IMG/VR virus record: IMGVR_UViG_3300012812_000001
DNA: 54,608 bases
Strand: one strand, 5' to 3'
DNA from: a virus
Shown: one piece after another, positions 1 through 54,608 of the stretch
Layout of the letters: the number at the start of each line of letters is the position of its first letter
How positions within the stretch are numbered: the stretch's first letter is position 1
Program-made: the position numbers and the translations under genes
The notes under the pieces: model-generated
The model's database searches: none
The model's input: the letters and a program-made list of their open reading frames with translations, nothing else
Told to the model about the DNA's origin: nothing

Positions 1-123
1 CAGCCTGGATCGCGGCCGAGGCGGCCGCGATGATGCCGGGCTTCGGCTTTTTCTTTTCGGGAATGGTCCCGCCGTAAAAGAAGAGCGATGCCACGCCGCG
101 GAACCCGGGCGCACCCTCCGGGG
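1..123. repeat. Terminal overlap identical to 54486-54608 (circular closure of the contig)
   Basis: Read directly: the first 123 bases (cagcctggatcgcggccgag...gcaccctccgggg) recur verbatim as the last 123 bases. The repeat lies inside one continuous minus-strand reading frame. Confidence 0.95.
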
Positions 124-535
124 GGAGGCCGAACCGCGCCGCCATGTCGGACGGGATCACCTGATCCGCATGGCCGGGGAGCCAGGCCACAAGGCCGGAC
201 ACGCCACCGGCATGCTGATCGCCGCCGAAGAGTTCGGGCTCGTGGATCTTCAGGATCGCGGGGCCGCATGCGATATCGTCCCGCTCGCCCCATGGAGTCG
301 GCATGACCTCTTCGGGCGAGTTGAGCGCCTGCATGAGCCCAGGGATGCGCGGCAGAACGAAGTCGATATCGTCCTCGTCCTCCTCCGCGCCCGCCCTCGA
401 GGGCGGCCAGGCGATCTTGTCCTTCACACGGATCTCGACGAGCGCGTCCACCGGCCCGAGGCAGACGCCGCAATGCATCGACATATTGTAGTCGACAACC
501 TGACGCCCCGTTTTCTTGCTCTTGACCGCTGTCAT
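1..535 (-). CDS. Tail tip / host-specificity protein (lambda J-like), N-terminal ~178 codons; continues into 51955-54485 across the junction (about 1021 aa in total)
   Basis: Hand translation from ATG 535-533 gives MTAVKSKKTGRQVVDYNMSMHCGVCLGPVDALVEIRVKDKIAW...FGGDQHAGGVSGLVAW...GAPGFRGVASLFFYGGTIPEKKKPKPG. It runs without a stop into the 874-aa track ORF, whose M is an internal GTG. The ATG overlaps the upstream stop (ATGA). It is missing from the ORF track only because the window cuts it. Confidence 0.85.
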   Translation of the reverse strand, partial: MTAVKSKKTGRQVVDYNMSMHCGVCLGPVDALVEIRVKDKIAWPPSRAGAEEDEDDIDFVLPRIPGLMQALNSPEEVMPTPWGERDDIACGPAILKIHEPELFGGDQHAGGVSGLVAWLPGHADQVIPSDMAARFGLPPEGAPGFRGVASLFFYGGTIPEKKKPKPGIIAAASAAIQA

Positions 536-747
536 GGCCCCGTCTCCGTCCTGGATGCTTCCGCCTCGGCCAGATCGCAGACCCGGTTGGCAAGCCCGTC
601 ACTCAACCGGCGCAACTCCGAAACCGGCACGCCCTCCCCGATCCGGCGCCAGTCCAGCCCATGGGCCGCGCAGTAATCCTTGAAACCGCCTCGGCAAAAC
701 CTGGCCTCCCGGATATGCCGCATGTGAACGAGAATTTCTTCAGCCAT
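532..747 (-). CDS. Hypothetical 71-aa protein (MAEEILVHMRHIREARFCRGGFKDYCAAHGLDW...)
   Basis: The internal ATG at 747 overlaps the upstream stop (TGATG), and its own stop overlaps the J-like ATG (ATGA). Tight translational coupling inside the tail operon. No motif recognised. Confidence 0.5.
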   Translation of the reverse strand: MAEEILVHMRHIREARFCRGGFKDYCAAHGLDWRRIGEGVPVSELRRLSDGLANRVCDLAEAEASRTETGP

Positions 748-980
748 CAGGTTTTCGCTCCTTCCATCGGGACCTTCCGTCTCCGGAGGGATTTGTCGCC
801 AAACCAAAGGATGTTCGGGCTCGAGAAAATCTCGGAGCCAGCGAAATACGGGATCGCATTCACGCTATCGACCGTGGGCTCTTCCCATTCCTTGGGTTCT
901 TCCTCTTCCGGCCGCTTCGTGAATGCGGAGGAAAGGAGCGCGCCTACAATCGTCAGGCCGAGGCCGATCATCAATTCCAT
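747..980 (-). CDS. Small tail assembly protein resembling the C-terminal part of lambda gpI
   Basis: 77 aa with an N-terminal TM helix (MELMIGLGLTIVGALLSSAF), then ...VDSVNAIPYFAGSEIFSSPNILWFGD. This parallels the lambda gpI C-terminus (TM, then ...GNVLPVLYGEMRVGSRVV). It sits just upstream of the J-like gene. Confidence 0.5.
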   Translation of the reverse strand: MELMIGLGLTIVGALLSSAFTKRPEEEEPKEWEEPTVDSVNAIPYFAGSEIFSSPNILWFGDKSLRRRKVPMEGAKT

Positions 981-990
981 TGGGCAGGCC

Positions 991-1878
991 TCAACCGATG
1001 AATGATTTGTGAATGGGATATTCGAACGGAATCCATGGGAACCCGCCGAAATTCTGGATATTGCCGAAAACGTCGCCGCAACTCTCCATCGTGCGCCCGC
1101 AGCCCTTGGCCACGGTAATCCGGTCTCCGACAGAGAGGTCTGACGGGGTTGTATTCAGGCTGATCCGCAGACCAGGCTCGGTGAGGCTGATCAGGAAACG
1201 CTCGGCATTGACGACCTGCCCGATGCGATCGCTGTTATCGGGATGCCAGGTGGCGGTCCCTCCAACATAGAGCCGCGCGCTCTCCGTTGTGACGGCCCCA
1301 AGTGTCGGCCTGATCTCTACCTTCGCAATATGGGACCAGCTTCCATCGGGCTGCTCACCCTTTTGCAGGACGGATCTCACCGTGCCGACAAGGGTATGAT
1401 CCGCCTTCACGGCCTTGCAGGCTGGACCGTAAAGGACATGCGGGCAGGTGTGGGACCAGTTCCTGGTCAGGCCCTGCCTTCTCAAGGAGGATGTCAGCGG
1501 ATCCAGTGCGAGCTCGAGTTCGCCTGAGGCGTTGGCGGTCGAGGTGGCAACGATTCCGAGGAACAGCACCTTCGGTTCGCTGATACCGATGCCAGGGACG
1601 AGCTCCCCGACGATCAGCTCGACCTCGACGACCTCGGGGACATCGCGCAGCACGGTGCGGGCGGTCTCGCAATCCCGCGGAATGACGATCTTGATGCCGC
1701 TTTTCTCGACTGTGCCGTCGGCCTTGATCGACGGGTATGACAGCGGGGTCGCGGAATAGGTCATACCGTCATGGGAAATATCCCGCTCGGCCGAGGTAAT
1801 CCCGAGCTGACGATCGGAAAACCGGAAGCGCAGCAATGCCACCGGCCGACCTGAGATATATCCTTCTGCAATCGTCAT
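991..1878 (-). CDS. Minor tail protein, DUF2163 / BR0599 family (lambda L position)
   Basis: The C-terminal CGRTMESCGDVFGNIQNFGGFPWIP matches the Cys...Cys...NFGGFP signature of BR0599-type proteins of GTA-like and alphaproteobacterial siphophage tails. 4-nt overlap with the upstream gene. Confidence 0.75.
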   Translation of the reverse strand: MTIAEGYISGRPVALLRFRFSDRQLGITSAERDISHDGMTYSATPLSYPSIKADGTVEKSGIKIVIPRDCETARTVLRDVPEVVEVELIVGELVPGIGISEPKVLFLGIVATSTANASGELELALDPLTSSLRRQGLTRNWSHTCPHVLYGPACKAVKADHTLVGTVRSVLQKGEQPDGSWSHIAKVEIRPTLGAVTTESARLYVGGTATWHPDNSDRIGQVVNAERFLISLTEPGLRISLNTTPSDLSVGDRITVAKGCGRTMESCGDVFGNIQNFGGFPWIPFEYPIHKSFIG

Positions 1879-3131
1879 GCCCTGTATTCGACCAGCTCTC
1901 TCAATCTAATTTCACAGGAGATATGAATATCGGTCGAATAATCCAACACGACGGAATCGCTCGCGAGCCGCCATGCCGAAACATTTTTCACATCGGCTAT
2001 GCCGTTTATTGTGAAGTCCATTTCTGCAACCAGTGTTCCATCCGCCAGATGCGCGGAAATCAGATCGAACGCGACGACATCGCGGTTCGCCACAGTGGTG
2101 ATATCGACCGCCAGGCGCCGCGCGAAAACGCCATAGCTGCCGTCCTTGTTGCGGACGACGATCCGTTTCGGTCTACCCGTTCCCGTCTGGAATTGCCCTC
2201 GGTCCAGGCCCGTCGGGAACCGGAACTGCCAGTATGGCGTCAGGCTTCCAGGGGGCGAGATCGCCGCGAGAGACGGGAAATCCTGCACAGAGGAGAGGCA
2301 CCCGAAGGGGCTGAGCTGGCCTTGGGCGTAATCCAGGAAATCCAGCAGGGTGCCAGCCTGCTCCCGATCCATGGTCTGGATCTTCAGCGTGGCGATCCTT
2401 GCCCCTGCCCTTTCCCTGACCAGGTCCTGGCGGCGACCGATCTCGTAATCGATCGCATCGACGGCGCGCGAATAGGTGATCGACATGTCGTCGACCCAAT
2501 TGTGCGGCAACGGCAGGAGCGGGTATTCGGGCAGTCCCTGCCCTGAAGCCAGGTGGAAAGCATAGGACTGGTGGAGTTCCGGATCGAGGCCGGGGAGGCT
2601 CCTGGCGCGGAGATTGACGCGCAGGTAGCCACCAGGAAGCTCCGTGGTCTCGATTTCATCGTTGAGCGTCACGGCGGTGACGGTGACGATTTCACACCTC
2701 ACCGGGTCGAGCCCCGAGGGGAGGTCCCTGTCCAGGGTGACTGTCGCGCCATCCACGGCAGCGAGCATCGCCACGGCCTCGCGGCCTGCGGCGTTGATCT
2801 GGACGCGCATCCCCGCACCGAACCGGGCGGCCCGATCCAGGGTCAAAGTGCGACCGGCGGCGGAGAAGATCCACGCGGACGCTCGGAAGTCCTGCAGGTA
2901 TATTGGCTTGCCGATGTTGGCATCGAGGTAGCGCCGAACCCTGCCCGCCTCTGCCTCATTCCTCAGGGTCAGGTGCTCGAATTCGACGGTCATGCGCGGC
3001 GTCTGCCGCTCAGCCCATCGGTCTTCATAGCCGGAGCGGGACCGGTGAATCCCGGTCCGCCAGGCGTATTCGACGCGGGGGCGTTCGCCCCAGTTGCAGC
3101 GGAACGGGCTCGCGAGAATATCCATAATCAC
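1875..3131 (-). CDS. Distal/minor tail protein (lambda M position; DUF2460-like N-terminus)
   Basis: 418-aa ORF directly after the tape measure (overlap 3128-3131). The N-terminal ...RTGIHRSRSGYEDRWAERQTPR... resembles GTA g12-type distal tail proteins. The assignment rests mainly on synteny. Confidence 0.5.
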   Translation of the reverse strand: MIMDILASPFRCNWGERPRVEYAWRTGIHRSRSGYEDRWAERQTPRMTVEFEHLTLRNEAEAGRVRRYLDANIGKPIYLQDFRASAWIFSAAGRTLTLDRAARFGAGMRVQINAAGREAVAMLAAVDGATVTLDRDLPSGLDPVRCEIVTVTAVTLNDEIETTELPGGYLRVNLRARSLPGLDPELHQSYAFHLASGQGLPEYPLLPLPHNWVDDMSITYSRAVDAIDYEIGRRQDLVRERAGARIATLKIQTMDREQAGTLLDFLDYAQGQLSPFGCLSSVQDFPSLAAISPPGSLTPYWQFRFPTGLDRGQFQTGTGRPKRIVVRNKDGSYGVFARRLAVDITTVANRDVVAFDLISAHLADGTLVAEMDFTINGIADVKNVSAWRLASDSVVLDYSTDIHISCEIRLRELVEYRA

Positions 3132-6100
3132 CCCATCAAGGCTTTGAGCTGAGCGCCGTTCGCCGAGACAAAATTGAGGAAGGCGCGCTGACCGGCCGCT
3201 GTCGACAAGCCCTCCGAGAAGAAGGAAGCCGGGTCGAACGCGTTGACGATCTTGACGTCGCCCACTCCTCCATTACCGCCAGATGCCGCCCCATCCAGGG
3301 CGGCGCTGACACGCTTCGATCCTTCCTGCGCGGCGCGCAGGTTTGCCGAGAGGTTGTCGGCGTTCCGGCCGGAAATTCCTCCGGTGTGGTATTTCATGAC
3401 CCCTTTGCGGAGCATGGCGCCGATGGAATTGTTGCGATGGCGCGGGTCGTCCTCGGTCAGGACTTCCTCCCCCTTGAGCAGCAGGGACAGCCGCTCATTG
3501 GGCTTGGGGTTGAGTGCGCGCTGGAGGAAATCCTTCGCGGACATGCCCTTCATGTCGCCGGCGATGCCGCCGTCGTGATGGATACCACCGAGACCCTGCC
3601 CCGTCATCAGGCTGGTGATGACATTGCCGCCCGCGCTCCCCATCGGAGCGTGGATACCAAGAGCAGCCAGGACCATCCGCGCCACCACGGCTTTGACGAT
3701 CATCATGCCGATATCGACCAGGATCTGGCCGACAGCCGTTGCGACAGCACGTCCGAGAGATTTGAAGGCATTCTCGCCCGATGCGATATCCTGGGCAAAT
3801 TGCTGGATCGCACCGGAAATATGCCCGGTCAGCATGTCGCCGAAGCTCTGGATGCTGTCACGGTAGTCGGAAGCGGCGACGCCGCCGCGGTCGATTTCGT
3901 GCCGAAGATGCTCAAGCTCGGCTACGCGGTCACCGGCCTCGGGTCCGCCGATCGCCTGCCAGAAGGCGATTGCATTGCCGATCGCCCTCTCCAGCTCGCG
4001 ATTGACGTCATCGAGTTGGGAAACGATCCCGAGTTCGGCGTTGCGATCGCCATCCTCGCGGGCCTCCTCGAGGCGCGACATGAGGCGCTCACGCTCAGCC
4101 TGTCTGGAGGAGAGCTGCTGCTCGATCCGGTCCTGCTTGTCCTTCTCAAGCGTCGTCGCGGCCTCGATGCCATGCAGGCGCATGGCACGATCGACCTGGG
4201 CCTGCTTGTCGGCCTCGGACATCTTGACGCCGGAGCTCTCCTCACGCTTCCGGATATCCTCGAGGACCTGGGCGCGCGCGATCTCAGCCTCAACAGCACG
4301 GGCGCGATCGGCGTCTCCGCCACGCCTTGCGTCCTCGGCGGCCTTCGTCAGCTCCGCGATCTTGATGTCGAAATCCGCAGCGCGGAGGAGCTCGCCGTTC
4401 TCCTTGCCGAAATCCCTCTGCTTGTCCGCGTCTTTCTCGAGCTTGGTCCTGGCCTGCCTGGCCTTCTCGAGATCCGCCGCTTTCTCGACGGCAGACCTGA
4501 TCTCTGCCAGGGAGGCATCCTTGCTGAGGCCGGTCAGCTGCTCCAGGGAGTAGCCGCTCTCTCCCGCCTCGCGGCTGATCCGGTCGACCTCGGTCGCGAT
4601 CGCGCGCGCGAAAACCTCCGCATCAAGGAGATCCCTGGAAGAAAGCTCGCCCTTCACTGTCTCGAGCGACTTGTTGTAGTCGAGGACGGCCGTGGCGAGC
4701 TTGTCATCCTGTTTCAGAAGGATGTCACGGCGCGCAGCCTGGGCGAGATCGTCGGCGCTTTCCTTCAGGCCTGCCTCGCGGAAGCCCTGGATCACCCCCT
4801 CGATATTGCCGTCCTTCAACTCTTTCAGGAAAGTCGGGTTGGACAGGAGCTCGGGCGCCTGCAGCACACCCCCCTGCAGGCGGCGCATGGCCTCGTCGGC
4901 CATTTTCGGCGCCAGGGCCTCGACACGCTTGTAGATGTCGAGGGCTTCGGCGTTCGGGGTGATGGCGACAGCAGGATCGGCCTTCGTTCCGCGCGCGACG
5001 GCCGATGCGGCTTCGGTTGCCGCGATCGTGGCGATCTGGGTGGCCCGAGCCTCGATGCGGAAATCCGAGCCTGGGGCGAGGCCCTGCGAGCCGAACAAAT
5101 CGGCTTCGCGGCCACGGCGGGCATGAAGGACAGGGTTGAACTTGCCCTTGGCGGTATTGATGCCGTTGCGGAGACCATCCTGGGCTCCGGCATAGTCGCC
5201 AGTATTGAGCGGACGGAGAATCCCATCCGTGATTTTCCCGGTATTGAAGGCATACGAAAGCAAGGCCGTGTTCATGGCCTTGGTCAGCGGCACCTTGACC
5301 TTCTCGTCGATGATCCTCTGGAAGAGGGCGATGTCGCGGTCGAACTGCCCCCAGACCTGTTCATCGGTCAGTGTCATGCCTTCCTTCGGCTGGATACCTC
5401 CCGCAGCGCCGGTATGGCCAACCCCGATCGTCCACACCTTGCCTGCGGCATCCCAGTAGGCCTTGTTCCTGACCGCCTCTTCCTTCGCGAAGAAGGAGCG
5501 GACATCGGCATCACCCGCGGAGGAGATCATGCCCGCCTTGTCCAGGCCTGCGACGACATCTCCTCCGGATGCAATCTGAGACGCAATGACCTCAAGACGC
5601 GAGATCATGCCGTCGAGAGTGGTCTCGACCCCGGTGCCGAGATCGATCACCAACCCTTTCCCGGCGCGCTTCAGTTCATCCAGGGATTTCCGGTCAAGCT
5701 TGACGTTGACCCCCTGAGCATCGAGCATCCCCTCGATCGCATCGATCCTGGCCTGTTCCTCGGCCGCCCGGACCGTCTCGTCCAGCTGCTGGATGCGCGC
5801 GGCCTTCTCGCCGACCGACAGGTCGGTCAGGGCCTCGAGGTCCTCCCGTGCGGACTTGGCATCCTCGGAGATCTTCGCGAGCGTTTCCGACAGTTCATGG
5901 GCAATTCTGAACCGTCCGCCTTCCTTGTCGAGGCGGGCCATGGTGCCGAGTAGCTTGGCGTAGGTGGAGGCCAGGGATTTGGCTTCGCCGTCGGCCTGCG
6001 CCATGTTCGACGAAATCTGTTTGAAAATTCTCGTTTGGTCAGCACCGGTTGCATTGACCATCTGCTGATCAAGACGCAGTGCCTTGAGATTGACCGCTCG

Positions 6101-9100
6101 AGCCTTCGCGGCCAGGGCATATTGCTGATACGCAGCCGCTGATTCCTGAGAGATCGATCCCCTTTCCTGCAAGGCGTCGATCTGATCTATGAAATCCTTG
6201 ACCTCGACCGTTCCCTCCTTGAGGCCGAGCGACATCTCGCTGAGCCAGTTGGCCAGCTCGTTATCTCCCCTGGCGATCTCGGCGGTTATTCTTTTCTTCC
6301 GAATAGCGTCGAGAGGGTTCCACCAGGAGGTCTCCGCCTTGATCTCGCGAGCCATAACGCGCGAGATCGCATTCGCTCCGGCGCGATCGTATTGCTCTTC
6401 AGCATCCAGGACAGCCTGGTTGATCCGGGCCTTGCCGATCGCATCAAGGGATTTCGCATAGGCATCGGCATCACCCTTGGCGCTCCGGAAAGCCTCGCGG
6501 GACTTGCTGACGGTCTCGTTGACGGCCTCGATGGCGCGTTGCGATTGCGCGGCCGCCTTTGCCGATCTGGATTGACCGACAGAAAACGCGGTTGCCGCTG
6601 CGGTTATCGCGACCCCGATCGGTCCGCCAAGGACGGTAAGAAGGCCACGGAAGGCGACGGCCGCGGCCGCCGCGGCCCGTCCGCCCCGAGTCAGGACAGC
6701 GGTATTGGCCGCCATTGCCGCCGTCGAACCGGCCGTCGCAACCGCCTGACCGGCAATCGCAGCTCCGAGCCCCGTGAACGCCGTGGCAACCCGGGCTACC
6801 CCCGCCGTCAGGATCCGCCCTCCGAAAAAGCTTGCCAGCGCGATAATCAGCTTGTCCGCGTGCTGCGCCAGGGTTGCGAAAGCGGAAAGGGCGATCCCTG
6901 CCCCCTGGCCGATCTTGATGAAGAAGGCATGGCCCTCTTCGGATTCGAAGAACGTCTGTAGCTGCTTCATGGAGTCGGTCAGGCCGTCCATCAGGCCGCC
7001 CTTGGCGATCTTTTCGCGGGCTTCGAAGATGGAGTTGCTGAAGCGGTTCAGCTGAGCTTCGAAGGTTTGCGACGCGGCGTCGGCAGAATCCTTGAAGCTG
7101 TCGCCCAGGTATTTGCCGAACTTGACCACGTCGGCGGCTTTGAACTTGCCTGCCTCCATCGCTTTGTAGAATTTGTCCATCTCGTCGACGCCGTAGCCCA
7201 TGGCCTTGGCGAACATGGTGACGGCACCGGACAGGCCAGCCTCTGCCAGCTGCCCCTTCAGCTCCTCGGCCATAACCTGGTTCTTGGAGAGCATCTGGGA
7301 GATCGAATTGAACGCGCGGTTCATCTCATCCGCGGTCATGTTGTAGACCCGCCCGGCCGAGGCCATGCCCTCGAAGAGGGCCCGCGTATCCTCATTGGCA
7401 ACACCCGCCCCGGAAGCGGCCGCCATGAATTTGGTGTAATCCTTCGTCATGGTCGGGAGCGACAGGCCGAAGCGGTCGGCCTGCTCGCGCAGGTAGCGCA
7501 TCTCGTCGCCCACGCGCTCCATGTCGCGGCCGAACACGTGACCCATGCGGCTCTCGGCCGACTGGATATTCCGGAAAACGTTGACGATTTCCTTGCCCTG
7601 GCTGATAACCCCGTAGACCCCGGCAAAACCGACGATCAGGGATTTCAGCTCGTTGCCGAGGCCCCCGAGGCCCGATCTGGCCTGATCGGCACCGGCGCGA
7701 AGGTTGCGCATCGGCGCCCCGCCGAGCCGGTTGACCGCGCCGGCGGCCTGGTCGGCCGCTGAGGTCAGGCCCAGCATCTGGCGGACGACATCACGGAAAT
7801 TCAGCAGGCGCAGGGCCGGAGCAGCATCGCGGACCGCCGTCAGGCGGGACTGAAGCGAGGTCAGTTCGGCGTTGATCTCGGTCAGGGCCTTCCTGGAGCC
7901 GGGCTGCGCCGTCCCGGACGAGATGGACGCGGCAACCTGGTTTTTCATCGAGGTCAGGCGGGCGATCTCACCCTGAACCCGGGCGATCTCGGCCTGGGCG
8001 GATTGCGGGGTCGCGGTGACGGCGCCGAGATCGAGGCGGGCGCGGGTCGAGGCCAGGGCATTGGCATTGGCCTTGGCGCGATCGCGCAGGGCAGTCAGCG
8101 AGGCAAGCTGGGCTTCCTCGCGGACCATAGCGGCGACCATCTGGTTGTGCTGCGCCTCGAGTTTCTCCCGGGATGTCAGGAGACCTTCGAGGGCGGTCTT
8201 TTCGGCGAGGAGCTTCGCCATGTCGGCTTCCAGGCCGGTCTTTCGGGCCTTTCGGTCCGCGGACTCCGTCGCCCTTTGCTGCCGCTCGATCTGCGCGGTA
8301 AGAGCGGCACGGGTGCTGACAGAAGCCTCGAGAGCGGATCTGCCGTCGCTGACGGCCTTCGAGGATTTCCGGACGGACTCGGCATAGCCGTCATAGGCTT
8401 TGCGTGCATGGTCGACATCCTGGGCGCTGATGGCACCGGCAGCGGCACGACGGGCTGCGATATGCTGGTCGGAGCCCGCGCCGTAGGTGCGGGCGGAATA
8501 ACCGGCAGTTGCTTCGAGTTTCACCGCCCTGGCCATGGCGTCCTGACCGACGCGGCCGAGCTCGCGGAGCTTGCGGTGAGCCGCGGAGGTATCGAGATCG
8601 ACCTCGATCCGGCGCCGGTCGAAACCGGAGGTCTGGTTGCCGAAAATGCGGGTATCGCCCGCAATGCGGGCACGGTCGACCGAGGAGCGGTTCAGGGTGT
8701 TGGAAAGGTTCCCCCTCTCCGACGCCAGGGCGTGCTGTTCCGCCCGAAGGGTCTTCAGGACGGCACGGGCACGATCGAAATCAGCGATGAGCTGCTTGCC
8801 CGGGTTCGGCGTGGCGGCCATGGCCTGCCCCAGCCTCGTCGCTTCCCGCTCCGCGTCCCGGATGGCCTTGCCCGTGGTGGAGATCCCGGTGTTCAGGTCC
8901 AGGATACGGCGCTGAATGGCGCCAAACCCGCTGAGATCTCCCACCTTGAGGTCGCGCAGCTGTGAGGCGGCGATGCCTGCCTGCTGGGACAACTGTCGGA
9001 AGCGGTCCTGGTATTTCGACAGCTCAGCGCCTGACTTCCGCATCGAATTCGAGGTCCGGTCCATCTCGGCCTGGATCGTCTGCTGCCCGGCACGGGCAGC

Positions 9101-9538
9101 GTTCACGAGTTCCTCCAGGCGGGCACGCTGCGCCGAACCCTTCGGGGCGGCATACATCTGCCGGTTCAGCTCGACGAAAGCGGTCTCTGCGGATTTCGCC
9201 TGCGCCTTGAGGTTGGCGTAGGTCTGACGCTGCCTGCTGACCGCGCCTTCCGTCTGGCTTATCTTCGCGCGCATCGTATCGATGGCCGACGAGATCCCGC
9301 GCATCGCGGCCTCGGCAGATCCCATCGACGTCCTGGAATTCGCCCCGAAGGCTTCCAGGAGCTTCTTGTAGCCCGCGGACCCTTGGGCAATCGGGCCGTT
9401 GAGGCTTGTCAGCCCTGATGCGAAATCCTTGACACCCTTATGCGTCCGCTCGAGCGCTGACCCGATATCCCTCAGGGTCGCACTGGCGTTGTCTTTCGCC
9501 TGGATGTTCAGGATCGCATCGCGCTGTGACATGGTCAC
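3128..9538 (-). CDS. Tail tape measure protein, 2136 aa, with internal GH24 lysozyme domain
   Basis: Very long Ala/Arg/Gln/Glu-rich ORF with a central Gly/Ala hydrophobic block (...GIALSAFATLAQHADKLIIALASFFGGRILTAGVARVATAFTGLGAAIAG...). It sits between the tail chaperone and the distal tail genes. GTG start at 9538. Confidence 0.9.
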   Translation of the reverse strand: MTMSQRDAILNIQAKDNASATLRDIGSALERTHKGVKDFASGLTSLNGPIAQGSAGYKKLLEAFGANSRTSMGSAEAAMRGISSAIDTMRAKISQTEGAVSRQRQTYANLKAQAKSAETAFVELNRQMYAAPKGSAQRARLEELVNAARAGQQTIQAEMDRTSNSMRKSGAELSKYQDRFRQLSQQAGIAASQLRDLKVGDLSGFGAIQRRILDLNTGISTTGKAIRDAEREATRLGQAMAATPNPGKQLIADFDRARAVLKTLRAEQHALASERGNLSNTLNRSSVDRARIAGDTRIFGNQTSGFDRRRIEVDLDTSAAHRKLRELGRVGQDAMARAVKLEATAGYSARTYGAGSDQHIAARRAAAGAISAQDVDHARKAYDGYAESVRKSSKAVSDGRSALEASVSTRAALTAQIERQQRATESADRKARKTGLEADMAKLLAEKTALEGLLTSREKLEAQHNQMVAAMVREEAQLASLTALRDRAKANANALASTRARLDLGAVTATPQSAQAEIARVQGEIARLTSMKNQVAASISSGTAQPGSRKALTEINAELTSLQSRLTAVRDAAPALRLLNFRDVVRQMLGLTSAADQAAGAVNRLGGAPMRNLRAGADQARSGLGGLGNELKSLIVGFAGVYGVISQGKEIVNVFRNIQSAESRMGHVFGRDMERVGDEMRYLREQADRFGLSLPTMTKDYTKFMAAASGAGVANEDTRALFEGMASAGRVYNMTADEMNRAFNSISQMLSKNQVMAEELKGQLAEAGLSGAVTMFAKAMGYGVDEMDKFYKAMEAGKFKAADVVKFGKYLGDSFKDSADAASQTFEAQLNRFSNSIFEAREKIAKGGLMDGLTDSMKQLQTFFESEEGHAFFIKIGQGAGIALSAFATLAQHADKLIIALASFFGGRILTAGVARVATAFTGLGAAIAGQAVATAGSTAAMAANTAVLTRGGRAAAAAAVAFRGLLTVLGGPIGVAITAAATAFSVGQSRSAKAAAQSQRAIEAVNETVSKSREAFRSAKGDADAYAKSLDAIGKARINQAVLDAEEQYDRAGANAISRVMAREIKAETSWWNPLDAIRKKRITAEIARGDNELANWLSEMSLGLKEGTVEVKDFIDQIDALQERGSISQESAAAYQQYALAAKARAVNLKALRLDQQMVNATGADQTRIFKQISSNMAQADGEAKSLASTYAKLLGTMARLDKEGGRFRIAHELSETLAKISEDAKSAREDLEALTDLSVGEKAARIQQLDETVRAAEEQARIDAIEGMLDAQGVNVKLDRKSLDELKRAGKGLVIDLGTGVETTLDGMISRLEVIASQIASGGDVVAGLDKAGMISSAGDADVRSFFAKEEAVRNKAYWDAAGKVWTIGVGHTGAAGGIQPKEGMTLTDEQVWGQFDRDIALFQRIIDEKVKVPLTKAMNTALLSYAFNTGKITDGILRPLNTGDYAGAQDGLRNGINTAKGKFNPVLHARRGREADLFGSQGLAPGSDFRIEARATQIATIAATEAASAVARGTKADPAVAITPNAEALDIYKRVEALAPKMADEAMRRLQGGVLQAPELLSNPTFLKELKDGNIEGVIQGFREAGLKESADDLAQAARRDILLKQDDKLATAVLDYNKSLETVKGELSSRDLLDAEVFARAIATEVDRISREAGESGYSLEQLTGLSKDASLAEIRSAVEKAADLEKARQARTKLEKDADKQRDFGKENGELLRAADFDIKIAELTKAAEDARRGGDADRARAVEAEIARAQVLEDIRKREESSGVKMSEADKQAQVDRAMRLHGIEAATTLEKDKQDRIEQQLSSRQAERERLMSRLEEAREDGDRNAELGIVSQLDDVNRELERAIGNAIAFWQAIGGPEAGDRVAELEHLRHEIDRGGVAASDYRDSIQSFGDMLTGHISGAIQQFAQDIASGENAFKSLGRAVATAVGQILVDIGMMIVKAVVARMVLAALGIHAPMGSAGGNVITSLMTGQGLGGIHHDGGIAGDMKGMSAKDFLQRALNPKPNERLSLLLKGEEVLTEDDPRHRNNSIGAMLRKGVMKYHTGGISGRNADNLSANLRAAQEGSKRVSAALDGAASGGNGGVGDVKIVNAFDPASFFSEGLSTAAGQRAFLNFVSANGAQLKALMG
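5090..5500 (-). other. Phage-lysozyme (GH24, T4/lambda R type) domain embedded in the tape measure
   Basis: FFAKEEAVRNKAYWDAAGKVWTIGVGHTG...ALLSYAFNTG...ARRGREADLF matches the E...D...T-I-G-x-G-H pattern of GH24 muramidases. Confidence 0.75.
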
Positions 9539-9816
9539 TCCGTCATGGACTTGAGCTGCTTTTCGAGAGCCTGACCTGCCTCTTTCGAGAGGAGGCTGCC
9601 GACGGCGAGCTGGAGGAGGGAAATGTGCCGGGCGAGATCTGCATCACGCCGCGCCCGGACCTGCCTGGCTTCGGAAAACACCCGGCCAATCGGATATTCG
9701 CTGGCCGAGTGGTGGCCCGCATCCAGGAGCAGGCTGACCGCCTCGCGAAGCCCGGCCAGCCAGTCCGCGAAAGTGCTTACTGCAGCACCCTCAGGCTCCC
9801 GGCCGCGAGAAGGTTT
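9535..9816 (-). CDS. -1 frame extension giving a G-T type fusion chaperone (about 230 aa with the G part)
   Basis: Hand translation of the -1 frame from the A-run at 9814-9818 is open for 93 codons (KPSRGREPEGAAVSTFADWLAGLREAV...ALEKQLKSMTE). It ends with a TGA that overlaps the tape-measure GTG start (GTGA). It has no start codon of its own. Confidence 0.65.
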   Translation of the reverse strand, partial: KPSRGREPEGAAVSTFADWLAGLREAVSLLLDAGHHSASEYPIGRVFSEARQVRARRDADLARHISLLQLAVGSLLSKEAGQALEKQLKSMTE

Positions 9817-10232
9817 TTCGCGGCCGCGGGCAGGAACCCGATCAGCTTTTCCAAGCCACCTTCGGCCTCCAGGGAGAAGGCAACGATCTCCTTGAGGATG
9901 TCGACCTTCACAGAGAATGGGAGGGATGCGATGCCTGCCCGCTCATCCGGATTGTCGAAGCCGGTGGCCGCAGCGATGATGTCGACTGCGAGGGTGGGAA
10001 TGTCGCGGATGACAAAGGAGATCGCCGCCGCATTGTCCCCAGCCATGGCGGCCGTCGGCTTCGTCTCGTCGGCCATCAGGCTACGGAACACGGTCTCGAT
10101 CCCGGCCGCATGCACGGCGTAGATCACGGAGATATCGCCTTCATTCAGGGGGCGGATCTGGATGTCGCCAATTCCGAGACCTTTGGTGGCCTCGACGGAT
10201 TTCTGGGGGCGACGGTATGCGGCAAAGGACAC
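9777..10232 (-). CDS. Tail assembly chaperone (lambda G analogue)
   Basis: 151-aa ORF between the tail tube and the tape measure. GTG start preceded by CAGGAG. A frameshift extension follows (next feature). Confidence 0.7.
   Translation of the reverse strand: MSFAAYRRPQKSVEATKGLGIGDIQIRPLNEGDISVIYAVHAAGIETVFRSLMADETKPTAAMAGDNAAAISFVIRDIPTLAVDIIAAATGFDNPDERAGIASLPFSVKVDILKEIVAFSLEAEGGLEKLIGFLPAAAKNLLAAGSLRVLQ
9812..9820 (-). promoter_or_regulatory. Candidate -1 programmed frameshift site GCG AAA AAC
   Basis: Run of five A at 9814-9818 (minus strand) in codons 139-140 of the G ORF, 12 codons before its stop. Not a perfect X XXY YYZ heptamer. Confidence 0.45.
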
Positions 10233-10262
10233 ACGGGACTCCTGATTTGATTTTCATATGAA

Positions 10263-10288
10263 ATTCCCCGCGCGCAGGCGCGGGGAAT
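10263..10288 (-). terminator. GC hairpin after the tail tube gene (ATTCCCCGCGC-GCAG-GCGCGGGGAAT)
   Basis: Perfect 11-bp stem with a 4-nt loop, 9 nt after the tube gene stop. On the minus strand it is followed by TTTCATATGAAAA. Confidence 0.5.
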
Positions 10289-10296
10289 GTCGGGCA

Positions 10297-11070
10297 TCAG
10301 AGGCTGGTGGGCTTGCCGTTGATCTCGAGAGGCGCGAAGCCCGGCAGCTCCTCGATCTCGTAGGTGACGGTCATCTCCGTCCAGGCATCGCCTTCACCTT
10401 TCAGGATCATCTCGCCGTCGACGGTCATGAGCCCGTTGTAAGCATAGACGTCGAAGGCATTGCCTTCGTTCGCGCGGCCCACGAAATGCAGGGGGGCGCG
10501 GACGGTTGCGCCATCGGGGATCAGAACCTCCCGTTCGACCGCAGCTTGGTCGTAAGTGACCGTGATATCCTCTGCGTCGGCACCGGTATCCATGATGTAG
10601 ACCCGACCCTCGGAGGCGTTGACGACGTAGTCGACGCGGTTCACGAGCGGCGTCGCGCCTCTCGTTACTTCAGTGACCGTGACCTCTCGAACGCCGGTCG
10701 GTGTGCTGTCCGAGGATCCCAATTGCAGCCAGCGATTGCCCGCGACAGCCTGGAAGGTCTCGGATGTGTCGGTGGCGGCCGCTTGCGCCACTTTCGTCGG
10801 AGTGCCGCCGAAACGCAGGGACAGAGCCTGGAAATCGATGTTGTCGACAACGAAGACGAGCGAATGCGAGACGGAGGTCTCGACTGTCCGGTCCTTCACG
10901 CGCTTGCCGTTCTTGTTGTTGAAATGCTCAAGCTTTTCGGTGGTCTTGTTGTGAGTCAGGCTCTTGATGTTCCCGATGGGGGATTCCACCCCGGTCGGGG
11001 CCGTCGTTCCCGGGCGGAACGCGCCCAGGTAAAGCTCACCACCCTGGATCAAAAGGTTGTCGAGGTTCAT
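10297..11070 (-). CDS. Major tail tube protein (lambda V position)
   Basis: 257-aa ORF between the U-like and G-like genes, with beta-rich composition. Followed by a strong hairpin, as expected for an abundant structural protein. Confidence 0.6.
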   Translation of the reverse strand: MNLDNLLIQGGELYLGAFRPGTTAPTGVESPIGNIKSLTHNKTTEKLEHFNNKNGKRVKDRTVETSVSHSLVFVVDNIDFQALSLRFGGTPTKVAQAAATDTSETFQAVAGNRWLQLGSSDSTPTGVREVTVTEVTRGATPLVNRVDYVVNASEGRVYIMDTGADAEDITVTYDQAAVEREVLIPDGATVRAPLHFVGRANEGNAFDVYAYNGLMTVDGEMILKGEGDAWTEMTVTYEIEELPGFAPLEINGKPTSL

Positions 11071-11150
11071 GCTGATCTCCTTGATCGTTGCAATTGGATC
11101 TATGCTCGGGCCGAGAAAAGCCTAGAGTTTTTCCACTTCTTATATGAATT

Positions 11151-11669
11151 TCATGCGTCGAAATCCTCGACGATGCTCAGCTCCAGCGGCAGGAGGCAGA
11201 TCGCAGAGGTAGAGATGAGCCCGTCGGGCGGAGCGACCACCCCTGCCCCGATCTTGATGCCGGTGACCTTGCCCTGGAATCCGAAATAGTCGTTGGCCGC
11301 GGGCAACCCTGGCATCTCGGCGCTCCCGGCCCTCTTTTTCTCACGGGCCAGTTTGCGCTGCAGGTCGCCCAGGAGGATATGCGCGGGATCCGTCGGATTC
11401 TCCGGGTCGTCCATCGCAAAACCCTGGATGATCAAGCCGAGCCTGGTGATCGTCCGACCTCCCCGGGTTTCCTGGTTTAGGATCTCCGCCTTGCCGTCCT
11501 CCAGGATGGCGACGAGCGGCAGCGGATCGGCGTCCGGATCGAAGGAATCCCGGCCGCGAAAAACCTTCCCCGCCAGGGTATTCGCATAATCATCATCCGC
11601 CGAAATCTCGGAGAGATTGGCGGTGATCGCTTTGAGGAGCGACAGGCGGAACGGCTCCTTTGCCATCAC
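11151..11669 (-). CDS. Tail terminator-like protein (lambda U position)
   Basis: 172 aa. Assigned by synteny (Z-like upstream, tube downstream). 4-nt overlap with the upstream gene. Confidence 0.45.
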   Translation of the reverse strand: MMAKEPFRLSLLKAITANLSEISADDDYANTLAGKVFRGRDSFDPDADPLPLVAILEDGKAEILNQETRGGRTITRLGLIIQGFAMDDPENPTDPAHILLGDLQRKLAREKKRAGSAEMPGLPAANDYFGFQGKVTGIKIGAGVVAPPDGLISTSAICLLPLELSIVEDFDA

Positions 11670-12253
11670 GCAAATCCTTTCAATTCCATGAGGCGGAGAA
11701 ATTCCCGCTCGAGCTTGAGCGCGACATCCGGCTCCATATCCTTGGAGACATCACGGAAGACCTGATCTACCGAGGGGCCGTAGAGGAAGGTCAGGCCCTT
11801 CCAGGACTTCCGGCTCATCCTGACGCCCTGGAGCTTTTCGCCGGGCTTGAGGCGGATTGCGAGGCCGCGATTTCCGTTTTTCAGACCCATAAGGAAGGCC
11901 CTCGGCATGGGCTTTGCCGATCCCTCTGCGTCGACCCGAACACGGAGGGTTCCGCGCTTTTTCGCACCTGGATTCTGGACGAAGCGAGCCAGGGACCGCG
12001 CCTCGAAAGCACCGCGGATTGTGGCCTTCATCTGCTGCGCACGGCTCGGGAAGAGCTTGAGTTTGCCGTCCGATCCTGACAGGTATCGCGCCGGGAATGC
12101 CACTTCGGAGCGGATTTCCTTTCCCGCCTTTGCTCTCGCATCCCGCGCGATCTTGTTGACCGCCCTCTCCGCCAGGCGGCGGATCTCCTGGGATGACTCG
12201 ATCAGATCCTTGTGTGATTTCAGCCCATCAACGGCGACGACATGCTCAAGCAT
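11666..12253 (-). CDS. Tail completion protein, lambda Z-like
   Basis: 195 aa. ...AERAVNKIARDARAKAGKEIRSEV... and ...PRAFLMGLKNGNRGLAIRL... parallel lambda gpZ (AINRVASSA...ARETKV; GAFIQQLKNGRWHVMQR). Synteny agrees. Confidence 0.55.
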   Translation of the reverse strand: MLEHVVAVDGLKSHKDLIESSQEIRRLAERAVNKIARDARAKAGKEIRSEVAFPARYLSGSDGKLKLFPSRAQQMKATIRGAFEARSLARFVQNPGAKKRGTLRVRVDAEGSAKPMPRAFLMGLKNGNRGLAIRLKPGEKLQGVRMSRKSWKGLTFLYGPSVDQVFRDVSKDMEPDVALKLEREFLRLMELKGFA

Positions 12254-12660
12254 CAGGGCATGTCCTCGATCGCGATCCAGTCGTCCTCCGTCGGGTATGG
12301 GTATTGCCGGGCTTCGATCTCAGCCCTTCCAAGGCGCTTGGATGGCAGTTCGCGATAGCCACCCCGGATGAAACCCGCACCGGAAGTGCGGAAGACCTCA
12401 CCATCAGAGATGACGACATCTATATTCTTGAGCTTGGCCGTATCTACGGTGAAATCCTCGACGCGCAGGATGATGGTCGGATTTTCGGCATTGACCAGCA
12501 TCGCGCCGTCTTCGCCGCTGTCGGACGCGCCCCGGAAATTGAGCCGGACACCGACCAGGACATAGGAGCCATCCGACGCCACGAGATATGCGGGCACCCG
12601 GAATGTCCGGTGCACCCGCTCTCTCGTCCGCATGCGGATATCTCGCATGGCCCTGGTCAT
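12253..12660 (-). CDS. Head-tail joining protein (lambda FII position)
   Basis: 135 aa. Assigned by synteny plus an FII-like beta pattern (...PTIILRVEDF...DVVISDGEVFRTSG...). Confidence 0.45.
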   Translation of the reverse strand: MTRAMRDIRMRTRERVHRTFRVPAYLVASDGSYVLVGVRLNFRGASDSGEDGAMLVNAENPTIILRVEDFTVDTAKLKNIDVVISDGEVFRTSGAGFIRGGYRELPSKRLGRAEIEARQYPYPTEDDWIAIEDMP

Positions 12661-12938
12661 TCTGCAGCAGCCTCGTCGTCCTTCACGGGCTCTTCGGGAG
12701 CGGCAGGCTTGGCAGGCTTCACCCTTTTCGCAGGTGCGGCTGGCTTGTCTGTCTGAGATGCGGGCTTGTCGGTCCCGTCAAAGGAACTCTTTTCCGGGAC
12801 GGCATGACCGGCGGCGACCAGGGGGCCGTATTCGACCTCGTCCTCGGATACGAAAGCCTGGCCAGGCCGGATCGTCTCGAGCAGGGTTTTACCCGGAGCT
12901 TTCCGGATGATCGTGTTTTTCGCGGTGAAACTTGGCAT
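12657..12938 (-). CDS. Hypothetical protein (lambda Fi position), Pro/Ala/Lys-rich C-terminus
   Basis: 93-aa ORF right after the capsid gene. 4-nt overlap with the downstream gene. Confidence 0.45.
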   Translation of the reverse strand: MPSFTAKNTIIRKAPGKTLLETIRPGQAFVSEDEVEYGPLVAAGHAVPEKSSFDGTDKPASQTDKPAAPAKRVKPAKPAAPEEPVKDDEAAAE

Positions 12939-12961
12939 GGTGGATGTCCCTTTCGTGAAGG

Positions 12962-12984
12962 GGCGCGGCCCTGGGGGCCGCGCC
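12962..12984 (-). terminator. GC hairpin after the major capsid gene (GGCGCGGCCC-N3-GGGCCGCGCC)
   Basis: Perfect 10-bp stem 6 nt after the capsid stop. No clear T-run, so it may be a stabiliser or attenuator rather than a full terminator. Confidence 0.45.
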
Positions 12985-12989
12985 TGTCA

Positions 12990-14060
12990 TCAATCCGCGA
13001 GGACCTTGGCTTTCAGGGTCCGGTTCGGGTAGGCGGGGACCATGATCGGCGCCGACTGGTGCACGATGCTCTCGGTTTGCGGGTCGCCCTCGTTGATGAG
13101 GTTGCGGCCGAAGACCGGGATCGTGTTGTAGTTGGCGGCAAGATCCTTGATGCGACCGAAGGCCTTGATCCCGCCGATATCCGCAGCCGTGATGACGATC
13201 TCGTTGTCCTCGATCGGCTTGATCGTCTGGAACGAGCCGTCGTTGGCAACGTCCTCGAAGACGCCGGTATACTCGTAGACGTCGAGCATGTTGCTGATAT
13301 TGCCCAGGTATGAGATCGGCTCGTCGTCAGGCAGGCCGCGCACCAGGCGGGTGCCATCCGTCCCGTAGCGGGCGTCCATCAGCTCTTTCAGCTCGCCGTT
13401 GAACGCGGATTTGCGGATGATGCGGGCGACCTTGGAACCGACCAGCATGTATTTCGCGATGCCGCCGCCCTGGACGTCCGCCATCGCCCGCTTGAACTCG
13501 CTGATCGGGTCGATGAGCGAGGCGCCGCCAAGATCCCAATAGGCGGAGGGAGCCAGGGTGATGGTCAGGGCAGAATCGCGGCCGAAGAAGACTCTCTCCG
13601 CCGGGTTGCCGAGATATTCGGTGTCGACATAGGAATTACAGGTCGCCATGGCGGCCATGTATTCCCAGGTCCGATCGATCCTCGAGACATGCTCCTTGGT
13701 GATATTCGCACGCGAATTCGCATGGCGCACCATCATGTCCTCTTCGTAGAGGACGGAGTAGGGGTCTATATCCGTGGTCGTGTCGATCCCGCCGGGATCG
13801 ATGGGCGTATTCAGCTTCAGATAGGTCGGGCTGAAGCTTTTCACATCCGACCCGCTGGTGCCGACCGGGCGGCCAGGCAGACGCGGATGGACGCGCGGCG
13901 CAAGGCGACGGCCACCATCGGGAAGCTCCTCGATGTGGATCTTGTCGGTCTTCGACAGGTGCGTCCTGGTGAAATACTTGTTCAGGAACAGTTTCGGTTC
14001 AGGCTTCGCCTTCTCCGTGATGATGCGCATCTGCGCATTGGTGAGGGTCTTGATTTTCAT
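12990..14060 (-). CDS. Major capsid protein, lambda gpE family
   Basis: 356 aa. ...FLNKYFTRTHLSKTDKIHIEELPDGGRRLAPRVHPRLPG...FSPTYLKLNTPIDP... is the typical gpE-family N-terminal pattern. It follows a D-like gene. Confidence 0.85.
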   Translation of the reverse strand: MKIKTLTNAQMRIITEKAKPEPKLFLNKYFTRTHLSKTDKIHIEELPDGGRRLAPRVHPRLPGRPVGTSGSDVKSFSPTYLKLNTPIDPGGIDTTTDIDPYSVLYEEDMMVRHANSRANITKEHVSRIDRTWEYMAAMATCNSYVDTEYLGNPAERVFFGRDSALTITLAPSAYWDLGGASLIDPISEFKRAMADVQGGGIAKYMLVGSKVARIIRKSAFNGELKELMDARYGTDGTRLVRGLPDDEPISYLGNISNMLDVYEYTGVFEDVANDGSFQTIKPIEDNEIVITAADIGGIKAFGRIKDLAANYNTIPVFGRNLINEGDPQTESIVHQSAPIMVPAYPNRTLKAKVLAD

Positions 14061-14083
14061 GCTCGATTCTCCTCGAGACCGCC

Positions 14084-14473
14084 TCAGGCGTTCGCTTTGA
14101 CGATGATGTTGGTGGGTGCGGGAGCGCCCCGGAACGCCGCGGCCTTCTTGGCCTCGGTGTCATAGGACGGCCCGAATGCGATTGCGGCTGGGTTCAGGAC
14201 GCCGGCGCGCAGGACGGAGAGGGTTTTCACATCGCCCTCCACGGTCGTGACCGCACCCATGGCGATGCCGATGGCGGGAGTTCCGTCTGTGGCCGGGATC
14301 AGCCCGCCAGCCACATCGTCGTAAACGACCGGCTCGAGGTAATTGATCGTCTGATCCTCGGCGACACCGAGGACCTCATGCGCGACCTGAATTTCGGTCC
14401 CGTTGATGAGGCGCTCGTGGGCCGCGTTCACCCAGCTTTCGGTCTGGGGGATGCCTGGAATATGCTGTGCCAT
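14084..14473 (-). CDS. Head decoration protein, lambda gpD-like
   Basis: 129 aa, located between the protease and the capsid gene. Size and Gly/Ala/Val-rich pattern (...GIAMGAVTTVEGDVKTLSVLRAGVLN...) fit gpD. Confidence 0.7.
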   Translation of the reverse strand: MAQHIPGIPQTESWVNAAHERLINGTEIQVAHEVLGVAEDQTINYLEPVVYDDVAGGLIPATDGTPAIGIAMGAVTTVEGDVKTLSVLRAGVLNPAAIAFGPSYDTEAKKAAAFRGAPAPTNIIVKANA

Positions 14474-14490
14474 GCTGTTGCCCTCCTGGC

Positions 14491-15693
14491 TTACTTCGGG
14501 AAATTGGCCAGGATGGCCGCCATCATCTCATCTTCCGGCTCGCTGTCCGCGGAACCGGACATCTGCGAGATTTCGGGGTTCGGCGTGCCGTTCATCAGGG
14601 CTTCGAAACCCGCGCCCGACGTCGCCTCCTCCGGAAGCTTGTTCAGCTTCGCGATGACCTGGTCGGCGCTCAGATGGGCGAGATCCGCGTCCAGCGCGAA
14701 GGCGTTGGCAGCTGCGGGACGAGCCTTTGCGGCATCAGACCCCAGGATCGAGGCAACGCGCGCCAGGGCGGCCGCGGTAGCGTCGGCAGTGGCGGTTGCC
14801 ACGGCAGCCGCTACCTCTTGTGCGGCGGTGGCCGCGTCTTTCTCACTCATGGAGGTCTCCTCGGTTGCGTGAGTTGTGATGAGCGCCGCCATCATGTCGG
14901 CACGGTTTGAGATCCTGTCGGCGAGACCCATCTCGATGGCCTTGGCCGCCGGAAATGTTCCCGCCTCTGTCACCCGGACATCAGCGACATCGATCCCGCG
15001 ATTGCGGGCGACGGTGGCTGTGAAGAGGTCGTAGAGGCCGTCAATCCTGGCCTGGATGTCGCTTTTCGCGCCGGACGAAAGCGGGGCATCCCCGGCCCCG
15101 TCGGCCTTTTTCGCACCTGCGTGGATATGCGTGACCTTGATGCCGGATTTCGCCAGGGACTCCGAGAAGTCCACATGCGTGGTGATGACGCCGATCGACC
15201 CGACGCCGGCCGTCGCAGTTGCGACGATTTCCGTTGCGGCGGAGGCCAGCCAGTAGGCGGCCGAATAGGCTGCGTCCCGGACCAGGGCGATGATGGGCTT
15301 GTCGTCGCGGGCGGCGAAAATCAGGTCGGCGGAATCGTGGCAGCCTGCGACATGCCCACCGGGGGAATTGATGTCGAGGATGATCGTCTTGACGGCAGGA
15401 TCCCCTGCCCCGCGCAGGACCGCCTCTTCGATATAGGCGTAGCCGGTCGCGTAGCTGGTCGCATAGGGAAAATCGTGCAGGAGGACGCCCCGGATCGGGA
15501 TGGTAAGGATACCGCTTTCGACCCGGTAAGGCCGATAGAAACTCGGCGTCTCACCCCAGAACCGATCGTCGCTGCCTGCGAGCTCCGCCTGGATGGAATC
15601 CACCTCGGCCTTGAGCCCCGCAAGCATGCCGACGCCCTCCGGTGCCAGCAGCATCTGCTGGCCGTCAAACTGGGCGTTGAAAACCATTGTCAT
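14491..15693 (-). CDS. Head maturation protease / scaffold, S49 (SppA/ClpP-like) family, lambda gpC-like
   Basis: ...IILDINSPGGHVAGC...AYSAAYWLASAA...GSIGV... are S49 peptidase motifs. The Ala-rich acidic C-terminal tail is scaffold-like. Confidence 0.85.
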   Translation of the reverse strand: MTMVFNAQFDGQQMLLAPEGVGMLAGLKAEVDSIQAELAGSDDRFWGETPSFYRPYRVESGILTIPIRGVLLHDFPYATSYATGYAYIEEAVLRGAGDPAVKTIILDINSPGGHVAGCHDSADLIFAARDDKPIIALVRDAAYSAAYWLASAATEIVATATAGVGSIGVITTHVDFSESLAKSGIKVTHIHAGAKKADGAGDAPLSSGAKSDIQARIDGLYDLFTATVARNRGIDVADVRVTEAGTFPAAKAIEMGLADRISNRADMMAALITTHATEETSMSEKDAATAAQEVAAAVATATADATAAALARVASILGSDAAKARPAAANAFALDADLAHLSADQVIAKLNKLPEEATSGAGFEALMNGTPNPEISQMSGSADSEPEDEMMAAILANFPK

Positions 15694-15762
15694 GCGGAGC
15701 CTCGGGGCGAACTTTCAGGAGATATCGACTCAGGAAAAGAAAAAGCAATAATCATGTGCAAT

Positions 15763-17439
15763 TTATTCGTCATCATCGCCGTCACCCGAATAATCCTTCG
15801 GCCCCTTGGCGATGGCCGCTTCAGATTTCGCGGTGCTGGTGCCGAAGAAATCACCGAGGCCGTAGCGCTTTTTCTCAGCCTCCTCGCGGCCGATCTGACG
15901 GAGGACGTCGCGCCAGTCCAAGCCTCGGGCCGCACATTCCTGCTCGAGAGTGGTGAGTCCGTTATTGAGTCGCAGGACAGACGCCTGATCTTCCTTCAGC
16001 TCGTCGATGTTACCCTTGGCGGCACCGATCCACTGAGCCGCAGCCAGGCTGTCGAAGTTGAGCCCCTGGTAGAGCCATTCGATCGATTTTGCATGCCTCG
16101 GCATTGAGTCGATCAGGCCGCGGCCGATCGATTCCTCCAGCCAGAGCCGGTAGGTGGCGTTGGCAACACGGTCCGCAACCGTCCGCTTTGTATGGAGCAT
16201 CGCGCGCCAGGTTGGCAGCATCCCAGCTCGCAGAGAGCTATAGTTCGTGCGGCTGAAATCCTTGCTCAGCTCTTCATAGGACAGGCCGAGGGCAGCGGCG
16301 ACGCCGCGCATGAGTGATGCCGCAAACTCGGATCCGAACGCGCCATCGGCGCTCGGATCCAGCATGTGCAATTCCGTCCCGGGAAAGAAGTGAGGGACAC
16401 GAACTCCGTTGATAACGGCACTCTGGCTGCCCCGCGCGTAGCTGATCGCCTGCTCGAGGTGCCTGCGGACCGCAGCATCATATGCACCCATCAGACCATG
16501 ACCCGCATCGGGGTGCATGCCGACGCCCAGCTGGGCGAAGTTCTCTTCCTTGGGTTTTTCGCTCTTGATGTAGGCCATGATCGAAGATCGGGCTACGGCG
16601 TTCTGCAGCTGGATGTCCGAGAATTTCGAGAACATCCTGATATCCTTCAGGGCCGTAACAATCTGCGCCAGGCCGCGTGTCTGATGCGGGCGGGTCGGGT
16701 CGAAGATATGGATGATCATCTGCCGTCCCCACGGCTTGGTCGCGGGGACGTATTTCCATCGGAACGTCCCCATTCCGGAAGAGAGATCTCCGGGGTGCTC
16801 CTCCTGGATATGATAGCCTTTCGGCGCCCCGAACCGGTCCATGGCTACACCGCCCCGCAAGAGGTTCGTGTCCATTTTACCGTTGGGATTGGAAAGCCTG
16901 TCGCATTCGATGGCTTGCAGTGCCGTCCCGTAGGGACGCCCTTGCGTCCCCAACCATTCGGCGGTGAACAGCGCCTCGCCGCCGACACCGACGGCCGCGA
17001 TCGCAAGGCGAGCCATGTCCGTCAGGGTCCTGGTTCGTGCTGCATCCGGCCAGAAGTTTGGAGAGTTCGCGTATGCGTTGAACTTCCCCTCGATCTCGAG
17101 CTGGAACTCCTCCTCCCACTTCTCGTCAAACCCCTTGCCGAGGTTGCTGGTGCGCGGCTTTGCATTGAGCCTGTATTCCGCGCCGACCACGCTGTTCTGC
17201 CGGAACGAGATGCCGTGCTGGATGTAGGAGGAGTTGCGGAACGTGTCGCGCGCCCTGGCGTCGAGGAGCGGCTTGTCGGGGAGGATCTCGGCATCGGCAG
17301 ATTGCAGAGGGGGATTCCATGTCGACATCGACGCATCGAACTTGCTGGCGCCGTCATAGGCACCACCTGCGATGGCCATCTCCGAACCCGATGTCCCGGC
17401 CGCCAGATCCGGCTTTGCTTTCTTGAAAATGCCAAACAT
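15763..17439 (-). CDS. Portal protein, lambda gpB family
   Basis: 558 aa. ...STWNPPLQSADAEILPDKPLLDARARDTFRNSSYIQHGISFRQNSVVG... is the typical lambda-family portal N-terminus. It lies between the W-like and protease genes. Confidence 0.85.
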   Translation of the reverse strand: MFGIFKKAKPDLAAGTSGSEMAIAGGAYDGASKFDASMSTWNPPLQSADAEILPDKPLLDARARDTFRNSSYIQHGISFRQNSVVGAEYRLNAKPRTSNLGKGFDEKWEEEFQLEIEGKFNAYANSPNFWPDAARTRTLTDMARLAIAAVGVGGEALFTAEWLGTQGRPYGTALQAIECDRLSNPNGKMDTNLLRGGVAMDRFGAPKGYHIQEEHPGDLSSGMGTFRWKYVPATKPWGRQMIIHIFDPTRPHQTRGLAQIVTALKDIRMFSKFSDIQLQNAVARSSIMAYIKSEKPKEENFAQLGVGMHPDAGHGLMGAYDAAVRRHLEQAISYARGSQSAVINGVRVPHFFPGTELHMLDPSADGAFGSEFAASLMRGVAAALGLSYEELSKDFSRTNYSSLRAGMLPTWRAMLHTKRTVADRVANATYRLWLEESIGRGLIDSMPRHAKSIEWLYQGLNFDSLAAAQWIGAAKGNIDELKEDQASVLRLNNGLTTLEQECAARGLDWRDVLRQIGREEAEKKRYGLGDFFGTSTAKSEAAIAKGPKDYSGDGDDDE

Positions 17440-17669
17440 CAGAACAGGAACGTCAAGGGGCCCGAAGATCTCCGCTCTCCGGTAGCCGAAGCGATCTGGC
17501 TTTTCAGGGAGTCGATATAGGACGCCAGCTTGGCCGACTGAGCCGGGTTGTATTCGACGCGCTCGCCGGACTGATCGACATGCACCCTGGCATTCTGACC
17601 AATCATCAGGTCGTGATACGCATCTTCGGCCTTCCTGAGACGTTCACGAAGAACGCGGGTATCTGTCAT
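17439..17669 (-). CDS. Head-tail joining protein gpW-like
   Basis: From the internal ATG at 17669: MTDTRVLRERLRKAEDAYHDLMIGQNARVHVDQSGERVEYNPAQSAKLASYIDSLKSQI...RRSSGPLTFLF. This parallels lambda gpW (...[23 protein letters not shown]...LKKYIAELE...RRRGPAGFYV). Confidence 0.8.
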   Translation of the reverse strand: MTDTRVLRERLRKAEDAYHDLMIGQNARVHVDQSGERVEYNPAQSAKLASYIDSLKSQIASATGERRSSGPLTFLF

Positions 17670-17673
17670 CTGA

Positions 17674-19794
17674 TCACTCGCTGTAGAGGTTTCTGGCCCA
17701 GTCTTCGATTGAATTATTCTTTTCATATGAAATTTCAACCGAAGGCTTTGCGGTGTCTATGGCCTTTATCGTGACGTTGCTGTTCCGCTCCCAGACATCC
17801 GCCCAGGCAGGCGGATGCTCCCAGTCGATCAGATCGGCTTGGACCAGCGGCCCGGCATTGAGAGCCGTCGTATAGCAGAGAAGGTCCCATGCCTCGTTCC
17901 GCTTGCGGATCGGGACCCAGAGCTTGCCGCGCTTTTCCTCCGCGGTTAGCTCGTCGAACCACCACGATTTGGCCCAGCCAGGAAGGTTGACATAGCCCGG
18001 CCCGTCCACGTCGCGGTCGAGCAGCGCGGATGTGTTGTCGCGCGCCTGGGTGGAGCCGACGAAAATGACGGGGATTTCACCGCGGGCATTTGCTTTCCGG
18101 TCCTGCCTCTGGGAATTCGGGTAGCGCAGCTCGCACAGGGTCGCGCCCACCTTCGGCTCGCCCTTCGTGATGTAGATCCGCCCGATCAGGTCTTTCCGCG
18201 ACCGCTGCAGCTGTCGATACCAGGCATAGGCGTGCTGGGTGACACCAGCCTCGCCGTAGCCGTCGACGGTGACGATTTTCGCACGCATCGTCCCGCCCCC
18301 CCCCTCCAGGGGATATTCCTTCTCGATGACGGGCTCGAGCTGCCGCCAGTCCTCCAGGCGCGTGCCAGGAGAAACCGAGACGGGCTTTGCGTCGTCCCCG
18401 ATGATGCCGGAATCCCAGACCGTATAGCGGTCGACGATCCAGATCCTTCCGTCAACGCCGATGCCGTGGACCTGCACAACCCAACGGTTCTTCTGAGTAT
18501 CGATCGTCGTGATCAGGTAGCGGACACCAACCGGAACCACCCCCTTCTTGAGGCCCTGGATCGCGCGCTCCATGAGCTCGTGGGAATCCCGCTTCGACCC
18601 GTTTGTCGGCGGGATAAACGCTTCGGCCTGGTCGGTCTGCATTGTTGTTTGCAGAGGCTCCCAATTTCCTGTGCGTTCATAGATGTCCTGAGCGGTGAGT
18701 AGCTTCTTTACCTGCTCGGACCACGGTTGAAACGCAGCCGCCGGCCCTTTGAGCCAGAACGATACATCCCTACCGGGGTTCTTCATCTCGCCGCGCAGTT
18801 CCCCCTCTGTGTCGAGCCACATCCCGTCCGGAACCCACCGGCCTTTTTGATTCAGCTCGTGCTTGCCAGGCCTTCCGTTACTTCCATCCTCCACGTAGTC
18901 AATGTCACAATGCGGGCAACGAAGACGGACATCTTGCGCCCTTTTCCCAGGGTCCCCTTCCGCAGGGTAACAATACATCTTGTAGTTTGGTGAAAACCAA
19001 TTCTTACACTCCTCGTTGACGCATTGCCAATACCAGAGACACCTGGTTCCCGCATTATATATCGCAAGAATTCCCGGAAAATCCGGGGCAACATGTGGAG
19101 AATCCGGCGGGGTAGAATTGAAGGTAGACCAATCCGGCATTTTGCCGGGAGAACTCTCTACAAAAATTTTCCCACGACGGTAAAAAACGGTCAGTCGTTT
19201 TCTTGCCTGCTCATATCCGTCTCCCTCGCCTCCAATACTTCCCTCCCACCGATCGTAATCTGGTAGCCCCATGAAACGTCGCTGCTTCCCCGAGAGGTGG
19301 TTCTTGGATGGCCAGCCAATTGTGAGGCGCATGCCGTGATTAAAAACCTTAGTAAATGTTGTATTCGAAGACCTACCTTTAGCTAGCCTCTTGCTAAGCT
19401 CCGGGTTTGCGTCAAAGAATGGATCGAGCCGTTCACCTGTGAACTCTTTACCAGCATGGTATGCTTTCTCCACAATCTGTGCATGAGCCGGGTCGACGAG
19501 GACAAACCAAGCTACCGATGCCAGCATCATTTCCGTTTTACCGATTTGTGCGGGCCCCACCAGTGCTATAGATGTTACATCCAGAGAGGATACGCAGTCC
19601 AATATTTCCCTTGCGTATTCGGTCTGCGCAAAACTATATCGCCCTCTGCCTAATGGGTTCTTAATGTAAAGATCTCTCTCTGCAAGTTGACTTACAGTGA
19701 TCCGTTCAGGCGGATTAAGAGCCCCTAGAAGGTTCTTCATAATTTCGCCCGAGGTGCGGAAAAGTCCAAACTGTTTCATCGTCCTGGAATTCAT
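17674..19794 (-). CDS. terL: Terminase large subunit, lambda GpA family
   Basis: Walker A-like LVGPAQIGKTE and overall GpA-type layout. The track start 19800 is TTG; the ATG at 19794 follows 2 nt after the TerS stop. Confidence 0.85.
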   Translation of the reverse strand: MNSRTMKQFGLFRTSGEIMKNLLGALNPPERITVSQLAERDLYIKNPLGRGRYSFAQTEYAREILDCVSSLDVTSIALVGPAQIGKTEMMLASVAWFVLVDPAHAQIVEKAYHAGKEFTGERLDPFFDANPELSKRLAKGRSSNTTFTKVFNHGMRLTIGWPSKNHLSGKQRRFMGLPDYDRWEGSIGGEGDGYEQARKRLTVFYRRGKIFVESSPGKMPDWSTFNSTPPDSPHVAPDFPGILAIYNAGTRCLWYWQCVNEECKNWFSPNYKMYCYPAEGDPGKRAQDVRLRCPHCDIDYVEDGSNGRPGKHELNQKGRWVPDGMWLDTEGELRGEMKNPGRDVSFWLKGPAAAFQPWSEQVKKLLTAQDIYERTGNWEPLQTTMQTDQAEAFIPPTNGSKRDSHELMERAIQGLKKGVVPVGVRYLITTIDTQKNRWVVQVHGIGVDGRIWIVDRYTVWDSGIIGDDAKPVSVSPGTRLEDWRQLEPVIEKEYPLEGGGGTMRAKIVTVDGYGEAGVTQHAYAWYRQLQRSRKDLIGRIYITKGEPKVGATLCELRYPNSQRQDRKANARGEIPVIFVGSTQARDNTSALLDRDVDGPGYVNLPGWAKSWWFDELTAEEKRGKLWVPIRKRNEAWDLLCYTTALNAGPLVQADLIDWEHPPAWADVWERNSNVTIKAIDTAKPSVEISYEKNNSIEDWARNLYSE

Positions 19795-19796
19795 TG

Positions 19797-20600
19797 TCAA
19801 AACGCCCCGACGATCTGATCGGATGCCCCATGCCGCATATCCATAGCCGCTTCCTCTACGACACGGGACTCTGGATCTCGCCTGTGTGTTTCGGCCTCGT
19901 CATGCAGCCTTTTTTGAAGTGTCAGAAGAAGCTCATGAATCGTTTCCGAAAAAACGTCATATTGACTATCATTGAGCTTAGCCCTCGCCTTCACGGTGTC
20001 GGGGGCGGCAAGAAGTGTATCCCTGATCTCCATGAGCGCTCCTGAAAGCAGCTCAGACACGGCATCTGTGCTCCATAGGTCTCCTGCTTCTTGTCCAAAG
20101 CGCAATTTCTTAAGTTGACCGTCCCAGAATACAGCTTGCAGCATCGGCGGCAGATCCTGCGGGCGCATGCCCTTGATATACTCCTCGAGGTCGATCTTCG
20201 GCTCGATTAGGTAAGGCGCCGCCTCCAGGAAGTCGTAGGTCGGGTTCTTCCTCTCCATCCCGACAGGCTTCAGATCGGCCAGGAGACGCTTGATGACCAG
20301 GCGATCCCGACGGAAGACCTGCTGCAGGAAGGTGAGCGATACCGGCTTCATGAAGTCCGTCCAGTCAGCCGACACCGCCTCGCCATCATCAGGGTCGACC
20401 GCTTTGTCGGCAACCTTCGCCGCCCGAGGTTTCGAGGCGCGTTTGCGTCCCTTTGCTGCTGGGGTGTCTTCCAGGCGCGACCGGTTGGCCTCGATCGCCG
20501 CGGCCTGCAGGGCATCATCGAGTTGAGGATTGCCCGTCAACTCCGGAGCAGCAACGGAGGCAGCTCTTCGCGACGAGGTCTTGCGCGGAGTTGCAGCCAT
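19797..20600 (-). CDS. terS: Terminase small subunit (Nu1/DUF1441-like)
   Basis: Located immediately upstream of terL. ...SLTFLQQVFRRDRLVIKRLLADLKPVGMERKNPTYDFLEAAPYLIEP... resembles the HTH-plus-YD motif of DUF1441/Nu1-type small terminases. The N-terminus is basic. Confidence 0.6.
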   Translation of the reverse strand: MAATPRKTSSRRAASVAAPELTGNPQLDDALQAAAIEANRSRLEDTPAAKGRKRASKPRAAKVADKAVDPDDGEAVSADWTDFMKPVSLTFLQQVFRRDRLVIKRLLADLKPVGMERKNPTYDFLEAAPYLIEPKIDLEEYIKGMRPQDLPPMLQAVFWDGQLKKLRFGQEAGDLWSTDAVSELLSGALMEIRDTLLAAPDTVKARAKLNDSQYDVFSETIHELLLTLQKRLHDEAETHRRDPESRVVEEAAMDMRHGASDQIVGAF

Positions 20601-20601
20601 T

Positions 20602-20844
20602 TCAGTGGACCCGGTTGGACCTTGCGGCTGTGATCATCTGGTCGATCAGGCGAGGCCTGTCGCTAAAATGCTTGTCGAGGACGGCATCAAGGTTCTCGAG
20701 CGCCATCTCGAAATCCAGACGAGCCATCATGTAATCCCTGAACCCTTGTTGGACCTCGGGAGGGAGTTCGTTCGGCTTGAGCGATTTGATCAGCGCCCAT
20801 TTTTCCGGATAAAGACGGTCCAGGCTGTCATGATTGCTTTTCAT
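20602..20844 (-). CDS. Hypothetical 80-aa protein
   Basis: The internal ATG at 20844 abuts the AlpA-like stop, and its end abuts the terS start. No motif recognised. Confidence 0.45.
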   Translation of the reverse strand: MKSNHDSLDRLYPEKWALIKSLKPNELPPEVQQGFRDYMMARLDFEMALENLDAVLDKHFSDRPRLIDQMITAARSNRVH

Positions 20845-21059
20845 GCCCTTGCCTCCGCGATCTTCATCATCTGCCAGGTCACGACCTCGCTCTCGATCCA
20901 GACCTTGCGGCGCGGCGTTACGTAAAATCCTGTGGGAAAGTCCCCCTCCCGCTCCATCCTGTGGATAGATGCGCCGCAGAGGCCGATACGCTTGGCCACC
21001 TCTGCAATTCCGAGAAATTTTGGATGATCTCCAACGAGATCCTTGGTTTCGCCTTTCAC
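20841..21059 (-). CDS. AlpA-family HTH regulator / excisionase-like protein
   Basis: ...FLGIAEVAKRIGLCGASIHRMEREGDFPTGFYVTPRRKVWIESEVVTWQ... matches the AlpA (Phage_AlpA) pattern. It is the first gene of the late operon. Confidence 0.75.
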   Translation of the reverse strand: MKGETKDLVGDHPKFLGIAEVAKRIGLCGASIHRMEREGDFPTGFYVTPRRKVWIESEVVTWQMMKIAEARA

Positions 21060-21114
21060 GCCGCACCTCGATATTCCCTGTTAGGCGGGAAATATGAGCG
21101 GCTTGTGAAATAGC

Positions 21115-21131
21115 AATACTCAATGAGTATT
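21115..21131. promoter_or_regulatory. Perfect palindrome AATACTCA-A-TGAGTATT upstream of the AlpA-like gene
   Basis: Read directly. It is flanked by three GAAATA direct repeats in the 155-bp intergenic region 21060-21214. Confidence 0.5.
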
Positions 21132-21214
21132 TGGCGAAATAGGCGATGTGCGGCTAAACGCACAAGTTAGGTTTGCCCCGCCAACCTATGGCGAGGCAGA
21201 GCTATTTCAGATGG

Positions 21215-21775
21215 CTACAGGGCGCATCCCGGTTCAAGCTCATCCCAGACAGGGTTCACCGGAAGGTCCCGGGCCCGCTCAACAATTTCCGCTGCGCTTA
21301 CGGGACGGAAATCCCAGACGTCGCACCCGACATTCACCGAGTTTCTGGTGCCCTTCCAGTTGTTGTGGACATGCCCGAACAACTGGATCGCCCCGTGGCG
21401 GGAGCCAGGGAACGTGATCATCGGATAGTGGTGCATGTAGAAGCGCTGGCCGTCGACGGTTTTGTCGAGGGACTCCTGCGTGCTCGCCCAGGGTAGTTCG
21501 TTCTTGATCCAGGGCTTGTCGTGGTTGCCCCAGACGAGGTGCTTCCTGCCGGGGAGCGACATAAAGGTTTTTCGGACCGCCCTCTTGCCGTCATCGTCCA
21601 CCTTTCCTGCGATCAGGTCACCGAGGAAGTAGACGTCATCCCCCTGCCCTACCCGGTTGGTCCACTCCTGCACCAGCCGGTCATGCATCTCGCTGAGATC
21701 TGCGAAGGGGCGCTGGCAGAACTGGATGATGTTTGCATGACCGAGGTGCAGGTCGGCGGTGAACCAGGTTGCCAT
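21215..21775 (-). CDS. Metallophosphoesterase (calcineurin-like)
   Basis: ADLHLGH, GDL, GNHD, and GHVH motifs occur in canonical order. Confidence 0.8.
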   Translation of the reverse strand: MATWFTADLHLGHANIIQFCQRPFADLSEMHDRLVQEWTNRVGQGDDVYFLGDLIAGKVDDDGKRAVRKTFMSLPGRKHLVWGNHDKPWIKNELPWASTQESLDKTVDGQRFYMHHYPMITFPGSRHGAIQLFGHVHNNWKGTRNSVNVGCDVWDFRPVSAAEIVERARDLPVNPVWDELEPGCAL

Positions 21776-21782
21776 GTCGTCT

Positions 21783-21805
21783 CCATGATTACGGGCGCCG
21801 CGGTG
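21783..21805 (-). other. GC hairpin GGGCGCCGC-GGTGA-GCGGCGCCC between the parA partner gene and the phosphoesterase gene
   Basis: Perfect 9-bp stem with no T-run. It sits 8 nt upstream of the next start codon region. Confidence 0.4.
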
Positions 21806-21843
21806 AGCGGCGCCCGGTGTTGGTAGAGTAGTCTACCGTAGGG

Positions 21844-22137
21844 TTAATCTTTCCCCTCGTATCGGTCCATAAGGAGTTCAAGCATATCGAAATACTTGTA
21901 TCGTAGACGTCCGGACTCACACATCGCCTTGAATCGGTCGATGATATGTGCCGGTCCCTTGATGGAAACCTGGGACTGCGGGACGAACTCGTTCGACTCC
22001 CTGGACGGCCAGCTGCCCGGCGCCGGAGCCTGGTGGGTGGCCACATCCGGGCGGATTTGAGGGGCGGGCCGCTCAACCGGGGCGAACTGCGCCAGGCGAT
22101 CTGCGATATCACCAGTTTTATCGATTGGCTTAGGCAT
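21844..22137 (-). CDS. Small partition partner protein (ParG/ParB-like by position)
   Basis: 97-aa ORF from ATG 22137, overlapping the parA stop by 8 nt. Its size and position are typical of type Ib centromere-binding proteins. No motif recognised. Confidence 0.45.
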   Translation of the reverse strand: MPKPIDKTGDIADRLAQFAPVERPAPQIRPDVATHQAPAPGSWPSRESNEFVPQSQVSIKGPAHIIDRFKAMCESGRLRYKYFDMLELLMDRYEGKD

Positions 22138-22801
22138 TGCGGATCTCCTCCAGGATAGTGATGACCTCATCAGCAAATTTCGTGGCGTTCTCAATTGCCT
22201 TTTCGACGCCGCTGACGTCGCTTCTATCCAGCTCGCGAAGGCCACCTCCAGAATTGTGGAGAGACGAGTAAGCGGTCCGACGGACTAGTTCCGTGCTGAA
22301 CACCCTGCCCTTCTCACGCAACTCTGCGGCGATGTAGCGCTCCAGTCTGGATTTCACGGCCGGCGCCACCCTGGCAAGAAGGATGACCGCGGGGATGTCC
22401 CGACGCGAAGATCTGCCGACAAGCTTGACCTCGGCCAGCGTATCGAGCGCTGCCTTTGCATCCTGTTGCTCCTCACCTGTCGGGATGATGACCAGGTCGG
22501 AGCTGGACATCGCCCTGGAAGAGAGTTGCGATGCCGAGCCTTCGAGATCGACGACGACGAATGCGGACTTCCCGGTCGCCTCCTCGATCTCGTCGAGGAT
22601 GTGCTTCTCGCCGCCAGAGGAGACCACTTCCATTCGGTCCGGCACGGTTCCAGCTTGCGACCAATCCACAAGACGTTTCGCGGGGTCGGCATCGATCAGG
22701 GTGACAGTAGCGCCTGCTGCTGCAAGTTCCGTCCCCAAGACTATGGCTGATGTGGTTTTTCCTGCGCCGCCTTTCGACGACGCGAACGCGATGACTGGCA
22801 T
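22130..22801 (-). CDS. parA: ParA/Soj-family partition ATPase
   Basis: Deviant Walker A in MPVIAFASSKGGAGKTTSAIVLG, then LIDADP. The ATG at 22801 is preceded by AAGGAG. Confidence 0.9.
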   Translation of the reverse strand: MPVIAFASSKGGAGKTTSAIVLGTELAAAGATVTLIDADPAKRLVDWSQAGTVPDRMEVVSSGGEKHILDEIEEATGKSAFVVVDLEGSASQLSSRAMSSSDLVIIPTGEEQQDAKAALDTLAEVKLVGRSSRRDIPAVILLARVAPAVKSRLERYIAAELREKGRVFSTELVRRTAYSSLHNSGGGLRELDRSDVSGVEKAIENATKFADEVITILEEIRNA

Positions 22802-23052
22802 CCTGCGCTCCTTTTCCTGCTCTGCTTCATGGACGGACCGCCTTTGTGGCGCCATGCCGGATTATTTTCAGGTCCTTACAGTGGGGTATGGTGCTGTAAC
22901 GTGAAAAAGTCAACGGCACCCTGCCCATTTATTCCAATGTGTAACGCACCTTGCGTAACTATTCCGTAGTGCGACCATGTGCACTCATTGGTATAGTAGA
23001 GTACACTTCCGCAAAGCTCCGCACCAATGCCATGGGGACTGTGGAAAGCCGT

Positions 23053-23082
23053 ATATTACCATACAGATTTGTATGGTAATAT
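23053..23082. promoter_or_regulatory. Perfect 13-4-13 palindrome ATATTACCATACA-GATT-TGTATGGTAATAT (candidate par operator/centromere)
   Basis: Read directly. It lies in the AT-richer 260-bp gap upstream of parA. Confidence 0.55.
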
Positions 23083-23116
23083 GCCGCCTACATGAGGACC
23101 TTACTCAACCGGCACG

Positions 23117-23797
23117 TCAACCTAGCGTAAGGTCCACCGCTGGCCGCAGCACCACGCCAGCTTTCGTCCTGAGCTGACCCCGAACCTGCTCCAGCTCAAC
23201 GGAAAACGCACCAGGCCGGTCAATGGCGGAGTCCACAACGTGCTCCCGATCGAGGATCCACAGCTTCGCGGTCGCGCCCTCAATCTCCACAACCAGAAGA
23301 TCGCCGGAAGGGTAGGGGCCTCGGAAATCGACTTTCGACGCGGTTCTGTCCAGAAGCCCGACCTGGAAATACTGACGCTGACCGTGGATGATGGCCAGGA
23401 TATCAGCATTGCCGACCGTCTCCAGGGTTGCGGATACGCCTGTCGCCTGAAGGAAACCTACGGCGAGGCTGACGGCACCGGTGGCGGCATTGGTGAGGCG
23501 CTCGGCTTGACGCCTGGATGTTGCGGGCACCGTCCCGAAGGCAAGCCAGGCGCTGTCGACGCCGAAAAACTTGGACAGGACATCAAGGCTATCCGTGGTT
23601 GGCATGGAAAGACCCAACATCCACCGGCGGACGCTCTCAACTCTGACCTCGTGCCCGTATCGCTCCTCGAGCTGCCTTTTAACCCACGTGAGTCTGCCAT
23701 GGACCTTCTGTGGCACACCAGGAGTGTTCTCGAGAGCTTCCTGCATGCGTTTCGCCAGACCTTCGTCGACGTCGGCGTTCATCTTGACCATAGCCAT
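23117..23797 (-). CDS. XRE/Cro-CI-type HTH regulator with an unknown C-terminal domain
   Basis: ...RLTWVKRQLEERYGHEVRVESVRRWMLGLSMPTTDSLDVLSKFFGVDSAWLAFG... reads as an HTH_XRE. The ATG at 23797 is preceded by GAGGT. No S24 peptidase motif was seen. Confidence 0.6.
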   Translation of the reverse strand: MAMVKMNADVDEGLAKRMQEALENTPGVPQKVHGRLTWVKRQLEERYGHEVRVESVRRWMLGLSMPTTDSLDVLSKFFGVDSAWLAFGTVPATSRRQAERLTNAATGAVSLAVGFLQATGVSATLETVGNADILAIIHGQRQYFQVGLLDRTASKVDFRGPYPSGDLLVVEIEGATAKLWILDREHVVDSAIDRPGAFSVELEQVRGQLRTKAGVVLRPAVDLTLG

Positions 23798-23868
23798 GGG
23801 GTTTACCTCGTGTTTCACCCTCAATCCCATGCATAAAGACCAATGTCAATTATCATGTGCAAATATGC

Positions 23869-24432
23869 TTAGATAAGCTTGGCGCCTTCATTGCCATGGA
23901 CGAACTGACGGAAATATTCGACCAGTAGAACCGCTTCAGCCCAGTCGTGCCTGCAGGAGCCCGATGTGACCTTGGAGCTCAGCCCCGGAATCCCGAGGCC
24001 GGAGGCCATGCTGATCGAGCCACCCTTGCTCGCCGTGAGCCCGAGCCTGGATTTCCAGACCGACGGAGTCACGAGATGGGTTCGTTCAGCCCCGACCGAG
24101 AGCATCACCGCGGAAAGCAGCATCCCGAAACCCTGGGCCAGGGACCACTCCGCCGCCGGATTTCTCCAGCGTTTCGAGCCTTTATCGAAGAGTTCGCGGG
24201 CATGGACATGCTCGATGATGGCATAGTCCGGCTTGATAATCCCGAGGATCTCCTCGATCGACTGGACGTTCGGCCTTTGCTTTCCGTCATACCTGTAAGT
24301 GGTCGGCATATCCCATACGGCCAGGGTTTTGACATATTGCGGGCCGCTGTCGCGGCCCGCATCCAGGAGCCTGATCGCAGCGCAGGCCCCGCTTGCGCCG
24401 GGATCGATGCCAAGGACGGTGATCTCGGTCAT
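23869..24432 (-). CDS. RuvC-like Holliday junction resolvase
   Basis: N-terminal VLGIDPGASGACAAI (RuvC/RNase H-fold first acidic motif) and ...AIIEHVH... Confidence 0.6.
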   Translation of the reverse strand: MTEITVLGIDPGASGACAAIRLLDAGRDSGPQYVKTLAVWDMPTTYRYDGKQRPNVQSIEEILGIIKPDYAIIEHVHARELFDKGSKRWRNPAAEWSLAQGFGMLLSAVMLSVGAERTHLVTPSVWKSRLGLTASKGGSISMASGLGIPGLSSKVTSGSCRHDWAEAVLLVEYFRQFVHGNEGAKLI

Positions 24433-24434
24433 GC

Positions 24435-26381
24435 TCAGTCCTTCCTGAAGCGCCGGATGACCTGGCCCGAGGCGGAGAGATTTAGACTGTCGTCGGCCCA
24501 GGAGGGCAGGGATGTCATGCAGGATTTGAGAGTCTCGAGATCGGTTTCTGCATTTGATATGAAACTTTCGGCCACGATTTGATCATGGACATGCAGAAAG
24601 ATCTCGATGCCCTTGCCATGCGCCAGGGTGATCCCATGCGCGAGGATGTCCCGCGCGATCGCCTGGACGATGTTTTCGCAGAGCTTGCCGCCGTAAGTGT
24701 CGGTCCGTTGCCACACACCGTCTTTGCAGTGCATGTAGGACAGCGTTTCCTGGCTGCGACCGCCCCAGTCCTTCATGTCAAGCCGGGGGGACCAGTAAAG
24801 GATGGCCCGTCCGGAAGGCAGGATGACGCGCAGAAAGTCGGGGCAGGGCAGGTCGATGGTGATGCCCCGGACCTTGACCGGACCAGCCCCATGCATCGCG
24901 CAGATGACGGCGGATTCCAGGTCGCGCCAGAATCTCACCACGCCGCCGTGCCGGGACCGGTAGATCCTGACGGCCTTGCGGGCCTGATCCACCGTCATGT
25001 GAACGCCCATTTTGGAAGCATAACCCAGGAGACCGGTCGCATCCGCCTTTTCGGATGCTGGTTGACCCGCTCCGAGTCCAAAACCGCAGCCGAGGACTGG
25101 GGGTTTGCCGAAGATGCGGTTCGTCTTGTCGCCTGCCATGAGGCGGGCGAGCTCTTCGCCATAGGAGCTGCCGTAATAGTCGGCCGCAAAGACGAGATAG
25201 GGGTCCCTGCCTTCCCTGTAGATCGTCTGGATGGCGGTGTCGCCGGTCACCCAGCCAAGGACTGCGTGCTCGATCGAGGCCAGGTCGGCATCGATGACGA
25301 CCTTTTCAGGATGGGTCGGCTTGATGACAGGCCGGACGCATGCTGCCAGCGCGTCCGATGCATCACCGTAGATCATGCCCATGCTCGCAGCATCGAGGTC
25401 GGTGATATTGTCCGCGATTTCTTCCACACGGTCGGCCAGAAGGGCAGGGGGGTTGATCAGGTTTTGCGGCTGATAGATCTGCCCGCTCCAGCGTGCCGAC
25501 CGGGAAGCCCCCGAGAATTTCAGGGTGTGCCGGAGGCGGTCATCAGGATCGACGGCGCGTTCGATCGCGGCGAATTTTGCCAACGCCGACCTGGACGAGG
25601 CAAGTCTCAGCATGAGGCCGCGCCGCAGCCGGGGCGTTCTGGCATCTTTAAGCGCAGCCTCGACCGTCGATCGCTTCATATCTCGTCCGCGGTAGCCCAC
25701 GCTTCGAAGCCAGCTCATCAGGTTCGTCGGACTGATGCTGTCCAGGCCGGTCAACTCCCGCATCTCGGCATCAACCTGTTCGCCGAGCTCGGCTCCGATC
25801 CGGATCGCTGCCCTGGTCGCAGCCATGTCGACGGGCAGCCCCTTGGCGTTGATCGTCTGATCGATACCATAGAGCTGCCACTCGTCCTCTAATGGCATGA
25901 CGTTGGCCAGCCGGTCTAGGATGGTCTGCATGATCGAAAGATCCCGCGCCATGTCGGTGATCAGGGCTCCTGAAATGCGCTGATCCTTCTCGGCAGATGC
26001 GCGAGCGGCGAAGGACAGTCCGGCATCGATGTCGAGAGCTTTGGCCGCCGACTTAATGTCCGACGGCAAGGCGGAGAGCGACAGCAGCGCCGACATGCAG
26101 CGCCAATTCGGCTGCCAGGACGGTCCGATGATGCCGGTTTTCGCAAGGCAAAGGCGGGCCACCGTTCCATGGGGTGCCCATATCTCATCTGCAGACTTCA
26201 GGGCCGTAAGGAGTGCAGTGGGGACTTCCTGGGAGCCTGGCTTCCAGGAGAGAAGGTCGTCACCAACCTTGACCAGAACTATGCGCAGCTCGAACTGCTC
26301 GTCATGGATGAAACGGGACGGGCCCGCTTCAGACAGGTCTGCTCCCGATACTGCGGATGTCGTTATGAAGAGGCGCTTCAT
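24435..26381 (-). CDS. Family A DNA polymerase (phage PolA type)
   Basis: Motif A-like DADLASIEHAVLGW, motif B-like RIFGKPPVLGCGFGLG, and motif C-like LHVHDQIVAE. 648 aa. Confidence 0.8.
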   Translation of the reverse strand: MKRLFITTSAVSGADLSEAGPSRFIHDEQFELRIVLVKVGDDLLSWKPGSQEVPTALLTALKSADEIWAPHGTVARLCLAKTGIIGPSWQPNWRCMSALLSLSALPSDIKSAAKALDIDAGLSFAARASAEKDQRISGALITDMARDLSIMQTILDRLANVMPLEDEWQLYGIDQTINAKGLPVDMAATRAAIRIGAELGEQVDAEMRELTGLDSISPTNLMSWLRSVGYRGRDMKRSTVEAALKDARTPRLRRGLMLRLASSRSALAKFAAIERAVDPDDRLRHTLKFSGASRSARWSGQIYQPQNLINPPALLADRVEEIADNITDLDAASMGMIYGDASDALAACVRPVIKPTHPEKVVIDADLASIEHAVLGWVTGDTAIQTIYREGRDPYLVFAADYYGSSYGEELARLMAGDKTNRIFGKPPVLGCGFGLGAGQPASEKADATGLLGYASKMGVHMTVDQARKAVRIYRSRHGGVVRFWRDLESAVICAMHGAGPVKVRGITIDLPCPDFLRVILPSGRAILYWSPRLDMKDWGGRSQETLSYMHCKDGVWQRTDTYGGKLCENIVQAIARDILAHGITLAHGKGIEIFLHVHDQIVAESFISNAETDLETLKSCMTSLPSWADDSLNLSASGQVIRRFRKD

Positions 26382-26950
26382 TGTGTCGCTCCCTGTTCTA
26401 TGAAATCGGATGCGCGAACGCGGAGGTTGCGGCGAACCAGCTGGCCGCCTGCTTCCAGGAACTTCACCCCGAGAAGCTCGGCATAAATGCCTGGGGGGAT
26501 GCTGTCGCCGAGCGTCGCGTAATACGTCTGTATGATCGCGTAGACATGGGCGCCGGGCTGGAAGATGTGCGGATCGGCTGCAGCACCAGCCTGGTCATAG
26601 AGCCCTGGCTGAGATCTGCTTGAGGCCCGGACGACGAACATTCCGGCGCAACCTGGCAGGATTCCATGCCTGTCGGTCAGGGTATTGCCCGCGACCACGA
26701 AGGAGTAAGCGGGTTTCCCGCCGAGAGCCGCCTTGATCTCAGCCTCCTTGTCCGATGGCAGGACCTGCGGACGGATGACGTCGAGATATGCCCGGATGTG
26801 GTCTGCCTTCTCTCTCTCGGCCGGGATCTGCGGATCGAGCGCGATCGTGATGCGAAATTTCGCATCACCGCCCCCCCGGACCACGGGCTCATCCAGGTCA
26901 CCCGAGATGAGACGGGCACGCGGTATGTGGATCTTCTCACCAATCTTCAT
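26378..26950 (-). CDS. DUF2815-type phage single-stranded DNA-binding protein
   Basis: From the internal ATG at 26950. ...MFVVRASSRSQPGLYD...GAHVYAIIQTYYA...GIYAELLGVKFLEAGG... follows the DUF2815 pattern that usually accompanies phage PolA. Confidence 0.55.
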   Translation of the reverse strand: MKIGEKIHIPRARLISGDLDEPVVRGGGDAKFRITIALDPQIPAEREKADHIRAYLDVIRPQVLPSDKEAEIKAALGGKPAYSFVVAGNTLTDRHGILPGCAGMFVVRASSRSQPGLYDQAGAAADPHIFQPGAHVYAIIQTYYATLGDSIPPGIYAELLGVKFLEAGGQLVRRNLRVRASDFIEQGATQ

Positions 26951-26960
26951 TGCCGCCCCC

Positions 26961-27287
26961 TCAATGGATATTTTTATTCGGATTGGCAATTGATCCGGCG
27001 GAGGCCAGGAAGTTGCTTCGAGCGTCGGCAGCCTTGAGTTCGCCGATGGTCGCCACCCCAAGCTGATCGAGGACCGCTTTCAATGCGGCGGATCCAGAGG
27101 ATTTCACGATGCTCATAGCAGCCGCCCGCAAGTCGGCATCCGTCACCGGAGTTGCCACGACCTCATTACTTGAGGGATTTCTCTTGATATTTTCCAAGAG
27201 CGTCTCAGCTTCCGCAAGCATGTCCCGCATGCGGGATACGATATCGCGCAGCTCCTGTTCGTTCGTCGTCATTGCCGTGTCGAGCAT
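26961..27287 (-). CDS. Hypothetical protein (first gene of the leftward early operon)
   Basis: 108-aa ORF in the coding-like frame. No motif recognised. Confidence 0.4.
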   Translation of the reverse strand: MLDTAMTTNEQELRDIVSRMRDMLAEAETLLENIKRNPSSNEVVATPVTDADLRAAAMSIVKSSGSAALKAVLDQLGVATIGELKAADARSNFLASAGSIANPNKNIH

Positions 27288-27469
27288 CTCGAATTCCTTC
27301 TTTCTGGCAGTGCTTTCGCTTCACATGAGGGAAACTGTGATGCTCCTGCGAAAAAGCAACCAAATATTTTTGCACCAAAAGAGAATTTTTCTCATTGAAT
27401 TTTCTTCAGCCTGGTCGATATCCCAATCGTGAGGCGGGAGATCCGCAAGAAACACAGGAGAAAATCACG

Positions 27470-27763
27470 ATGACCGACATGATCCAGACGCCTGCTGGGC
27501 AGACCGCCACGGACCAGGAAGCACCCCACCCTCTGCGTGTGGTCTGCTCCGATCTTTTCATGCCTCTAGGTTACACGACGGCCTACTACCGGCTGGATGT
27601 CGCGGCCCTTGCCGAGGATGCGGGCCTGCATAAGCGGTCCATTCTGAACGCTCTGTCCTCGGGCACCATGTCCGCCGCCACCGCCTATCGCCTGACCAAG
27701 GTCTATTTCGACCGGACGGGGCAGGCGCTGGAGTTCCCGCTCCTGGACCGGTTCGTGTCCTGA
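27470..27763 (+). CDS. Small putative DNA-binding protein (Cro-like by position)
   Basis: The ATG at 27470 is preceded by CAGGAG. ...AGLHKRSILNALSSGTMSAATAYRLTKVY... could be an HTH. It is divergent from the leftward operon. Confidence 0.4.
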   Translation: MTDMIQTPAGQTATDQEAPHPLRVVCSDLFMPLGYTTAYYRLDVAALAEDAGLHKRSILNALSSGTMSAATAYRLTKVYFDRTGQALEFPLLDRFVS

Positions 27764-27786
27764 GCGGCAGCCAACAAGAAACGAAC

Positions 27787-30612
27787 GTGAAGCAGAAGAC
27801 AGGGAAGATCGAAATGGAAAATCTGGACATCAGGCTCGAGATCGCGACCGGCACGCACCGCGGCAAGGTCACCAATCATGTGATGACATGGGGGCAGATC
27901 ATCGATCTGTTCTCTAAGGTCGAGCGCAAGGAGATCACGGTCGCGGAATATCAGGCGCTTTCGAAAGACGAGCGCGACGAAGCCAAGCGGGGGCCGTATT
28001 TTACGGGCGGGCACTATCGCGACGGCGTTCGTCACGTGACGCATATCGATGCGCGCAGCATGCTGACGATCGATATGGACGCGATCACCGACCTGGATCT
28101 GGTCGAGACGATCAAGATGGGGATCTTCCCCGACCTCGAGGCCGAAGCCTTCGTTTACTCATCCCGATCCCACACCCCGGAAGCTCCTCGCCTCCGGATC
28201 GTCCTCCCTCTTACCAGGCCCGTCGACCCGGTGGAATTCTCCCATCTCTCCAGGATTGTCGCGGCCCGGATCGACCCCGACCTGACGCAGACGGACAAGC
28301 TCTCCACGAGTATTGCCCAGATCATGTATCTGCCGACCGTCAACAAGGATGGGGAGTTCATTTCGTCTCGTGTTGTTGGTCCGATCATCGACCCGGACGC
28401 CTGGCTGGCTGGGATCGACCTGAACGAGGGTTCGTCTTGCCTCTTCCCAGGTGAGCGCGAGATTGCGAGACGCACCGGTGTCATCCTGGGTGATCCGCGT
28501 GAGAAAAAGGGTATCGTCGGGGCTTTCTGCCGCACCTATCCGATCTCGCGCGCTCTGATCGAGCTGATCCCCGGCGTCTATGAGCCCGTCTCAGCGGATC
28601 GTTATACCTATGTGGCAGGATCCTCGTCGAACGGCGTGCAGGTCTATGATGATCGACTGCTCTACTCCTGGCACGGGACCGACCCGGTCTCCGAGCAGTG
28701 CGTCAACTCGTTCGACCTGGTCCGTATCCACAGGTTCCGCCACCTGGATGCGGATGCTCCTGCCGGAACCGCGATCAACCGCCTGCCGTCGTTTGCCTCG
28801 ATGGTCCGGGAATACGGGGAGGATGCGGAGATCCTGGAAGAATGGAAAGACAAGGGAGCGCCGCGCGTGACGGCGGACGATTTCATGGATGCGAAAATCG
28901 AACAGGTGGCTGAAGTCGAGCCTGCCGGTGAGCTTCTTGATGCCGAACTGGTAACCATGCTGGGTGTGAGCGCAGAGGATTTTTCCGACGCCGCATCCCC
29001 GACTGTCTCGGCCGCGGATTTCGAACTGCCGACGGCCGCCACGGCCGATGATTTCGAGGTGGAGGTCCAAGCCGCGCCTGCCGCCGCGGCGATCGGCTTC
29101 GATCATGACGGGATCGACGAGCTCCTGGCGGTCGATGCGGATGCATCGGCATCCTGGCAGGATCACCTGACCTATACGCACCGGAAGGACTCCAAGGGGG
29201 TCGTGACGGAGAGCATCATTGATGCGACCGAGGGCAACATCAGCATCATCCTGCAGAACGACCCCGTCACGGCCGGTGCTATCGGGTATGACGGGTTCCA
29301 AGGCCGCATGATGCAGACGAAGCCAATCATTTTTCCGCATTATGGCGCCGCCCAGGCTCCTCTTCCACGCGGCGAGGCCCTGGAAGTCACGGACTCCCTG
29401 TCGCGCAGCATCCTGACCTGGATCCAGGCGAGGAAAGAAGATGGGGGATGGGGTCTCAAGCCTGCCAAGGGCGTGACGGATACCGCTATCCAAGCCGCGG
29501 CCGACAAGCTGAAATATGACAGCCTCATCGACCGGATTACTGCAACCGAATGGGATGGTGTCGAGCGTCTGGATACATTCCTGCCCGATTACACCGGCTG
29601 CGAAGACAATATCTATACCAGGGAGGTGAGCCGCCTTTTCCTGCTCGGCATGGTCGTCCGGGCCATGGAGCCTGGCCACCGCTTCGACCATATGCTTGTG
29701 CTCGAAGGCCCCCAGGGCCTGCGGAAGACGACGATGGTCGAACGGATGGGGATGGGCATGTTTTCGACCCTCCGTGAAGGGGACATGAAGTCCACGAAGA
29801 CCATCATCGAGAAAACACTCGGTGTTTGGGTGTGTGAGCTCGGCGAGCTTGCAGCTCTCCAGGGTATTACCGGCGAGCAAATCGCAGCTTTCCTGTCCGA
29901 TACAAAGGACAGGGAGAGAATGGCCTATGCCAGGTTCTCCCAGACCTTCCAGCGCCGCGCTGTTTTCGTCGGGACGACCAATTCGAAACTGCCCTACCTG
30001 ACCAAGCAGACGGGTAACCGCCGCTTTTGGCCGATTGTCGTGAAAAAACTGATCGACACCAATGCTGTTGAGGAAATTATGCCGCAAGTTATTGCTGAGG
30101 CACTGGTCCTTTATCGGGAAATGCGGGAGGCATCACCTGATTTGAGAAAACTCCTGGATCTTAGCATGTCGCCAGAAGCTGAGGAGATTGCGCTCGAGGT
30201 CCAGAAATCCAGGACGAAAGTCGAAGAAGAGGATCTCTCGGCCGGCGTCACCGGGTGGCTTATGCGCGAGGTCGACCCCAACGACACTGACGCAGCCTGG
30301 GCTCCTGGCGCCGTCGGCACTGTCGAGATCGGAGGAAAGATCAGGACAATGCGCAGGCTGTTCCAGACAGGACATGTGTGGAAGGAGGTAATGGGGAACC
30401 AAGGCCTCCCCCCTCAACGGGACGCCACCGCGATCGGCAAAAGTCTCCAGCATATCGACTTCTTGGAGTCCAGCGGAGGCAAGAGGATGAGCTGCAGGGG
30501 GTTTGGTCAAAACACATACAGGATCGTCAACCTGGAGAAGCTTGCCGTCGAGGTCGAGAAGGCAGCTCACGAGCAAAGGATCTCTGTAGACGATCTGCTG
30601 CGCCTCCACTGA
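27787..30612 (+). CDS. Primase-helicase: N-terminal primase-polymerase-like region plus a VirE-family P-loop domain
   Basis: ...VLEGPQGLRKTTMVERMG...WVCELGELAAL...RMAYARFSQTFQRRAVFVGTTNS...TGNRRFWPIVV matches the VirE (virulence-associated E) NTPase pattern. The start is GTG 27787 or ATG 27814. Confidence 0.7.
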   Translation: MKQKTGKIEMENLDIRLEIATGTHRGKVTNHVMTWGQIIDLFSKVERKEITVAEYQALSKDERDEAKRGPYFTGGHYRDGVRHVTHIDARSMLTIDMDAITDLDLVETIKMGIFPDLEAEAFVYSSRSHTPEAPRLRIVLPLTRPVDPVEFSHLSRIVAARIDPDLTQTDKLSTSIAQIMYLPTVNKDGEFISSRVVGPIIDPDAWLAGIDLNEGSSCLFPGEREIARRTGVILGDPREKKGIVGAFCRTYPISRALIELIPGVYEPVSADRYTYVAGSSSNGVQVYDDRLLYSWHGTDPVSEQCVNSFDLVRIHRFRHLDADAPAGTAINRLPSFASMVREYGEDAEILEEWKDKGAPRVTADDFMDAKIEQVAEVEPAGELLDAELVTMLGVSAEDFSDAASPTVSAADFELPTAATADDFEVEVQAAPAAAAIGFDHDGIDELLAVDADASASWQDHLTYTHRKDSKGVVTESIIDATEGNISIILQNDPVTAGAIGYDGFQGRMMQTKPIIFPHYGAAQAPLPRGEALEVTDSLSRSILTWIQARKEDGGWGLKPAKGVTDTAIQAAADKLKYDSLIDRITATEWDGVERLDTFLPDYTGCEDNIYTREVSRLFLLGMVVRAMEPGHRFDHMLVLEGPQGLRKTTMVERMGMGMFSTLREGDMKSTKTIIEKTLGVWVCELGELAALQGITGEQIAAFLSDTKDRERMAYARFSQTFQRRAVFVGTTNSKLPYLTKQTGNRRFWPIVVKKLIDTNAVEEIMPQVIAEALVLYREMREASPDLRKLLDLSMSPEAEEIALEVQKSRTKVEEEDLSAGVTGWLMREVDPNDTDAAWAPGAVGTVEIGGKIRTMRRLFQTGHVWKEVMGNQGLPPQRDATAIGKSLQHIDFLESSGGKRMSCRGFGQNTYRIVNLEKLAVEVEKAAHEQRISVDDLLRLH

Positions 30613-30635
30613 TATTCTCTTTTCATGCAGTATTT

Positions 30636-30659
30636 CATGCGGCGCCTGTGCGCCGCATG
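30636..30659 (+). terminator. Rho-independent terminator after the primase-helicase gene
   Basis: CATGCGGCGC-CTGT-GCGCCGCATG forms a perfect 10-bp stem and is followed by TCCATTTTC. Confidence 0.7.
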
Positions 30660-30710
30660 TCCATTTTCAGTCCCGAAAAATCCGAGCACCACGTGTCTAT
30701 AAGGAAACCC

Positions 30711-30751
30711 CAAAAAATTTGGAGCATCCGGGGGCTCGGCGTCGCCCCCGG
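30711..30751 (-). terminator. Terminator-like hairpin after the 74-aa minus-strand gene
   Basis: CCGGGGGC-N8-GCCCCCGG stem. On the minus strand it is followed, after 7 nt, by AAATTTTTTG. Confidence 0.45.
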
Positions 30752-30792
30752 TAAACCGGATCGGGGAGGGGGCCCATCAGACCCAGGGTGGC

Positions 30793-31017
30793 TCAGTCGC
30801 GCATCTTGTGACCAGCTTCCTCGGCGAGGCGCAGGATCTCCAGGAAGCCAGCGACCTCCTCCTCGACCTGGTGTGACGGGGGCTTCGGCGGCTCAAGGCC
30901 GCGGATAGCCAGTGCATTGAGCAGCTGGCCGGTGCTGTCGACATCCAGGGCCTTCATGGCTGTCTGCTGGTCGATGCGACCAGCGGCATAGCCTGCGCAG
31001 ATGTCGTCCTGGGTCAT
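30793..31017 (-). CDS. Small UPF0175-like (antitoxin-like) protein
   Basis: 74 aa. ...ICAGYAAGRIDQQTAMKALDVDSTGQLLNALAIRGL... resembles UPF0175 family proteins. No toxin partner is adjacent. Confidence 0.35.
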   Translation of the reverse strand: MTQDDICAGYAAGRIDQQTAMKALDVDSTGQLLNALAIRGLEPPKPPSHQVEEEVAGFLEILRLAEEAGHKMRD

Positions 31018-31093
31018 GGCTATCTCATTGAGATGATGGTCATACTAGCATACCGAAGTTGGTGGCAGTCGAGAATGCAGGGGATGTCGAGGA

Positions 31094-32077
31094 ATGCAGT
31101 TTTTAATCAGTTCGGACCTCGAAGCCGGAAGCAGTCCACAGATCAAGCGGATCTTGTCTGGGAAGGACGTCCGGATCGCTTCGGCATTTCTCGGCAGCGG
31201 CGCGGAAGACGTTGTCCAGGCCGGGTCCAGGCTGATCTGCGATATCGGCATGGGTGGCACGAACCCCCACGCATTGAAGGCGCTTTCCGAGAAGCTCGGC
31301 GAAAACCTGAGATGGCTGCCCGACTTCCATGCGAAGGTATACCTTTCGGACGAGGGCTGCGTCGTCGGCTCGGCCAATCTTTCGAGCCGCGGAGTGGGCT
31401 TCCTTTCGCCCGCCAGGCTGATCGAAGCTTCAGTCCTCATGGACAGCAATGAGGAGGCGGCCCGGTCAGCAGCCGATTGGTATGAAGTCGCGTGGAATGA
31501 GTCTTCCATCGTCGGCCCCAGGGAAATCGCCTGGGCCCTTGCTACCTGGAACTCCGACAAGCGCGGTGCCCCGGTCGGGAAGCGGAAATACGGATCCTTC
31601 CTCGAGGCGCTCGAGGATCAAACGGGCGTCGCGCGCGAATGGAAGTATATCCTCACCAGGGAGCAGTTGAGCCCTGGCTTCGCAAAGGCAGCCGCCGAAA
31701 AGGAGAGCGAGATCATCCGCGCGGCAGGATGGCAGCCTGAAGGCAAGATCGACGTCTATGCCAATCTGAAGGGGGCCGACGACATGGGCGGTTACTATAT
31801 CGGCCTCCATCGCGGGGGCGGCGGCCGGCTGCACCTGCTCGCGCTGCGTTTCATCGGAAAGATGGACCTGGAGGATATCGATGATGAGGATGGCTCTGGC
31901 ACCGCATACTATTTCGCCATTCTTCCCTGGTCCGTGACCGGAATGCCGAGGCTTGAGGATGCAGATCTGAAGGCAAAAAGCGACCTCAGCTCCGCCATCC
32001 GTGACGCCAAAAGGAAGAGATTTGGTCGCGCGATCGATGCTGGGAAGTTTGCCGGGGTGCTCAGGGCGGGAAAATAA
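31094..32077 (+). CDS. Phospholipase D-family (single HKD) nuclease-like protein with an unknown ~190-aa C-terminal region
   Basis: HAKVYLSDEGCVVGSANLS is a complete HxK(x)4D(x)6GSxN motif. Confidence 0.75.
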   Translation: MQFLISSDLEAGSSPQIKRILSGKDVRIASAFLGSGAEDVVQAGSRLICDIGMGGTNPHALKALSEKLGENLRWLPDFHAKVYLSDEGCVVGSANLSSRGVGFLSPARLIEASVLMDSNEEAARSAADWYEVAWNESSIVGPREIAWALATWNSDKRGAPVGKRKYGSFLEALEDQTGVAREWKYILTREQLSPGFAKAAAEKESEIIRAAGWQPEGKIDVYANLKGADDMGGYYIGLHRGGGGRLHLLALRFIGKMDLEDIDDEDGSGTAYYFAILPWSVTGMPRLEDADLKAKSDLSSAIRDAKRKRFGRAIDAGKFAGVLRAGK

Positions 32078-32216
32078 TTTCTATTTAAGTGAATTATTTT
32101 TGCTGGCTTGTGTAGATTTTTTCCTGCGTGGGCGTATATCCTCATCAGGACGAGGCGAGCAGCGCCCGGCCGGTGAAGCAAAAGGCCAAGAGGGCCGCCC
32201 TGGAAGGAAGATCAAA

Positions 32217-32519
32217 ATGGCACAAATGACAGCAACAGCTCTGATCGCAGCTCTGGAAGCCCGCGCGGCGCTGGTCACGGAATGGGATTTCAAAGTCTCG
32301 TCGGACCTGGACGAGGACGGGGATGGCAGAGTCCAGTTGTCAGTCTACTACGACGAAGATCGCGAAGGCGGCGTCGAGGGCTACCCCGTCCAGGACGAGC
32401 CGTTGAACGCGTTCGGCCCCTTGGCACGCGAGTTCTACGACAGCGGCATGATCAACGACGATCATGGGACGGTGTGCCAATGGATCGACTGGCGCATCGA
32501 AAGCGGTCAGGTCGCCTGA
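32217..32519 (+). CDS. Hypothetical acidic 100-aa protein
   Basis: The internal ATG at 32217 is preceded by GGAAGGAAG. Very Asp/Glu-rich (...SSDLDEDGDGRVQLSVYYDEDREGGVEGYPVQDEP...). Confidence 0.45.
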   Translation: MAQMTATALIAALEARAALVTEWDFKVSSDLDEDGDGRVQLSVYYDEDREGGVEGYPVQDEPLNAFGPLAREFYDSGMINDDHGTVCQWIDWRIESGQVA

Positions 32520-32586
32520 CCTGACCGGGATGAGGCTGCGGAGAAACCCGGCTTTTCCCGATCATCTCGTAAAGCCCCTCAGGGCT

Positions 32587-32892
32587 TCACCGGCTGATCG
32601 CTCTTTCGATGATCGTCGCGATCCTCGACAGCTCCGCCACCCTCCGGCCAGGATCCTCGATCCCGGCGCCGCGCCACCATGCCGTCCGCAGCATGTCCCG
32701 CTTCGGATGGCTTTCTGTCGCCAGAATAAGGGCCTCCTGGACATCATGGGATCGTCTCGGATCATCATCAGCAGCCCCTGCAGCCGCCGCCAGGATCGTC
32801 TGGATGGCGGCTTGAAGGCGCTCGCGGCCCGCGATCTCCTCGGACCAAGCGCCGCCGAATGCGACATTCCCGAGCTGTCCCTTTCTGTCCAT
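32587..32892 (-). CDS. Hypothetical 101-aa protein divergent from the Y-family polymerase gene
   Basis: Hand-read codons from ATG 32892 are mostly G/C-ending, as in the real genes here. The overlapping plus-frame stretch looks like junk. No motif recognised. Confidence 0.35.
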   Translation of the reverse strand: MDRKGQLGNVAFGGAWSEEIAGRERLQAAIQTILAAAAGAADDDPRRSHDVQEALILATESHPKRDMLRTAWWRGAGIEDPGRRVAELSRIATIIERAISR

Positions 32893-32912
32893 TTTGCCCT
32901 CTTGCAATGCGA

Positions 32913-32927
32913 GAACAAACATAGAAC
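32913..32927. promoter_or_regulatory. Alphaproteobacterial-type LexA (SOS) box GAAC-N7-GAAC
   Basis: GAACAAACATAGAAC read directly, 38 nt upstream of the polymerase ATG. Confidence 0.65.
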
Positions 32928-32964
32928 ATCGGTGGTCCTGAGACCATCCACAAGATTCAGCCCC

Positions 32965-34167
32965 ATGGACCTCCTGCGCGTCCTTTATATCGACATGAAC
33001 AGCTTCTTCGCGTCCGTCGAGCAGCAGCTCGATCCGCGGCTTCGCGGCCGTCCGGTCGCGATCACGGCCGTGGATGGTGGTCATGGTGCATGCGTGGCGG
33101 CGAGCTATGAGGCCAAGGCGCATGGGGTCCGGACCGGCACCCTGGTCAGGGACGCGAAGCGGCTCTGCCCAGAGATCGTCTTTCTCCCCAGCAGGCATCG
33201 ACTCTATGTGCGCTACAATCTCGCTGTCGCGGATGTCCTGGATCGATTTGCGGAACTCACCAACATCAGGTCGGTCGACGAGTTTCAGATCGCCCTCTCG
33301 GGGGAGGCCATGCATCCCGATGGGCTTGCCCCGTTCGTAGCCAGGATGAAGGCTGCAGTAGCCGACGAGGTCGGCCCGTGCCTGCGCTTCTCCGCCGGGG
33401 CTGGACCCAATCATCTTCTCGCCAAGATTGCCGGGAAATTGCAGAAGCCGGACGGGTTTCGCTGGCTATGGGGCGACAACATGCCCGGAGCGATATCGCA
33501 CCTGGCCCTGGACGACCTGCCAGGGATCTCTCGAGCCATGAAAGAGCGTCTGTTCAGGGCAGGGGTCTACGATGTCGAGCGGCTTTATGGGCTCGATCCT
33601 CGTCATGCCCGCCAGATCTGGAGATCTGTCGAGGGCGAACGGTTCGTGCGGATGCTCCAAGGCATGGACATCCCCCTAGTCGAGACGGTCCGGGGCGGAT
33701 TTGGGCAAAGCAAAGTCCTGGGGCCGGAGTTCCGGAGACCCCGGGAGGCCTACCTGGTCAGCCGATGGCTGATCGAGAAGGCGACGATGAGGCTTCGTCG
33801 GGAGGGCAGAGTGGCTGGGGCGTTTTCTGTGACCATCTCGCTCCTCGAGGGTGCCCCCTGGGCACGATCAGTGACCTGCGCGCCTGCCCAGGACACCCCC
33901 AGCTTCCTGCGGCTGAATCGTGCCCTTTGGCGCCAGGCTTGGCTACACATCCGCTACCACAAGATCATCTCGATTGGGGTGCACCTGGGCAAGGTGGACC
34001 TCCTCGATGCCCGGCCCGGAGACTTTCTACTCGGAATCGAGCCTGGGCGGCCTACCGCCGCCGAGAAGCTTGCCTCAGCCCTGGACCACCTGAACGCCCG
34101 CTTCGGCATGGGCACGATCCGATACGGCTTGAACCGGCCGCATGAGGGCTTCTTCGAGAAGGGCTGA
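32965..34167 (+). CDS. Y-family DNA polymerase (DinB/UmuC/ImuB-like)
   Basis: From the internal ATG at 32965: MDLLRVLYIDMNSFFASVEQQLDPRLRGRPVAI...SVDEFQIAL... is the canonical Y-family N-terminus. The upstream 167 codons of the track ORF look non-coding. Confidence 0.85.
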   Translation: MDLLRVLYIDMNSFFASVEQQLDPRLRGRPVAITAVDGGHGACVAASYEAKAHGVRTGTLVRDAKRLCPEIVFLPSRHRLYVRYNLAVADVLDRFAELTNIRSVDEFQIALSGEAMHPDGLAPFVARMKAAVADEVGPCLRFSAGAGPNHLLAKIAGKLQKPDGFRWLWGDNMPGAISHLALDDLPGISRAMKERLFRAGVYDVERLYGLDPRHARQIWRSVEGERFVRMLQGMDIPLVETVRGGFGQSKVLGPEFRRPREAYLVSRWLIEKATMRLRREGRVAGAFSVTISLLEGAPWARSVTCAPAQDTPSFLRLNRALWRQAWLHIRYHKIISIGVHLGKVDLLDARPGDFLLGIEPGRPTAAEKLASALDHLNARFGMGTIRYGLNRPHEGFFEKG

Positions 34168-34200
34168 ACCCGAAAATGTCAGCCGGTTCCTGGTGTCAGG

Positions 34201-35091
34201 CTAATGCGCCGATATTTGCCAGCCATGAGCTGCGCATATCGACTCTTCCTGCTGGGTGACCTTGTGGGAAATGAAATCACTCGGACCGCAAAAAGGCAGG
34301 CCAAGGGCGTGGATCAATGCCGCATCATATGTGCCACTGAGCAACAGGATCCCTTCCGCCGCGAGCCGGTTTCGACTTCCGCGCGGACCATCAGCCCTTA
34401 TCCGCCTCATGTAATCCTTTTGAGCCGCGGCCTCCTCGACGATCCGGCGGGAAATGACGCGATCGGTGACGCCCCTGAAAAGCTCGACAAGCTTGTCGTT
34501 ACCGGTCCTGGCCGCGAAAATGGAATCCACCAGGTTCGAGGAGATGGTGCGCCAGAAATTCTGTTCGACAGGGTGGTCACGCAAGAGCCAGAGGATCTGG
34601 GTCGATCCGAATGCCGACACGCTCCTCTTCCCGTCCCTGTTGGCCCCGCCCGTCAGGTTCGCCATATCGGCATAGAAAATTCCCAGGAAACAGCGAGAAT
34701 GCTGTTCATCGAGCGCCGCGAGAAGGCAGGCATGACCAACGGCTTCCTGGGGGATCATCCAGCTACCGGTGATCGTGAACTTCATGTCCACGTCCTCGCC
34801 GCCGATGATGAAGTCCAGTCGACCCTTCGGGACCTGCATCTTCGCCCGCATGAGAATTTCGACGCGCGTGCCGAGATAGGTCTTCTCGGTTTTCTCGAGC
34901 TGGCCGTATGACCGGCGGCGGGTATTCACGGTGTCGATGACATCATCGACAACCTTGCGAAGCATCCCGGGAAACCAGGTCGCCGCCTCCGCCCGCCCGC
35001 CCAGGTGCCGTTCGACCTCTTGCCCAAGCCTTGTCAGATCACCGTAGCGCGGATGACCAGGAACGATCAGGCTGGGCGCGGGTGACCTCAT
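34201..35091 (-). CDS. Type II restriction endonuclease, NaeI family
   Basis: ...EKTEKTYLGTRVEILMR...GGEDVDMKFT...WMIPQEAVGHACLL...LTGGANRDGKRS...ELFRGVTDRVISRRIVEEAAAQKDYMRRIR...AAEGILLL...LGLP... tracks the NaeI sequence as I recall it. It lies downstream of a C5-methyltransferase gene with a 4-nt overlap. Confidence 0.75.
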   Translation of the reverse strand: MRSPAPSLIVPGHPRYGDLTRLGQEVERHLGGRAEAATWFPGMLRKVVDDVIDTVNTRRRSYGQLEKTEKTYLGTRVEILMRAKMQVPKGRLDFIIGGEDVDMKFTITGSWMIPQEAVGHACLLAALDEQHSRCFLGIFYADMANLTGGANRDGKRSVSAFGSTQILWLLRDHPVEQNFWRTISSNLVDSIFAARTGNDKLVELFRGVTDRVISRRIVEEAAAQKDYMRRIRADGPRGSRNRLAAEGILLLSGTYDAALIHALGLPFCGPSDFISHKVTQQEESICAAHGWQISAH

Positions 35092-36035
35092 GCCGCGGCA
35101 TAGATCCGCTTCGATCTGATTGCGACAGCAATCTGTCGGCCCACCGCCTCCGCGACCGGCGGCGGGAAGGCATTACCCACCTGCCGGTATGCATGAGTTT
35201 TCCGGCCGTGGAATTGCCAGTCGTCAGGGAAACCCTGCAGGCGGGCCACCATCCGGATGGTAAGCCTGGGCATCCCGACGAAGTCCTTCTCGGGCGCCTC
35301 TTCGGCCAGCGTCTTGCCATTGACGCCCAGGGTCGCCCAAGCCGCCCGTGCGCGGGTGGGGCCAAGATCGGGGCCGCCGTGCTTCTTTGAGCCGCCGACA
35401 ATCGTCGGAGCGATTTCGTCGGCCCGCTCGGCCCAGGCACGGGCGCCCGGCCAACCCTTCGCGGCCATGAGGTCACCGAGGACCTTGCCGACGGTCGGGG
35501 GGTTGTGATGCCGTTCCTCGGGCCACTCAAACTTGTCTGCGATGTCTTTTTTGACGGCCACGATGACCACGCGGGGGCGGAGCTGCGGGACGCCGAAGTG
35601 AGAGGCGTTCAGAAGACGCCAATCAGCCACGTATCCGAGCTTGATCAGCTTCTTCTTCAGGGATTGCCGGTAGTCGACGAAGACCGCATCAAGGAAACCG
35701 CGCACGTTCTCGAGCATGACCGCCTGGGGGCGGATCTCATCGACCAGGCGCAGAGCTTCAGGGAACAGGTCGCGCTCGTCGTCCTTGCCGAGCTGCTTGC
35801 CTGCCACGGAGAACGGCGGGCACGGGACGCCGCCTGCAAGGAGCTCCACACCGGCGAAGGGCTTGCCGTCAAAGGTGCGCAGATCCCCCTCGCGGACGTC
35901 CCAGGTCGGGCGGTTGAGGCGTAGCGTCTGGCAGGCATGTGTGTCGATTTCGACGAGGGCGTCGTGGTCGAAGCCCGCCCGTTCAAGACCGAGGGCTTGG
36001 CCTCCTGCACCTGCGCAAAGCTCTACTGATCGCAT
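35088..36035 (-). CDS. DNA (cytosine-5) methyltransferase
   Basis: Motif I ELCAGAGG, motif IV GGVPCPPFS, and motif VI MLENVRGF. Confidence 0.9.
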   Translation of the reverse strand: MRSVELCAGAGGQALGLERAGFDHDALVEIDTHACQTLRLNRPTWDVREGDLRTFDGKPFAGVELLAGGVPCPPFSVAGKQLGKDDERDLFPEALRLVDEIRPQAVMLENVRGFLDAVFVDYRQSLKKKLIKLGYVADWRLLNASHFGVPQLRPRVVIVAVKKDIADKFEWPEERHHNPPTVGKVLGDLMAAKGWPGARAWAERADEIAPTIVGGSKKHGGPDLGPTRARAAWATLGVNGKTLAEEAPEKDFVGMPRLTIRMVARLQGFPDDWQFHGRKTHAYRQVGNAFPPPVAEAVGRQIAVAIRSKRIYAAA

Positions 36036-36238
36036 GACTGCTCCCCTCGTTTTTTCGGCATCTTATGTGCCGCAGCGCACGATTTGAAGGGCCAAAGATG
36101 CGGTTGGAACACTCTGCGGGATGGGATGTCCTAGTGAGAAGGGCTGGCTCAACACCGGCCCTTTCTATTCTAACCTTTTGTCCTACTGCTCAAGACACCC
36201 GGTATGCGCTACACGAGCGCATTCGCAGGGAGATTTGA

Positions 36239-36592
36239 ATGACGAATGGTTTTCGGATGACGGCGCTGGCGTTAGTGGTCGGCATGGCAGGCACGAGCGC
36301 GCAAGCGGAGAGCCGTATTGTTGGATTTGGGAATCTGTCCTGTTCAGACATCGAGACGTATCTTCACGACCCTCTCGCTGGTCAAGTGCTCGCCTTCTGG
36401 GCACAGGGATACCTGTCGGGAGTCAATGTAGTTATGGCGCAAACCTCCGGAGTCGAACGAGACCTCGAGCAATTTTCCCGCACCGACGCCGCAGTTGACG
36501 CCCTCAAGGCTTCTTGCTCGGATCGTTCCGACCAGCGCATCGCCTCCCATCTCATCAAAATCTACGGGACGATGCCGCCGACAGGACCTTGA
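36239..36592 (+). CDS. Small secreted protein of unknown function
   Basis: Signal peptide MTNGFRMTALALVVGMAGTSAQA with an AxA cleavage site. Two Cys residues in the mature part. Confidence 0.55.
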   Translation: MTNGFRMTALALVVGMAGTSAQAESRIVGFGNLSCSDIETYLHDPLAGQVLAFWAQGYLSGVNVVMAQTSGVERDLEQFSRTDAAVDALKASCSDRSDQRIASHLIKIYGTMPPTGP

Positions 36593-36902
36593 CGGCTAAG
36601 GGGATCAGGCCCTGTATCCCCGGCAGAAGGTCCCACGCAAAGCCGGGATTCGGTGACCGTGGAGATATTGATACAAAGTTCTTCAGCGCTCATTCGATTG
36701 CACCCGCTCAATGAAAAAACGATTATTGAAATAAAAAGATGATTGAAAAGGCGAGGAGAAAATACCCTTCAAGCAATCAGATCCAGGAAGAACAAAGAGA
36801 AGATAGAAATATCCAAGAAAGAAGGAAAAAAGAAAGGCCGAAAAGAATGAAACCTTTGGTCTGAATATGGATCACATCGACCTGATACGATCCGAATGTG
36901 GA

Positions 36903-37295
36903 TCATTCATCACGGGGTCGCATGAGTTCCTCCGCCTCGGCCCGGTCCATCGCCTCTTTATGGGGCTGCCACCATTCCCAGAGGTGGTCAAGGCGTGGCT
37001 CCAGGGATGGCCAGATTGCCCGCATGGCGTCGCGGGATGGGCCTTGTGGACTTGTCCGCCAGCCCAGGTGCGGATTCTTGACGACAGTGCCGGTGATGAC
37101 GCCCTTCATAGCCTCCATGGCTGTGACCGTCCGTGCCTCCGACCAGGCGGCAAGGTCTTCCAGGGGGCGTCCCAAGGCCGACCATTGAGCTTCAGTGAAG
37201 TCGGGGTGGTCTGAGCGCTCCAGCCGACCATCCAAGGCTGCCTTGATCACCCCCAGGTATCTCTCGATCTCTGGACGGTCTTCCTCGTCTGACAT
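36903..37295 (-). CDS. Hypothetical 130-aa protein
   Basis: ORF in the coding-like frame. No motif recognised. Confidence 0.4.
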   Translation of the reverse strand: MSDEEDRPEIERYLGVIKAALDGRLERSDHPDFTEAQWSALGRPLEDLAAWSEARTVTAMEAMKGVITGTVVKNPHLGWRTSPQGPSRDAMRAIWPSLEPRLDHLWEWWQPHKEAMDRAEAEELMRPRDE

Positions 37296-37386
37296 CGGCT
37301 TTCCTCCTGGGGTGGCCTTTCCTGAACATACTGGGAGATGCGTTTATGGGGTAGGGGTTGCTTTTGTATCAATGGGATAGCATGCG

Positions 37387-37405
37387 AAAAACGAGGCCTT
37401 TGGGG
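37387..37405 (+). repeat. Outlying iteron copy AAAAACGAGGCCTTTGGGG
   Basis: Matches the iteron consensus of the arrays at 37604-37685 and 37820-37879. Confidence 0.6.
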
Positions 37406-37517
37406 ATGTTCACATGCATTGGGGAGACGCCTTATTCTTAGCATTTCCTTTGTGCAGCCAAGAGCGATGTCTCCGGAACAGGGTGCTGGAGTGCCCGATC
37501 CGCCTCATAGGGCTTAG

Positions 37518-37526
37518 TTATCCACA
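37518..37526 (+). promoter_or_regulatory. Consensus DnaA box TTATCCACA
   Basis: A perfect 9-mer read directly, between the outlying iteron and the AT-rich GATTC cluster. Confidence 0.7.
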
Positions 37527-37535
37527 GGCCTTCTT

Positions 37536-37574
37536 GATTCATAGATTCAAGATTCAAAGATTCAGGGCTGATTC
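37536..37574. repeat. AT-rich block with five GATTC (GANTC) sites; candidate unwinding element and CcrM methylation cluster
   Basis: GATTC at 37536, 37544, 37551, 37559 and 37570, read directly. Confidence 0.6.
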
Positions 37575-37603
37575 CGCTTTCGTCATCAATAGGTTACCTG
37601 CTG

Positions 37604-37685
37604 AAAAACGAGGTTTCTGGGGCGAGCGACGAGGTATTTGGGGCGTAGAACGAGGAATCCGGGTCGAAAAACGAGGTTTCTGGGG
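37604..37685 (+). repeat. Four tandem iterons at 21-bp spacing (consensus AAAACGAGGwwTCTGGGG)
   Basis: The ACGAGG cores are at 37608, 37629, 37650 and 37671. The first and fourth copies are identical. Confidence 0.85.
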
Positions 37686-37819
37686 ATGGCTCAGACACTG
37701 CCGGTCATCTGTGAATAATGGATCTTCGTCGTGCTTTCACATGCTCAGATGATCTTAAAACGAATCAACTTGCCCCGTCATCCTCGTTATAGCATCCTGC
37801 CGGGAAACCTCGATTCGAG

Positions 37820-37879
37820 AAAAACGAGGAATCTGGGGAGTGCTTCGGCGGCTCCTGACTAAAAACGAGGAATCTGGGG
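37820..37879 (+). repeat. Two identical iterons AAAAACGAGGAATCTGGGG overlapping the repA promoter/RBS region
   Basis: Copies at 37820-37838 and 37861-37879. The second ends 9 nt before the repA ATG. Confidence 0.85.
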
Positions 37880-37888
37880 GGAGTAGGC

Positions 37889-38803
37889 ATGGTAGATCAA
37901 TCTCTTCCGACGCGCGTGTTCGATCTGAAGCCGGTCTATGGGGAGGCGATCAAGCCATCCGAACTGATCCAGATTACTGGCCACCAGAACCTCACCCTCA
38001 GCGCCCGGCGGGCGATCACGATCCTTTGGCACAATGCGCATCGCCAAGGTATTGAGGAGGGAAAGTATTATACCATTGAGTTGGCGGATCTACGGACGGA
38101 CGGGCACAAAGGGAAGGACACGATTGAAGACTCGATAGAGGTTCTGATGCAGACCGTCCTGAAGATGAAGCTGAAAGGTAAGGCTGTTCGTCGTGTGCAG
38201 TTCCTGGGCGGGAACGACATGGACGATCCCGGCCGCCCGTCCGGGACTTTGAAATACAGCTTTGACCCGCTGCTAGTGGATATACTGCGAGACTCTGCTG
38301 TCTGGGGAAAAATTGCGATCCCGGTCTTAATGGCCTTTTCTTCGAAATATGCCGTTTCTCTCTACGAGCATGCATGTCAGTGGACTGGCTTACAGCACAA
38401 GCTCGTCCAGGATTTCACCCTTGATGAGCTGCGCCTCATGATGGGGGTCGAGAAGGGAAAATATTCTGCGTTTGGCGATTTAAACATCCACGTCCTCAAG
38501 CCTGCTGCTAAAGAGATCAATGCCCTAGCACCTTTTAACGTCCAGATTTTGCCCGTCAAAGAGGGTCGCCGCGTTGTCGGCGTAAAGATCGGCTGGGGCA
38601 GGAAGAACATCGAGGAACTCCAGGAAGCCTTCAGGGAGAGCCAAAGGTCGAAGGTTGGACGCAAAGCGCGTTTGTCGGGGCTTGCGGAAGCTGTCGTAGG
38701 GGCGGTGCCAAGCTTGAGCAGCCACTCCCGGGCGGCACGGCTCACGGCCAGGAAAGATGTGGATCGTGTGATCGATGACGGCGATGAGCCGTCATCTTCT
38801 TGA
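37889..38803 (+). CDS. repA: Iteron-binding plasmid replication initiator (Rep_3/RepA-type)
   Basis: ...LIQITGHQNLTLSARRAITILWHNAH..., ...FSSKYAVSLYEHACQW..., and ...LDELRLMMGVEKGKYSAFGDLNIHVLKPAAKEINA... follow the Rep_3 pattern. Iterons lie immediately upstream. Confidence 0.85.
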   Translation: MVDQSLPTRVFDLKPVYGEAIKPSELIQITGHQNLTLSARRAITILWHNAHRQGIEEGKYYTIELADLRTDGHKGKDTIEDSIEVLMQTVLKMKLKGKAVRRVQFLGGNDMDDPGRPSGTLKYSFDPLLVDILRDSAVWGKIAIPVLMAFSSKYAVSLYEHACQWTGLQHKLVQDFTLDELRLMMGVEKGKYSAFGDLNIHVLKPAAKEINALAPFNVQILPVKEGRRVVGVKIGWGRKNIEELQEAFRESQRSKVGRKARLSGLAEAVVGAVPSLSSHSRAARLTARKDVDRVIDDGDEPSSS

Positions 38804-38940
38804 CTAAGTCGGCGGTGATCACTCGGAGACGGTCGTCGGGCCGGTGGCCAGCGTCTCGTCGCAGTCCCGCGCGGCGAGACTGGAACGCAGGAGGGCAGGG
38901 GGCGCCGTGATTGATGATGGGGACACCGCCAGGTGAAGGA

Positions 38941-39729
38941 TCACGAAATCAGGCCGCGCTGTAGGATTTCCACCTCTGTCCCAGGCGGGACCTCCCAAGG
39001 GTAGCCAAAGGAGACGTTCCGGACGACGGTGTTGCCGACCATTGCCTCGCTGCGGTGGTGAGTATGCCCGAAAAGCCAGGCATCCGGTTGATACCGATGA
39101 ATGAACCCAATAAGGTCCGAGGCATATGCGGGCTGTGCGCAAGCGTCCTGGGACGCCGCCAGGGCAGGGTGTGGCGCATGATGTGTCACGACGATTGTGC
39201 GGCCTCTGAACGGCCGTTCCAAGGCCTTCCCGAGCCAGGATAGGTGGTCTCGGTGAATAGCCGCGGTGTCCCCCGGTGAAATCATGCGATCGTCCCGGCC
39301 GCGGATCTGCTTGTAGTCGTTCATCCACTTCTGGGCACCCATTTCTCCGATCAGGGCGTCGCCGTGGAGCGCAAAATCGGTCCACAGGGTGCAGCAGAGG
39401 ACCCGGTCTCGGCCCACGATGATCTCCGACTTCTGTGCAAGCCTGCCACCTGCGGAAATGCAGATCTCAGCAAGGGTGTCCTCGTCGTCAAGGACATGCC
39501 CGTAATAATCGTGATTCCCGGGAATGATATGGAGCTTCCCAGGGCCGACAAGGTGCGCGAGACGCTCCAGGTGGCGCGGCCAGAGCTGCACCGGATCATT
39601 GGACAGGTCGCCGGCGATGATGAGAGCGTCCAGGTCGGCCAGGATTGCCGCATCGAGACCGGCGAGCGGGTCTCGCCCTGCGGCGGCCCAGACATCGAGG
39701 TGCGGGTCGGCTATGATGAGGGTGGACAT
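38941..39729 (-). CDS. Metallophosphoesterase (Icc/CpdA-like layout)
   Basis: From ATG 39729: LIIADPHLD, IIAGDLSND, IPGNHDYY, VVTHHAP, and FGHTHH in canonical order. The 13 codons upstream in the track ORF are read-through of the repeat module. Confidence 0.8.
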   Translation of the reverse strand: MSTLIIADPHLDVWAAAGRDPLAGLDAAILADLDALIIAGDLSNDPVQLWPRHLERLAHLVGPGKLHIIPGNHDYYGHVLDDEDTLAEICISAGGRLAQKSEIIVGRDRVLCCTLWTDFALHGDALIGEMGAQKWMNDYKQIRGRDDRMISPGDTAAIHRDHLSWLGKALERPFRGRTIVVTHHAPHPALAASQDACAQPAYASDLIGFIHRYQPDAWLFGHTHHRSEAMVGNTVVRNVSFGYPWEVPPGTEVEILQRGLIS

Positions 39730-39751
39730 GGTGATCCTGTCGGTGAGCGCA

Positions 39752-40029
39752 TAGTAGGTGAAGGGCACATACTAGACACCTACTACCCGACCTGCTAGAG
39801 ATTTTTGTGTTCTATATCAAGATTCTAAGGGAAGAATCTGACCACCTAGCAGGTTAGCAGGTGGTTTCGCAGACTTCTATAGAGCTGAAAAATAGTTTCT
39901 ACCTCCTATAGGAGTTTGTTTTTCACCTACTAACCTACTAGATTTTGAAATACCCCACTGATAAATAACAATAAAACAGGCTAGTAGGTGCCCTAGTAGG
40001 TGGGTAGTATGTGCCCTCCACCTACTAGG
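39752..40029. repeat. Left mirror module (~278 bp): 47-bp inverted end motifs, a TAGTAGGTG/CACCTACTA array, and central palindrome CTCCTATAGGAG (39903-39914)
   Basis: Read directly. Six exact 9-mer copies at 39752, 39982 and 39994 on plus, and 39777, 39924 and 40019 as reverse complement. There are about four one-mismatch copies. The interior is AT-rich. Confidence 0.9.
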
Positions 40030-40248
40030 CGCCGACTACGAACGGTGGTGTGCCTTGGAAGACAAATGTTACATAATAACGGTTATCACCATTCCGTGAG
40101 CGCTTTGGCGGGGGCCTCCAACGGAAGGAAAAGGTGATATCCTCGCCTCGAATAGCTATGAAGGGTTCCATCAAGTCCAGGAACGCCGTAAAAAGGTCTC
40201 GGCGTCATTCGACAAAGGGCATTGCGTTAATATCCTGGAGACCATGCA

Positions 40249-41352
40249 ATGCCACGCATCCCGTTCATCGAAGCTAAATTCGCAAGAGATGATTATAAGC
40301 ACGACCTGCTTGTCGATCGTTTCGAAAAATATCTGAAGCAGCTCCGGCGATCAAAGACTGCAGATATTGCAGGCGAGGACGCAAATGCGGATGATTATAG
40401 TCTTCCGGAGCTTTTTGACGGGTCCGATACCGTCGCATTACGCAGAGCCGATCAGACCAAAATCGCACGCCGGGTTTCGAAGCTTGTCAATGCGCACCTG
40501 GCAGCTACCGGAATAGATCACCTAAGCGATAGCGACAAGAAGCGCCTGGTCGGCTTGCGGGATGGCGTCGAGATTGTCGCTATCGAGAGCGAAGCTCGGG
40601 CAGATGAGATCGCTGCCGACCTGCATGCGGACATGCCATGGATGGCACCGGCTACGACAGTCGTCTGGCATGCCCTGCGGCGTTCCGTCCGGGAGGGATG
40701 GACTGGCGTGCGCCTACCCCCGCTCCTTCTCTCTGGCCCGCCCGGGATCGGTAAATCACATTTTGCCCGGCGCCTCGCAGGGCTGGTGGGCACGTCGACA
40801 GACGACATTGAAGCAACCCACGAGACGGCGGGTTTTGGTATTTCTGGGTTGCAGAAGGGCTGGGGGACAGCGAATCCCGGACGCCTGCTCGAGCTGATCC
40901 TGAAGACCCGGATCGGTAACCCTATCATTGTCATCGACGAAGTGGAGAAAGCGGGAGTTATGGTGGCGAAGAGTGGCGAGCGACACACGCTGGCGGATGC
41001 TCTCCTGCCCTTACTTGAGCCGCTTTCAGCAAAGAGCTGGTCCTGTCCATACTTCCGGGTCCGCTTCGACATGTCCTGGGTCGGCTGGGTGATGACCGCC
41101 AATGATCATACTCGGCTCCCTGCCCCGCTCCTGAGTCGATGCCCGCCGGTCGTGCTGCGCGATCTTACGCTTGCCGAGGTCTCCCAACATATTCGGTTCG
41201 AGGGGAAGCGACGCGGGCTCTCGCATGTCGCGATCGATGCGACCCTAGAAGCGGTTGAGCGACATGCCGGTCGGCATCGCATTGATCTGAGATTGGCCGG
41301 GCGGCTCCTGGATCGCGCTGTGGACCTGCAGGACGGGCCGGTCTTGAACTGA
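40249..41352 (+). CDS. Lon-type AAA+ ATPase module without a protease domain (367 aa), unknown N-terminal ~160 aa
   Basis: LLLSGPPGIGKSHFARRLA (Walker A), PIIVIDEVEKAG (Walker B), and ...ADALLPLLEP...SWVGWVMTANDHTRLPAPLLSRC... align motif-for-motif with the Lon ATPase domain (GPPGVGKTS, LLDEIDK, ALLEVLDPEQN, FVATSNS..IPAPLLDR). Confidence 0.8.
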   Translation: MPRIPFIEAKFARDDYKHDLLVDRFEKYLKQLRRSKTADIAGEDANADDYSLPELFDGSDTVALRRADQTKIARRVSKLVNAHLAATGIDHLSDSDKKRLVGLRDGVEIVAIESEARADEIAADLHADMPWMAPATTVVWHALRRSVREGWTGVRLPPLLLSGPPGIGKSHFARRLAGLVGTSTDDIEATHETAGFGISGLQKGWGTANPGRLLELILKTRIGNPIIVIDEVEKAGVMVAKSGERHTLADALLPLLEPLSAKSWSCPYFRVRFDMSWVGWVMTANDHTRLPAPLLSRCPPVVLRDLTLAEVSQHIRFEGKRRGLSHVAIDATLEAVERHAGRHRIDLRLAGRLLDRAVDLQDGPVLN

Positions 41353-41389
41353 CATGGAGGGCAGAGGGGTGGGAGTTGGGCTCGTCCAA

Positions 41390-41668
41390 CTAGTAGGTGA
41401 AGGGCACATACTAGCCACCTACTAGGGCACCTACTAGCCAATTTGTCTTTACTTATCAGTGGGATATTTCCAAATCTAGTAGGTTAGTAGGTGAAAAAAC
41501 AAACTCCTATAGGAGGTAAAAAACTATTTTCAGTTCTATAGAAGTCTGCGAAACCACCTGCTAACCTGCTAGAGAGCCGGATTTTGAATGTAAGTTGTTG
41601 GTGTAGAATGGAAATAATTCTAGCAGGTCAGGTAGTAGGTGGGTAGTATGTGCCCTCCACCTACTAGG
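41390..41668. repeat. Right mirror module (~279 bp), reverse complement of the left module; central palindrome at 41504-41515
   Basis: 41390-41572 is the reverse complement of 39846-40029 with a few mismatches and 1-nt indels. 41620-41668 is the reverse complement of 39752-39798. Six exact 9-mer copies at 41391, 41485 and 41633 on plus, and 41416, 41428 and 41658 as reverse complement. Confidence 0.9.
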
Positions 41669-41690
41669 TGGCGGTGGCAGAGCAGGAGGC

Positions 41691-41870
41691 ATGACCACGC
41701 CGGGAGATAAAGCGAACACCCCTCGAGATGGGCAAGGGCCTGTGCGCAGCAAGGAACTGCTCACGGTCCTGGCCAGACTGGACCCGCTCGGAGCCGAGGA
41801 CCAGATGCCCGACCTGGACGAAACGCTTCTCCCGGCCAAAGAAATTGACCTCAGATCAGGCGGCCGATGA
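41691..41870 (+). CDS. Possible 59-aa ORF leaving the right module
   Basis: The ATG is preceded by AGGAGG, but the spacing is only 1 nt. Mostly G/C-ending codons. It is below the track length cut-off. Confidence 0.25.
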   Translation: MTTPGDKANTPRDGQGPVRSKELLTVLARLDPLGAEDQMPDLDETLLPAKEIDLRSGGR

Positions 41871-41891
41871 ACCAAGTTGGCCGTGGCCAAC

Positions 41892-42512
41892 TCACCCATG
41901 CAAACCAATAATGCCAAGGATTCCGTGGAGATCGTCGATCTCATCTGCCTTGAGCAGCTGCACATTGCGACGGATCCTCACCGCCAGTAGCCCAGCCGCC
42001 CTTGCCCCAATGACGTCGGAGGCCGCGCTGTCGCCCACCATCAAGACAGCGCCAGGTTCGACATCAAGCCGCTCGCAGACCGCCTGGAAGAAGCGGCCTT
42101 CAGGCTTCACAGCCCCAATATCGCAGGAATAGCATTCGACATCGACAAACCCTTCCAGCAAGCCGCGCACCTTCTGGACGTAGGGCTGGGCGACATTTGA
42201 CGCCAGGGCGAGCCGCAGTCCAGCCCGGCCTAGCCGCCGTAAAACCTCCTCAGACTCGGGAAACAGCGGGATCGAGGAGATTTCGATGGCCAGGTCGTCG
42301 GCCCAAGCTTCGCGCCAGACTGCCCCGCAGAGCTCTGAGAATTCCTGTAGCGACACGGGCACCCGGCGAGGATCCACCGGATATCGATCTCGTGTGCAGA
42401 TCCCTGCAGCCTCAGCGATTTGGCGCCAAGGGTTCCTGGGCTCCTTCATCATCAGGAGGGTCCCAAAAACATCGAAGGCCACCGCCTGGGGCGGGATTTG
42501 CCATTGCGTCAC
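41892..42512 (-). CDS. HAD-superfamily hydrolase (haloacid dehalogenase-like subfamily)
   Basis: Motif I AFDVFGTLL, then ...ALASN..., ...GAVKPE..., and ...MVGDSAASDV... Confidence 0.75.
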   Translation of the reverse strand: MTQWQIPPQAVAFDVFGTLLMMKEPRNPWRQIAEAAGICTRDRYPVDPRRVPVSLQEFSELCGAVWREAWADDLAIEISSIPLFPESEEVLRRLGRAGLRLALASNVAQPYVQKVRGLLEGFVDVECYSCDIGAVKPEGRFFQAVCERLDVEPGAVLMVGDSAASDVIGARAAGLLAVRIRRNVQLLKADEIDDLHGILGIIGLHG

Positions 42513-42772
42513 GACTGGCCACTCACCTCGCGGACTTCGTGCAAAGAAGTCCCGGCGGGCAGCACAGCGATCATGTCACGCGCAGCATTCTTGATGACTG
42601 TTTCTGCGTCATCCCCTTCCACCGTCAGCGAGACCGCCAGGAACCCCGCTGATCCCGTGCCGACGAGAGCATCCTTGAATCCCGCCTCGTAGACGGCGTC
42701 GGACAGAGCAAATGCATCGCGCTCTCCATCGGGGAGCGCGAAAACCAGATCGAATGCGAATTCTTCTGCCAT
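42509..42772 (-). CDS. Hypothetical 87-aa protein
   Basis: The internal ATG at 42772 is preceded by GAAGAGGGG. 4-nt overlap with the HAD gene. Confidence 0.45.
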   Translation of the reverse strand: MAEEFAFDLVFALPDGERDAFALSDAVYEAGFKDALVGTGSAGFLAVSLTVEGDDAETVIKNAARDMIAVLPAGTSLHEVREVSGQS

Positions 42773-42806
42773 GGGCCCCTCTTCGAGTTTTCGGTCCCAG
42801 GTAACG

Positions 42807-42837
42807 AAAAAAACCGGCCATCCGCAAGGATGGCCGG
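42807..42837 (-). terminator. Terminator-like hairpin with T-run in the leader of the 87-aa/HAD operon
   Basis: On the minus strand, CCGGCCATCC-TTGC-GGATGGCCGG is followed by TTTTTTT, 35 nt upstream of ATG 42772. Confidence 0.5.
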
Positions 42838-43056
42838 CTTGGAGGTCTGTGAAGCAAAGAAGGAGCCCCGAGCTTCTCTCTCGGCGCATGATGGAAATAC
42901 GCACATGCCGTGAAACTTCAACACCCGGGATACAGATTATTTCCGCCTCTCCTCGTCATCTGAAAAACAATGCATAAAAATGCACTGTTGATGCATTTAG
43001 CACGTTGCTTTTTCGCATGGCGAATTACTTTCCCTGATGAAGCAGGGAGATCACAA

Positions 43057-43623
43057 ATGACATTCATGAGCAGCTCACCACAAAGGCCGGCCTGGATCGT
43101 AGGAGCCACCTCTTGGGGAATTCCCGTCATCGACGAGAAATCCCTCGCGAAATTCCTATATGAAAATGCGAAGCCGGAAACATTTTCGCATGAGACGCCA
43201 TCGGCCATGGCGGAGAGGGTCATCGCCAGTATGGATGCCGTCCCGGCAACGTGGCCGGGACGGGTGTCCCGCGCATCCTGGCCGGTTCACCGTATGGCCC
43301 TTGCAAGGGTAACCACCGGCTTGCGCCAGTGCTGCGAGCGGGTTGCGAAAACTCTGCCAGGATCGCAAGCCCGGGTCGATGCCATCCTCGAAGCGCTCAA
43401 ACTCACCCAGGCCGTCATTGATGCCAGGGCCTCGCGAGAGACGAGAAGCGGATTCATCGCGTTGATGGAATATATGCGGGACTACCAACCCGATCCTGCG
43501 CCGCCCCGACCAGGCCCTTGCTGTGCCCCGCCACCCGCAGACATCACGCGCAAAACGCAATCGTTCTTCCGGTCGTTACACACGGATATTCGCGACTACG
43601 AGGACCCCCTCAAGCATATCTGA
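43057..43623 (+). CDS. Hypothetical 188-aa protein
   Basis: The internal ATG at 43057 is preceded by GGGAG. The frame looks coding. The C-terminus is Pro-rich. Confidence 0.45.
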   Translation: MTFMSSSPQRPAWIVGATSWGIPVIDEKSLAKFLYENAKPETFSHETPSAMAERVIASMDAVPATWPGRVSRASWPVHRMALARVTTGLRQCCERVAKTLPGSQARVDAILEALKLTQAVIDARASRETRSGFIALMEYMRDYQPDPAPPRPGPCCAPPPADITRKTQSFFRSLHTDIRDYEDPLKHI

Positions 43624-43639
43624 ACCGCCCTGGTTACCC

Positions 43640-43996
43640 TTAGTCCGCCCGCTCCTTCTCAGCAGACCACCACGCCTCCAGGGCTTCCATCTCTTTTGCC
43701 GCCTTCGGCGCAAGACGGGCCAGGTCGCGTGCGTCGGGGCCCCTGCCCTTCGTCTTCCAGGTCCCGTCATCAGCACGATAGACGTCTCCGGTGATCAGGC
43801 CACGCATGATCTCAGCAAGGGCCGGAATGTCCCGGCGCAAGTAGATCTCCAGCAATTGGGCCGCCTCGTCGTGGACTTGGATATCGAAGTCATCATCGCG
43901 CGTCATCACCACCTCCGCACACGCCAGCAGCTCATAGGTCTCACGATATTTGTCCATGACCTGCCTTGCCGCCAGGATCATCTTATCACCGGTCAT
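43640..43996 (-). CDS. Hypothetical 118-aa protein downstream of the recombinase gene
   Basis: The internal ATG at 43996 is preceded by AGGAGG at 5 nt. Confidence 0.45.
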   Translation of the reverse strand: MTGDKMILAARQVMDKYRETYELLACAEVVMTRDDDFDIQVHDEAAQLLEIYLRRDIPALAEIMRGLITGDVYRADDGTWKTKGRGPDARDLARLAPKAAKEMEALEAWWSAEKERAD

Positions 43997-44092
43997 CTGT
44001 CCTCCTGGCAAAGGTGGCCCCTTCAAGTTTAACGCAAAGGCTCCCCGGAGGGAGCCTTCATTCATTCAGGTTCGTGGTTGGACACCGACCAC

Positions 44093-45103
44093 TCAAGCTC
44101 TCGGCCGCGGCCCATCTCCAGACGTCCAGGTCAACGGCCTCGCCGCCTCGACCGAGATGATCGGCGAACGCTTGGACTGACCCTGTTGGCTAGACCCGTA
44201 GGCCGACTGCGACTTGACCGCTTTATGCCCGAGCGACAATGCCGTCCGCTCCTTGTCGCCGTCGGCCTTCAGATCGCTACTGCCGGCATGCCGGAAGGTG
44301 TAGGCGTTCAGGCGCTGGTCCCAGCCCATCTTCCAGCCCAGGATTTCCAGGTCTTTGTCCAGGGTCTTCCGGTTGCGAGAGTAGTCCATCTCGTCATCGG
44401 TCATGCAGCTCACAACGGCCTTTCCCGCGGGCATCGTGGCGTCGATCTCGAGGATCCGGTATGGCTGGCCAGCACCGGTCAGCTCGGAGCATTTCGCACC
44501 CTCGATCCGGACGAATACCGACCGGCCGACCTTCCGGATCGACACGCCCCTCTGCAGCTCGGCCGGGCGCACCCCTGACGCCCAGAGCAACGCCACGGCC
44601 ATCCTCGAGGGAGCGGAAGCCAGGCGAAAAGCGTCGGCTCGCCAGTCGTGCTCGCCGCTAGGAAGACGATGTTTCATCGTCTGCTTCTCGGCCAACCCCG
44701 CAGGCTTTTCGGCTTTGTCGACCTGATCATACATGTCGAGACTTGCCGCCAGCATTTCGACGAGACGAGTGAGTTTCGCCTCGACATTCTCGCCCTCTTT
44801 ACCGGCATACCCCTGGTCATAGATGCGCACCAAGGTGGCATAGATATTCCGGATCATCATGGCATGCTGGTATTTGAGGGCAGCCCGAAAAACTTTCCAG
44901 GACCGACCGGGGATATCGACAAGCGGATCCTCTTTCTCCGCTGTTCTCGCATAGATCAGCTTGTATGTCTTGATCGTCGATGCTGATCTTTCCGCCTGAG
45001 CATGCTCAAGCGGCCCCCTCACCCGTTCCTGGACCTCATCAAGAACCGCCTTCAATTTTTGGTTTTTCGCGTCCATCAGGACCTCCCTCTTAACTACGTC
45101 CAT
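44093..45103 (-). CDS. Tyrosine site-specific recombinase
   Basis: ...LLWASGVRPAEL... (Arg), ...AYTFRHAGSSDL... (His-x-x-Arg), ...LGHKAVKSQSAYG (His ... Tyr). The alternative ATG at 45076 has the better RBS (GGGAGG). Confidence 0.7.
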   Translation of the reverse strand: MDVVKREVLMDAKNQKLKAVLDEVQERVRGPLEHAQAERSASTIKTYKLIYARTAEKEDPLVDIPGRSWKVFRAALKYQHAMMIRNIYATLVRIYDQGYAGKEGENVEAKLTRLVEMLAASLDMYDQVDKAEKPAGLAEKQTMKHRLPSGEHDWRADAFRLASAPSRMAVALLWASGVRPAELQRGVSIRKVGRSVFVRIEGAKCSELTGAGQPYRILEIDATMPAGKAVVSCMTDDEMDYSRNRKTLDKDLEILGWKMGWDQRLNAYTFRHAGSSDLKADGDKERTALSLGHKAVKSQSAYGSSQQGQSKRSPIISVEAARPLTWTSGDGPRPRA

Positions 45104-45235
45104 CCCCGGTTATCCCTACCGGCAGTCCCCTCTGGTTAAGATGTGCGGTTTCTGCGAAAACCCAAGCATATTTCGCCTAATTTTGCGAAATAATGCTTGA
45201 CGCTCATTATCGCCTCGTGTATGCGAGAACTGTGC

Positions 45236-45257
45236 GCTTGAGAATTTTTTCTCAAGC
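45236..45257 (+). other. Hairpin GCTTGAGAA-TTTT-TTCTCAAGC in the recombinase upstream region
   Basis: Perfect 9-bp stem, followed by CGCCTTTTC on the plus strand. Confidence 0.4.
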
Positions 45258-45290
45258 CGCCTTTTCATGCGAACATCCTGGCTGTATAGT

Positions 45291-45312
45291 ATTGCTGTAA
45301 TCGAACAGCAAT
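45291..45312. promoter_or_regulatory. Inverted repeat ATTGCTGT-AATCGA-ACAGCAAT overlapping the ATG of the 109-aa gene
   Basis: Perfect 8-bp arms with a 6-bp spacer, read directly. Confidence 0.45.
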
Positions 45313-45640
45313 GCCGGAGATTTCCATGCTCGATCGTCAAACTGCAGTCGTGGAAAATCTCGACTTCCTTCAGGATTGCGATCCCACCAAACCGACCAAA
45401 ACCCCGTTCCCTCCGGACGGGGATAACGGCTCGCTCATGTGGCCACTCCGCGTCTATGCGACTGAAGAGGACGGCGAGAAATTCGCATGCGAAGTCCTGG
45501 ATTATCTTCGCGCGATCTCGCATGAAAATCGCATTGCTGTTCTTCGATCGATCACTGCTGCGCAGATCGACGCAGGCATGTATTCACCTGCCGTCTTCGG
45601 TTATATGACAGTGATCGCGGATCACCTCTCCCTGGACTGA
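45311..45640 (+). CDS. Hypothetical 109-aa protein
   Basis: ORF divergent from the recombinase gene. No motif recognised. Confidence 0.4.
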   Translation: MPEISMLDRQTAVVENLDFLQDCDPTKPTKTPFPPDGDNGSLMWPLRVYATEEDGEKFACEVLDYLRAISHENRIAVLRSITAAQIDAGMYSPAVFGYMTVIADHLSLD

Positions 45641-46086
45641 TCGATCATATAGACGAGCAGATCGACATCTCCCGCCAGGAGTTCATCGAGTCGGAACGGG
45701 GTCGACTCCGGTATATCAGGGGTCTCCCCACCCTCTTCGGCGATCCTGTTCAAAGCCTTCTGTCGCGCCGTTTTCCAGATTTCATCCATGTCAATATAGG
45801 CGGACATGGAAGGCCCGTAATCATCGCGCGCGGACCCGATCATGTCCACCGCATCGCGAGGCCCTTTCCCATCTGTCACGATGGCGATCAGCGCCTCGAC
45901 AGCATACTTGATTGTGGTCTCGACAAGATTGCGCAGTGCGACGCCGAGATCCTCGATCTCGGCGGCCACATACTCGACATCGATCCCGGCCAACGCGGGC
46001 GACCCGGCCAAGTCACGCAACTTCCAGGACTGGTCCATCGCCCATCCGTGAAAATCGTCACGGTATAGCGCAGCCAAATCCGTCAT
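45622..46086 (-). CDS. DUF29-family protein
   Basis: N-terminal LYRDDFHGWAMDQSWKLR...DVEYVAAEIEDLG fits the DUF29 signature. Confidence 0.55.
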   Translation of the reverse strand: MTDLAALYRDDFHGWAMDQSWKLRDLAGSPALAGIDVEYVAAEIEDLGVALRNLVETTIKYAVEALIAIVTDGKGPRDAVDMIGSARDDYGPSMSAYIDMDEIWKTARQKALNRIAEEGGETPDIPESTPFRLDELLAGDVDLLVYMIDQSRER

Positions 46087-46136
46087 CGCGCCACCCCCCT
46101 CATGTCGATATCCGGGACGATATCACGCCCCCGGCA

Positions 46137-46379
46137 TCACCGCCACGCCTGGTCCCACCTCTCGACGATCGCCTTCACCGCCCGGATCTCGTCAAGGATC
46201 TCCTGGCTGGCCTCCACCGTGATCGGCTGAATCTCAGGTCCGACCTGCTGATCTTGCCTCTTGAGATACCCCCGTAGCGACACGAGGATGGCCAGACCGG
46301 CAAACCCGCCGGTCAGATACTGGGCCCAGGGCGCATCGATTTTCCCGATCAGACCCAGCAAAGCAATGATATCCGGCAT
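46137..46379 (-). CDS. Small membrane protein (lysis cassette; holin/spanin-like)
   Basis: 80 aa with hydrophobic segments IIALLGLIG and GGFAGLAILVSL. Adjacent to the other lysis genes. Confidence 0.45.
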   Translation of the reverse strand: MPDIIALLGLIGKIDAPWAQYLTGGFAGLAILVSLRGYLKRQDQQVGPEIQPITVEASQEILDEIRAVKAIVERWDQAWR

Positions 46380-46382
46380 GCA

Positions 46383-46850
46383 TCACACGAGCCTTTCCGC
46401 GCGGCGACGCCGCGCATTGTCGTCTGCGAGACGCGCTTCCGATGATGCCCGGTGGCAGATGTAGAGCTCCCCCACCAGGAGAGGCGGCAGGAGAGCAATG
46501 CCGATCAGCGGCCCGGCCGCATCAACGACGCCGAAGGCCAGCTGCAGATAGATGACGCCCGAAAGACCAGCTGTCACCGCCCTCATATGTGGCGTCGGCC
46601 GCCAGGCGCCATTGATCGTCAGGGCGATCAGTCGGACCAGTCCGACCGTCACCGCGAACGCGGCCCACCCGTCCAATGATCCGATCGACCGCAGGGATTC
46701 GAGATACCTGTCGCGCCCCGCTTCGGCGAGGGCGCTGTTCTCGAGCATGACCGCGGCCCCCAGGAGGACCCCGAACGACAAGGTGCAGGTGGCCGATGTC
46801 CATTCCATGACCCGGCGTGGAAAGGTATCCCTGAAACGATGGGCGCTCAT
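46383..46850 (-). CDS. Multi-pass membrane protein (lysis cassette; holin-like)
   Basis: 155 aa with about four hydrophobic helices and a basic C-terminal tail (RRRRAERLV). Confidence 0.5.
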   Translation of the reverse strand: MSAHRFRDTFPRRVMEWTSATCTLSFGVLLGAAVMLENSALAEAGRDRYLESLRSIGSLDGWAAFAVTVGLVRLIALTINGAWRPTPHMRAVTAGLSGVIYLQLAFGVVDAAGPLIGIALLPPLLVGELYICHRASSEARLADDNARRRRAERLV

Positions 46851-47149
46851 TTCGCAACCTCATCCTGATTGTTCGGCTCGACCTCCACCGTCCCGGAAAT
46901 CGCCCCCACCACCTTCGGCCGACCGGCCGGCGTCGTGGTCTTCGTCCGCAGCCAGAAATTCACGACCGCGACAAGGAGGGCGTAATGCGGCAGAAACTCA
47001 GGCGGGATCAGAGCTTGATATTGCGCCTGCGCCTCCACCTCCTGGACGGCCTGTGCGACCACGTCGAAAAGCGGCGGTCCTGCCGCGGTGACGTTGAAAA
47101 TCAGCGTGCGGAAGCCCTTCACGGCTCCCAGAATCCTGGTCAGGCGCAA
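46847..47149 (-). CDS. Small membrane protein following the endolysin gene
   Basis: 100 aa with one clear hydrophobic helix (LPHYALLVAVVNFWL). Overlaps both neighbouring genes. Confidence 0.4.
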   Translation of the reverse strand: MRLTRILGAVKGFRTLIFNVTAAGPPLFDVVAQAVQEVEAQAQYQALIPPEFLPHYALLVAVVNFWLRTKTTTPAGRPKVVGAISGTVEVEPNNQDEVAK

Positions 47150-47976
47150 AGCAGGCCCTCCTCTTTCATGTCATTGAGACGGTCGTGCTGGCAGAGATAT
47201 GCCTCCGCTCGGATTGCCTGCTGGCGGGACCGGCTGGCGTAAAGCAGACCCGCGATCGCGAGCAGCAGGACCCCGATGATTGCTGTCTGCGGATCGAGCT
47301 GGGAGAGCACAGGGATATCGACCCCTGTCAGTTCGGGGCTGATCTGCCCTGCCCCACCGGCCGCCGCGGCGCCGCCCGAACCGGCCGCGGCTGATCCCGC
47401 GGTCTGTGATTTCCTGGCGGCGTCCTCGCCACCGACGACGAGCGCCTTATGTGCCTCGTCGACACTCCTGGTTTGGTCGAGGACAGCCATGGAAACGCCG
47501 GCCGCTTCGACCTCCGCAACCCTCCGCGTCCAGCCCTTCCCGAATGTCGTCCAGGTCTTCAGGCCACGCAGGAAGCTCATGCGCGCCGCGCAGGCCGATT
47601 TGATCGCATTTACCGTATTGACGCTGTTTGCCCGCTTGAGGGTTTTCGGCCCGACCTTGCCGTCGACATCGACGCCGGAAAAACCGATGGCGCCTTGCAG
47701 CCACTTCACGCCACGCGCGACGCCAGAGTTTACGGCCGGATCCATCGTCACCAGGTCGATCCCCGCCGGGAGCTCGTCACCCTTGATCTTTGCCCAGTAG
47801 TCCCGGCGATAGATGGCGCGGGCCTGCTCCTTCGTGAGCGCCCGGATATCGACATTCGGGTATGACCGCTTCGAGATGCCGTATTTCGTCTCGCCGCCGG
47901 GGTCGGACTTGTGATTCACATAGCCGCCCTCGTGGCGGAATAGCTCGTCCATCACGAGCTCGAAATTCTCTTTCAT
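47140..47976 (-). CDS. Endolysin: GH108 N-terminal domain + PG_binding_3, with a C-terminal TM segment
   Basis: From ATG 47976: ...LFRHEGGYVNHKSDPGGETKYGIS... (GH108 signature), ...VDGKVGPKTL... (peptidoglycan-binding), then a Gly/Ala linker and AIIGVLLLAIAGLLYA. Confidence 0.85.
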   Translation of the reverse strand: MKENFELVMDELFRHEGGYVNHKSDPGGETKYGISKRSYPNVDIRALTKEQARAIYRRDYWAKIKGDELPAGIDLVTMDPAVNSGVARGVKWLQGAIGFSGVDVDGKVGPKTLKRANSVNTVNAIKSACAARMSFLRGLKTWTTFGKGWTRRVAEVEAAGVSMAVLDQTRSVDEAHKALVVGGEDAARKSQTAGSAAAGSGGAAAAGGAGQISPELTGVDIPVLSQLDPQTAIIGVLLLAIAGLLYASRSRQQAIRAEAYLCQHDRLNDMKEEGLLCA

Positions 47977-48052
47977 GGGGCGAGCGCTCCTCAAGGGTAT
48001 CTTGAGTGATATGCGCTTATTTCTCGAAATTTCATCACATGAAAATTGGAAA

Positions 48053-49087
48053 TTAAAGCGATATCCTCATGCTGGGATCAGGAGATTCCAGGAAATCCGG
48101 TGGAAAATCGAAAAACACGGAGGTCGCTCCGCCGGGCGAGAGAGTCTGGGTTCGCACGGCCGACGAGGTCAGGTTCTCGAGGCGCAACGTTTGCGGCTCG
48201 ATGAAATCCTGGATATCGATTCCGGCCGAGAAATATGCTGACATCGCGCCCGACGTCTGTGGGAAAGTCATCTCTGCCGAGCCTGGTGAAATCGGGAAAT
48301 TCCCGCCCTCGAGTGGGTGGATCATTTCGGTGTCGACGATCCCGAAGGGTAGCGCCGGGGCATCAGGATGCTCCATGTCGAAGATGCACAGATTGATCAG
48401 GTCGTAACCACCGACGAGCTGAGGATGCCAGGACATGTGGCTGATCTTCGAATAGTCGACGCCAGCGGGTGCGCTGGCGGACATGTTGTGGATCCCCGAG
48501 GCAATCTGGACCCCATCGAGCCATACGGCATATTCAGCGACGGCGGGGTTGGTGACATCGAGATACATCTCGAAATGGCTGTCAGCGGCCGTGGTGATAT
48601 CTGTGATATCCGAGAGGGCCGTGCGGCTGAGGGCGGCGTGGTTGGCACCTGTTCCGGGCAAATAAGCCACCTGAATCCGGGGACCGGAGAACCCCTGAAG
48701 GGCAAGCGGAGAGGAGACAGCCACCGTCCCACCTGCGACACCGATCCGGCCAGGATGAATAAATCCGCAGAATCTTCCATATCCGGTAGAGGAAGCGGAT
48801 CCGATATTCGTTCCCACGGGACGCAGGCTGAAAGACGCCATCACCTTGCCTGTCGCCGGAAACTCGAAAATCACGGCATTCCGCAGATGCAGCTGCGCCG
48901 CATTACCCGACGGGATGGTCATGTGCAGCGACGGGGCTCCGTCGGGCCCCTTGTCAGACCTGGTCGCGGTGATATTGGCTGGAGCGCCAGTGACCTCGCC
49001 CGTTGTCTGGACGACATGCGGCGGCTTCGTTGCGGCCGACCCGTCGAAGCCCCAGAACCCCTCGGCGAAGACCAGCCCGTTACTCAT
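48053..49087 (-). CDS. Putative receptor-binding / tail fibre protein, paralogue 2
   Basis: From the internal ATG at 49087 (MSNGLVFAEGFWGFDG...). It shares landmarks with 49402-50472 (FAE.F.G start, SF.LRP.G, H.EM..DVT.PA....W..GV). The upstream 62 codons of the track ORF overlap the neighbouring gene. Confidence 0.55.
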   Translation of the reverse strand: MSNGLVFAEGFWGFDGSAATKPPHVVQTTGEVTGAPANITATRSDKGPDGAPSLHMTIPSGNAAQLHLRNAVIFEFPATGKVMASFSLRPVGTNIGSASSTGYGRFCGFIHPGRIGVAGGTVAVSSPLALQGFSGPRIQVAYLPGTGANHAALSRTALSDITDITTAADSHFEMYLDVTNPAVAEYAVWLDGVQIASGIHNMSASAPAGVDYSKISHMSWHPQLVGGYDLINLCIFDMEHPDAPALPFGIVDTEMIHPLEGGNFPISPGSAEMTFPQTSGAMSAYFSAGIDIQDFIEPQTLRLENLTSSAVRTQTLSPGGATSVFFDFPPDFLESPDPSMRISL

Positions 49088-49412
49088 CAGGCAGGACCCC
49101 GAGATCGAGATGGACGGATGCGACGCCAGGCTCCCCCGTCGGATAGGCGGAAACGCAAACCCCGACGGGATCCCCCTGCCCGACCGTGATCGCCCCGTCC
49201 ACGGCATGCAGAACCGTCCCGGTGAGAATCTCCGGGTGATCGACCCCCTCGGGAAGATTGACGGTCGTGCCAATCACGCCGCGCCGCAGGCACTTGAGCC
49301 CCTCTTGATGCTTGACGACAACCAGGACAGGGATGCCTTCAACAACCCGGAACTGCCCTTCCTTCACGCCCTCAACGAGGGGAGGTTCGATCCATTCGCT
49401 CTCAGCTGACAT
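49080..49412 (-). CDS. Hypothetical 110-aa protein between the two paralogues
   Basis: The ATG at 49412 overlaps the upstream stop by 11 nt, and its stop overlaps the downstream ATG by 8 nt. Confidence 0.45.
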   Translation of the reverse strand: MSAESEWIEPPLVEGVKEGQFRVVEGIPVLVVVKHQEGLKCLRRGVIGTTVNLPEGVDHPEILTGTVLHAVDGAITVGQGDPVGVCVSAYPTGEPGVASVHLDLGVLPDE

Positions 49413-50472
49413 CTTGCGCGATCTCCAGGGTCATGGCGTTGATATCCGCGTCCTCATGGGACTCGGTCGGCAGGAAGACGGTCGTCGCGAATGGCCGTGG
49501 CGCAATCTCGACGCTGGCCTCTTTCAGGGACCCACTATCGAAAACCCGCGCTTTCAGCCGCTCGGTATCGACGTGATCCTTGATGTCGAAGGTGAGACCG
49601 ATCAGCGAGCCGATCGCTGGCCGGGCATCCACAGCACGGTCGTCGAATTCGAAGCTCACGAACTGGTCGTCGATCAGTAGCCCAAGGTCGGGATCGATTT
49701 CCGGCTGCGCAAGGTTGCGATCGACGACGATCGACCCGATCCTGTCCCCTACATCGCCCCCGTCATAGATGATCAGGTCGCCCAGATGGGTAAAGTTGCC
49801 TGTCTGTGCGGCGATCGTAAGTCCGGAGACCGCGGACCGATCCAGACCGACAGGAAGCCCCGCAAGGTTATTGTCGGAGACATCGTCGACGACGAGGACG
49901 CCGTTGATCCATGCTTTTGAGCGGGTCTGCGCAGGGTCGGTCACGTCGATCTGCATCTCGATATGCATCAGACCACCCTCTGTGAAGGCGAGGCCACCCT
50001 GGTAGAGGACCACAGCGGACAAGGGCGTGGCACCGGCCGCATTGGTGACATGCCGCCCGAAGATCGGACGCCTGGCGGTATCGAAAGCAAAAAAGAGCGG
50101 GCAAGGATGGCAAGCCGTCACCACGCCGTCACTCACGGGAATCTGCCCATCCCAGAGGAAGCCAAGGGTGCGCGCGAAATAGGAGCTCGACGTCGGATTA
50201 CCATGGGCGGCGACGGTGCCGGACGGGCGCAGGTGAAAGCTCACCCCGACTTTCTTCAACGGAGCAAAGGACGCGACATGCGCCTCGGTTGCCCTACCTT
50301 GATCAGTGTAGGCTGTGCGCAGGCCGAGGCTCGCCCGGCCGCCAAAACCTTTCGTGCCGAATTCGGCATACTCGACGCCGCGACTGCCATTCCCGAACCG
50401 CTCGAATGATGGCGGCTGCTGATGGGGCACCGTGCACCCCTCGAAATCCTCGGCAAAGATGAACTTGACCAT
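49402..50472 (-). CDS. Putative receptor-binding / tail fibre protein, paralogue 1
   Basis: 356 aa, beta-rich, distantly similar to 48053-49087. It lies downstream of the DUF2793 fibre. Confidence 0.55.
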   Translation of the reverse strand: MVKFIFAEDFEGCTVPHQQPPSFERFGNGSRGVEYAEFGTKGFGGRASLGLRTAYTDQGRATEAHVASFAPLKKVGVSFHLRPSGTVAAHGNPTSSSYFARTLGFLWDGQIPVSDGVVTACHPCPLFFAFDTARRPIFGRHVTNAAGATPLSAVVLYQGGLAFTEGGLMHIEMQIDVTDPAQTRSKAWINGVLVVDDVSDNNLAGLPVGLDRSAVSGLTIAAQTGNFTHLGDLIIYDGGDVGDRIGSIVVDRNLAQPEIDPDLGLLIDDQFVSFEFDDRAVDARPAIGSLIGLTFDIKDHVDTERLKARVFDSGSLKEASVEIAPRPFATTVFLPTESHEDADINAMTLEIAQDVS

Positions 50473-50838
50473 TCAGGCCTCTCTTTTTCTTGCGATGACA
50501 ATCCCGGCTGATACGGCGTTCGCCGGCGGCGGACCCGACCAGATCGGCGTGATGATCGATGTTTGTGTCAGGGGGATCGACGCCGACGCATCCCGGCAGA
50601 TGGGGTGCCGGGAGATCTCAAGGAGGCGCGGAACGGCGGAGGATCTCTCGATCGCCAGCGCGTCAGCCGCGCGAAGTGTCGTGCTCTCTGCGGCTTGCCG
50701 GTAGATGGACATCACGGATGTGCCGATCATCCGCGGCGCCGCTTTCGTCTGCGCCAGGGCGATCAGGCTGACACCCGTCATGAGCAGGCCTTGCACGCTC
50801 ACCGGGCGCACGGCCAGGACACCCCACGGCACCATCAT
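50473..50838 (-). CDS. Hypothetical 121-aa protein with a hydrophobic N-terminus
   Basis: It exactly fills the gap between the neighbouring genes. Hand-read codons are mostly G/C-ending. Confidence 0.4.
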   Translation of the reverse strand: MMVPWGVLAVRPVSVQGLLMTGVSLIALAQTKAAPRMIGTSVMSIYRQAAESTTLRAADALAIERSSAVPRLLEISRHPICRDASASIPLTQTSIITPIWSGPPPANAVSAGIVIARKREA

Positions 50839-51908
50839 CAGGCAAGGTCCCCGACAAGCAGGAAGGCCCCGCCGCCAAGAGGCATGAGGGAGGCCGTCGA
50901 ATTGGCAACCCTGGTCTTCATTTTCCCATCCACGGAATGGATGTTGACCTGCGCCGTCGCTACGAATTCCACCTGGCCCTCACCGCCCTGCCAGACCGTC
51001 AGTGGACGTCCATCAAGGCTGAAAGGGACAGTCAGCTGGACAGGATCCTCCGCTTCGACTCGGATGACCTTTCCGCCCTCCATGTCGTCATTCGTCAGCT
51101 GCCGACCGGCGGTGATCGTCGAGACACGATAGAGATCGTCGTAATCCTCGCGCAGCGTCAGAACATCCGCTTCCAGCCCGGAAATTCCCGTCTGCGCCGT
51201 GGAAAGCCCTGTCCCGATTTGCACGACCTCGTCGCCAAGGTCATTCACTTCCGCATTGAGTTGCCCCATCTGGGTGCCAAGAGTTTCCGTCTCTGAAAGG
51301 GCATTGGCGGCTGTCGTCTCGACTGCGTCGAGACGATCATCGAAGCCCGAGACGACCGTGATCAGGGATTCCACCTGGCCGGAGACGGTGCCCAGGTCGG
51401 CGGTCAGGGAGGCGATGGATTGCGTGGCTGTCTCAAGCTCGCCGGAGACGGCGCCGACATCGGCCTGGAGCGTCGCGACCGCGTCCGATGCGGCACCCGC
51501 AGCAGAGGCGACATCGGACAGTTGCCCGCTGATAGCGTCGACGCTGCTCCCCAGGTTCTCGACAGCCGTCACCAGGGAGGGCAGCTGGTCGGAAATCCAC
51601 TCCGACCCGGTCCAGCTGAAGATCCCGCCCGCCGCAACAACCCAGGCCCGCATGCCAGGATAGACTGGCACATATTGCCAGGCGCCAGCATCGCGCGCGG
51701 CGATCTTCCCGGCATCGGGGCCAGCGGTCATGATATACATGGCTCGTTCGGCCGGTGTCGTCGGCAGGGTCGCGACCATGTCCTCCACGACCGGCCAGGC
51801 ATGGACGGAAAGGCGCAGGAGGTTGGCATCCATCCCGGCGTTCCATCCGTCCTGTCCGTAATCCCAGAAGCCGGTCAGTCCGGCGCCGGGGAGGGTCCTT
51901 TCAGCCAT
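50838..51908 (-). CDS. Tail fibre protein with a DUF2793 N-terminal domain and a coiled-coil shaft
   Basis: ...YIMTAGPDAGKIAARDAGAWQYVPVYPGMRAWVVAAGGIFSWTGSEW... fits DUF2793. It is followed by heptad-like Ala/Ser/Thr/Leu repeats. Confidence 0.65.
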   Translation of the reverse strand: MAERTLPGAGLTGFWDYGQDGWNAGMDANLLRLSVHAWPVVEDMVATLPTTPAERAMYIMTAGPDAGKIAARDAGAWQYVPVYPGMRAWVVAAGGIFSWTGSEWISDQLPSLVTAVENLGSSVDAISGQLSDVASAAGAASDAVATLQADVGAVSGELETATQSIASLTADLGTVSGQVESLITVVSGFDDRLDAVETTAANALSETETLGTQMGQLNAEVNDLGDEVVQIGTGLSTAQTGISGLEADVLTLREDYDDLYRVSTITAGRQLTNDDMEGGKVIRVEAEDPVQLTVPFSLDGRPLTVWQGGEGQVEFVATAQVNIHSVDGKMKTRVANSTASLMPLGGGAFLLVGDLA

Positions 51909-51954
51909 GGGCCATCCTCACAATTTTAAGGGATATATTGCTTGAAATGTGAAA

Positions 51955-54608
51955 TTACAACGAAGCGGAACCACCGTAATACATGCCGTAATCCTGGCCG
52001 TATCCGGTCGGATTGCGGACCTCGATGCCCAGCATGTGGTTCTGCTGACTCTCGGCCGCGATCCGGTCGCTGCGGACGGCGACGCCATTGACCATGTCCA
52101 TCTCGTAGAGGCGGGAACCTACCTCCAGCAGGTAGGCAGTGATGTCGTCGCGATCCGAGCCGGGCTTATCCAGCCGCACACCGAACAGCGTGCCCTGAAG
52201 GGCAAACCCGCCAGAGATGGCCTCCTCTTCGTGCAGGAGTTCCATCTCGGTGTAGGGCGTGCGAACGGATCCCGTCGCCAGCTCTGGAGGCGTGGTCACA
52301 TGGACACGGCGCCAGACCCGGATGAAGTTGACCTGACCTCCTTCCGGTGCGATCGCGTCATCGTCCCATGCAGCGGCAGCGGCGTCCTCATAGCGCCTGT
52401 TGCGCGATTTGAAGGTCACAGACACCCCGGAAGGCTCCGACAGGAGCACAACTTTCCCGAACCGCACCGAGCCTGGCCCAAGAGGACTGCCGCCCGCGAC
52501 ATCCATCCGGACCCCCGCCGGGCGGATCGGTCTTTGCGTCCGATAGCCGCACACAGCCACTCCCGCTCCAAACCAGGCGACCGCCTTGCCGTTAGCGTTT
52601 TCTGGGCGTTGGATAATCCGGACACCACCGAAATTCTGGGCGAAGGCGGGATCTGCCGTGGAGTCGATCAATCCGAGCGGCGCCGGGAGAGCACCCCTCT
52701 CTATATAATAGACCCTGTCATCCACGGAGATCGGCGCGGGTGTGGTGTCATATGCACCGCGCGAGACGGTTACAGTCTGCCCGTCGATCGAGACGATCCG
52801 CATCCATTCCTCGGGGTAGACATAGTCGACGCCATTCCTGTCAGATCCAACTCTCCACCCTGCCCCACCGTCAAACACGACCGATGCGGCGCTTGCCATG
52901 GCGTTCGTAAACTCTCGCCGCCGCCCTGCCTCATGCCAGGAGGGGGCAGTCCCGTCGGGGAGGATGATCTCACCATGGAGTTCGAGCGCCTCCGGGGCTT
53001 TCGCGCGCATATGGCCAAACCCGGAATAGAGATGGACGGGGGCTCCTGTCTGCGCATCATAGCGCAGACCAGGGCCGTTCTGACCTGCGGGCTCGTTCAC
53101 CAGCTGAGAGCGGAGATGCGCCGTGCGCGACACCAGAAGGTAGTCGCCGGCCGAGAAGTCCGGCGCATTGATACCGAAATCGATCCCCGTAATGTCGATC
53201 GTGCTGATTGCCTCGGCTGGCAACGCCACCATCATCCTGCCGGAGGGCGTGGTTTCGACGGTGCCCGCCTCTTCGTAATCGAGATAACCGGTGCCGACTC
53301 CCTTGGCGATAGCCATCCTCTCCATCCTGTCGGGGGATCCGGCAAAGAAGAGCGGAACAGCCTCGCCGGTGTCGTCGAGGCTGACGATATCGGAAATCTC
53401 GGTGCCGGCCGCCGCGATGACGCCAAAGGGGGCGGGCGTGTAGAATGTCGGGAAAATCCTGGATGGCGGGGACTCCCGGCGCCAACGGGATGACGACATG
53501 GCTTCCGACACCTGCACGCCGACCTGCGCGTCGGAGAAGACGTCGTCGACGGCGGTCACGCGGACCCTTTGGTCTGACAGCTTACCGTAATCGATCGGGA
53601 ACAGCCTGGCACGCATCACCAGGTCCTCTTCGGGCCAGCGCACGGTCACGACATCGAAAGGCTTCAGCTTGAGCCCCTCTCTGCCGATGATGAAATCCGC
53701 AGCCGCCACAGGCTTCGAGCGGGTCTTGAGCTCGCGCTTGGCCACGGAAACGGCGACGGATTCCTTGCGCAACCCGTCAAGCCGCAGCTCGCCAGAGACC
53801 AGGCCGCCCCGGATCGATATCCCGGCATCATTCTGGACGGAGACGCTTTTCGACTGGCCCTTCAGCGTCGAGGTCCATTTCGCGACCATGGCGTTGACAG
53901 TGTCTCCCCAGGTCTGGCGGCGCAGCTCGACCAGATCGGCATTGTCGGGCGTGATGGTGATGTCCGGACGGTAGCAATCCGTGGCATCCGGCCCGTATTC
54001 CCCGCTGTCCGGGATCTTCCCGCCTCCGACAGACCGGTAAAGCCGCAACTCCGCATCCGATCGCAGCAGCCGCACCCCCCATTTGCCGCTATCCGGATCG
54101 AGATAGAGACCGCCGCCGATGTGGTCGCAGATCTTTCCTGCGAAGGCGCGCCCCGTGGTCTTGGTGTCCCATGTCAGGGTGATGCCGAGCTTCTCGCGCG
54201 ACAGGACGCGGGCCGCGCGGATGAAGGAGTGCAGATCGACCCTGTCTTCCGGCATCGCGATACCGAGCATCCGGCTGGTCAGGACCTCGTAGAGCATGGC
54301 GGCCGGGTTTGCCTGCGGCAGATACCCCTCGTCCTCACCGATCATCAAAACCTGGCGTTCGTCCTCAGAGACATTCGGCGGGAGCTCGCGCGCCAGGGCG
54401 AAGGCCCGCGGCCGACGGATCATCTTGAAGCTCATCGGGGGGAGCCGGGGATCGTTCTGCCCCCATAGAAAGCCCCTCCCGGAAACAGCCTGGATCGCGG
54501 CCGAGGCGGCCGCGATGATGCCGGGCTTCGGCTTTTTCTTTTCGGGAATGGTCCCGCCGTAAAAGAAGAGCGATGCCACGCCGCGGAACCCGGGCGCACC
54601 CTCCGGGG
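51955..54608 (-). CDS. Tail tip / host-specificity protein (J-like), C-terminal ~843 codons; the N-terminus is at 1-535
   Basis: The track ORF 51955-54579 starts at an internal GTG, and the frame stays open to the window end and across the junction. ...AAMLYEVLTSRMLGIAMPEDRVDLHSFIRAARV... parallels lambda J. Confidence 0.85.
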   Translation of the reverse strand, partial: PEGAPGFRGVASLFFYGGTIPEKKKPKPGIIAAASAAIQAVSGRGFLWGQNDPRLPPMSFKMIRRPRAFALARELPPNVSEDERQVLMIGEDEGYLPQANPAAMLYEVLTSRMLGIAMPEDRVDLHSFIRAARVLSREKLGITLTWDTKTTGRAFAGKICDHIGGGLYLDPDSGKWGVRLLRSDAELRLYRSVGGGKIPDSGEYGPDATDCYRPDITITPDNADLVELRRQTWGDTVNAMVAKWTSTLKGQSKSVSVQNDAGISIRGGLVSGELRLDGLRKESVAVSVAKRELKTRSKPVAAADFIIGREGLKLKPFDVVTVRWPEEDLVMRARLFPIDYGKLSDQRVRVTAVDDVFSDAQVGVQVSEAMSSSRWRRESPPSRIFPTFYTPAPFGVIAAAGTEISDIVSLDDTGEAVPLFFAGSPDRMERMAIAKGVGTGYLDYEEAGTVETTPSGRMMVALPAEAISTIDITGIDFGINAPDFSAGDYLLVSRTAHLRSQLVNEPAGQNGPGLRYDAQTGAPVHLYSGFGHMRAKAPEALELHGEIILPDGTAPSWHEAGRRREFTNAMASAASVVFDGGAGWRVGSDRNGVDYVYPEEWMRIVSIDGQTVTVSRGAYDTTPAPISVDDRVYYIERGALPAPLGLIDSTADPAFAQNFGGVRIIQRPENANGKAVAWFGAGVAVCGYRTQRPIRPAGVRMDVAGGSPLGPGSVRFGKVVLLSEPSGVSVTFKSRNRRYEDAAAAAWDDDAIAPEGGQVNFIRVWRRVHVTTPPELATGSVRTPYTEMELLHEEEAISGGFALQGTLFGVRLDKPGSDRDDITAYLLEVGSRLYEMDMVNGVAVRSDRIAAESQQNHMLGIEVRNPTGYGQDYGMYYGGSASL
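54486..54608. repeat. Terminal overlap identical to 1-123
   Basis: Same 123-base string as the window start. Confidence 0.95.

What the first reader, a model, noticed from the sequence alone, without database searches (positions are those of the whole stretch)
1..54608. Lambda-syntenic siphovirus that also carries a full plasmid maintenance set and a second, phage-type replication module
Seen in one circle:
- a gene-for-gene lambda morphogenesis order (Nu1, A, W, B, C, D, E, Fi, FII, Z, U, V, G/T, H, M, L, I, J positions)
- an iteron RepA origin (37387-38803)
- parA plus a small partner (21844-22801)
- a tyrosine recombinase suited to multimer resolution (44093-45103)
- a separate PolA / RuvC / DUF2815 SSB / primase-helicase set (23869-30612)

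It is established that phage-plasmids such as P1 separate plasmid and lytic replicons. The inference is that this element does the same, on a lambda-type chassis and in a probable alphaproteobacterial host, where few phage-plasmids are described.
Basis: partly seen in the sequence, partly recalled or inferred. Interest (0 to 1): 0.65.

Follow-up and report, generated by a model that had tools for sequence, protein, structure and literature searches.

The report
Chi-like phage kept as a plasmid
This 54.5-kb circle is a tailed temperate phage of the Chi/DSS3-P1 type in which the usual integrase has been replaced by an alphaproteobacterial plasmid replication-and-partition set. It is most likely carried as a plasmid rather than inserted in the chromosome, a known lifestyle seen here in a phage lineage where I found no earlier example.

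Summary
The window closes into a circle of 54,485 bp, and an independent assembly crosses the junction.

- **Lineage.** The virion module shares lambda's head genes (A, W, B, C, D, E, Z families). The tail tip does not. As a whole the element is collinear with the integrase-bearing (presumed temperate) Ruegeria phage DSS3-P1 (Casjensviridae, Chi-like), including the PolA / primase-helicase replication genes.
- **The swap.** Where DSS3-P1 and related contigs carry an integrase, between repressor and AlpA/terminase, this element carries parA plus a small RHH-type partner.
- **The plasmid origin.** A Rep_3 initiator with eight iterons, a perfect DnaA box and an AT-rich tract lies 15 kb away. Rep and ParA are 55-65% identical to those of ordinary alphaproteobacterial plasmids.
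- **A second member.** One other contig (portal 57% identical) has parA-parB-AAA-repA contiguous at the integrase site.
- **Rarity.** None of 34 related viral contigs has this cassette.
- **The recombinase.** The gene at 44093-45103 is a real but divergent tyrosine recombinase. Its role, resolvase or integrase, is open.

Verdict: a credible phage-plasmid, a new variant of a known kind, by a route already shown in mycobacteriophages. Function is inferred, not shown.

The parts
1..123 (.). Assembly overlap, identical to 54486-54608. It marks a circular (or circularly joined) molecule of 54,485 bp.
   Evidence: Exact 123-bp terminal repeat. An independent Logan contig crosses the junction with one copy.
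19797..20600 (-). Small terminase subunit (Nu1 position, but DUF1441-type rather than the Nu1 family).
   Evidence: phrog_141 7e-29. PF07278 at 33 bits, below its cut-off. 41% identical to DSS3P1_62.
17674..19800 (-). Large terminase subunit, lambda gpA type.
   Evidence: GpA_ATPase 8e-46 and GpA_nuclease 1e-58. phrog_15 2e-157.
17439..17738 (-). gpW-type head-tail adaptor.
   Evidence: PF02831 1e-11. phrog_75.
15763..17439 (-). Portal, lambda B family.
   Evidence: PF05136 on its own cluster. 31.5% identical to lambda B, 2e-74. 48% to DSS3-P1, 57% to L018.
12990..15693 (-). S49 prohead protease (14491-15693), head decoration protein (14084-14473) and major capsid protein of the E family (12990-14060).
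   Evidence: Peptidase_S49 3e-33, HDPD 1e-8, Phage_cap_E 3e-26.
9535..12938 (-). Two small connector-position genes with no family match (12657-12938, 12253-12660). Then gpZ-like tail completion (11666-12253), tail terminator (11151-11669), major tail protein (10297-11070), and the tail chaperone pair (9777-10232, plus an overlapping -1 frame open to 9535).
   Evidence: Minor_tail_Z 25.6 bits, phrog_5078 6e-40, phrog_807 1e-35, Pre_tape_measure 1e-18. Frame layout. No canonical slippery heptamer was found.
3128..9538 (-). Tape measure protein, 2136 aa, with an internal lysozyme domain.
   Evidence: TMP_3 7e-25 and Phage_lysozyme 1e-19. phrog_2335 4e-118.
747..3131 (-). Tail-tip genes that are not lambda M/L/K/I: distal tail protein (1875-3131), BR0599 / phiJL001-gp84-type hub (991-1878) and a small tail protein (747-980).
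   Evidence: phrog_1082, phrog_778, phrog_1180. PF09356 6e-13. Collinear with DSS3P1_45-47.
47140..54579 (-). Central tail protein with a Phage-tail_3 domain (51955-54579), fibre-like genes (48053-51908, one with DUF2793) and a GH108 endolysin (47140-47994).
   Evidence: Syntenic with L035.
46137..47149 (-). Three small genes after the endolysin, probably holin/spanin. Assigned by position only.
   Evidence: No family match. Homologs lie in the same place in L035.
44093..45103 (-). Divergent tyrosine recombinase (R179, K204, Y268-x-x-R271, H293, Y302). Role unresolved: multimer resolvase or integrase.
   Evidence: 677 homologs. Invariant catalytic residues. Profile matches XerA at 4.6e-8. AF2 pLDDT 92, and Foldseek finds XerA, IntI4 and lambda Int.
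20841..21059 (-). AlpA-family small DNA-binding protein, kept upstream of the terminase as in the integrase-bearing relatives.
   Evidence: PF05930 4e-7. 51% identical to L018, 33% to DSS3P1_63.
21844..22855 (-). Type Ib-like partition pair. ParA is 22130-22801 (longest ORF runs to 22855). The 97-aa ribbon-helix-helix-like partner is 21844-22137. The pair lies at the locus where relatives carry the integrase.
   Evidence: VirC1 8e-23, CbiA, phrog_164 2e-33, ParA_partition 3e-31. KGGAGKT motif. RHH_10 E = 0.003. ParA 57-65% and partner 38-46% identical to the parA-parB of plasmids.
23053..23082 (.). AT-rich perfect palindrome (13-bp arms, 4-bp spacer) between the repressor gene and parA. Candidate par operator or centromere (inferred).
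   Evidence: Related plasmids also have palindromes or repeat arrays upstream of parA.
23117..23830 (-). HTH repressor-like protein, homolog of the DSS3-P1 'repressor' of the repressor/integrase tandem.
   Evidence: phrog_4 and phrog_2967 about 3e-5, HTH_3 weak. 24% identical to DSS3P1_65, 33% to L018.
23869..30612 (.). Phage replication module. On the minus strand: RuvC-like resolvase (23869-24432), family-A-like DNA polymerase (24435-26381) and gp2.5/Enc34-like SSB (26378-27061). On the plus strand: primase-helicase with a VapE domain (27787-30612).
   Evidence: PolA is 39% identical and the primase-helicase 31% identical to DSS3-P1, in the same divergent layout.
36700..37888 (+). Plasmid-type origin. 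It holds an AT-rich tract (36700-36870) and a perfect DnaA box (37518-37526). It holds eight iterons GAAAAACGAGGwwTCTGGGG: four in tandem at 21-bp spacing (37608-37685), two just before the repA start (37824, 37865), one at 37391, and one inverted at 37773.
   Evidence: A homologous layout (AT-rich tract, five iterons GTGAGGwwTCTGGGG, TTATCCACA) lies upstream of repA in L018. Iterons at 21-22-bp spacing occur in related plasmids.
37889..38803 (+). Rep_3-family replication initiator (WH1 + WH2).
   Evidence: Rep3_C 4e-16 and Rep3_N 4e-6, both above cut-off. 49-65% identical to the initiators of alphaproteobacterial plasmids.
39747..41671 (+). AAA+ ATPase gene (40249-41352, Lon-like ATPase module) flanked by two direct copies of a ~286-bp array of CACCTACTAG motifs in both orientations (39747-40032 and 41386-41671). 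Candidate centromere or regulatory arrays (inferred).
   Evidence: The motif occurs nowhere else in the window. The AAA+ homolog in L018 lies between parB and repA.
32464..36035 (.). Cargo: Y-family (DinB/UmuC-like) polymerase (32464-34167, +), NaeI-like restriction endonuclease (34201-35091, -) and C5 cytosine methyltransferase (35088-36035, -).
   Evidence: IMS 8e-35, NaeI 7e-54, DNA_methylase 7e-73. GCCGGC sites: 17 observed against 42.5 expected.

Best explanation
The window is the complete circular genome of a temperate siphovirus of the Chi-like / DSS3-P1-like lineage that lives as a phage-plasmid.

Shown by sequence and comparison:
- It has a full, uninterrupted set of packaging, head, tail and lysis genes.
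- It has the lineage's own replication genes (family-A-like polymerase, SSB, RuvC-like nuclease, primase-helicase).
- It has a repressor-like gene.
- In place of the lineage's integrase it carries a plasmid partition pair. Elsewhere it carries a Rep_3 initiator with an iteron/DnaA-box origin, taken from alphaproteobacterial plasmids.

Inferred mechanism:
1. In the lysogen the repressor keeps the lytic genes off.
2. RepA binds the four tandem iterons and, with host DnaA at the adjacent box, opens the AT-rich tract for low-copy theta replication by the host replisome.
3. The two iterons just before the repA start let RepA repress its own gene. Iteron handcuffing limits copy number.
4. ParA, a deviant Walker ATPase, and the small RHH partner segregate the copies through a centromere. 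Candidates for that centromere are the palindrome upstream of parA or the CACCTACTAG arrays.
5. The tyrosine recombinase probably resolves plasmid multimers.
6. After induction, the phage primase-helicase and polymerase take over to make substrate for the gpA-type terminase, which cuts and packages DNA into lambda-type heads.
For: - Circle.
- Complete virion and lysis set.
- Collinearity with DSS3-P1, including repressor, PolA and primase-helicase.
- Integrase at the syntenic site in DSS3-P1, L024 and L026, and in 11 of 34 related IMG/VR contigs. None of the 34 has ParA or RepA.
- No DSS3-P1-type integrase in the window.
- Rep_3 initiator, iterons and DnaA box.
- The same parA-parB-repA set is the backbone of ordinary plasmids of cultured Alphaproteobacteria.
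- An independent second element (L018) has parA-RHH-AAA-Rep3 between repressor and AlpA/terminase, with a homologous origin.
- A single Logan contig spans both the phage and the plasmid genes at uniform depth.
- Precedent for an integrase-to-parABS(+RepA) swap at a collinear locus, with proven plasmid replication, in cluster A mycobacteriophages: PMC7157519.
Against: - There is no functional or read-level evidence. Only assembled contigs of three small metagenome runs were available.
- The host, and therefore the copy number relative to the chromosome, is unknown. Other contigs in the runs lie at 5-8x and at 113-136x, against 11-14x for the element.
- A circular contig can also come from a replicating or cos-joined lytic genome.
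- A tyrosine recombinase is present. Its distant relatives (26-30% identity) lie at the ends of predicted prophage contigs, so integration is not excluded.
- The plasmid cassette is split here: parAB at 22 kb, repA at 38 kb, AAA+ at 40 kb. It is contiguous in L018 and in plasmids. I have no evidence that the split version works.
- The centromere is not identified.
- Use of the two replication sets in different life-cycle phases is by analogy only.
Confidence: 0.75

Rival explanations
1. It is an integrating temperate phage. The divergent tyrosine recombinase at 44093-45103 is its integrase. The circular contig is the excised or replicating form, and Rep/Par are accessory genes or a backup.
For: The recombinase has a complete catalytic set and a Xer/Int-like fold. 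Distant homologs lie within about 1 kb of the ends of IMG/VR prophage-type contigs. A 43%-identical homolog occupies the same post-lysis position in another phage contig, L035.
Against: - It lacks an arm-binding N-terminal domain of the kind seen in the lineage's integrases.
- It is not at the lineage's integrase locus, which parAB occupies.
- No tRNA or att-like repeat lies next to it. The ARAGORN tRNA call is a false positive.
- No chromosome junction appears in the three runs.
- A complete iteron replicon plus a partition pair is hard to explain as mere cargo.
Confidence: 0.1
2. It is a lytic or pseudolysogenic Chi-like phage caught while replicating. The Rep/Par genes only prolong a carrier state and do not give true plasmid lysogeny.
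For: Chi-like genomes without par/rep are deposited as circular 'plasmids' of cultured Marinobacter (phiTHAF39) and Enterobacter (pTO42E). So episomal persistence occurs in this group without plasmid genes. 23 of 34 related viral contigs have neither an integrase nor par upstream of the terminase.
Against: The element keeps the repressor-like gene of the integrase-bearing (presumed temperate) branch. It has a regulated iteron origin with autorepression sites and a DnaA box. It also has a partition pair and a restriction-modification pair, which are features of stable low-copy plasmids.
Confidence: 0.08
3. It is a defective phage-plasmid: a plasmid that still carries phage genes but no longer forms infectious particles.
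For: Nothing here tests particle formation. The tail-chaperone frameshift site could not be found. About 600 bp between the small tail gene and the central tail protein (about 124-746) has no convincing gene.
Against: All large structural genes are full-length and collinear with a plaque-forming phage, DSS3-P1. No stop-interrupted genes were seen in the module.
Confidence: 0.05
4. It is an assembly chimera of a phage and a plasmid from the same sample.
For: The source is a short-read metagenome, and the element contains an internal repeat that breaks assemblies.
Against: One Logan contig of 52.7 kb carries parAB, repA and all the phage genes without a break. Depth is uniform in two runs. An independent relative from another sample has the same combination.
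Confidence: 0.02

Closest known systems
Ruegeria phage DSS3-P1 (KM581061; Casjensviridae, Chi-like; presumed-temperate roseophage) and related integrase-bearing contigs
   Same: - Same gene order from AlpA and the small terminase through the gpA terminase, gpW, portal, S49 protease, decoration and capsid proteins, tail shaft, long tape measure with a lysozyme domain, BR0599-type hub and central tail protein.
- Same repressor-like gene.
- Same PolA, and a divergently transcribed VapE primase-helicase.
- 20 proteins match at 24-48% identity.
   Different: DSS3-P1 has a tyrosine integrase with an arm-binding domain between repressor and AlpA. The window has parA-parB there and no such integrase. 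DSS3-P1 has no Rep_3 initiator, iterons, AAA+ gene or YxxR recombinase. The accessory regions are unrelated, and there is no nucleotide-level similarity.
Logan contig SRR21606534_11905 (locus L018, 50.9 kb), an undescribed metagenomic relative
   Same: It is the closest relative: portal 57%, TerL 55%, ParA 65%, RepA 63% identical. It has the same repressor / RuvC-like / AlpA / terminase neighbourhood and the same origin design, with iterons differing by two bases and a TTATCCACA box.
   Different: Its parA-RHH-AAA-repA cassette is contiguous at the integrase locus. In the window repA and the AAA+ gene lie 15-18 kb from parAB, and the AAA+ gene is flanked by repeat arrays. Only 13 kb of that contig could be read.
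Rep_3 / ParAB plasmids of Alphaproteobacteria, e.g. Thioclava sp. GXIMD4216 p5 and Limimaricola, Paracoccus and Methylobacterium plasmids (RepA/RepB-type replicons of Rhodobacterales; PMC9025767)
   Same: Initiator 49-65% and ParA 43-65% identical. There is a small partner gene after parA, iterons at 21-22-bp spacing before repA, and repeat arrays upstream of parA.
   Different: These plasmids share no phage gene with the window within 10 kb, or in p5 anywhere on the plasmid. They have no AAA+ homolog. I did not resolve which compatibility group the window's Rep belongs to.
Cluster A mycobacteriophages with parABS (RedRock, Miko, Jeeves; PMC7157519)
   Same: Same evolutionary move: the integration cassette is replaced by a partition cassette at the collinear position. 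In a subset a plasmid-type RepA is necessary and sufficient for extrachromosomal prophage replication.
   Different: The phage lineage, host phylum and proteins are unrelated. Function there was proven by experiment; here it is inferred.
Phage P1 (prototype phage-plasmid)
   Same: The logic is the same: an iteron-binding RepA plasmid origin with partition genes, a separate means of lytic replication, and a tyrosine recombinase (Cre) that resolves dimers. This rests on established knowledge of P1, not on a test here.
   Different: No homology of the virion genes: P1 is a myovirus. P1's lytic replicon is oriL/RepL, not a polymerase plus primase-helicase set. The window fits none of the ten typed phage-plasmid groups listed in PMC12977533.
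Phage lambda
   Same: Homologous A, W, B, C, D, E and Z families in lambda's order.
   Different: There are no Nu1, FI, FII, U, V, G/T, M, L, K or I family matches. The tail tip, replication, recombination and lysogeny modules all differ.

Membership tests
Phage-plasmid (functional class, as in PMC7969092 and PMC12977533) | Full set of phage packaging, capsid, tail and lysis genes | tested here: met
   Collinear with plaque-forming DSS3-P1.
Phage-plasmid (functional class) | Plasmid-type replication initiator with its origin | tested here: met
   Rep3_N/Rep3_C above cut-off, eight iterons, DnaA box, AT-rich tract.
Phage-plasmid (functional class) | Partition system | tested here: met
   ParA with KGGAGKT plus a small partner, 57-65% and 38-46% identical to plasmid pairs. 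Centromere not identified.
Phage-plasmid (functional class) | Extrachromosomal in the lysogen, not integrated | tested here: inconclusive
   Circular in two independent assemblies with no chromosome junction, and no lineage-type integrase. However, only contigs were available, and a tyrosine recombinase of unknown role is present.
Phage-plasmid (functional class) | Shown to form virions and to replicate as a plasmid | not testable with these tools
   Needs an isolate, induction, and cloning of the origin.
Lambda-type morphogenesis module | Homologs of A, W, B, C, D, E in that order | tested here: met
   Pfam families above cut-off, portal PF05136, tblastn to lambda B, C and E.
Lambda-type morphogenesis module | Homologs of Nu1, FI, FII, U, V, G/T | tested here: not met
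   TerS is DUF1441-type, below cut-off. The FI/FII positions have no match. U and V have PHROG functions only. G is Pre_tape_measure. gpZ is met at 25.6 bits.
Lambda-type morphogenesis module | Tail tip M, L, K, I, J | tested here: not met
   BR0599 / phiJL001-gp84 hub and unrelated neighbours. Only a Phage-tail_3 domain is shared with J.
Casjensviridae / Chi-like phages (DSS3-P1 group) | Shared collinear structural and replication gene set | tested here: met
   20 collinear protein matches at 24-48% identity. Taxonomy of DSS3-P1 from the record. 'Closely related to Chivirus' per PMC9437464.
Casjensviridae / Chi-like phages (DSS3-P1 group) | Formal family or genus thresholds (proteome or nucleotide similarity as used by ICTV) | not tested
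   No megablast similarity to any deposited phage. No proteome-wide clustering tool was available.
Rep_3 iteron replicon | Two winged-helix domains (WH1 + WH2) | tested here: met
   PF01051 27.8 bits and PF21205 59.4 bits.
Rep_3 iteron replicon | Tandem iterons of about 19-22 bp next to the rep gene, with a DnaA box and an AT-rich tract | tested here: met
   Conserved in L018 and in plasmids.
Type Ib partition system | Small Walker-type ParA without an N-terminal DNA-binding domain | tested here: met
   223 aa, with Walker A at residues 10-16. ParA_partition 3e-31.
Type Ib partition system | Ribbon-helix-helix centromere-binding partner and a repeat centromere | tested here: inconclusive
   RHH_10 E = 0.003, below cut-off. 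The C-terminal strand-helix-helix pattern was judged by eye. Candidate sites only.
Tyrosine recombinase superfamily | Catalytic R-K-H/Y-R-H/W-Y residues and the Xer/Int catalytic fold | tested here: met
   R179, K204, Y268, R271, H293 and Y302 are invariant in 45 homologs. XerA 4.6e-8. Foldseek probability 1.00 to XerA.
Plasmid multimer-resolution recombinase (Cre/Xer-like role) | A cognate site on the element and resolution activity | not testable with these tools
   No lox/dif-like site with 11-14-bp arms and a 6-8-bp spacer was found in the intergenic DNA near the gene.

The most novel reading that the evidence does not exclude
This element and its one known relative may found a new phage-plasmid type. 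It would have been created when a parA-parB-AAA-repA cassette from alphaproteobacterial plasmids replaced the integrase of a Chi-like temperate siphovirus.

The cassette would carry two parts not seen in the donor plasmids. The first is a dedicated Lon-like AAA+ ATPase that acts on the replicon, for example by remodelling RepA or loading the helicase. The second is a pair of centromere-like CACCTACTAG arrays. A YxxR tyrosine recombinase, conserved after the lysis genes, would serve as the resolvase.
Probability: 0.3. Interest if true: 0.6.

Novelty: new variant of a known kind. Interest (0 to 1): 0.45.

Why it matters
Phage-plasmids are well typed mainly in Enterobacterales. Few are described in Alphaproteobacteria, and I found none on a Chi-like (Casjensviridae) chassis.

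This element, with its integrase-bearing and plasmid relatives, gives a clean three-way comparison: integrating phage, ordinary plasmid, and hybrid. It shows which block was exchanged and where. It therefore documents the route from temperate phage to phage-plasmid in a second, unrelated phage lineage, after the mycobacteriophages.

If the origin works, the 2-kb ori-repA fragment with parAB would be a compact low-copy replicon for Rhodobacterales-like hosts. The element also carries a restriction-modification pair and an error-prone polymerase, cargo that a transmissible plasmid-phage could spread.

It does not reveal a new principle.

Tried and rejected
- **Nucleotide similarity.** Megablast of 1-25000, 25001-50000 and 21000-45900 against deposited phages and plasmids found nothing.
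- **IMG/VR search with TerL alone.** No relatives. A portal alignment worked instead.
- **ARAGORN tRNA-His at 43200-43288.** Rejected: odd ATG anticodon, 89 nt long, no Rfam tRNA match. It therefore gives no hint of an att site.
- **Site for the recombinase.** I found no lox/dif-like inverted repeat in the intergenic DNA near the gene.
- **TTCGCATGCGAA motif.** It occurs near the recombinase gene and the origin, but enrichment is not convincing: 8 observed against 3.7 expected, and 2 of 100 shuffles reach 8.
- **Single-sequence searches of the PDB.** Nothing for the recombinase, repressor, RepA or PolA. Only the profile of recombinase homologs worked.
- **AlphaFold on the AAA+ protein.** Without an alignment the model had pLDDT 39.6 and was discarded.
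- **Relatives of the AAA+ protein in IMG/VR.** None.
- **Reaching the rest of the L018 contig.** A homolog search with the primase-helicase failed: no close homolog exists besides the window's own protein.
- **Copy number.** It could not be estimated because the host contigs are unknown.
- **Two plasmid records with related portals** (Marinobacter phiTHAF39, Enterobacter pTO42E). These are Chi-like phage genomes with no par/rep among the genes listed for the regions read.
- **Chimeric assembly.** Considered and rejected.

Full report
WHAT THE WINDOW IS

The first and last 123 bases are identical, so the unique sequence is 54,485 bp. The window is held at 100% of sampled words in two public runs labelled mosquito metagenome, and partly in a third.

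In one run a single 52,722-bp Logan contig runs from 41,639 through the window's end into its start and on to about 39.8 kb, with the 123-bp repeat present once. A 1,565-bp contig fills 40,000-41,564. Depth is flat: 14.2x and 14x in one run, 11.3-12.1x and 10.4x in the other. The only break is at an internal repeat (see below). No contig joins the element to other DNA. The 'loose ends' are 18-24-nt chance matches.

The circle is therefore real as an assembly result and is not a chimera. Contigs cannot distinguish a plasmid from a replicating or cos-joined phage genome.

THE VIRION MODULE

PHROG and Pfam scans give the following genes on the minus strand:
- small terminase (19797-20600)
- gpA-type large terminase (17674-19800)
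- gpW adaptor, lambda-family portal, S49 protease, decoration protein D and capsid protein E
- two small genes with no family match
- gpZ-like tail completion, tail terminator and major tail protein
- a chaperone pair with an overlapping -1 frame
- a 2136-aa tape measure with a lysozyme domain
- three tail-tip genes, one of them a BR0599 / phiJL001-gp84-type hub

Across the junction the module continues with an 874-aa central tail protein carrying a Phage-tail_3 domain, fibre-like genes, a GH108 endolysin and three small genes.

Lambda's own families reach Pfam's cut-offs only for A, W, B, C, D, E and Z. Direct tblastn against lambda finds B, C and E. The Nu1, FI, FII, U, V, G/T, M, L, K and I families are not matched. 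It is wrong for the tail tip.

THE TRUE LINEAGE

The portal's nearest named relative (48% identity) is Ruegeria phage DSS3-P1, classified in Casjensviridae. A published comparison calls DSS3-P1 and its kin close relatives of the flagellotropic Chi-like phages. [quoted passage not shown]

Twenty window proteins match DSS3-P1 in the same order at 24-48% identity. The matches include the HTH repressor-like gene, the polymerase (39%) and the divergently transcribed VapE primase-helicase (31%). The 'second, phage-type replication module' is therefore simply this lineage's normal replication module.

Support for the individual replication proteins is uneven:
- primase-helicase: strong
- polymerase: strong by PHROG and by homology, weak in Pfam
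- RuvC-like nuclease: weak
- gp2.5/Enc34(DUF2815)-like SSB: weak

THE SWAP

In DSS3-P1, a second isolate genome (MH015254) and two related metagenomic contigs (L024, L026), a tyrosine integrase with an arm-binding domain lies next to the AlpA-like gene, on the side away from the small terminase. The repressor lies just beyond it in DSS3-P1, MH015254 and L024. L026 is visibly integrated next to chromosomal genes.

In the window that position holds parA (22130-22801, KGGAGKT, 223 aa) and a 97-aa partner with a ribbon-helix-helix-like C-terminus, followed by a phosphoesterase. The lineage's integrases find nothing in the window.

I sampled 80 IMG/VR contigs related by portal. Of these, 34 have at least 5.5 kb upstream of the portal. 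Eleven of the 34 have an integrase there, 23 have neither integrase nor par, and none has a ParA or RepA homolog.

THE PLASMID REPLICON

The gene at 37889-38803 encodes a Rep_3 initiator, with WH1 and WH2 both above cut-off. Upstream lie:
- an AT-rich tract (36700-36870)
- the only perfect DnaA box in the window (37518)
- eight copies of GAAAAACGAGGwwTCTGGGG: four in tandem at exactly 21-bp spacing, two directly before the start codon, one 200 bp upstream and one inverted

With at most one mismatch the iteron core occurs nowhere else in the window.

The initiator is 49-65% identical to those of plasmids or plasmid-like contigs of Tranquillimonas, Oceaniglobus, Limimaricola, Thioclava, Pukyongiella, Paracoccus, Acidibrevibacterium, Methylobacterium and others. 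In most of these loci parA lies directly upstream of repA, and in the closest relatives the small partner gene lies between them. Iterons at 21-22-bp spacing precede repA in the plasmids where I looked. Within the 10 kb read on each side, these loci share no phage gene with the window. Thioclava p5 is a closed 45-kb plasmid of a cultured strain with no phage genes at all. No deposited phage genome has a close homolog of this initiator.

A SECOND MEMBER

The closest portal (57%) lies on a 50.9-kb Logan contig from another sample (L018). There the order is: RuvC-like, repressor, a 136-aa gene, ParA (65%), RHH partner, AAA ATPase, Rep3 (63%), a small gene, AlpA, small terminase, gpA terminase, gpW, portal.

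Its origin has an AT-rich tract, five iterons GTGAGGwwTCTGGGG and TTATCCACA. This is the same design as the window's, with a two-base change in the iteron.

The hybrid is therefore a small lineage and not a one-off. In L018 the plasmid cassette sits entire at the integrase site. In the window repA and the AAA+ gene have been moved 15-18 kb away, into the accessory region beyond the primase-helicase.

THE RECOMBINASE

On its own, 44093-45103 matches Phage_integrase only at E = 0.06 and matches nothing in PHROGs, NCBIfam or the PDB. An exhaustive HMMER search found 677 homologs.

In 45 of them R179, K204, Y268, R271, H293 and Y302 are invariant or nearly so. The profile matches XerA (4.6e-8), IntI4, XerC-like, XerD and XerH. 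An AlphaFold model (pLDDT 92) is matched by Foldseek to XerA, IntI4 and lambda integrase. It is a tyrosine recombinase with Tyr in place of the usual first His of HxxR.

Its role is open.
- A 43%-identical homolog sits in the same place, after the GH108 endolysin and lysis genes, in another related phage contig.
- An 87%-identical copy elsewhere is cut by a transposase fragment.
- Homologs at 26-30% identity lie at the ends of prophage-type viral contigs.

I found no target-like site and no tRNA next to it.

HOW IT MOST LIKELY WORKS

Shown: the gene content, the origin anatomy, the position of the swap, and the independence of the two replication sets in relatives.

Inferred:
- In the lysogen RepA, host DnaA and the host replisome replicate the circle at low copy. 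RepA represses itself at the two promoter-proximal iterons.
- ParA and its partner segregate the copies.
- The recombinase resolves multimers.
- After induction the phage primase-helicase and polymerase amplify the DNA for the gpA terminase.

This is the logic of P1, and of the parABS/RepA cluster A mycobacteriophages. In those phages the same integrase-to-partition replacement at a collinear site is documented, and RepA was shown to be necessary and sufficient for plasmid replication (PMC7157519). I put 0.75 on the phage-plasmid reading, and less, about 0.6, on the strict division of labour between the two replication sets.

RIVALS

In order of weight:
1. An integrating phage that uses the odd recombinase (0.10).
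2. A carrier-state lytic phage (0.08). Chi-like genomes lacking par/rep are in fact deposited as 'plasmids' of Marinobacter and Enterobacter.
3. A defective element (0.05).
4. An assembly chimera (0.02).

HOST

Every close relative of Rep, ParA, the portal and the tail-tip genes comes from Alphaproteobacteria or their phages. G+C is about 60%. The species is unknown. The sample label is mosquito metagenome.

NOVELTY

Phage-plasmids are an established class, and the route that made this one is known. The ten typed groups are P1, N15, SSU5-related, AB and cp32 (PMC12977533). The alphaproteobacterial examples I found in the literature are pLM21S1/RHEph10 (PMC7969092) and untyped metagenomic predictions (PMC11652158 and PMC13221032). 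I found no Casjensviridae-like phage-plasmid in the literature searches, in the deposited phage and plasmid records or in the IMG/VR sample. I rate it a new variant of a known kind, of moderate interest.

Noticed in passing
39747-40032 and 41386-41671, flanking 40249-41352: Two direct copies of a ~286-bp structured array flank an AAA+ ATPase gene. Each has 52-nt inverted arms 182 nt apart and is packed with CACCTACTAG motifs in both orientations. The motif occurs nowhere else in the window. The arrays are what breaks the Logan assemblies. The motif resembles the GTAGG-type repeats upstream of parA in related plasmids, so the arrays may be centromeres.
   Followed up: partly
40249-41352; L018 3034-4383: The AAA+ ATPase (Lon-like ATPase module without a protease domain) is shared only with the other phage-plasmid, at 32-39% identity. 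There it lies between parB and repA and is preceded by an inverted iteron. It is absent from all the ordinary plasmid relatives and from IMG/VR. It could be a replicon accessory factor, such as a RepA remodeller or helicase loader. The single-sequence structure model failed.
   Followed up: partly
34201-36035 and the whole window: The element carries a NaeI-like endonuclease and a C5 methyltransferase, with gene ends overlapping. The NaeI site GCCGGC is under-represented in the element: 17 observed against 42.5 +/- 7.7 expected, and all 100 shuffles have at least 17.
   Followed up: partly
32464-34167: A Y-family (DinB/UmuC-like) translesion polymerase with a 175-residue N-terminal extension. 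It is preceded by a small ORF (32217-32519) with no family match.
   Followed up: no
23053-23082: ATATTACCATACA-GATT-TGTATGGTAATAT is the only AT-rich perfect palindrome in the window (77% A+T in a 60% G+C genome). It lies between the repressor gene and parA.
   Followed up: partly
20841-21059: An AlpA-family gene, often an excisionase-type regulator, is kept upstream of the terminase in both phage-plasmids although the integrase is gone. Its role here is therefore probably not excision.
   Followed up: no
21215-21775; L034 1749-2303; L038 10928-11392: The phosphoesterase gene that follows parB in the window lies directly next to homologs of the YxxR tyrosine recombinase in two other contigs. 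The two genes are 22 kb apart in the window.
   Followed up: no
L051 (ENA ERZ1030146, 3.3 kb): An 87%-identical copy of the recombinase gene lacks its 5' part and abuts a DDE transposase fragment. A homolog of the window's 43640-44065 gene follows, after one intervening gene.
   Followed up: partly
43200-43288: ARAGORN calls an 89-nt tRNA-His with anticodon ATG. Rfam finds no tRNA, and the stretch lies inside ORF 42970-43623. I treat it as a false positive.
   Followed up: yes
L027 (NZ_CP045368.1) and L053 (NZ_CP139333.1): Marinobacter 'plasmid phiTHAF39' (56 kb) and Enterobacter 'plasmid pTO42E' (64 kb) are Chi-like phage genomes filed as circular plasmids of cultured strains. The genes listed for the regions I read include no par or rep genes. 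This suggests episomal carriage is common in this phage group.
   Followed up: partly
about 124-746: About 600 bp between the small tail gene (747-980) and the start of the central tail protein (54579, equivalent to position 94 on the circle) has no convincing gene. The plus-strand ORF 170-676 scores poorly and matches no family. Relatives have a ~69-aa gene here.
   Followed up: no
9535-10232: The tail chaperone gene is followed by an overlapping -1 frame that stays open to 9535. Its end matches a DSS3-P1 tail protein at 46% identity, as expected for a G/T-type frameshift product. I found no canonical slippery heptamer.
   Followed up: partly

Follow-up and report, generated by a model that had tools for sequence, protein, structure and literature searches.

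A probable SaPI-type replication origin, displaced and duplicated around an AAA+ gene in a phage-plasmid

Introduction

The replication origin of the SaPI/PICI elements, together with its self-loading Rep/PriRep helicase, was reportedly described by Ubeda et al. in 2007 and 2012. SaPI Rep is both the initiator and a self-loading helicase. It binds 6-12 short repeats by means of a C-terminal winged helix, and the origin has an AT-rich middle with at least two opposed repeats on each side, where two hexamers load (PMC9371898). Inverted initiator sites around an easily melted centre, with two helicase rings loading head to head, also characterize the archaeal Orc1/Cdc6 origins (inverted ORB) and the SF3-helicase origins of SV40 and the papillomaviruses, although these rely on other initiator protein families and have no sequence relationship to the locus described here. 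The satellite phage P4 has two separate sites in cis, ori and crr, whose short repeats, present in both orientations, are bound by the alpha primase-helicase. The domains of this protein are organized as primase, SF3-helicase and winged-helix (PMC2777425).

Here, we describe two repeat modules that bracket an AAA+ ATPase gene in a circular phage-plasmid of 54,485 bp. The window, i.e. the whole stretch of DNA that was analysed, has a length of 54,608 nt. An earlier sequence-only reading had found that the modules fit no architecture known to it, and had proposed four candidate roles for them: a pair of lytic origins with the AAA+ protein as initiator or loader, a second centromere, paired invertible switches, or a MITE-like pair carrying a cargo gene. 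An architecture that does match is the SaPI-type origin, with its opposed short repeats around an AT-rich centre (PMC9371898). We consider it probable, at about 0.7, that each module is an origin of the SaPI/PICI PriRep type, used by the replicon's own primase-helicase in lytic or high-copy replication. The modules are most likely a known type of origin and not a new kind of system; what is unusual is that this origin is displaced 9.1 kb from the initiator gene and duplicated around a cargo AAA+ gene.

Anatomy of the modules

Module L (39752-40028, GC 0.37) and module R (41391-41667) are each ~277 bp long and lie 1.36 kb apart. Both follow the same order of elements, namely an outer repeat cluster, a spacer, a tandem pair, an AT-rich centre, a second tandem pair, a spacer and a second outer cluster. 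The sequence-only reading had counted 12 exact copies of the 9-mer TAGTAGGTG/CACCTACTA, six in each module with three on each strand, and our count agrees. All exact copies in the 54,608-nt window fall within the modules, and shuffled sequences hold a mean of 0.01 copies, with none reaching 12. Nine copies with one mismatch were counted within the modules, as had been estimated, plus one chance copy at 10358, so that each module carries six exact and four or five one-mismatch sites. The AT-rich interior was also confirmed, with a module GC of 0.37-0.38 in a replicon of 0.60.

The symmetry that had been described within each module is present: terminal inverted repeats of ~47-52 nt, tandem 9-mers that form an inverted pair further in, and the palindrome CTCCTATAGGAG. 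In their 52-nt form, the terminal repeats lie at 39747-39798 and 39981-40032 in module L and at 41386-41437 and 41620-41671 in module R. The left outer cluster of module L (39752-39798) consists of TAGTAGGTG(+), CACATACTA(-), CACCTACTA(-) and GACCTGCTA(-), with the minus-strand sites spaced by 11-12 nt, and the right outer cluster (39981-40028) consists of three plus-strand sites, spaced by 12 and 11 nt, followed by an inverted terminal site. The inner tandem pairs, each made of two sites at 8-nt spacing, are CTAGCAGGTTAGCAGGTG on the plus strand (39846-39863) and CACCTACTAACCTACTAG on the minus strand (39924-39941), the latter ~50 nt from the opposite-strand outer cluster. Between them lies the AT-rich centre (39864-39923), a putative unwinding element with 5-6 sites on either side, whose palindromes TCTATAGA (39876-39883) and CTCCTATAGGAG (39903-39914) are symmetric about the module midpoint. 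Module R is built from a left outer cluster (41391-41437) with one plus-strand site and then three minus-strand sites, the tandem pair CTAGTAGGTTAGTAGGTG (41476-41493, plus strand), an AT-rich centre (41494-41554) with the palindrome CTCCTATAGGAG at 41504-41515, the tandem pair CACCTGCTAACCTGCTAG (41555-41572, minus strand) and a right outer cluster (41620-41667). In each module, the tandem pairs thus run (+,+) and (-,-) and the outer triplets (-,-,-) and (+,+,+). On one side, 50-51 nt separate the tandem pair from the outer cluster, compared with ~58 nt on the other side. As single-stranded DNA, module L is predicted to form a long hairpin (z = -9.0).

The modules had been described as mirror images of each other. 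This holds for the greater part of their length, module R being the reverse complement of module L with 85% identity over 281 nt, but the outermost 25 nt are direct, with one difference between the left ends of L and R and none between their right ends. Everything from position 35 inwards is inverted, so the relation between the modules is more than a plain inversion. A diverged patch had also been reported, and the two stretches in question (39800-39845 and 41573-41619) are essentially without relation. When the four ends are compared, 2 of 36 columns vary in the 9-mers against 6 of 11 in the spacers (Fisher p = 0.001), and this concentration of variable columns in the spacers indicates that the 9-mers are constrained. 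The proposal that the modules are dense protein-binding arrays is supported. They and the iterons of a Rep3 initiator are the only two types of dense k-mer array in the replicon.

The window is identical (100%) to two independent k141 assemblies and to Logan contigs, and the module pair is therefore no assembly artefact. The source samples are ERZ27245276, ERZ27245287, SRR6474768 and SRR6474783. Breaks in the assembly were considered as a sign of inversion and this was ruled out, as they fall exactly where exact repeats of 35-38 nt exceed the k of 31 used for Logan. An Rfam search gave only a sub-threshold chance match, and a literature search for the 9-mer returned nothing but primers. The cumulative GC skew has its maximum near 41-42 kb; we set this aside because the position coincides with a change in gene strand.

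Primase-helicase

The sequence-only reading had stated that the PolA/primase module lacks a recognizable initiator. The primase-helicase encoded at 27787-30612 on the plus strand (PriRep, VapE-like; 941 aa) is, in fact, homologous to the initiator helicase Rep1 of SaPI1, and we infer that it is the initiator. A primase region at its N-terminus is followed by a helicase core and a C-terminal domain. The Pfam VapE-like domain is matched with E = 2.6e-59, and residues 476-817 match SaPI1 Rep1 (PDB 7pds) with E = 7e-43. An AlphaFold model of the protein (pLDDT 82) gave 7pds as its top Foldseek match, with E = 8e-30 and a TM score of 0.68-0.70 over about 490 columns, and this fold match spans almost the entire Rep1 chain, its C-terminal part included. 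Close relatives were found neither in IMG/VR nor in the protein database, where the best full-length match has 30-35% identity.

The likeness to SaPI/PICI systems thus extends to both parts. A VapE-like helicase is fused to a primase, as in SaPI5, and each module presents 10-11 opposed sites split around an AT-rich centre, compared with the 6-12 repeats of SaPI. There are also differences. SaPI repeats are penta- or hexanucleotides and those of the modules 9-mers; the SaPI origin follows the rep ORF immediately, but 9.1 kb separate the gene from the putative origin here; there are two copies of the latter; and the replicon is a GC-rich alphaproteobacterial phage-plasmid with an additional Rep3 plasmid origin. 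With P4, the window shares the presence of two separate cis repeat clusters on one replicon, but the ori and crr of P4 differ in structure and lie 4.5 kb apart, and the alpha helicase is a more distant relative of the window protein.

No repeat array was found adjoining the primase-helicase gene itself. Module L begins 9.1 kb past its stop codon (30612), and the interval holds genes for a Y-family polymerase, a NaeI restriction-modification system, the Rep3 module and a metallophosphoesterase, which are inserted cargo.

Arrays beside VapE-like genes in other phages

We surveyed 78 IMG/VR loci encoding VapE-like primase-helicases, taking the densest exact 8-mer of each locus. A cluster of at least five copies is present in 41 of the 78 loci, while the other 37 stay below five, so an array beside the gene is not a universal rule. 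The position of the clusters is well defined. In 37 of the 41 strong loci, the cluster starts between -150 and +400 nt from the stop codon of the VapE-like gene, a zone that makes up 5% of each locus. Displaced strong arrays were seen in 4 of the 41, and also in L126, where the array lies 3.7 kb downstream. The arrays of L125 and of Ruegeria phage V16 are likewise at the stop codon of the VapE-like gene.

The layout of these arrays is also shared. Among 36 non-redundant arrays, 29 have a same-strand pair with a spacing of 8-9 nt, 18 have an opposite-strand site at a distance of 44-47 (up to 55) nt from such a pair, and 6 have a triplet with a spacing of 10-13 nt. Both window modules show all three features, the second of them at a distance of 50-51 nt. 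The sites of L125 lie at 1(+), 26(-), 38(-), 50(-) and 98/106(+,+), which may be compared with 1(+), 15(-), 26(-), 38(-) and 96/104(+,+) at the module end in the window. In L168, a complete symmetric module of ~300 bp, with the elements in the same order as in the window, lies directly past the terminator of the gene. The arrays of L168, L125 and Ruegeria phage vB_RpoS-V16, which we regard as putative origins, resemble the window modules in their triplets, tandem pairs, spacers and AT-rich centre, but differ in their motifs (AGGTTACA, TGAGACAAT and AATCGGACA) and in being a single copy that adjoins the gene. More generally, the repeat motif differs between lineages and is identical among near-identical ones, as would be expected of repeats specific to their initiator. 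V16 and L126 have the same PolA/primase-helicase order of replication genes as the window, PolA being common at the protein level. A duplicated array was found in none of 38 relatives within 5 kb on either side, the surveyed relatives being distant ones of 28-42% identity.

AAA+ gene and its neighbours

The gene between the modules (40249-41352, plus strand) encodes, as had been reported, an ATPase with a Lon-like AAA core and no protease domain. It has 587 homologues, and the family is widespread in Rhodobacteraceae at ~50% identity. In relatives, its usual partner is a metallophosphoesterase gene, co-oriented with it at a distance of 10-80 nt, and Tn7-like and IS66 genes are often nearby. 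In the window, the two are divergent: the metallophosphoesterase gene (38941-39729) lies on the minus strand, and 20 nt separate its start codon from module L. On the other side, an outward-reading ORF of 59 aa (41691-41870, plus strand) with an AGGAGG ribosome-binding site starts 24 nt outside module R; it matched no known family. The AAA+ and metallophosphoesterase genes form a mobile cargo pair, and the AAA+ gene is cargo between the two probable origin copies and no part of the origin machinery.

The replicon has other loci for replication, partition and perhaps recombination. The Rep3 initiator and its 18-nt iterons (37388-37880) form a plasmid origin that is separate from and independent of the modules, and its relatives in PLSDB are ordinary plasmids, not related phage-plasmids. 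The parA gene (22130-22801) has its own 40-bp palindrome (23048-23087) directly upstream. A divergent gene at 44093-45103, 2.4 kb from the modules, encodes a protein resembling tyrosine recombinases (Pfam E = 0.06; XerA fold match E = 3e-4) with conserved R179, K204, R271, H293 and Y302, and has three relatives, all on short contigs.

Alternative explanations

Three of the four roles that had been proposed, namely those of a second centromere, invertible switches and a MITE pair, found little support. Small MITEs such as Correia elements resemble the modules in being AT-rich, non-coding, hairpin-forming, bounded by terminal inverted repeats and placed near gene starts, and a non-autonomous pair whose 47-nt ends are bound by a host transposase could have landed on either side of the AAA+ gene, possibly supplying outward promoters. 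The modules are indeed discrete ~277-bp units with sharp boundaries and unrelated flanks, with terminal inverted repeats of 47-52 nt, an interior that is AT-rich and non-coding, and a strong potential to form hairpins. TA stands at all four module ends, a gene starts 20-24 nt beyond each outer end, the AAA+/metallophosphoesterase pair is rearranged compared with all relatives, and the AAA+ homologues lie in transposon-rich surroundings. We nevertheless consider such a pair unlikely. Neither the modules nor the whole 2-kb unit had a match in PLSDB or INPHARED by megablast or sensitive blastn. Exact-match pattern scans for TAGTAGGTG-N14-18-CACCTACTA in IMG/VR, and for its N16 form in JGI metagenomes, gave single chance palindromes only, and no module copy was found in about 0.85 Mb of Rhodobacteraceae loci (80 loci). 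Inspection by eye, for both direct and inverted scenarios, showed no target-site duplication beyond the TA, which itself belongs to the repeat unit. Each end is made of four phased sites, the outermost of which runs opposite to the three that follow it, unlike in multi-site transposon ends, and the entire layout recurs with different motifs beside the primase-helicase genes of unrelated phages. This recurrence also bears on the idea of site-specific recombination sites, at which a recombinase would invert either the ~210-bp interior of each module or the AAA+ segment as a whole. The switch from direct outer 25 nt to inverted interior happens within 9 identical nt, a stretch too short for homologous recombination; the AAA+ gene and the gene that usually partners it point in opposite directions; and the recombinase-like gene is not far away. 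A core pair with directly repeated accessory sites also resembles attI or the Tn4430 resolution site. However, the flip is deduced from just 2-3 diagnostic positions per end, and four samples yielded five contigs, all of them 100% identical to the window and with a single orientation, although a consensus may hide a minority orientation. The ~10-12 sites per module far exceed what known switches need, and the recombinase-like gene, the sole one of its kind, has its own 8-6-8 palindrome 190 nt upstream (ATTGCTGT-AATCGA-ACAGCAAT), unrelated to the 9-mer. We regard such switches as very unlikely.

The arrays might also serve another protein of the replicon or host, either as operators for a repressor of divergent cargo promoters or as a second partition site. 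Dense, constrained sites in helical phase (11-12 nt) would suit this, as would the outward-reading genes that begin just outside both modules and a promoter-like hexamer pair in module L (39945-39972), one weak candidate in a promoter scan. In loci of the pB171 type, repeat arrays flank the genes on both sides, and a second partition site would have counterparts in R1 parC and in parC1/parC2 of pB171. Against this, the par operon, which has its own palindrome beside parA, lies at a distance of 16 kb, and the modules bracket a gene of none of the ParA, ParM or TubZ types. There is no candidate regulator adjacent, the small ORFs near the modules having no match to a DNA-binding family. Across the loci examined, the AAA+ family never occurs with such arrays, and the layout equals that of the putative origins beside primase-helicase genes. 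This explanation, too, is improbable. The sequence-only reading had favoured yet another protein, the AAA+ ATPase, as initiator or loader for both flanking arrays, a role suggested by the position of its gene between them and by N-terminal 150 residues with no assigned function. That part of the lytic-origin proposal did not stand: none of the 72-85 homologue loci examined (among 80 genome and 5 viral loci) has inverted repeats on its flanks, a copy of the module or a k-mer array, conservation of the N-terminal region extends to homologues without arrays, and the conserved partner of the gene is the metallophosphoesterase. An initiator role for the AAA+ protein is thus extremely unlikely. Of all the readings, the best support goes to the other part of the proposal, an AT-rich unwinding element between inverted initiator sites, and the analogy that had been drawn with Orc1/Cdc6 origins is apt in terms of mechanism.

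A model for the proposed origin

In the SaPI-type origin that we favour, the hexameric helicase would recognize the 9-mer TAGTAGGTG with its C-terminal DNA-binding domain, meeting sites on the two sides of a module in opposite directions. The centre would then melt, and the fused primase would begin synthesis in both directions. We infer both the recognition of the 9-mers by the primase-helicase and the firing of either copy. Several observations count against this reading. Duplication was seen in none of the 38 relatives; 37 of the 78 surveyed loci have no strong cluster; the relatives are distant; the gene and module L are 9.1 kb apart, whereas the array is immediately downstream in 37 of the 41 strong loci; the distances of 50-51 and ~58 nt from pair to cluster compare with a family mode of 44-47 nt; and the sharp boundaries and unrelated flanks of the modules would fit a mobile element too.

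It is conceivable, though quite unlikely, that the AAA+ gene and the two origin copies make up a cassette bounded by origins, which would be a hitchhiking mini-replicon. As the outer module ends are direct, recombination between them would release a circle of 1.64 kb. If the cassette were real, this circle would hold one origin and the AAA+ gene and could be replicated by the primase-helicase of the helper; without excision, both origins would fire and the cargo gene would be over-replicated soon after induction. Cargo or defence genes would, in either case, be spread or amplified via a borrowed phage origin.

Significance

The origin reading would give the phage-plasmid two separate replication systems, with Rep3 and its iterons for plasmid maintenance alongside PriRep and the modules. 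It also suggests an annotation rule for diverse phages (GC 29-65%), in which a VapE-like primase-helicase gene is followed by an array of conserved layout: a tandem pair (8-9 nt) at 44-47 nt from opposite-strand sites, with an AT-rich centre. Such a rule could be used for annotating origins and for predicting initiator specificity. A displaced origin, duplicated around cargo, hints at how the insertion of cargo reshapes phage replication modules.

A lytic origin can thus be tentatively assigned to an alphaproteobacterial phage-plasmid that is otherwise isolated. Its large terminase matches those of DSS3-P1-type Ruegeria phages (38%), and L126 encodes a large terminase of the same family.

A duplicated, symmetric array of 9-mers

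Modules L (39752-40028) and R (41391-41667), on either side of the AAA+ gene (40249-41352), are both quasi-palindromes. Compared as reverse complements they share 85% identity over 281 nt, apart from one unrelated patch of ~45 nt, which bears out the mirror-image relationship described from the sequence alone. In each, terminal inverted repeats of 47-52 nt enclose two tandem 9-mer pairs in inverted orientation, which in turn flank an AT-rich centre that contains two small palindromes. The GC content is 0.37 in the modules versus 0.60 in the replicon, and a long hairpin is predicted for the module as single-stranded DNA (z = -9).

The 9-mer TAGTAGGTG and its complement account for 12 exact copies, six per module and three per strand, and neither strand of the whole window has an exact copy outside the modules; dinucleotide-preserving shuffles of the window give a mean of 0.01. 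Nine further copies with one mismatch lie within the modules, and both counts agree with the earlier ones. When the four module ends are compared, the 9-mers vary in 2 of 36 columns and the spacers in 6 of 11 (p = 0.001), so the 9-mers are constrained, as protein-binding sites would be.

A probable origin of a known type

The sequence-only reading found no known architecture to match the modules, but one is provided by the origins of SaPI-type Rep proteins. The VapE-like primase-helicase of the window (27787-30612, +), also called PriRep, matches SaPI1 Rep1 (PDB 7pds) over residues 476-817 (E = 7e-43). Its AlphaFold model (pLDDT 82) has 7pds as top Foldseek match (E = 8e-30, TM 0.68-0.70, ~490 columns), with an alignment spanning nearly the whole Rep1 chain. 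Rep proteins of this type act both as initiator and as self-loading helicase, and in SaPI5 the primase belongs to the same chain; they bind DNA through a C-terminal winged helix, at 6-12 short repeats immediately downstream of rep, and in the origin at least two repeats lie on either side of a central AT-rich region, in opposite directions, one hexamer being thought to load per side (PMC9371898). The window modules have all of these structural features save adjacency to the gene. Phage P4 alpha is organised alike, with primase, helicase and winged helix (PMC2777425).

We read the modules as two copies of a PriRep-type lytic origin, with a probability of about 0.7; binding and firing are predictions of this reading. 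The origin type is already known, and it is the displacement, the duplication and the bracketing of a cargo gene that are unusual.

Arrays beside primase-helicase genes in relatives

Relatives of the primase-helicase have short-repeat arrays adjoining AT-rich DNA 3' of its gene. In Ruegeria phage V16 an array of AATCGGACA lies ~330 nt after the gene, in phage locus L125 an array of TGAGACAAT begins 18 nt past the stop codon, and in phage locus L126 arrays are found 3.7 kb downstream. We surveyed 78 IMG/VR loci with a VapE-like primase-helicase (L127-L206), taking the densest 8-mer cluster of each and calling it strong at 5 copies or more. Strong clusters were present in 41 loci, and in 37 of these the cluster starts between -150 and +400 nt from the stop codon, a zone that represents 5% of each locus.

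The repeat motif, an 8-9-mer, is lineage-specific across the surveyed loci. Their layout is conserved: same-strand pairs spaced 8-9 nt occur in 29 of 36 non-redundant arrays, 18 have such a pair at a distance of 44-47 nt (up to 55) from a site on the opposite strand, and six have triplets spaced 10-13 nt; both window modules contain all three. Sites in L125 fall at positions 1(+), 26(-), 38(-), 50(-) and 98/106(+,+), and those of a window module end at 1(+), 15(-), 26(-), 38(-) and 96/104(+,+). A complete symmetric module of ~300 bp stands directly past the terminator of the primase-helicase gene in L168, a phage of 65% GC. Its parts follow the same order as in the window modules: an outer cluster with an inverted terminal site, 45 nt, a tandem pair, the centre, a tandem pair, 45 nt, and a triplet with an inverted terminal site. 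From this layout, the apparent terminal inverted repeats of the window modules are clusters of sites that form the two outer parts of a symmetric origin. The arrangement after VapE-like primase-helicase stop codons could become a general rule for origin prediction.

The window modules lie 9.1 kb downstream of the primase-helicase gene, and the intervening cargo includes a whole Rep3 plasmid module. Displaced arrays are rare yet present in relatives (4 of 41, plus L126). The window array is duplicated, its two copies bracketing a cargo gene, whereas a search of 5 kb to either side in 38 relatives gave no second cluster in any of them. In phage P4, alpha acts at two repeat clusters, ori and crr, that lie apart from each other.

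Alternative readings

That the AAA+ protein is the initiator, as the sequence-only reading proposed, is very improbable. Its homologues form a large family in Rhodobacteraceae (~50% identity), and at 80 genome loci and five viral loci we found no flanking inverted repeats, no module copies and no k-mer arrays above background. The earlier proposal of an origin was right in kind but named the wrong initiator. A MITE pair is unlikely: sensitive blastn against PLSDB and INPHARED gave no match to module DNA, pattern scans of IMG/VR and JGI metagenomes found nothing, and no target-site duplication surrounds the modules, so these searches do not support a dispersed element. We give equally little weight to operator or centromere arrays.

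Invertible switches are less probable still. The outermost 25 nt of L and R pair in direct orientation (39752-39776/40004-40028 versus 41391-41415/41643-41667), whereas from position 35 inwards the interiors are inverted, the change-over falling inside the third 9-mer, in a 9-nt run of identity. One interior may have flipped long ago, or the copies may have undergone patchy gene conversion; few positions bear on this. Against switching, assembled contigs matching the window show no present-day heterogeneity of module orientation, and the nearby tyrosine-recombinase-like ORF has a palindrome of its own. This orphan, divergent ORF (44093-45103, -), 2.4 kb from the modules, matches Pfam Phage_integrase at E = 0.06 and the XerA fold at E = 3e-4, conserves R179, K204, R271, H293 and Y302, and has only three relatives among 5.8 billion proteins. 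The perfect 8-6-8 palindrome ATTGCTGT-AATCGA-ACAGCAAT (45291-45312), 190 nt upstream of it and unrelated to the 9-mer, may be a lox/dif-like dimer-resolution site.

The AAA+ gene and its surroundings

The AAA+ protein has a Lon-like AAA core without a protease domain, and by the comparison of loci its gene is cargo, not a partner of the modules. It is often multi-copy per genome and adjoins Tn7-like tnsA/B/C/tniQ or IS66 genes. A metallophosphoesterase gene recurs beside it, at a distance of 10-80 nt and always in the same orientation (L025, L030, L034, L049, L052, L058, L063, L064, L066 and L072, all Rhodobacteraceae loci), often with a second phosphoesterase. In the window, the metallophosphoesterase (38941-39729) and AAA+ genes are divergent, with module L between them. 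Possibly the pair is a mobile, defence-like cassette that is so far uncharacterised; a PADLOC search with the AAA+ protein gave no match. An 11-nt palindrome, ATAACGGTTAT, at 40060-40100 may be an operator of the AAA+ gene; it lies in that gene's leader, which spans the 220 nt from module L to the start. On the prophage-like contig L118 (IMGVR_UViG_2791355088_000003), a distant AAA+ homologue (34% identity) is followed, in the 1.5 kb past position 5675, by seven copies of CGTTGACA and its complement, with no sequence relation to the window motif.

Taken together, several genes suggest that a cargo or defence island covers 31-45 kb. PADLOC assigns a small ORF (42509-42904, -) to the candidate defence family PDC-M06B (E = 3.6e-13) and weakly links the window metallophosphoesterase to PDC-S10; NaeI restriction-modification genes occupy 34201-36035, and a Y-family polymerase gene lies at 32707-34167.

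Assembly and replicon layout

The window sequence recurs without differences in several Logan contigs and in two k141 assemblies that are independent of each other, and the Logan contig ends coincide exactly with 35-38-nt exact repeats longer than k = 31; the paired modules are thus real and no product of assembly. Positions 1-123 and 54486-54608 are identical over 123 nt, making the replicon a circle of 54,485 bp, and two assemblies contain circularly permuted contigs of 54,626 nt.

The replicon encodes lambda-like head and siphovirus tail genes (GpA terminase, portal, capsid E, tape measure), a ParA operon, and a replication block of PolA and the 941-aa primase-helicase. Its accessory stretch holds the Y-family polymerase, NaeI system, Rep3 initiator, metallophosphoesterase, AAA+, HAD hydrolase and divergent recombinase-like genes. 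Dense k-mer arrays are of two kinds only across the replicon, the two modules and the Rep3 iterons. The latter, seven copies of AAAACGAGGTTTCTGGGG at 37388-37880, precede the Rep3 initiator gene (37889-38803): the first is at 37388, four form a tandem run at 37607-37685 and the last two directly precede the rep start. Since this gene has iterons of its own, a Rep3-type plasmid origin with its initiator, unrelated to the 9-mer, is already present. A very AT-rich stretch at 36626-36925 (GC 0.35) contains a 17-nt tandem repeat. Upstream of parA (22130-22801), a 40-bp near-perfect palindrome, GCCGTATATTACCATACA-gatt-TGTATGGTAATATGCCGC (23048-23087), is probably a par operator or centromere.

Follow-up and report, generated by a model that had tools for sequence, protein, structure and literature searches.

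Two copies of a 276-bp AT-rich module bracket an AAA+ ATPase gene on a circular phage-plasmid, and the four ends of these modules are chimeric, in that the outer 34 bp are directly repeated between the two copies whereas everything inside them is inverted. The best explanation, to which we assign a probability of about 0.55, is that the interior of one module was turned over once in the past, that both modules are now fixed in the state observed, and that they serve as binding platforms. Taking this explanation together with that of an active switch, and allowing for their overlap, it is probable that an inversion of a module interior happened by one mechanism or another. The modules are an invertible or inverted, inverted-repeat-bounded segment in a mobile replicon, which is a known kind of feature.

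The window analysed here, i.e. the whole stretch of 54,608 nt in its IMG/VR virus record, has a 123-nt terminal overlap and matches two 54,626-nt MEGAHIT contigs, and is thus a circular genome of approximately 54.5 kb. It is that of a phage-plasmid, with phage genes for a large terminase, portal, head protease, major head protein, tail proteins, a 2136-aa tape measure, DNA polymerase, primase-helicase and a GH108 lysin, and with plasmid-type genes for replication and partition proteins (Table 1). Its Rep relatives in IMG/VR have only Rep and ParA in common with the window. The two modules, M1 and M2, are located in a lower-GC accessory or maintenance region adjoining rep. M1 is intergenic, between the divergently transcribed metallophosphoesterase and AAA+ ATPase genes, and M2 starts 38 nt past the ATPase stop codon and ends 24 nt ahead of a 59-codon ORF. 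The nearest homologue of the ATPase is 54% identical, and the family is common on Rhodobacterales plasmids, where its loci are without modules. Homologous genes on Paracoccus, Ketogulonicigenium and Martelella plasmids are approximately 50% identical; in the Paracoccus and Ketogulonicigenium loci, the phosphoesterase gene is co-directional with the ATPase gene, 76 nt upstream, in a conserved cluster, and the Martelella locus is without a phosphoesterase gene. None of these three loci carries a module, nor was any found in the loci of ATPase homologues (at most 54% identical), and the modules are therefore taken to be additions specific to this replicon. A remnant of the conserved operon beside M2 was considered and dropped, as no trace of DUF6634 was found adjoining the module, and the ATPase was dropped as a known defence system, PADLOC having given no match.

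Table 1. Positions of the modules, their parts and the neighbouring genes in the window.
Feature	Position	Strand	Remarks
ParA-like ATPase gene	22130-22855		Plasmid-type gene
Rep iterons	37607-37685		21-nt repeat
Rep_3 initiator gene	37889-38803		Plasmid-type gene
Metallophosphoesterase gene, 262 aa	38941-39729	-	Start at 39729, 22 nt outside X1, by homologue alignment
Module M1	39752-40027		276 bp, 42% GC; between metallophosphoesterase and ATPase genes
End X1	39752-39798	+	Outer type L (A10, G24, private A25), inner type alpha (CCCGACCTGCTAG); motifs + - - -
M1 interior	39799-39980		182 bp, 36% GC
M1 patch A	39799-39845		Divergent, 51% identical to M2
M1 conserved centre	39846-39941		93% identical to M2
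M1 patch B	39942-39980		77% identical to M2
End X2	39981-40027	-	Outer type R (G10, C24), inner type beta (GGGCACCTACTAG)
AAA+ ATPase gene, 367 aa	40249-41352	+	Bracketed by M1 and M2
Module M2	41391-41666		276 bp; between ATPase gene and 59-codon ORF
End X3	41391-41437	+	Outer type L, inner type beta; chimera relative to M1
M2 interior	41438-41619		Reverse complement of M1 interior (147/184 matches)
End X4	41620-41666	-	Outer type R, inner type alpha; chimera relative to M1
Invariant 9-mer CACCTACTA, end positions 26-34	39777-39785, 39994-40002, 41416-41424, 41633-41641		
59-codon ORF	41691-41870	+	Directly outside alpha end of M2; no family match
Divergent tyrosine recombinase gene, 336 aa	44093-45103	-	2.4 kb from M2; candidate for acting on module ends

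Each module has a GC content of 42% (36% in the interior) in a window of 60% GC, and is built on a 10-bp motif, CTAGTAGGTG. With at most one mismatch, this motif occurs 18 times in the window, 17 of these occurrences being inside the two modules, as compared to 0.58 expected by chance; when up to two mismatches are allowed, there are 12 copies per module, laid out as + - - - / + + / - - / + + + -. Each 47-mer end consists of a motif in plus orientation, 5 nt, a motif in minus orientation, 1 nt, a second minus motif, 2 nt and a third minus motif, that is, an inverted motif pair around a 5-nt spacer, [A/G]AGGG, which includes position 10, followed by two direct repeats with an 11-12-nt period. 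By analogy, this layout is that of a tyrosine-recombinase site with accessory arms. The ends form inverted repeats of 47 nt, extendable to 52 nt, with 83-85% complementarity around 182 bp, and both modules are thus, like invertons, segments bounded by inverted repeats. These repeats run 3-4 bp past the sequence shared by the modules and do so with different bases (GCGC/GCGC in M1 and CCA.C/G.TGG in M2), for which the joint chance probability, as assessed after the fact, is approximately 2e-4. The module interior is itself a diverged palindrome, scoring 14 and 5 in the two modules when aligned with its own reverse complement against -30 +/- 8 for shuffles, and as single strands the modules are also much more stably folded than shuffles (z = -8.7 and -9.4).

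The comparison of M1 with M2 gave a paralogue footprint in which the ends are 91-100% identical and the conserved centre, patch B and patch A follow in decreasing order (Table 1), the motif blocks and centre having been conserved while the spacers drifted. This footprint indicates that the duplication is old and that the motif blocks, as blocks of binding sites, and the centre are under constraint in both copies. The conserved centre of M1 contains TAGCAGGT twice, TCTATAGA, CTCCTATAGGAG, and ACCTACTA twice. Patch A adjoins the alpha end and is turned to the outside gene in both M1 and M2, the beta sides being turned to the ATPase gene in both. A candidate sigma-70-like promoter (39945-39972) in the M1 interior faces the ATPase gene; it is a single match at 9 of 12 consensus positions, and none was called in M2. 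It is most likely that the modules serve as multi-site binding platforms, as operator/promoter, recombination or partition sites, for a putative motif-specific protein.

The four 47-mers written out in the first-pass annotation of this DNA were found to read exactly so at X1 (39752-39798), X3 (41391-41437), rcX2 (40027-39981) and rcX4 (41666-41620), and its claim that positions 10 and 24 co-vary with the left or right end of a module was confirmed in the alignment of the four ends. In the order X1, X3, rcX2, rcX4, position 10 (A,A,G,G) and position 24 (G,G,C,C) pair X1 with X3 and X2 with X4, whereas positions 35, 36, 38 and 43 and the whole 182-bp interior track the mirror pairing of X1 with X4 and X2 with X3. 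The annotation had also described the inner 13 nt as mirror partners, which is the case at these four positions but not at position 37, where three states (C,G,G,T) are found. Position 25 carries a singleton A, in X1 only. The invariant 9-mer at positions 26-34 is the only interval able to hold the inferred exchange between outer and inner parts. The interiors of M1 and M2 are unambiguously mirror-oriented, as that of M1 matches the reverse complement of that of M2 at 80% of positions (score 102), compared to 111 of 195 (57%, score 5) in direct orientation. In the outer parts of the ends, there is 1 difference in 68 positions between the modules (98.5% identity, against 51-77% for the spacers).

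A simple inverted duplication would leave mirror pairing along the whole end, and the pattern speaks against it, as had been proposed. A mirror duplication with independent substitutions was simulated, counting the cases with at least two left/right-pattern sites in the 34 outer positions. Such cases were seen in 0 of 60,000 simulations at 0.011 substitutions per lineage, the rate observed in the ends (P < 2e-5), and when the rate was raised to 0.03 or 0.06 per lineage, P was 1.5e-4 or 2e-3, respectively, reaching 0.02 at 0.115, the near-neutral value taken from the divergent patches. A coincidence of parallel, independent changes at positions 10 and 24, in whose favour it can be said that two sites only are concerned, is thus hardly credible even at the highest of these rates. 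The chimerism is real and unlikely to be due to chance, yet the discordance concerns two nucleotide positions only. Were strand exchange to take place at the motif-defined core (positions 10-14), nothing could be concluded from position 10, which would leave position 24 as the sole diagnostic one.

Since the outer parts are directly repeated and the interiors inverted, the modules differ by an odd number of interior-versus-end flips. Other exchanges were enumerated (X2 with X3, X1 with X4, integration of a module-carrying circle, and interior with interior), and none of them gives L-alpha...beta-R together with L-beta...alpha-R without a flip. We propose that M1 and M2 descend as paralogues from an old duplication of an AT-rich, diverged-palindrome module of 276 bp, and that a difference between left and right ends at positions 10 and 24 was already in place when the interior of one copy was flipped. 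A single reciprocal exchange between the two inverted ends (47-52 bp) of that copy, with its resolution in the shared CACCTACTA, would have turned the interior over and made both chimeric ends at once. One such exchange is the most economical account when set against two conversion tracts sharing a boundary. The agent may have been the nearby tyrosine recombinase or, equally, general or replication-linked recombination between closely spaced inverted repeats.

The first-pass reading was one of site-specific inversion of the interior. The past flip, with exchange in positions 26-34, is retained from it, but its site-specificity is doubtful, as half-site symmetry is absent there: within an end, motif copies form an inverted pair only around positions 10-14, and positions 26-34 lie between directly repeated motif copies. 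A recombinase binding the motif would be expected to exchange strands at positions 10-14, so that position 24 would move with the interior, contrary to the data. The lack of the expected half-site symmetry counts against a site-specific crossover at positions 26-34, and likewise against an ongoing switch crossing over in the shared 9-mer, for which the motif layout predicts exchange at 10-14. General or replication-linked recombination between closely spaced short inverted repeats needs no half-site symmetry.

The orientation of the modules was compared in five assemblies (three ENA and two Logan samples). All four junctions are in the window's state in two full ENA contigs, ERZ27245276 and ERZ27245287, both identical to the window, and X1, X3 and X4 are so in Logan SRR6474783 and ENA ERZ27245272. 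The Logan SRR6474783 contigs, which cross X1 from outside the module as far as 39875, and X3 from the side of the ATPase gene as far as 41564, are identical to the window and unbranched, and ERZ27245272 provides a 761-nt contig from the M2 interior across X4, also identical to the window. The Logan contig ends at 39875, 40000, 41564 and 41639 are each located 30 nt into an exact repeat of 36-38 nt, as expected for k = 31, and no Logan contig breaks at the proposed crossover or at the 34/35 junction, where a mixed population would branch the graph. No alternative-state junction was found among all junctions recovered from the five assemblies, and the coexistence of both orientations in a population, by which invertons are recognised, was not observed in these consensus sequences, which are blind to a minority orientation below roughly 10-20%. 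Both modules look fixed in the populations sampled and are best read as a trace of past inversion, not as a switch in action. The notion of switches caught in opposite states, as an ongoing process, is therefore not borne out, every recovered junction being in the window's state. Furthermore, rapid and unbiased flipping should lead to mixed populations, and with an end-biased switch both copies would rest in the same state; modules that have identical ends yet look fixed in opposite states agree with neither.

The gene at 44093-45103, previously suggested to encode a tyrosine recombinase, was supported in this assignment by family-profile matches and conserved catalytic residues. Searching its product against Pfam and PHROGs returned nothing significant (Phage_integrase at 13.5 bits, for a cut-off of 27.1, E = 0.06). 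A three-sequence profile matched XerA (5hxy) at 6.5e-5, an exhaustive search yielded 1,414 representatives of the family, and a 40-member family profile matched XerA at 7.9e-9 and IntI4 at 3.6e-5, with 30 of the 40 sampled relatives matching Phage_integrase (PF00589). Residues R178, K203, Y267, R270, H271 and Y301 are invariant in the 40 relatives and H292 is nearly so; the catalytic R-K-H/Y-R-H/W-Y residues are present in order, with Y267 occupying the place of the usual His and H271 adjoining R270. The best fold matches of a low-confidence model (pLDDT 59) in Foldseek were XerA and IntI. As judged from its sequence, the product is a divergent tyrosine recombinase. Its link to the modules, from which it is separated by five genes, is one of proximity only; no palindromic site adjoining the recombinase gene was found in the window, and the module ends are the only candidate recombinase sites nearby. 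A 28%-identical relative is carried by a 3.6-kb circular mini-plasmid, which suggests a role in multimer resolution and, by analogy, hints at this as the typical role of the family. An 89%-identical relative is found on a 3.3-kb contig which diverges before the modules would be reached, and a recombinase-family scan of metagenomes returned nothing.

It is possible, although not indicated by the assemblies and in our view doubtful, that the modules form a working pair of switches, in which the recombinase flips each 182-bp interior, and possibly the ATPase segment, the two modules being in opposite phases; promoters may then be redirected to the phosphoesterase gene, the ATPase gene or the 59-codon ORF. 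In favour of this reading, the modules are inverted-repeat-bounded, AT-rich, non-coding segments of approximately 280 bp directly upstream of genes, with ends built like recombinase sites with accessory arms, as in the Tn4430 IRS (IR1-IR2 core plus DR1-DR2; PMC2847244), a tyrosine recombinase 2.4 kb away, a candidate promoter facing the ATPase gene, and chimeric ends of the kind that a switch leaves as residue. However, the contigs are unbranched through X1 and X3 with no alternative junction in five assemblies, the opposite fixed states suit neither mode of switching, the interval 26-34 is without flanking inverted half-sites, five genes intervene between the recombinase gene and the modules, the mini-plasmid relative suggests multimer resolution as the role of the recombinase, and the promoter is a single consensus match. 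A more elaborate, shufflon-like device is an unlikely elaboration of the same idea: the recombinase would act on four composite sites, each an inverted core pair with two accessory repeats, with left and right versions differing in their spacer, so that AT-rich promoter cassettes would flip independently, the ATPase gene and one module would be excisable or exchangeable between like sites, and the phosphoesterase/ATPase cluster would be under combinatorial control. Gene conversion among the ends could produce the same chimeric pattern as an inversion. M2 may be a full inverted copy of M1 in which sequence from X1 and X2 later replaced the outer 34 bp of X3 and X4, or, after the same mirror duplication, positions 10 and 24 may possibly have been selected by strand, for example for A.C and G.G mismatches on the same hairpin or cruciform strand. 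Homogenisation would account for ends far more alike than the spacers, the layout is mirror-symmetric with the beta sides of both modules towards the ATPase gene, and the 3-4 bp extensions of the repeats with different bases suggest that the stem matters or is corrected. We nevertheless consider these two versions improbable, as they need two tracts ending in the same 9-bp interval, or four directed substitutions, where one reciprocal exchange suffices, and as homology is longer between mirror partners than between direct partners, so that conversion should favour mirror pairing.

The 47-bp terminal inverted repeats, the intergenic location, the GC content (36-42% against 60%) and the absence from homologous clusters are also what would be seen with a miniature mobile element inserted twice, the pattern then reflecting variants of the element and not local events. 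This is very unlikely, since an element inserted in either orientation would mirror along its whole length, only two copies are present in the window in place of many dispersed ones, no transposase is encoded nearby, and there is no target-site duplication, the M2 flanks (CCAA/GTGG) being inverted, not direct, and the M1 flanks (GCGC/GCGC) ambiguous because GCGC is itself a palindrome. Nor was a relative found in 185,579 species-representative genomes, IMG/VR, JGI metagenomes, PLSDB or phage records. In these searches, megablast of 39600-41800 against plasmids, distant-mode blastn of M1 against plasmids and phages (PLSDB, phage records), an exact end-motif scan of IMG/VR and a 26-base pattern scan of JGI metagenomes gave no match, while a degenerate 9-N16-9 scan returned three chance hairpins only in IMG/VR and, in the 185,579 genomes, 26 single hits in unrelated taxa, about the number estimated for chance. 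A literature search for the module motif returned primers only. Among other identities tried, the modules are not Rep iterons, the real iterons being a different 21-nt repeat (Table 1), and Rfam gave nothing for a known RNA family. A telomere-resolution site was dropped because the contig is circular and the palindrome at the module centre is imperfect; the recombinase product is presumably also too small for a protelomerase.

Among the promoter elements inverted by tyrosine recombinases are fimS of E. coli (FimB/FimE) and the cwpV and flagellar switches of C. difficile (RecV). Like fimS-type elements, the modules are non-coding segments of about 200-300 bp, bounded by inverted repeats and upstream of genes, with a tyrosine recombinase on the same replicon, and an exchange in a short shared core that leaves the outer half-sites in place and moves the inner ones would give the chimerism of the modules. 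They differ from fimS, the repeats of which are 9 bp, in their 47-52-bp repeats with four motif copies, and from fimS-type elements in that the recombinase gene is not adjacent, two paralogous copies are oppositely oriented, the promoter is only a candidate, and one orientation alone is found in the samples. The R64 shufflon, in which a tyrosine recombinase (Rci) acts on plasmid recombination sites in alternating orientation, swaps the coding 3' ends of pilV. Four alternating sites, as in R64, could allow nested inversions of either interior, the ATPase segment or the whole region, but the module interiors are non-coding, and no alternative arrangement was observed. The phage invertible segments Mu G (Gin) and P1 C (Cin), the latter with inverted repeats of 0.6 kb, carry tail-fibre genes and are inverted by serine invertases. 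The likeness here is that of a gene-bearing segment between long inverted repeats in a phage or phage-plasmid, whereas the bracketed gene is that of an ATPase and no serine recombinase turned up in the window ORFs that were scanned. The internal resolution site of Tn4430 for TnpI has four copies of one motif, with the inverted pair IR1-IR2 around a short spacer and DR1-DR2 on one side (PMC2847244), and all four module ends share this arrangement of an inverted core pair and two accessory direct repeats on one side. However, the Tn4430 site acts singly per replicon and selects deletion between direct repeats, whereas the modules provide four alternating sites within 1.9 kb; the module sites are also much more compact, without a Tn3-family transposase, and their binding by the recombinase is putative.

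If the modules flip, they would constitute a paired promoter switch on a phage-plasmid, in which composite recombination sites of unusual length are acted on by a member of a tyrosine-recombinase family of approximately 1,400 representatives, a member which standard models miss, and they would add a regulatory layer in poorly known mobile replicons as well as a test case for site asymmetry setting the outcome of recombination. With a single past inversion, which the evidence favours, their value is smaller and is that of a clean example of short inverted repeats reshuffling regulatory DNA, and of a warning that chimeric repeat ends alone are no proof of phase variation.

The modules also resemble plasmid operator and centromere arrays, in which a short motif, here of 10 bp, is repeated in both orientations at about one helical turn in the promoter regions of maintenance genes. 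In one IMG/VR locus (L047), a distant relative of the recombinase is encoded near two 48-nt palindromes, each with four motifs of the AAGTAGTG type, which resembles TAGTAGGTG. Compared with this four-motif site, the modules are much bigger, containing 12 motif copies and a pseudo-palindromic, AT-rich interior, and the scanned window ORFs include no KfrA-like gene. The similarity of the two motifs was set aside as support for recombinase binding, since a KfrA_N gene immediately follows one of the L047 palindromes, which is more likely to be an operator.

The window (1-54608) is a complete circular phage-plasmid of ~54.5 kb, with an overlap of 123 nt between its termini, and its gene content joins tailed-phage structural and replication genes to a Rep_3 initiator with iterons and a ParA-like gene. 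No close relatives of the window were found in PLSDB, phage records or IMG/VR.

The AAA+ ATPase gene is flanked by two paralogous AT-rich modules, M1 and M2, each ending in inverted copies of a shared 47-mer. In both modules the inverted repeat extends 3-4 bp past this 47-mer, with bases that differ between M1 and M2, and the extended repeats show a compensatory-looking base pattern with a joint chance probability of ~2e-4. These different-base extensions suggest either a role for the stem or cruciform as such, or the action of palindrome-correcting repair on the modules. The spacer beside the alpha end, one of the two inner types of module end, is here termed patch A (39799-39845 in M1 versus 41572-41619 in M2); its identity between the modules is 51%, and that of the remainder of the modules is 77-100%. 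Since patch A is turned towards the outside gene in both M1 and M2, it may carry gene-specific promoter sequence. The 552 bp of M1 and M2 also contain 15 of the 31 CTAG tetranucleotides of the window.

Coordinates of replicon features, module extensions and L047 palindromes.
Feature	Locus	Coordinates
Rep_3 initiator	window	37889-38803
21-nt iterons, with Rep_3 initiator	window	37607-37685
ParA-like gene	window	22130-22855
Inverted-repeat extensions beyond 47-mer, M1	window	39747-39751 / 40028-40032
Inverted-repeat extensions beyond 47-mer, M2	window	41386-41390 / 41667-41671
48-nt palindromes	L047	3806-3853 and 11025-11072

The tyrosine recombinase (44093-45103) belongs to a large family of ~340-aa proteins (1,414 representatives at 50% clustering), in which the HxxR motif has a Tyr in place of its usual first His; the window protein scores under the Pfam threshold. 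In L047, an IMG/VR locus, a distant relative of this recombinase is surrounded by two palindromes 7.2 kb apart, each composed of four 10-mers of the AAGTAGTG type arranged -> -> <- <-, the first lying immediately upstream of tandem KfrA_N genes. This 10-mer is similar to TAGTAGGTG, the motif repeated within M1 and M2. On a 45-kb viral contig (L045), a nested palindromic module of ~350 bp (965-1313) with at least eight GTGCAAY motifs is found 4.7 kb from another distant relative; it resembles M1 and M2 in architecture but is unrelated to them in sequence.

The phosphoesterase and AAA ATPase genes (38941-41352) are members of a cluster conserved on Rhodobacterales plasmids (L004-L006) in the order DUF6634, IS66 TnpB-like gene, phosphoesterase, AAA ATPase, DUF6634, second phosphoesterase. 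In the window phage, this cluster is split up, with the first phosphoesterase and the ATPase genes divergent and the second phosphoesterase (21215-21775) adjoining parA.

At 43200-43288, within an ORF (43057-43623), ARAGORN predicts a 'tRNA-His (anticodon atg)' of 89 nt; this is probably a false positive, as Rfam detects no tRNA at that position. PDC-M06B, a candidate defence component in PADLOC, is matched over the N-terminal part of its model by an 87-aa ORF at 42509-42772 (E = 1e-13). The stretch from rep to the lysis genes may be an accessory or defence island. The phage-plasmid carries a complete type II restriction-modification pair, with adjacent NaeI-type restriction endonuclease and C5 cytosine methylase genes (34201-36035).
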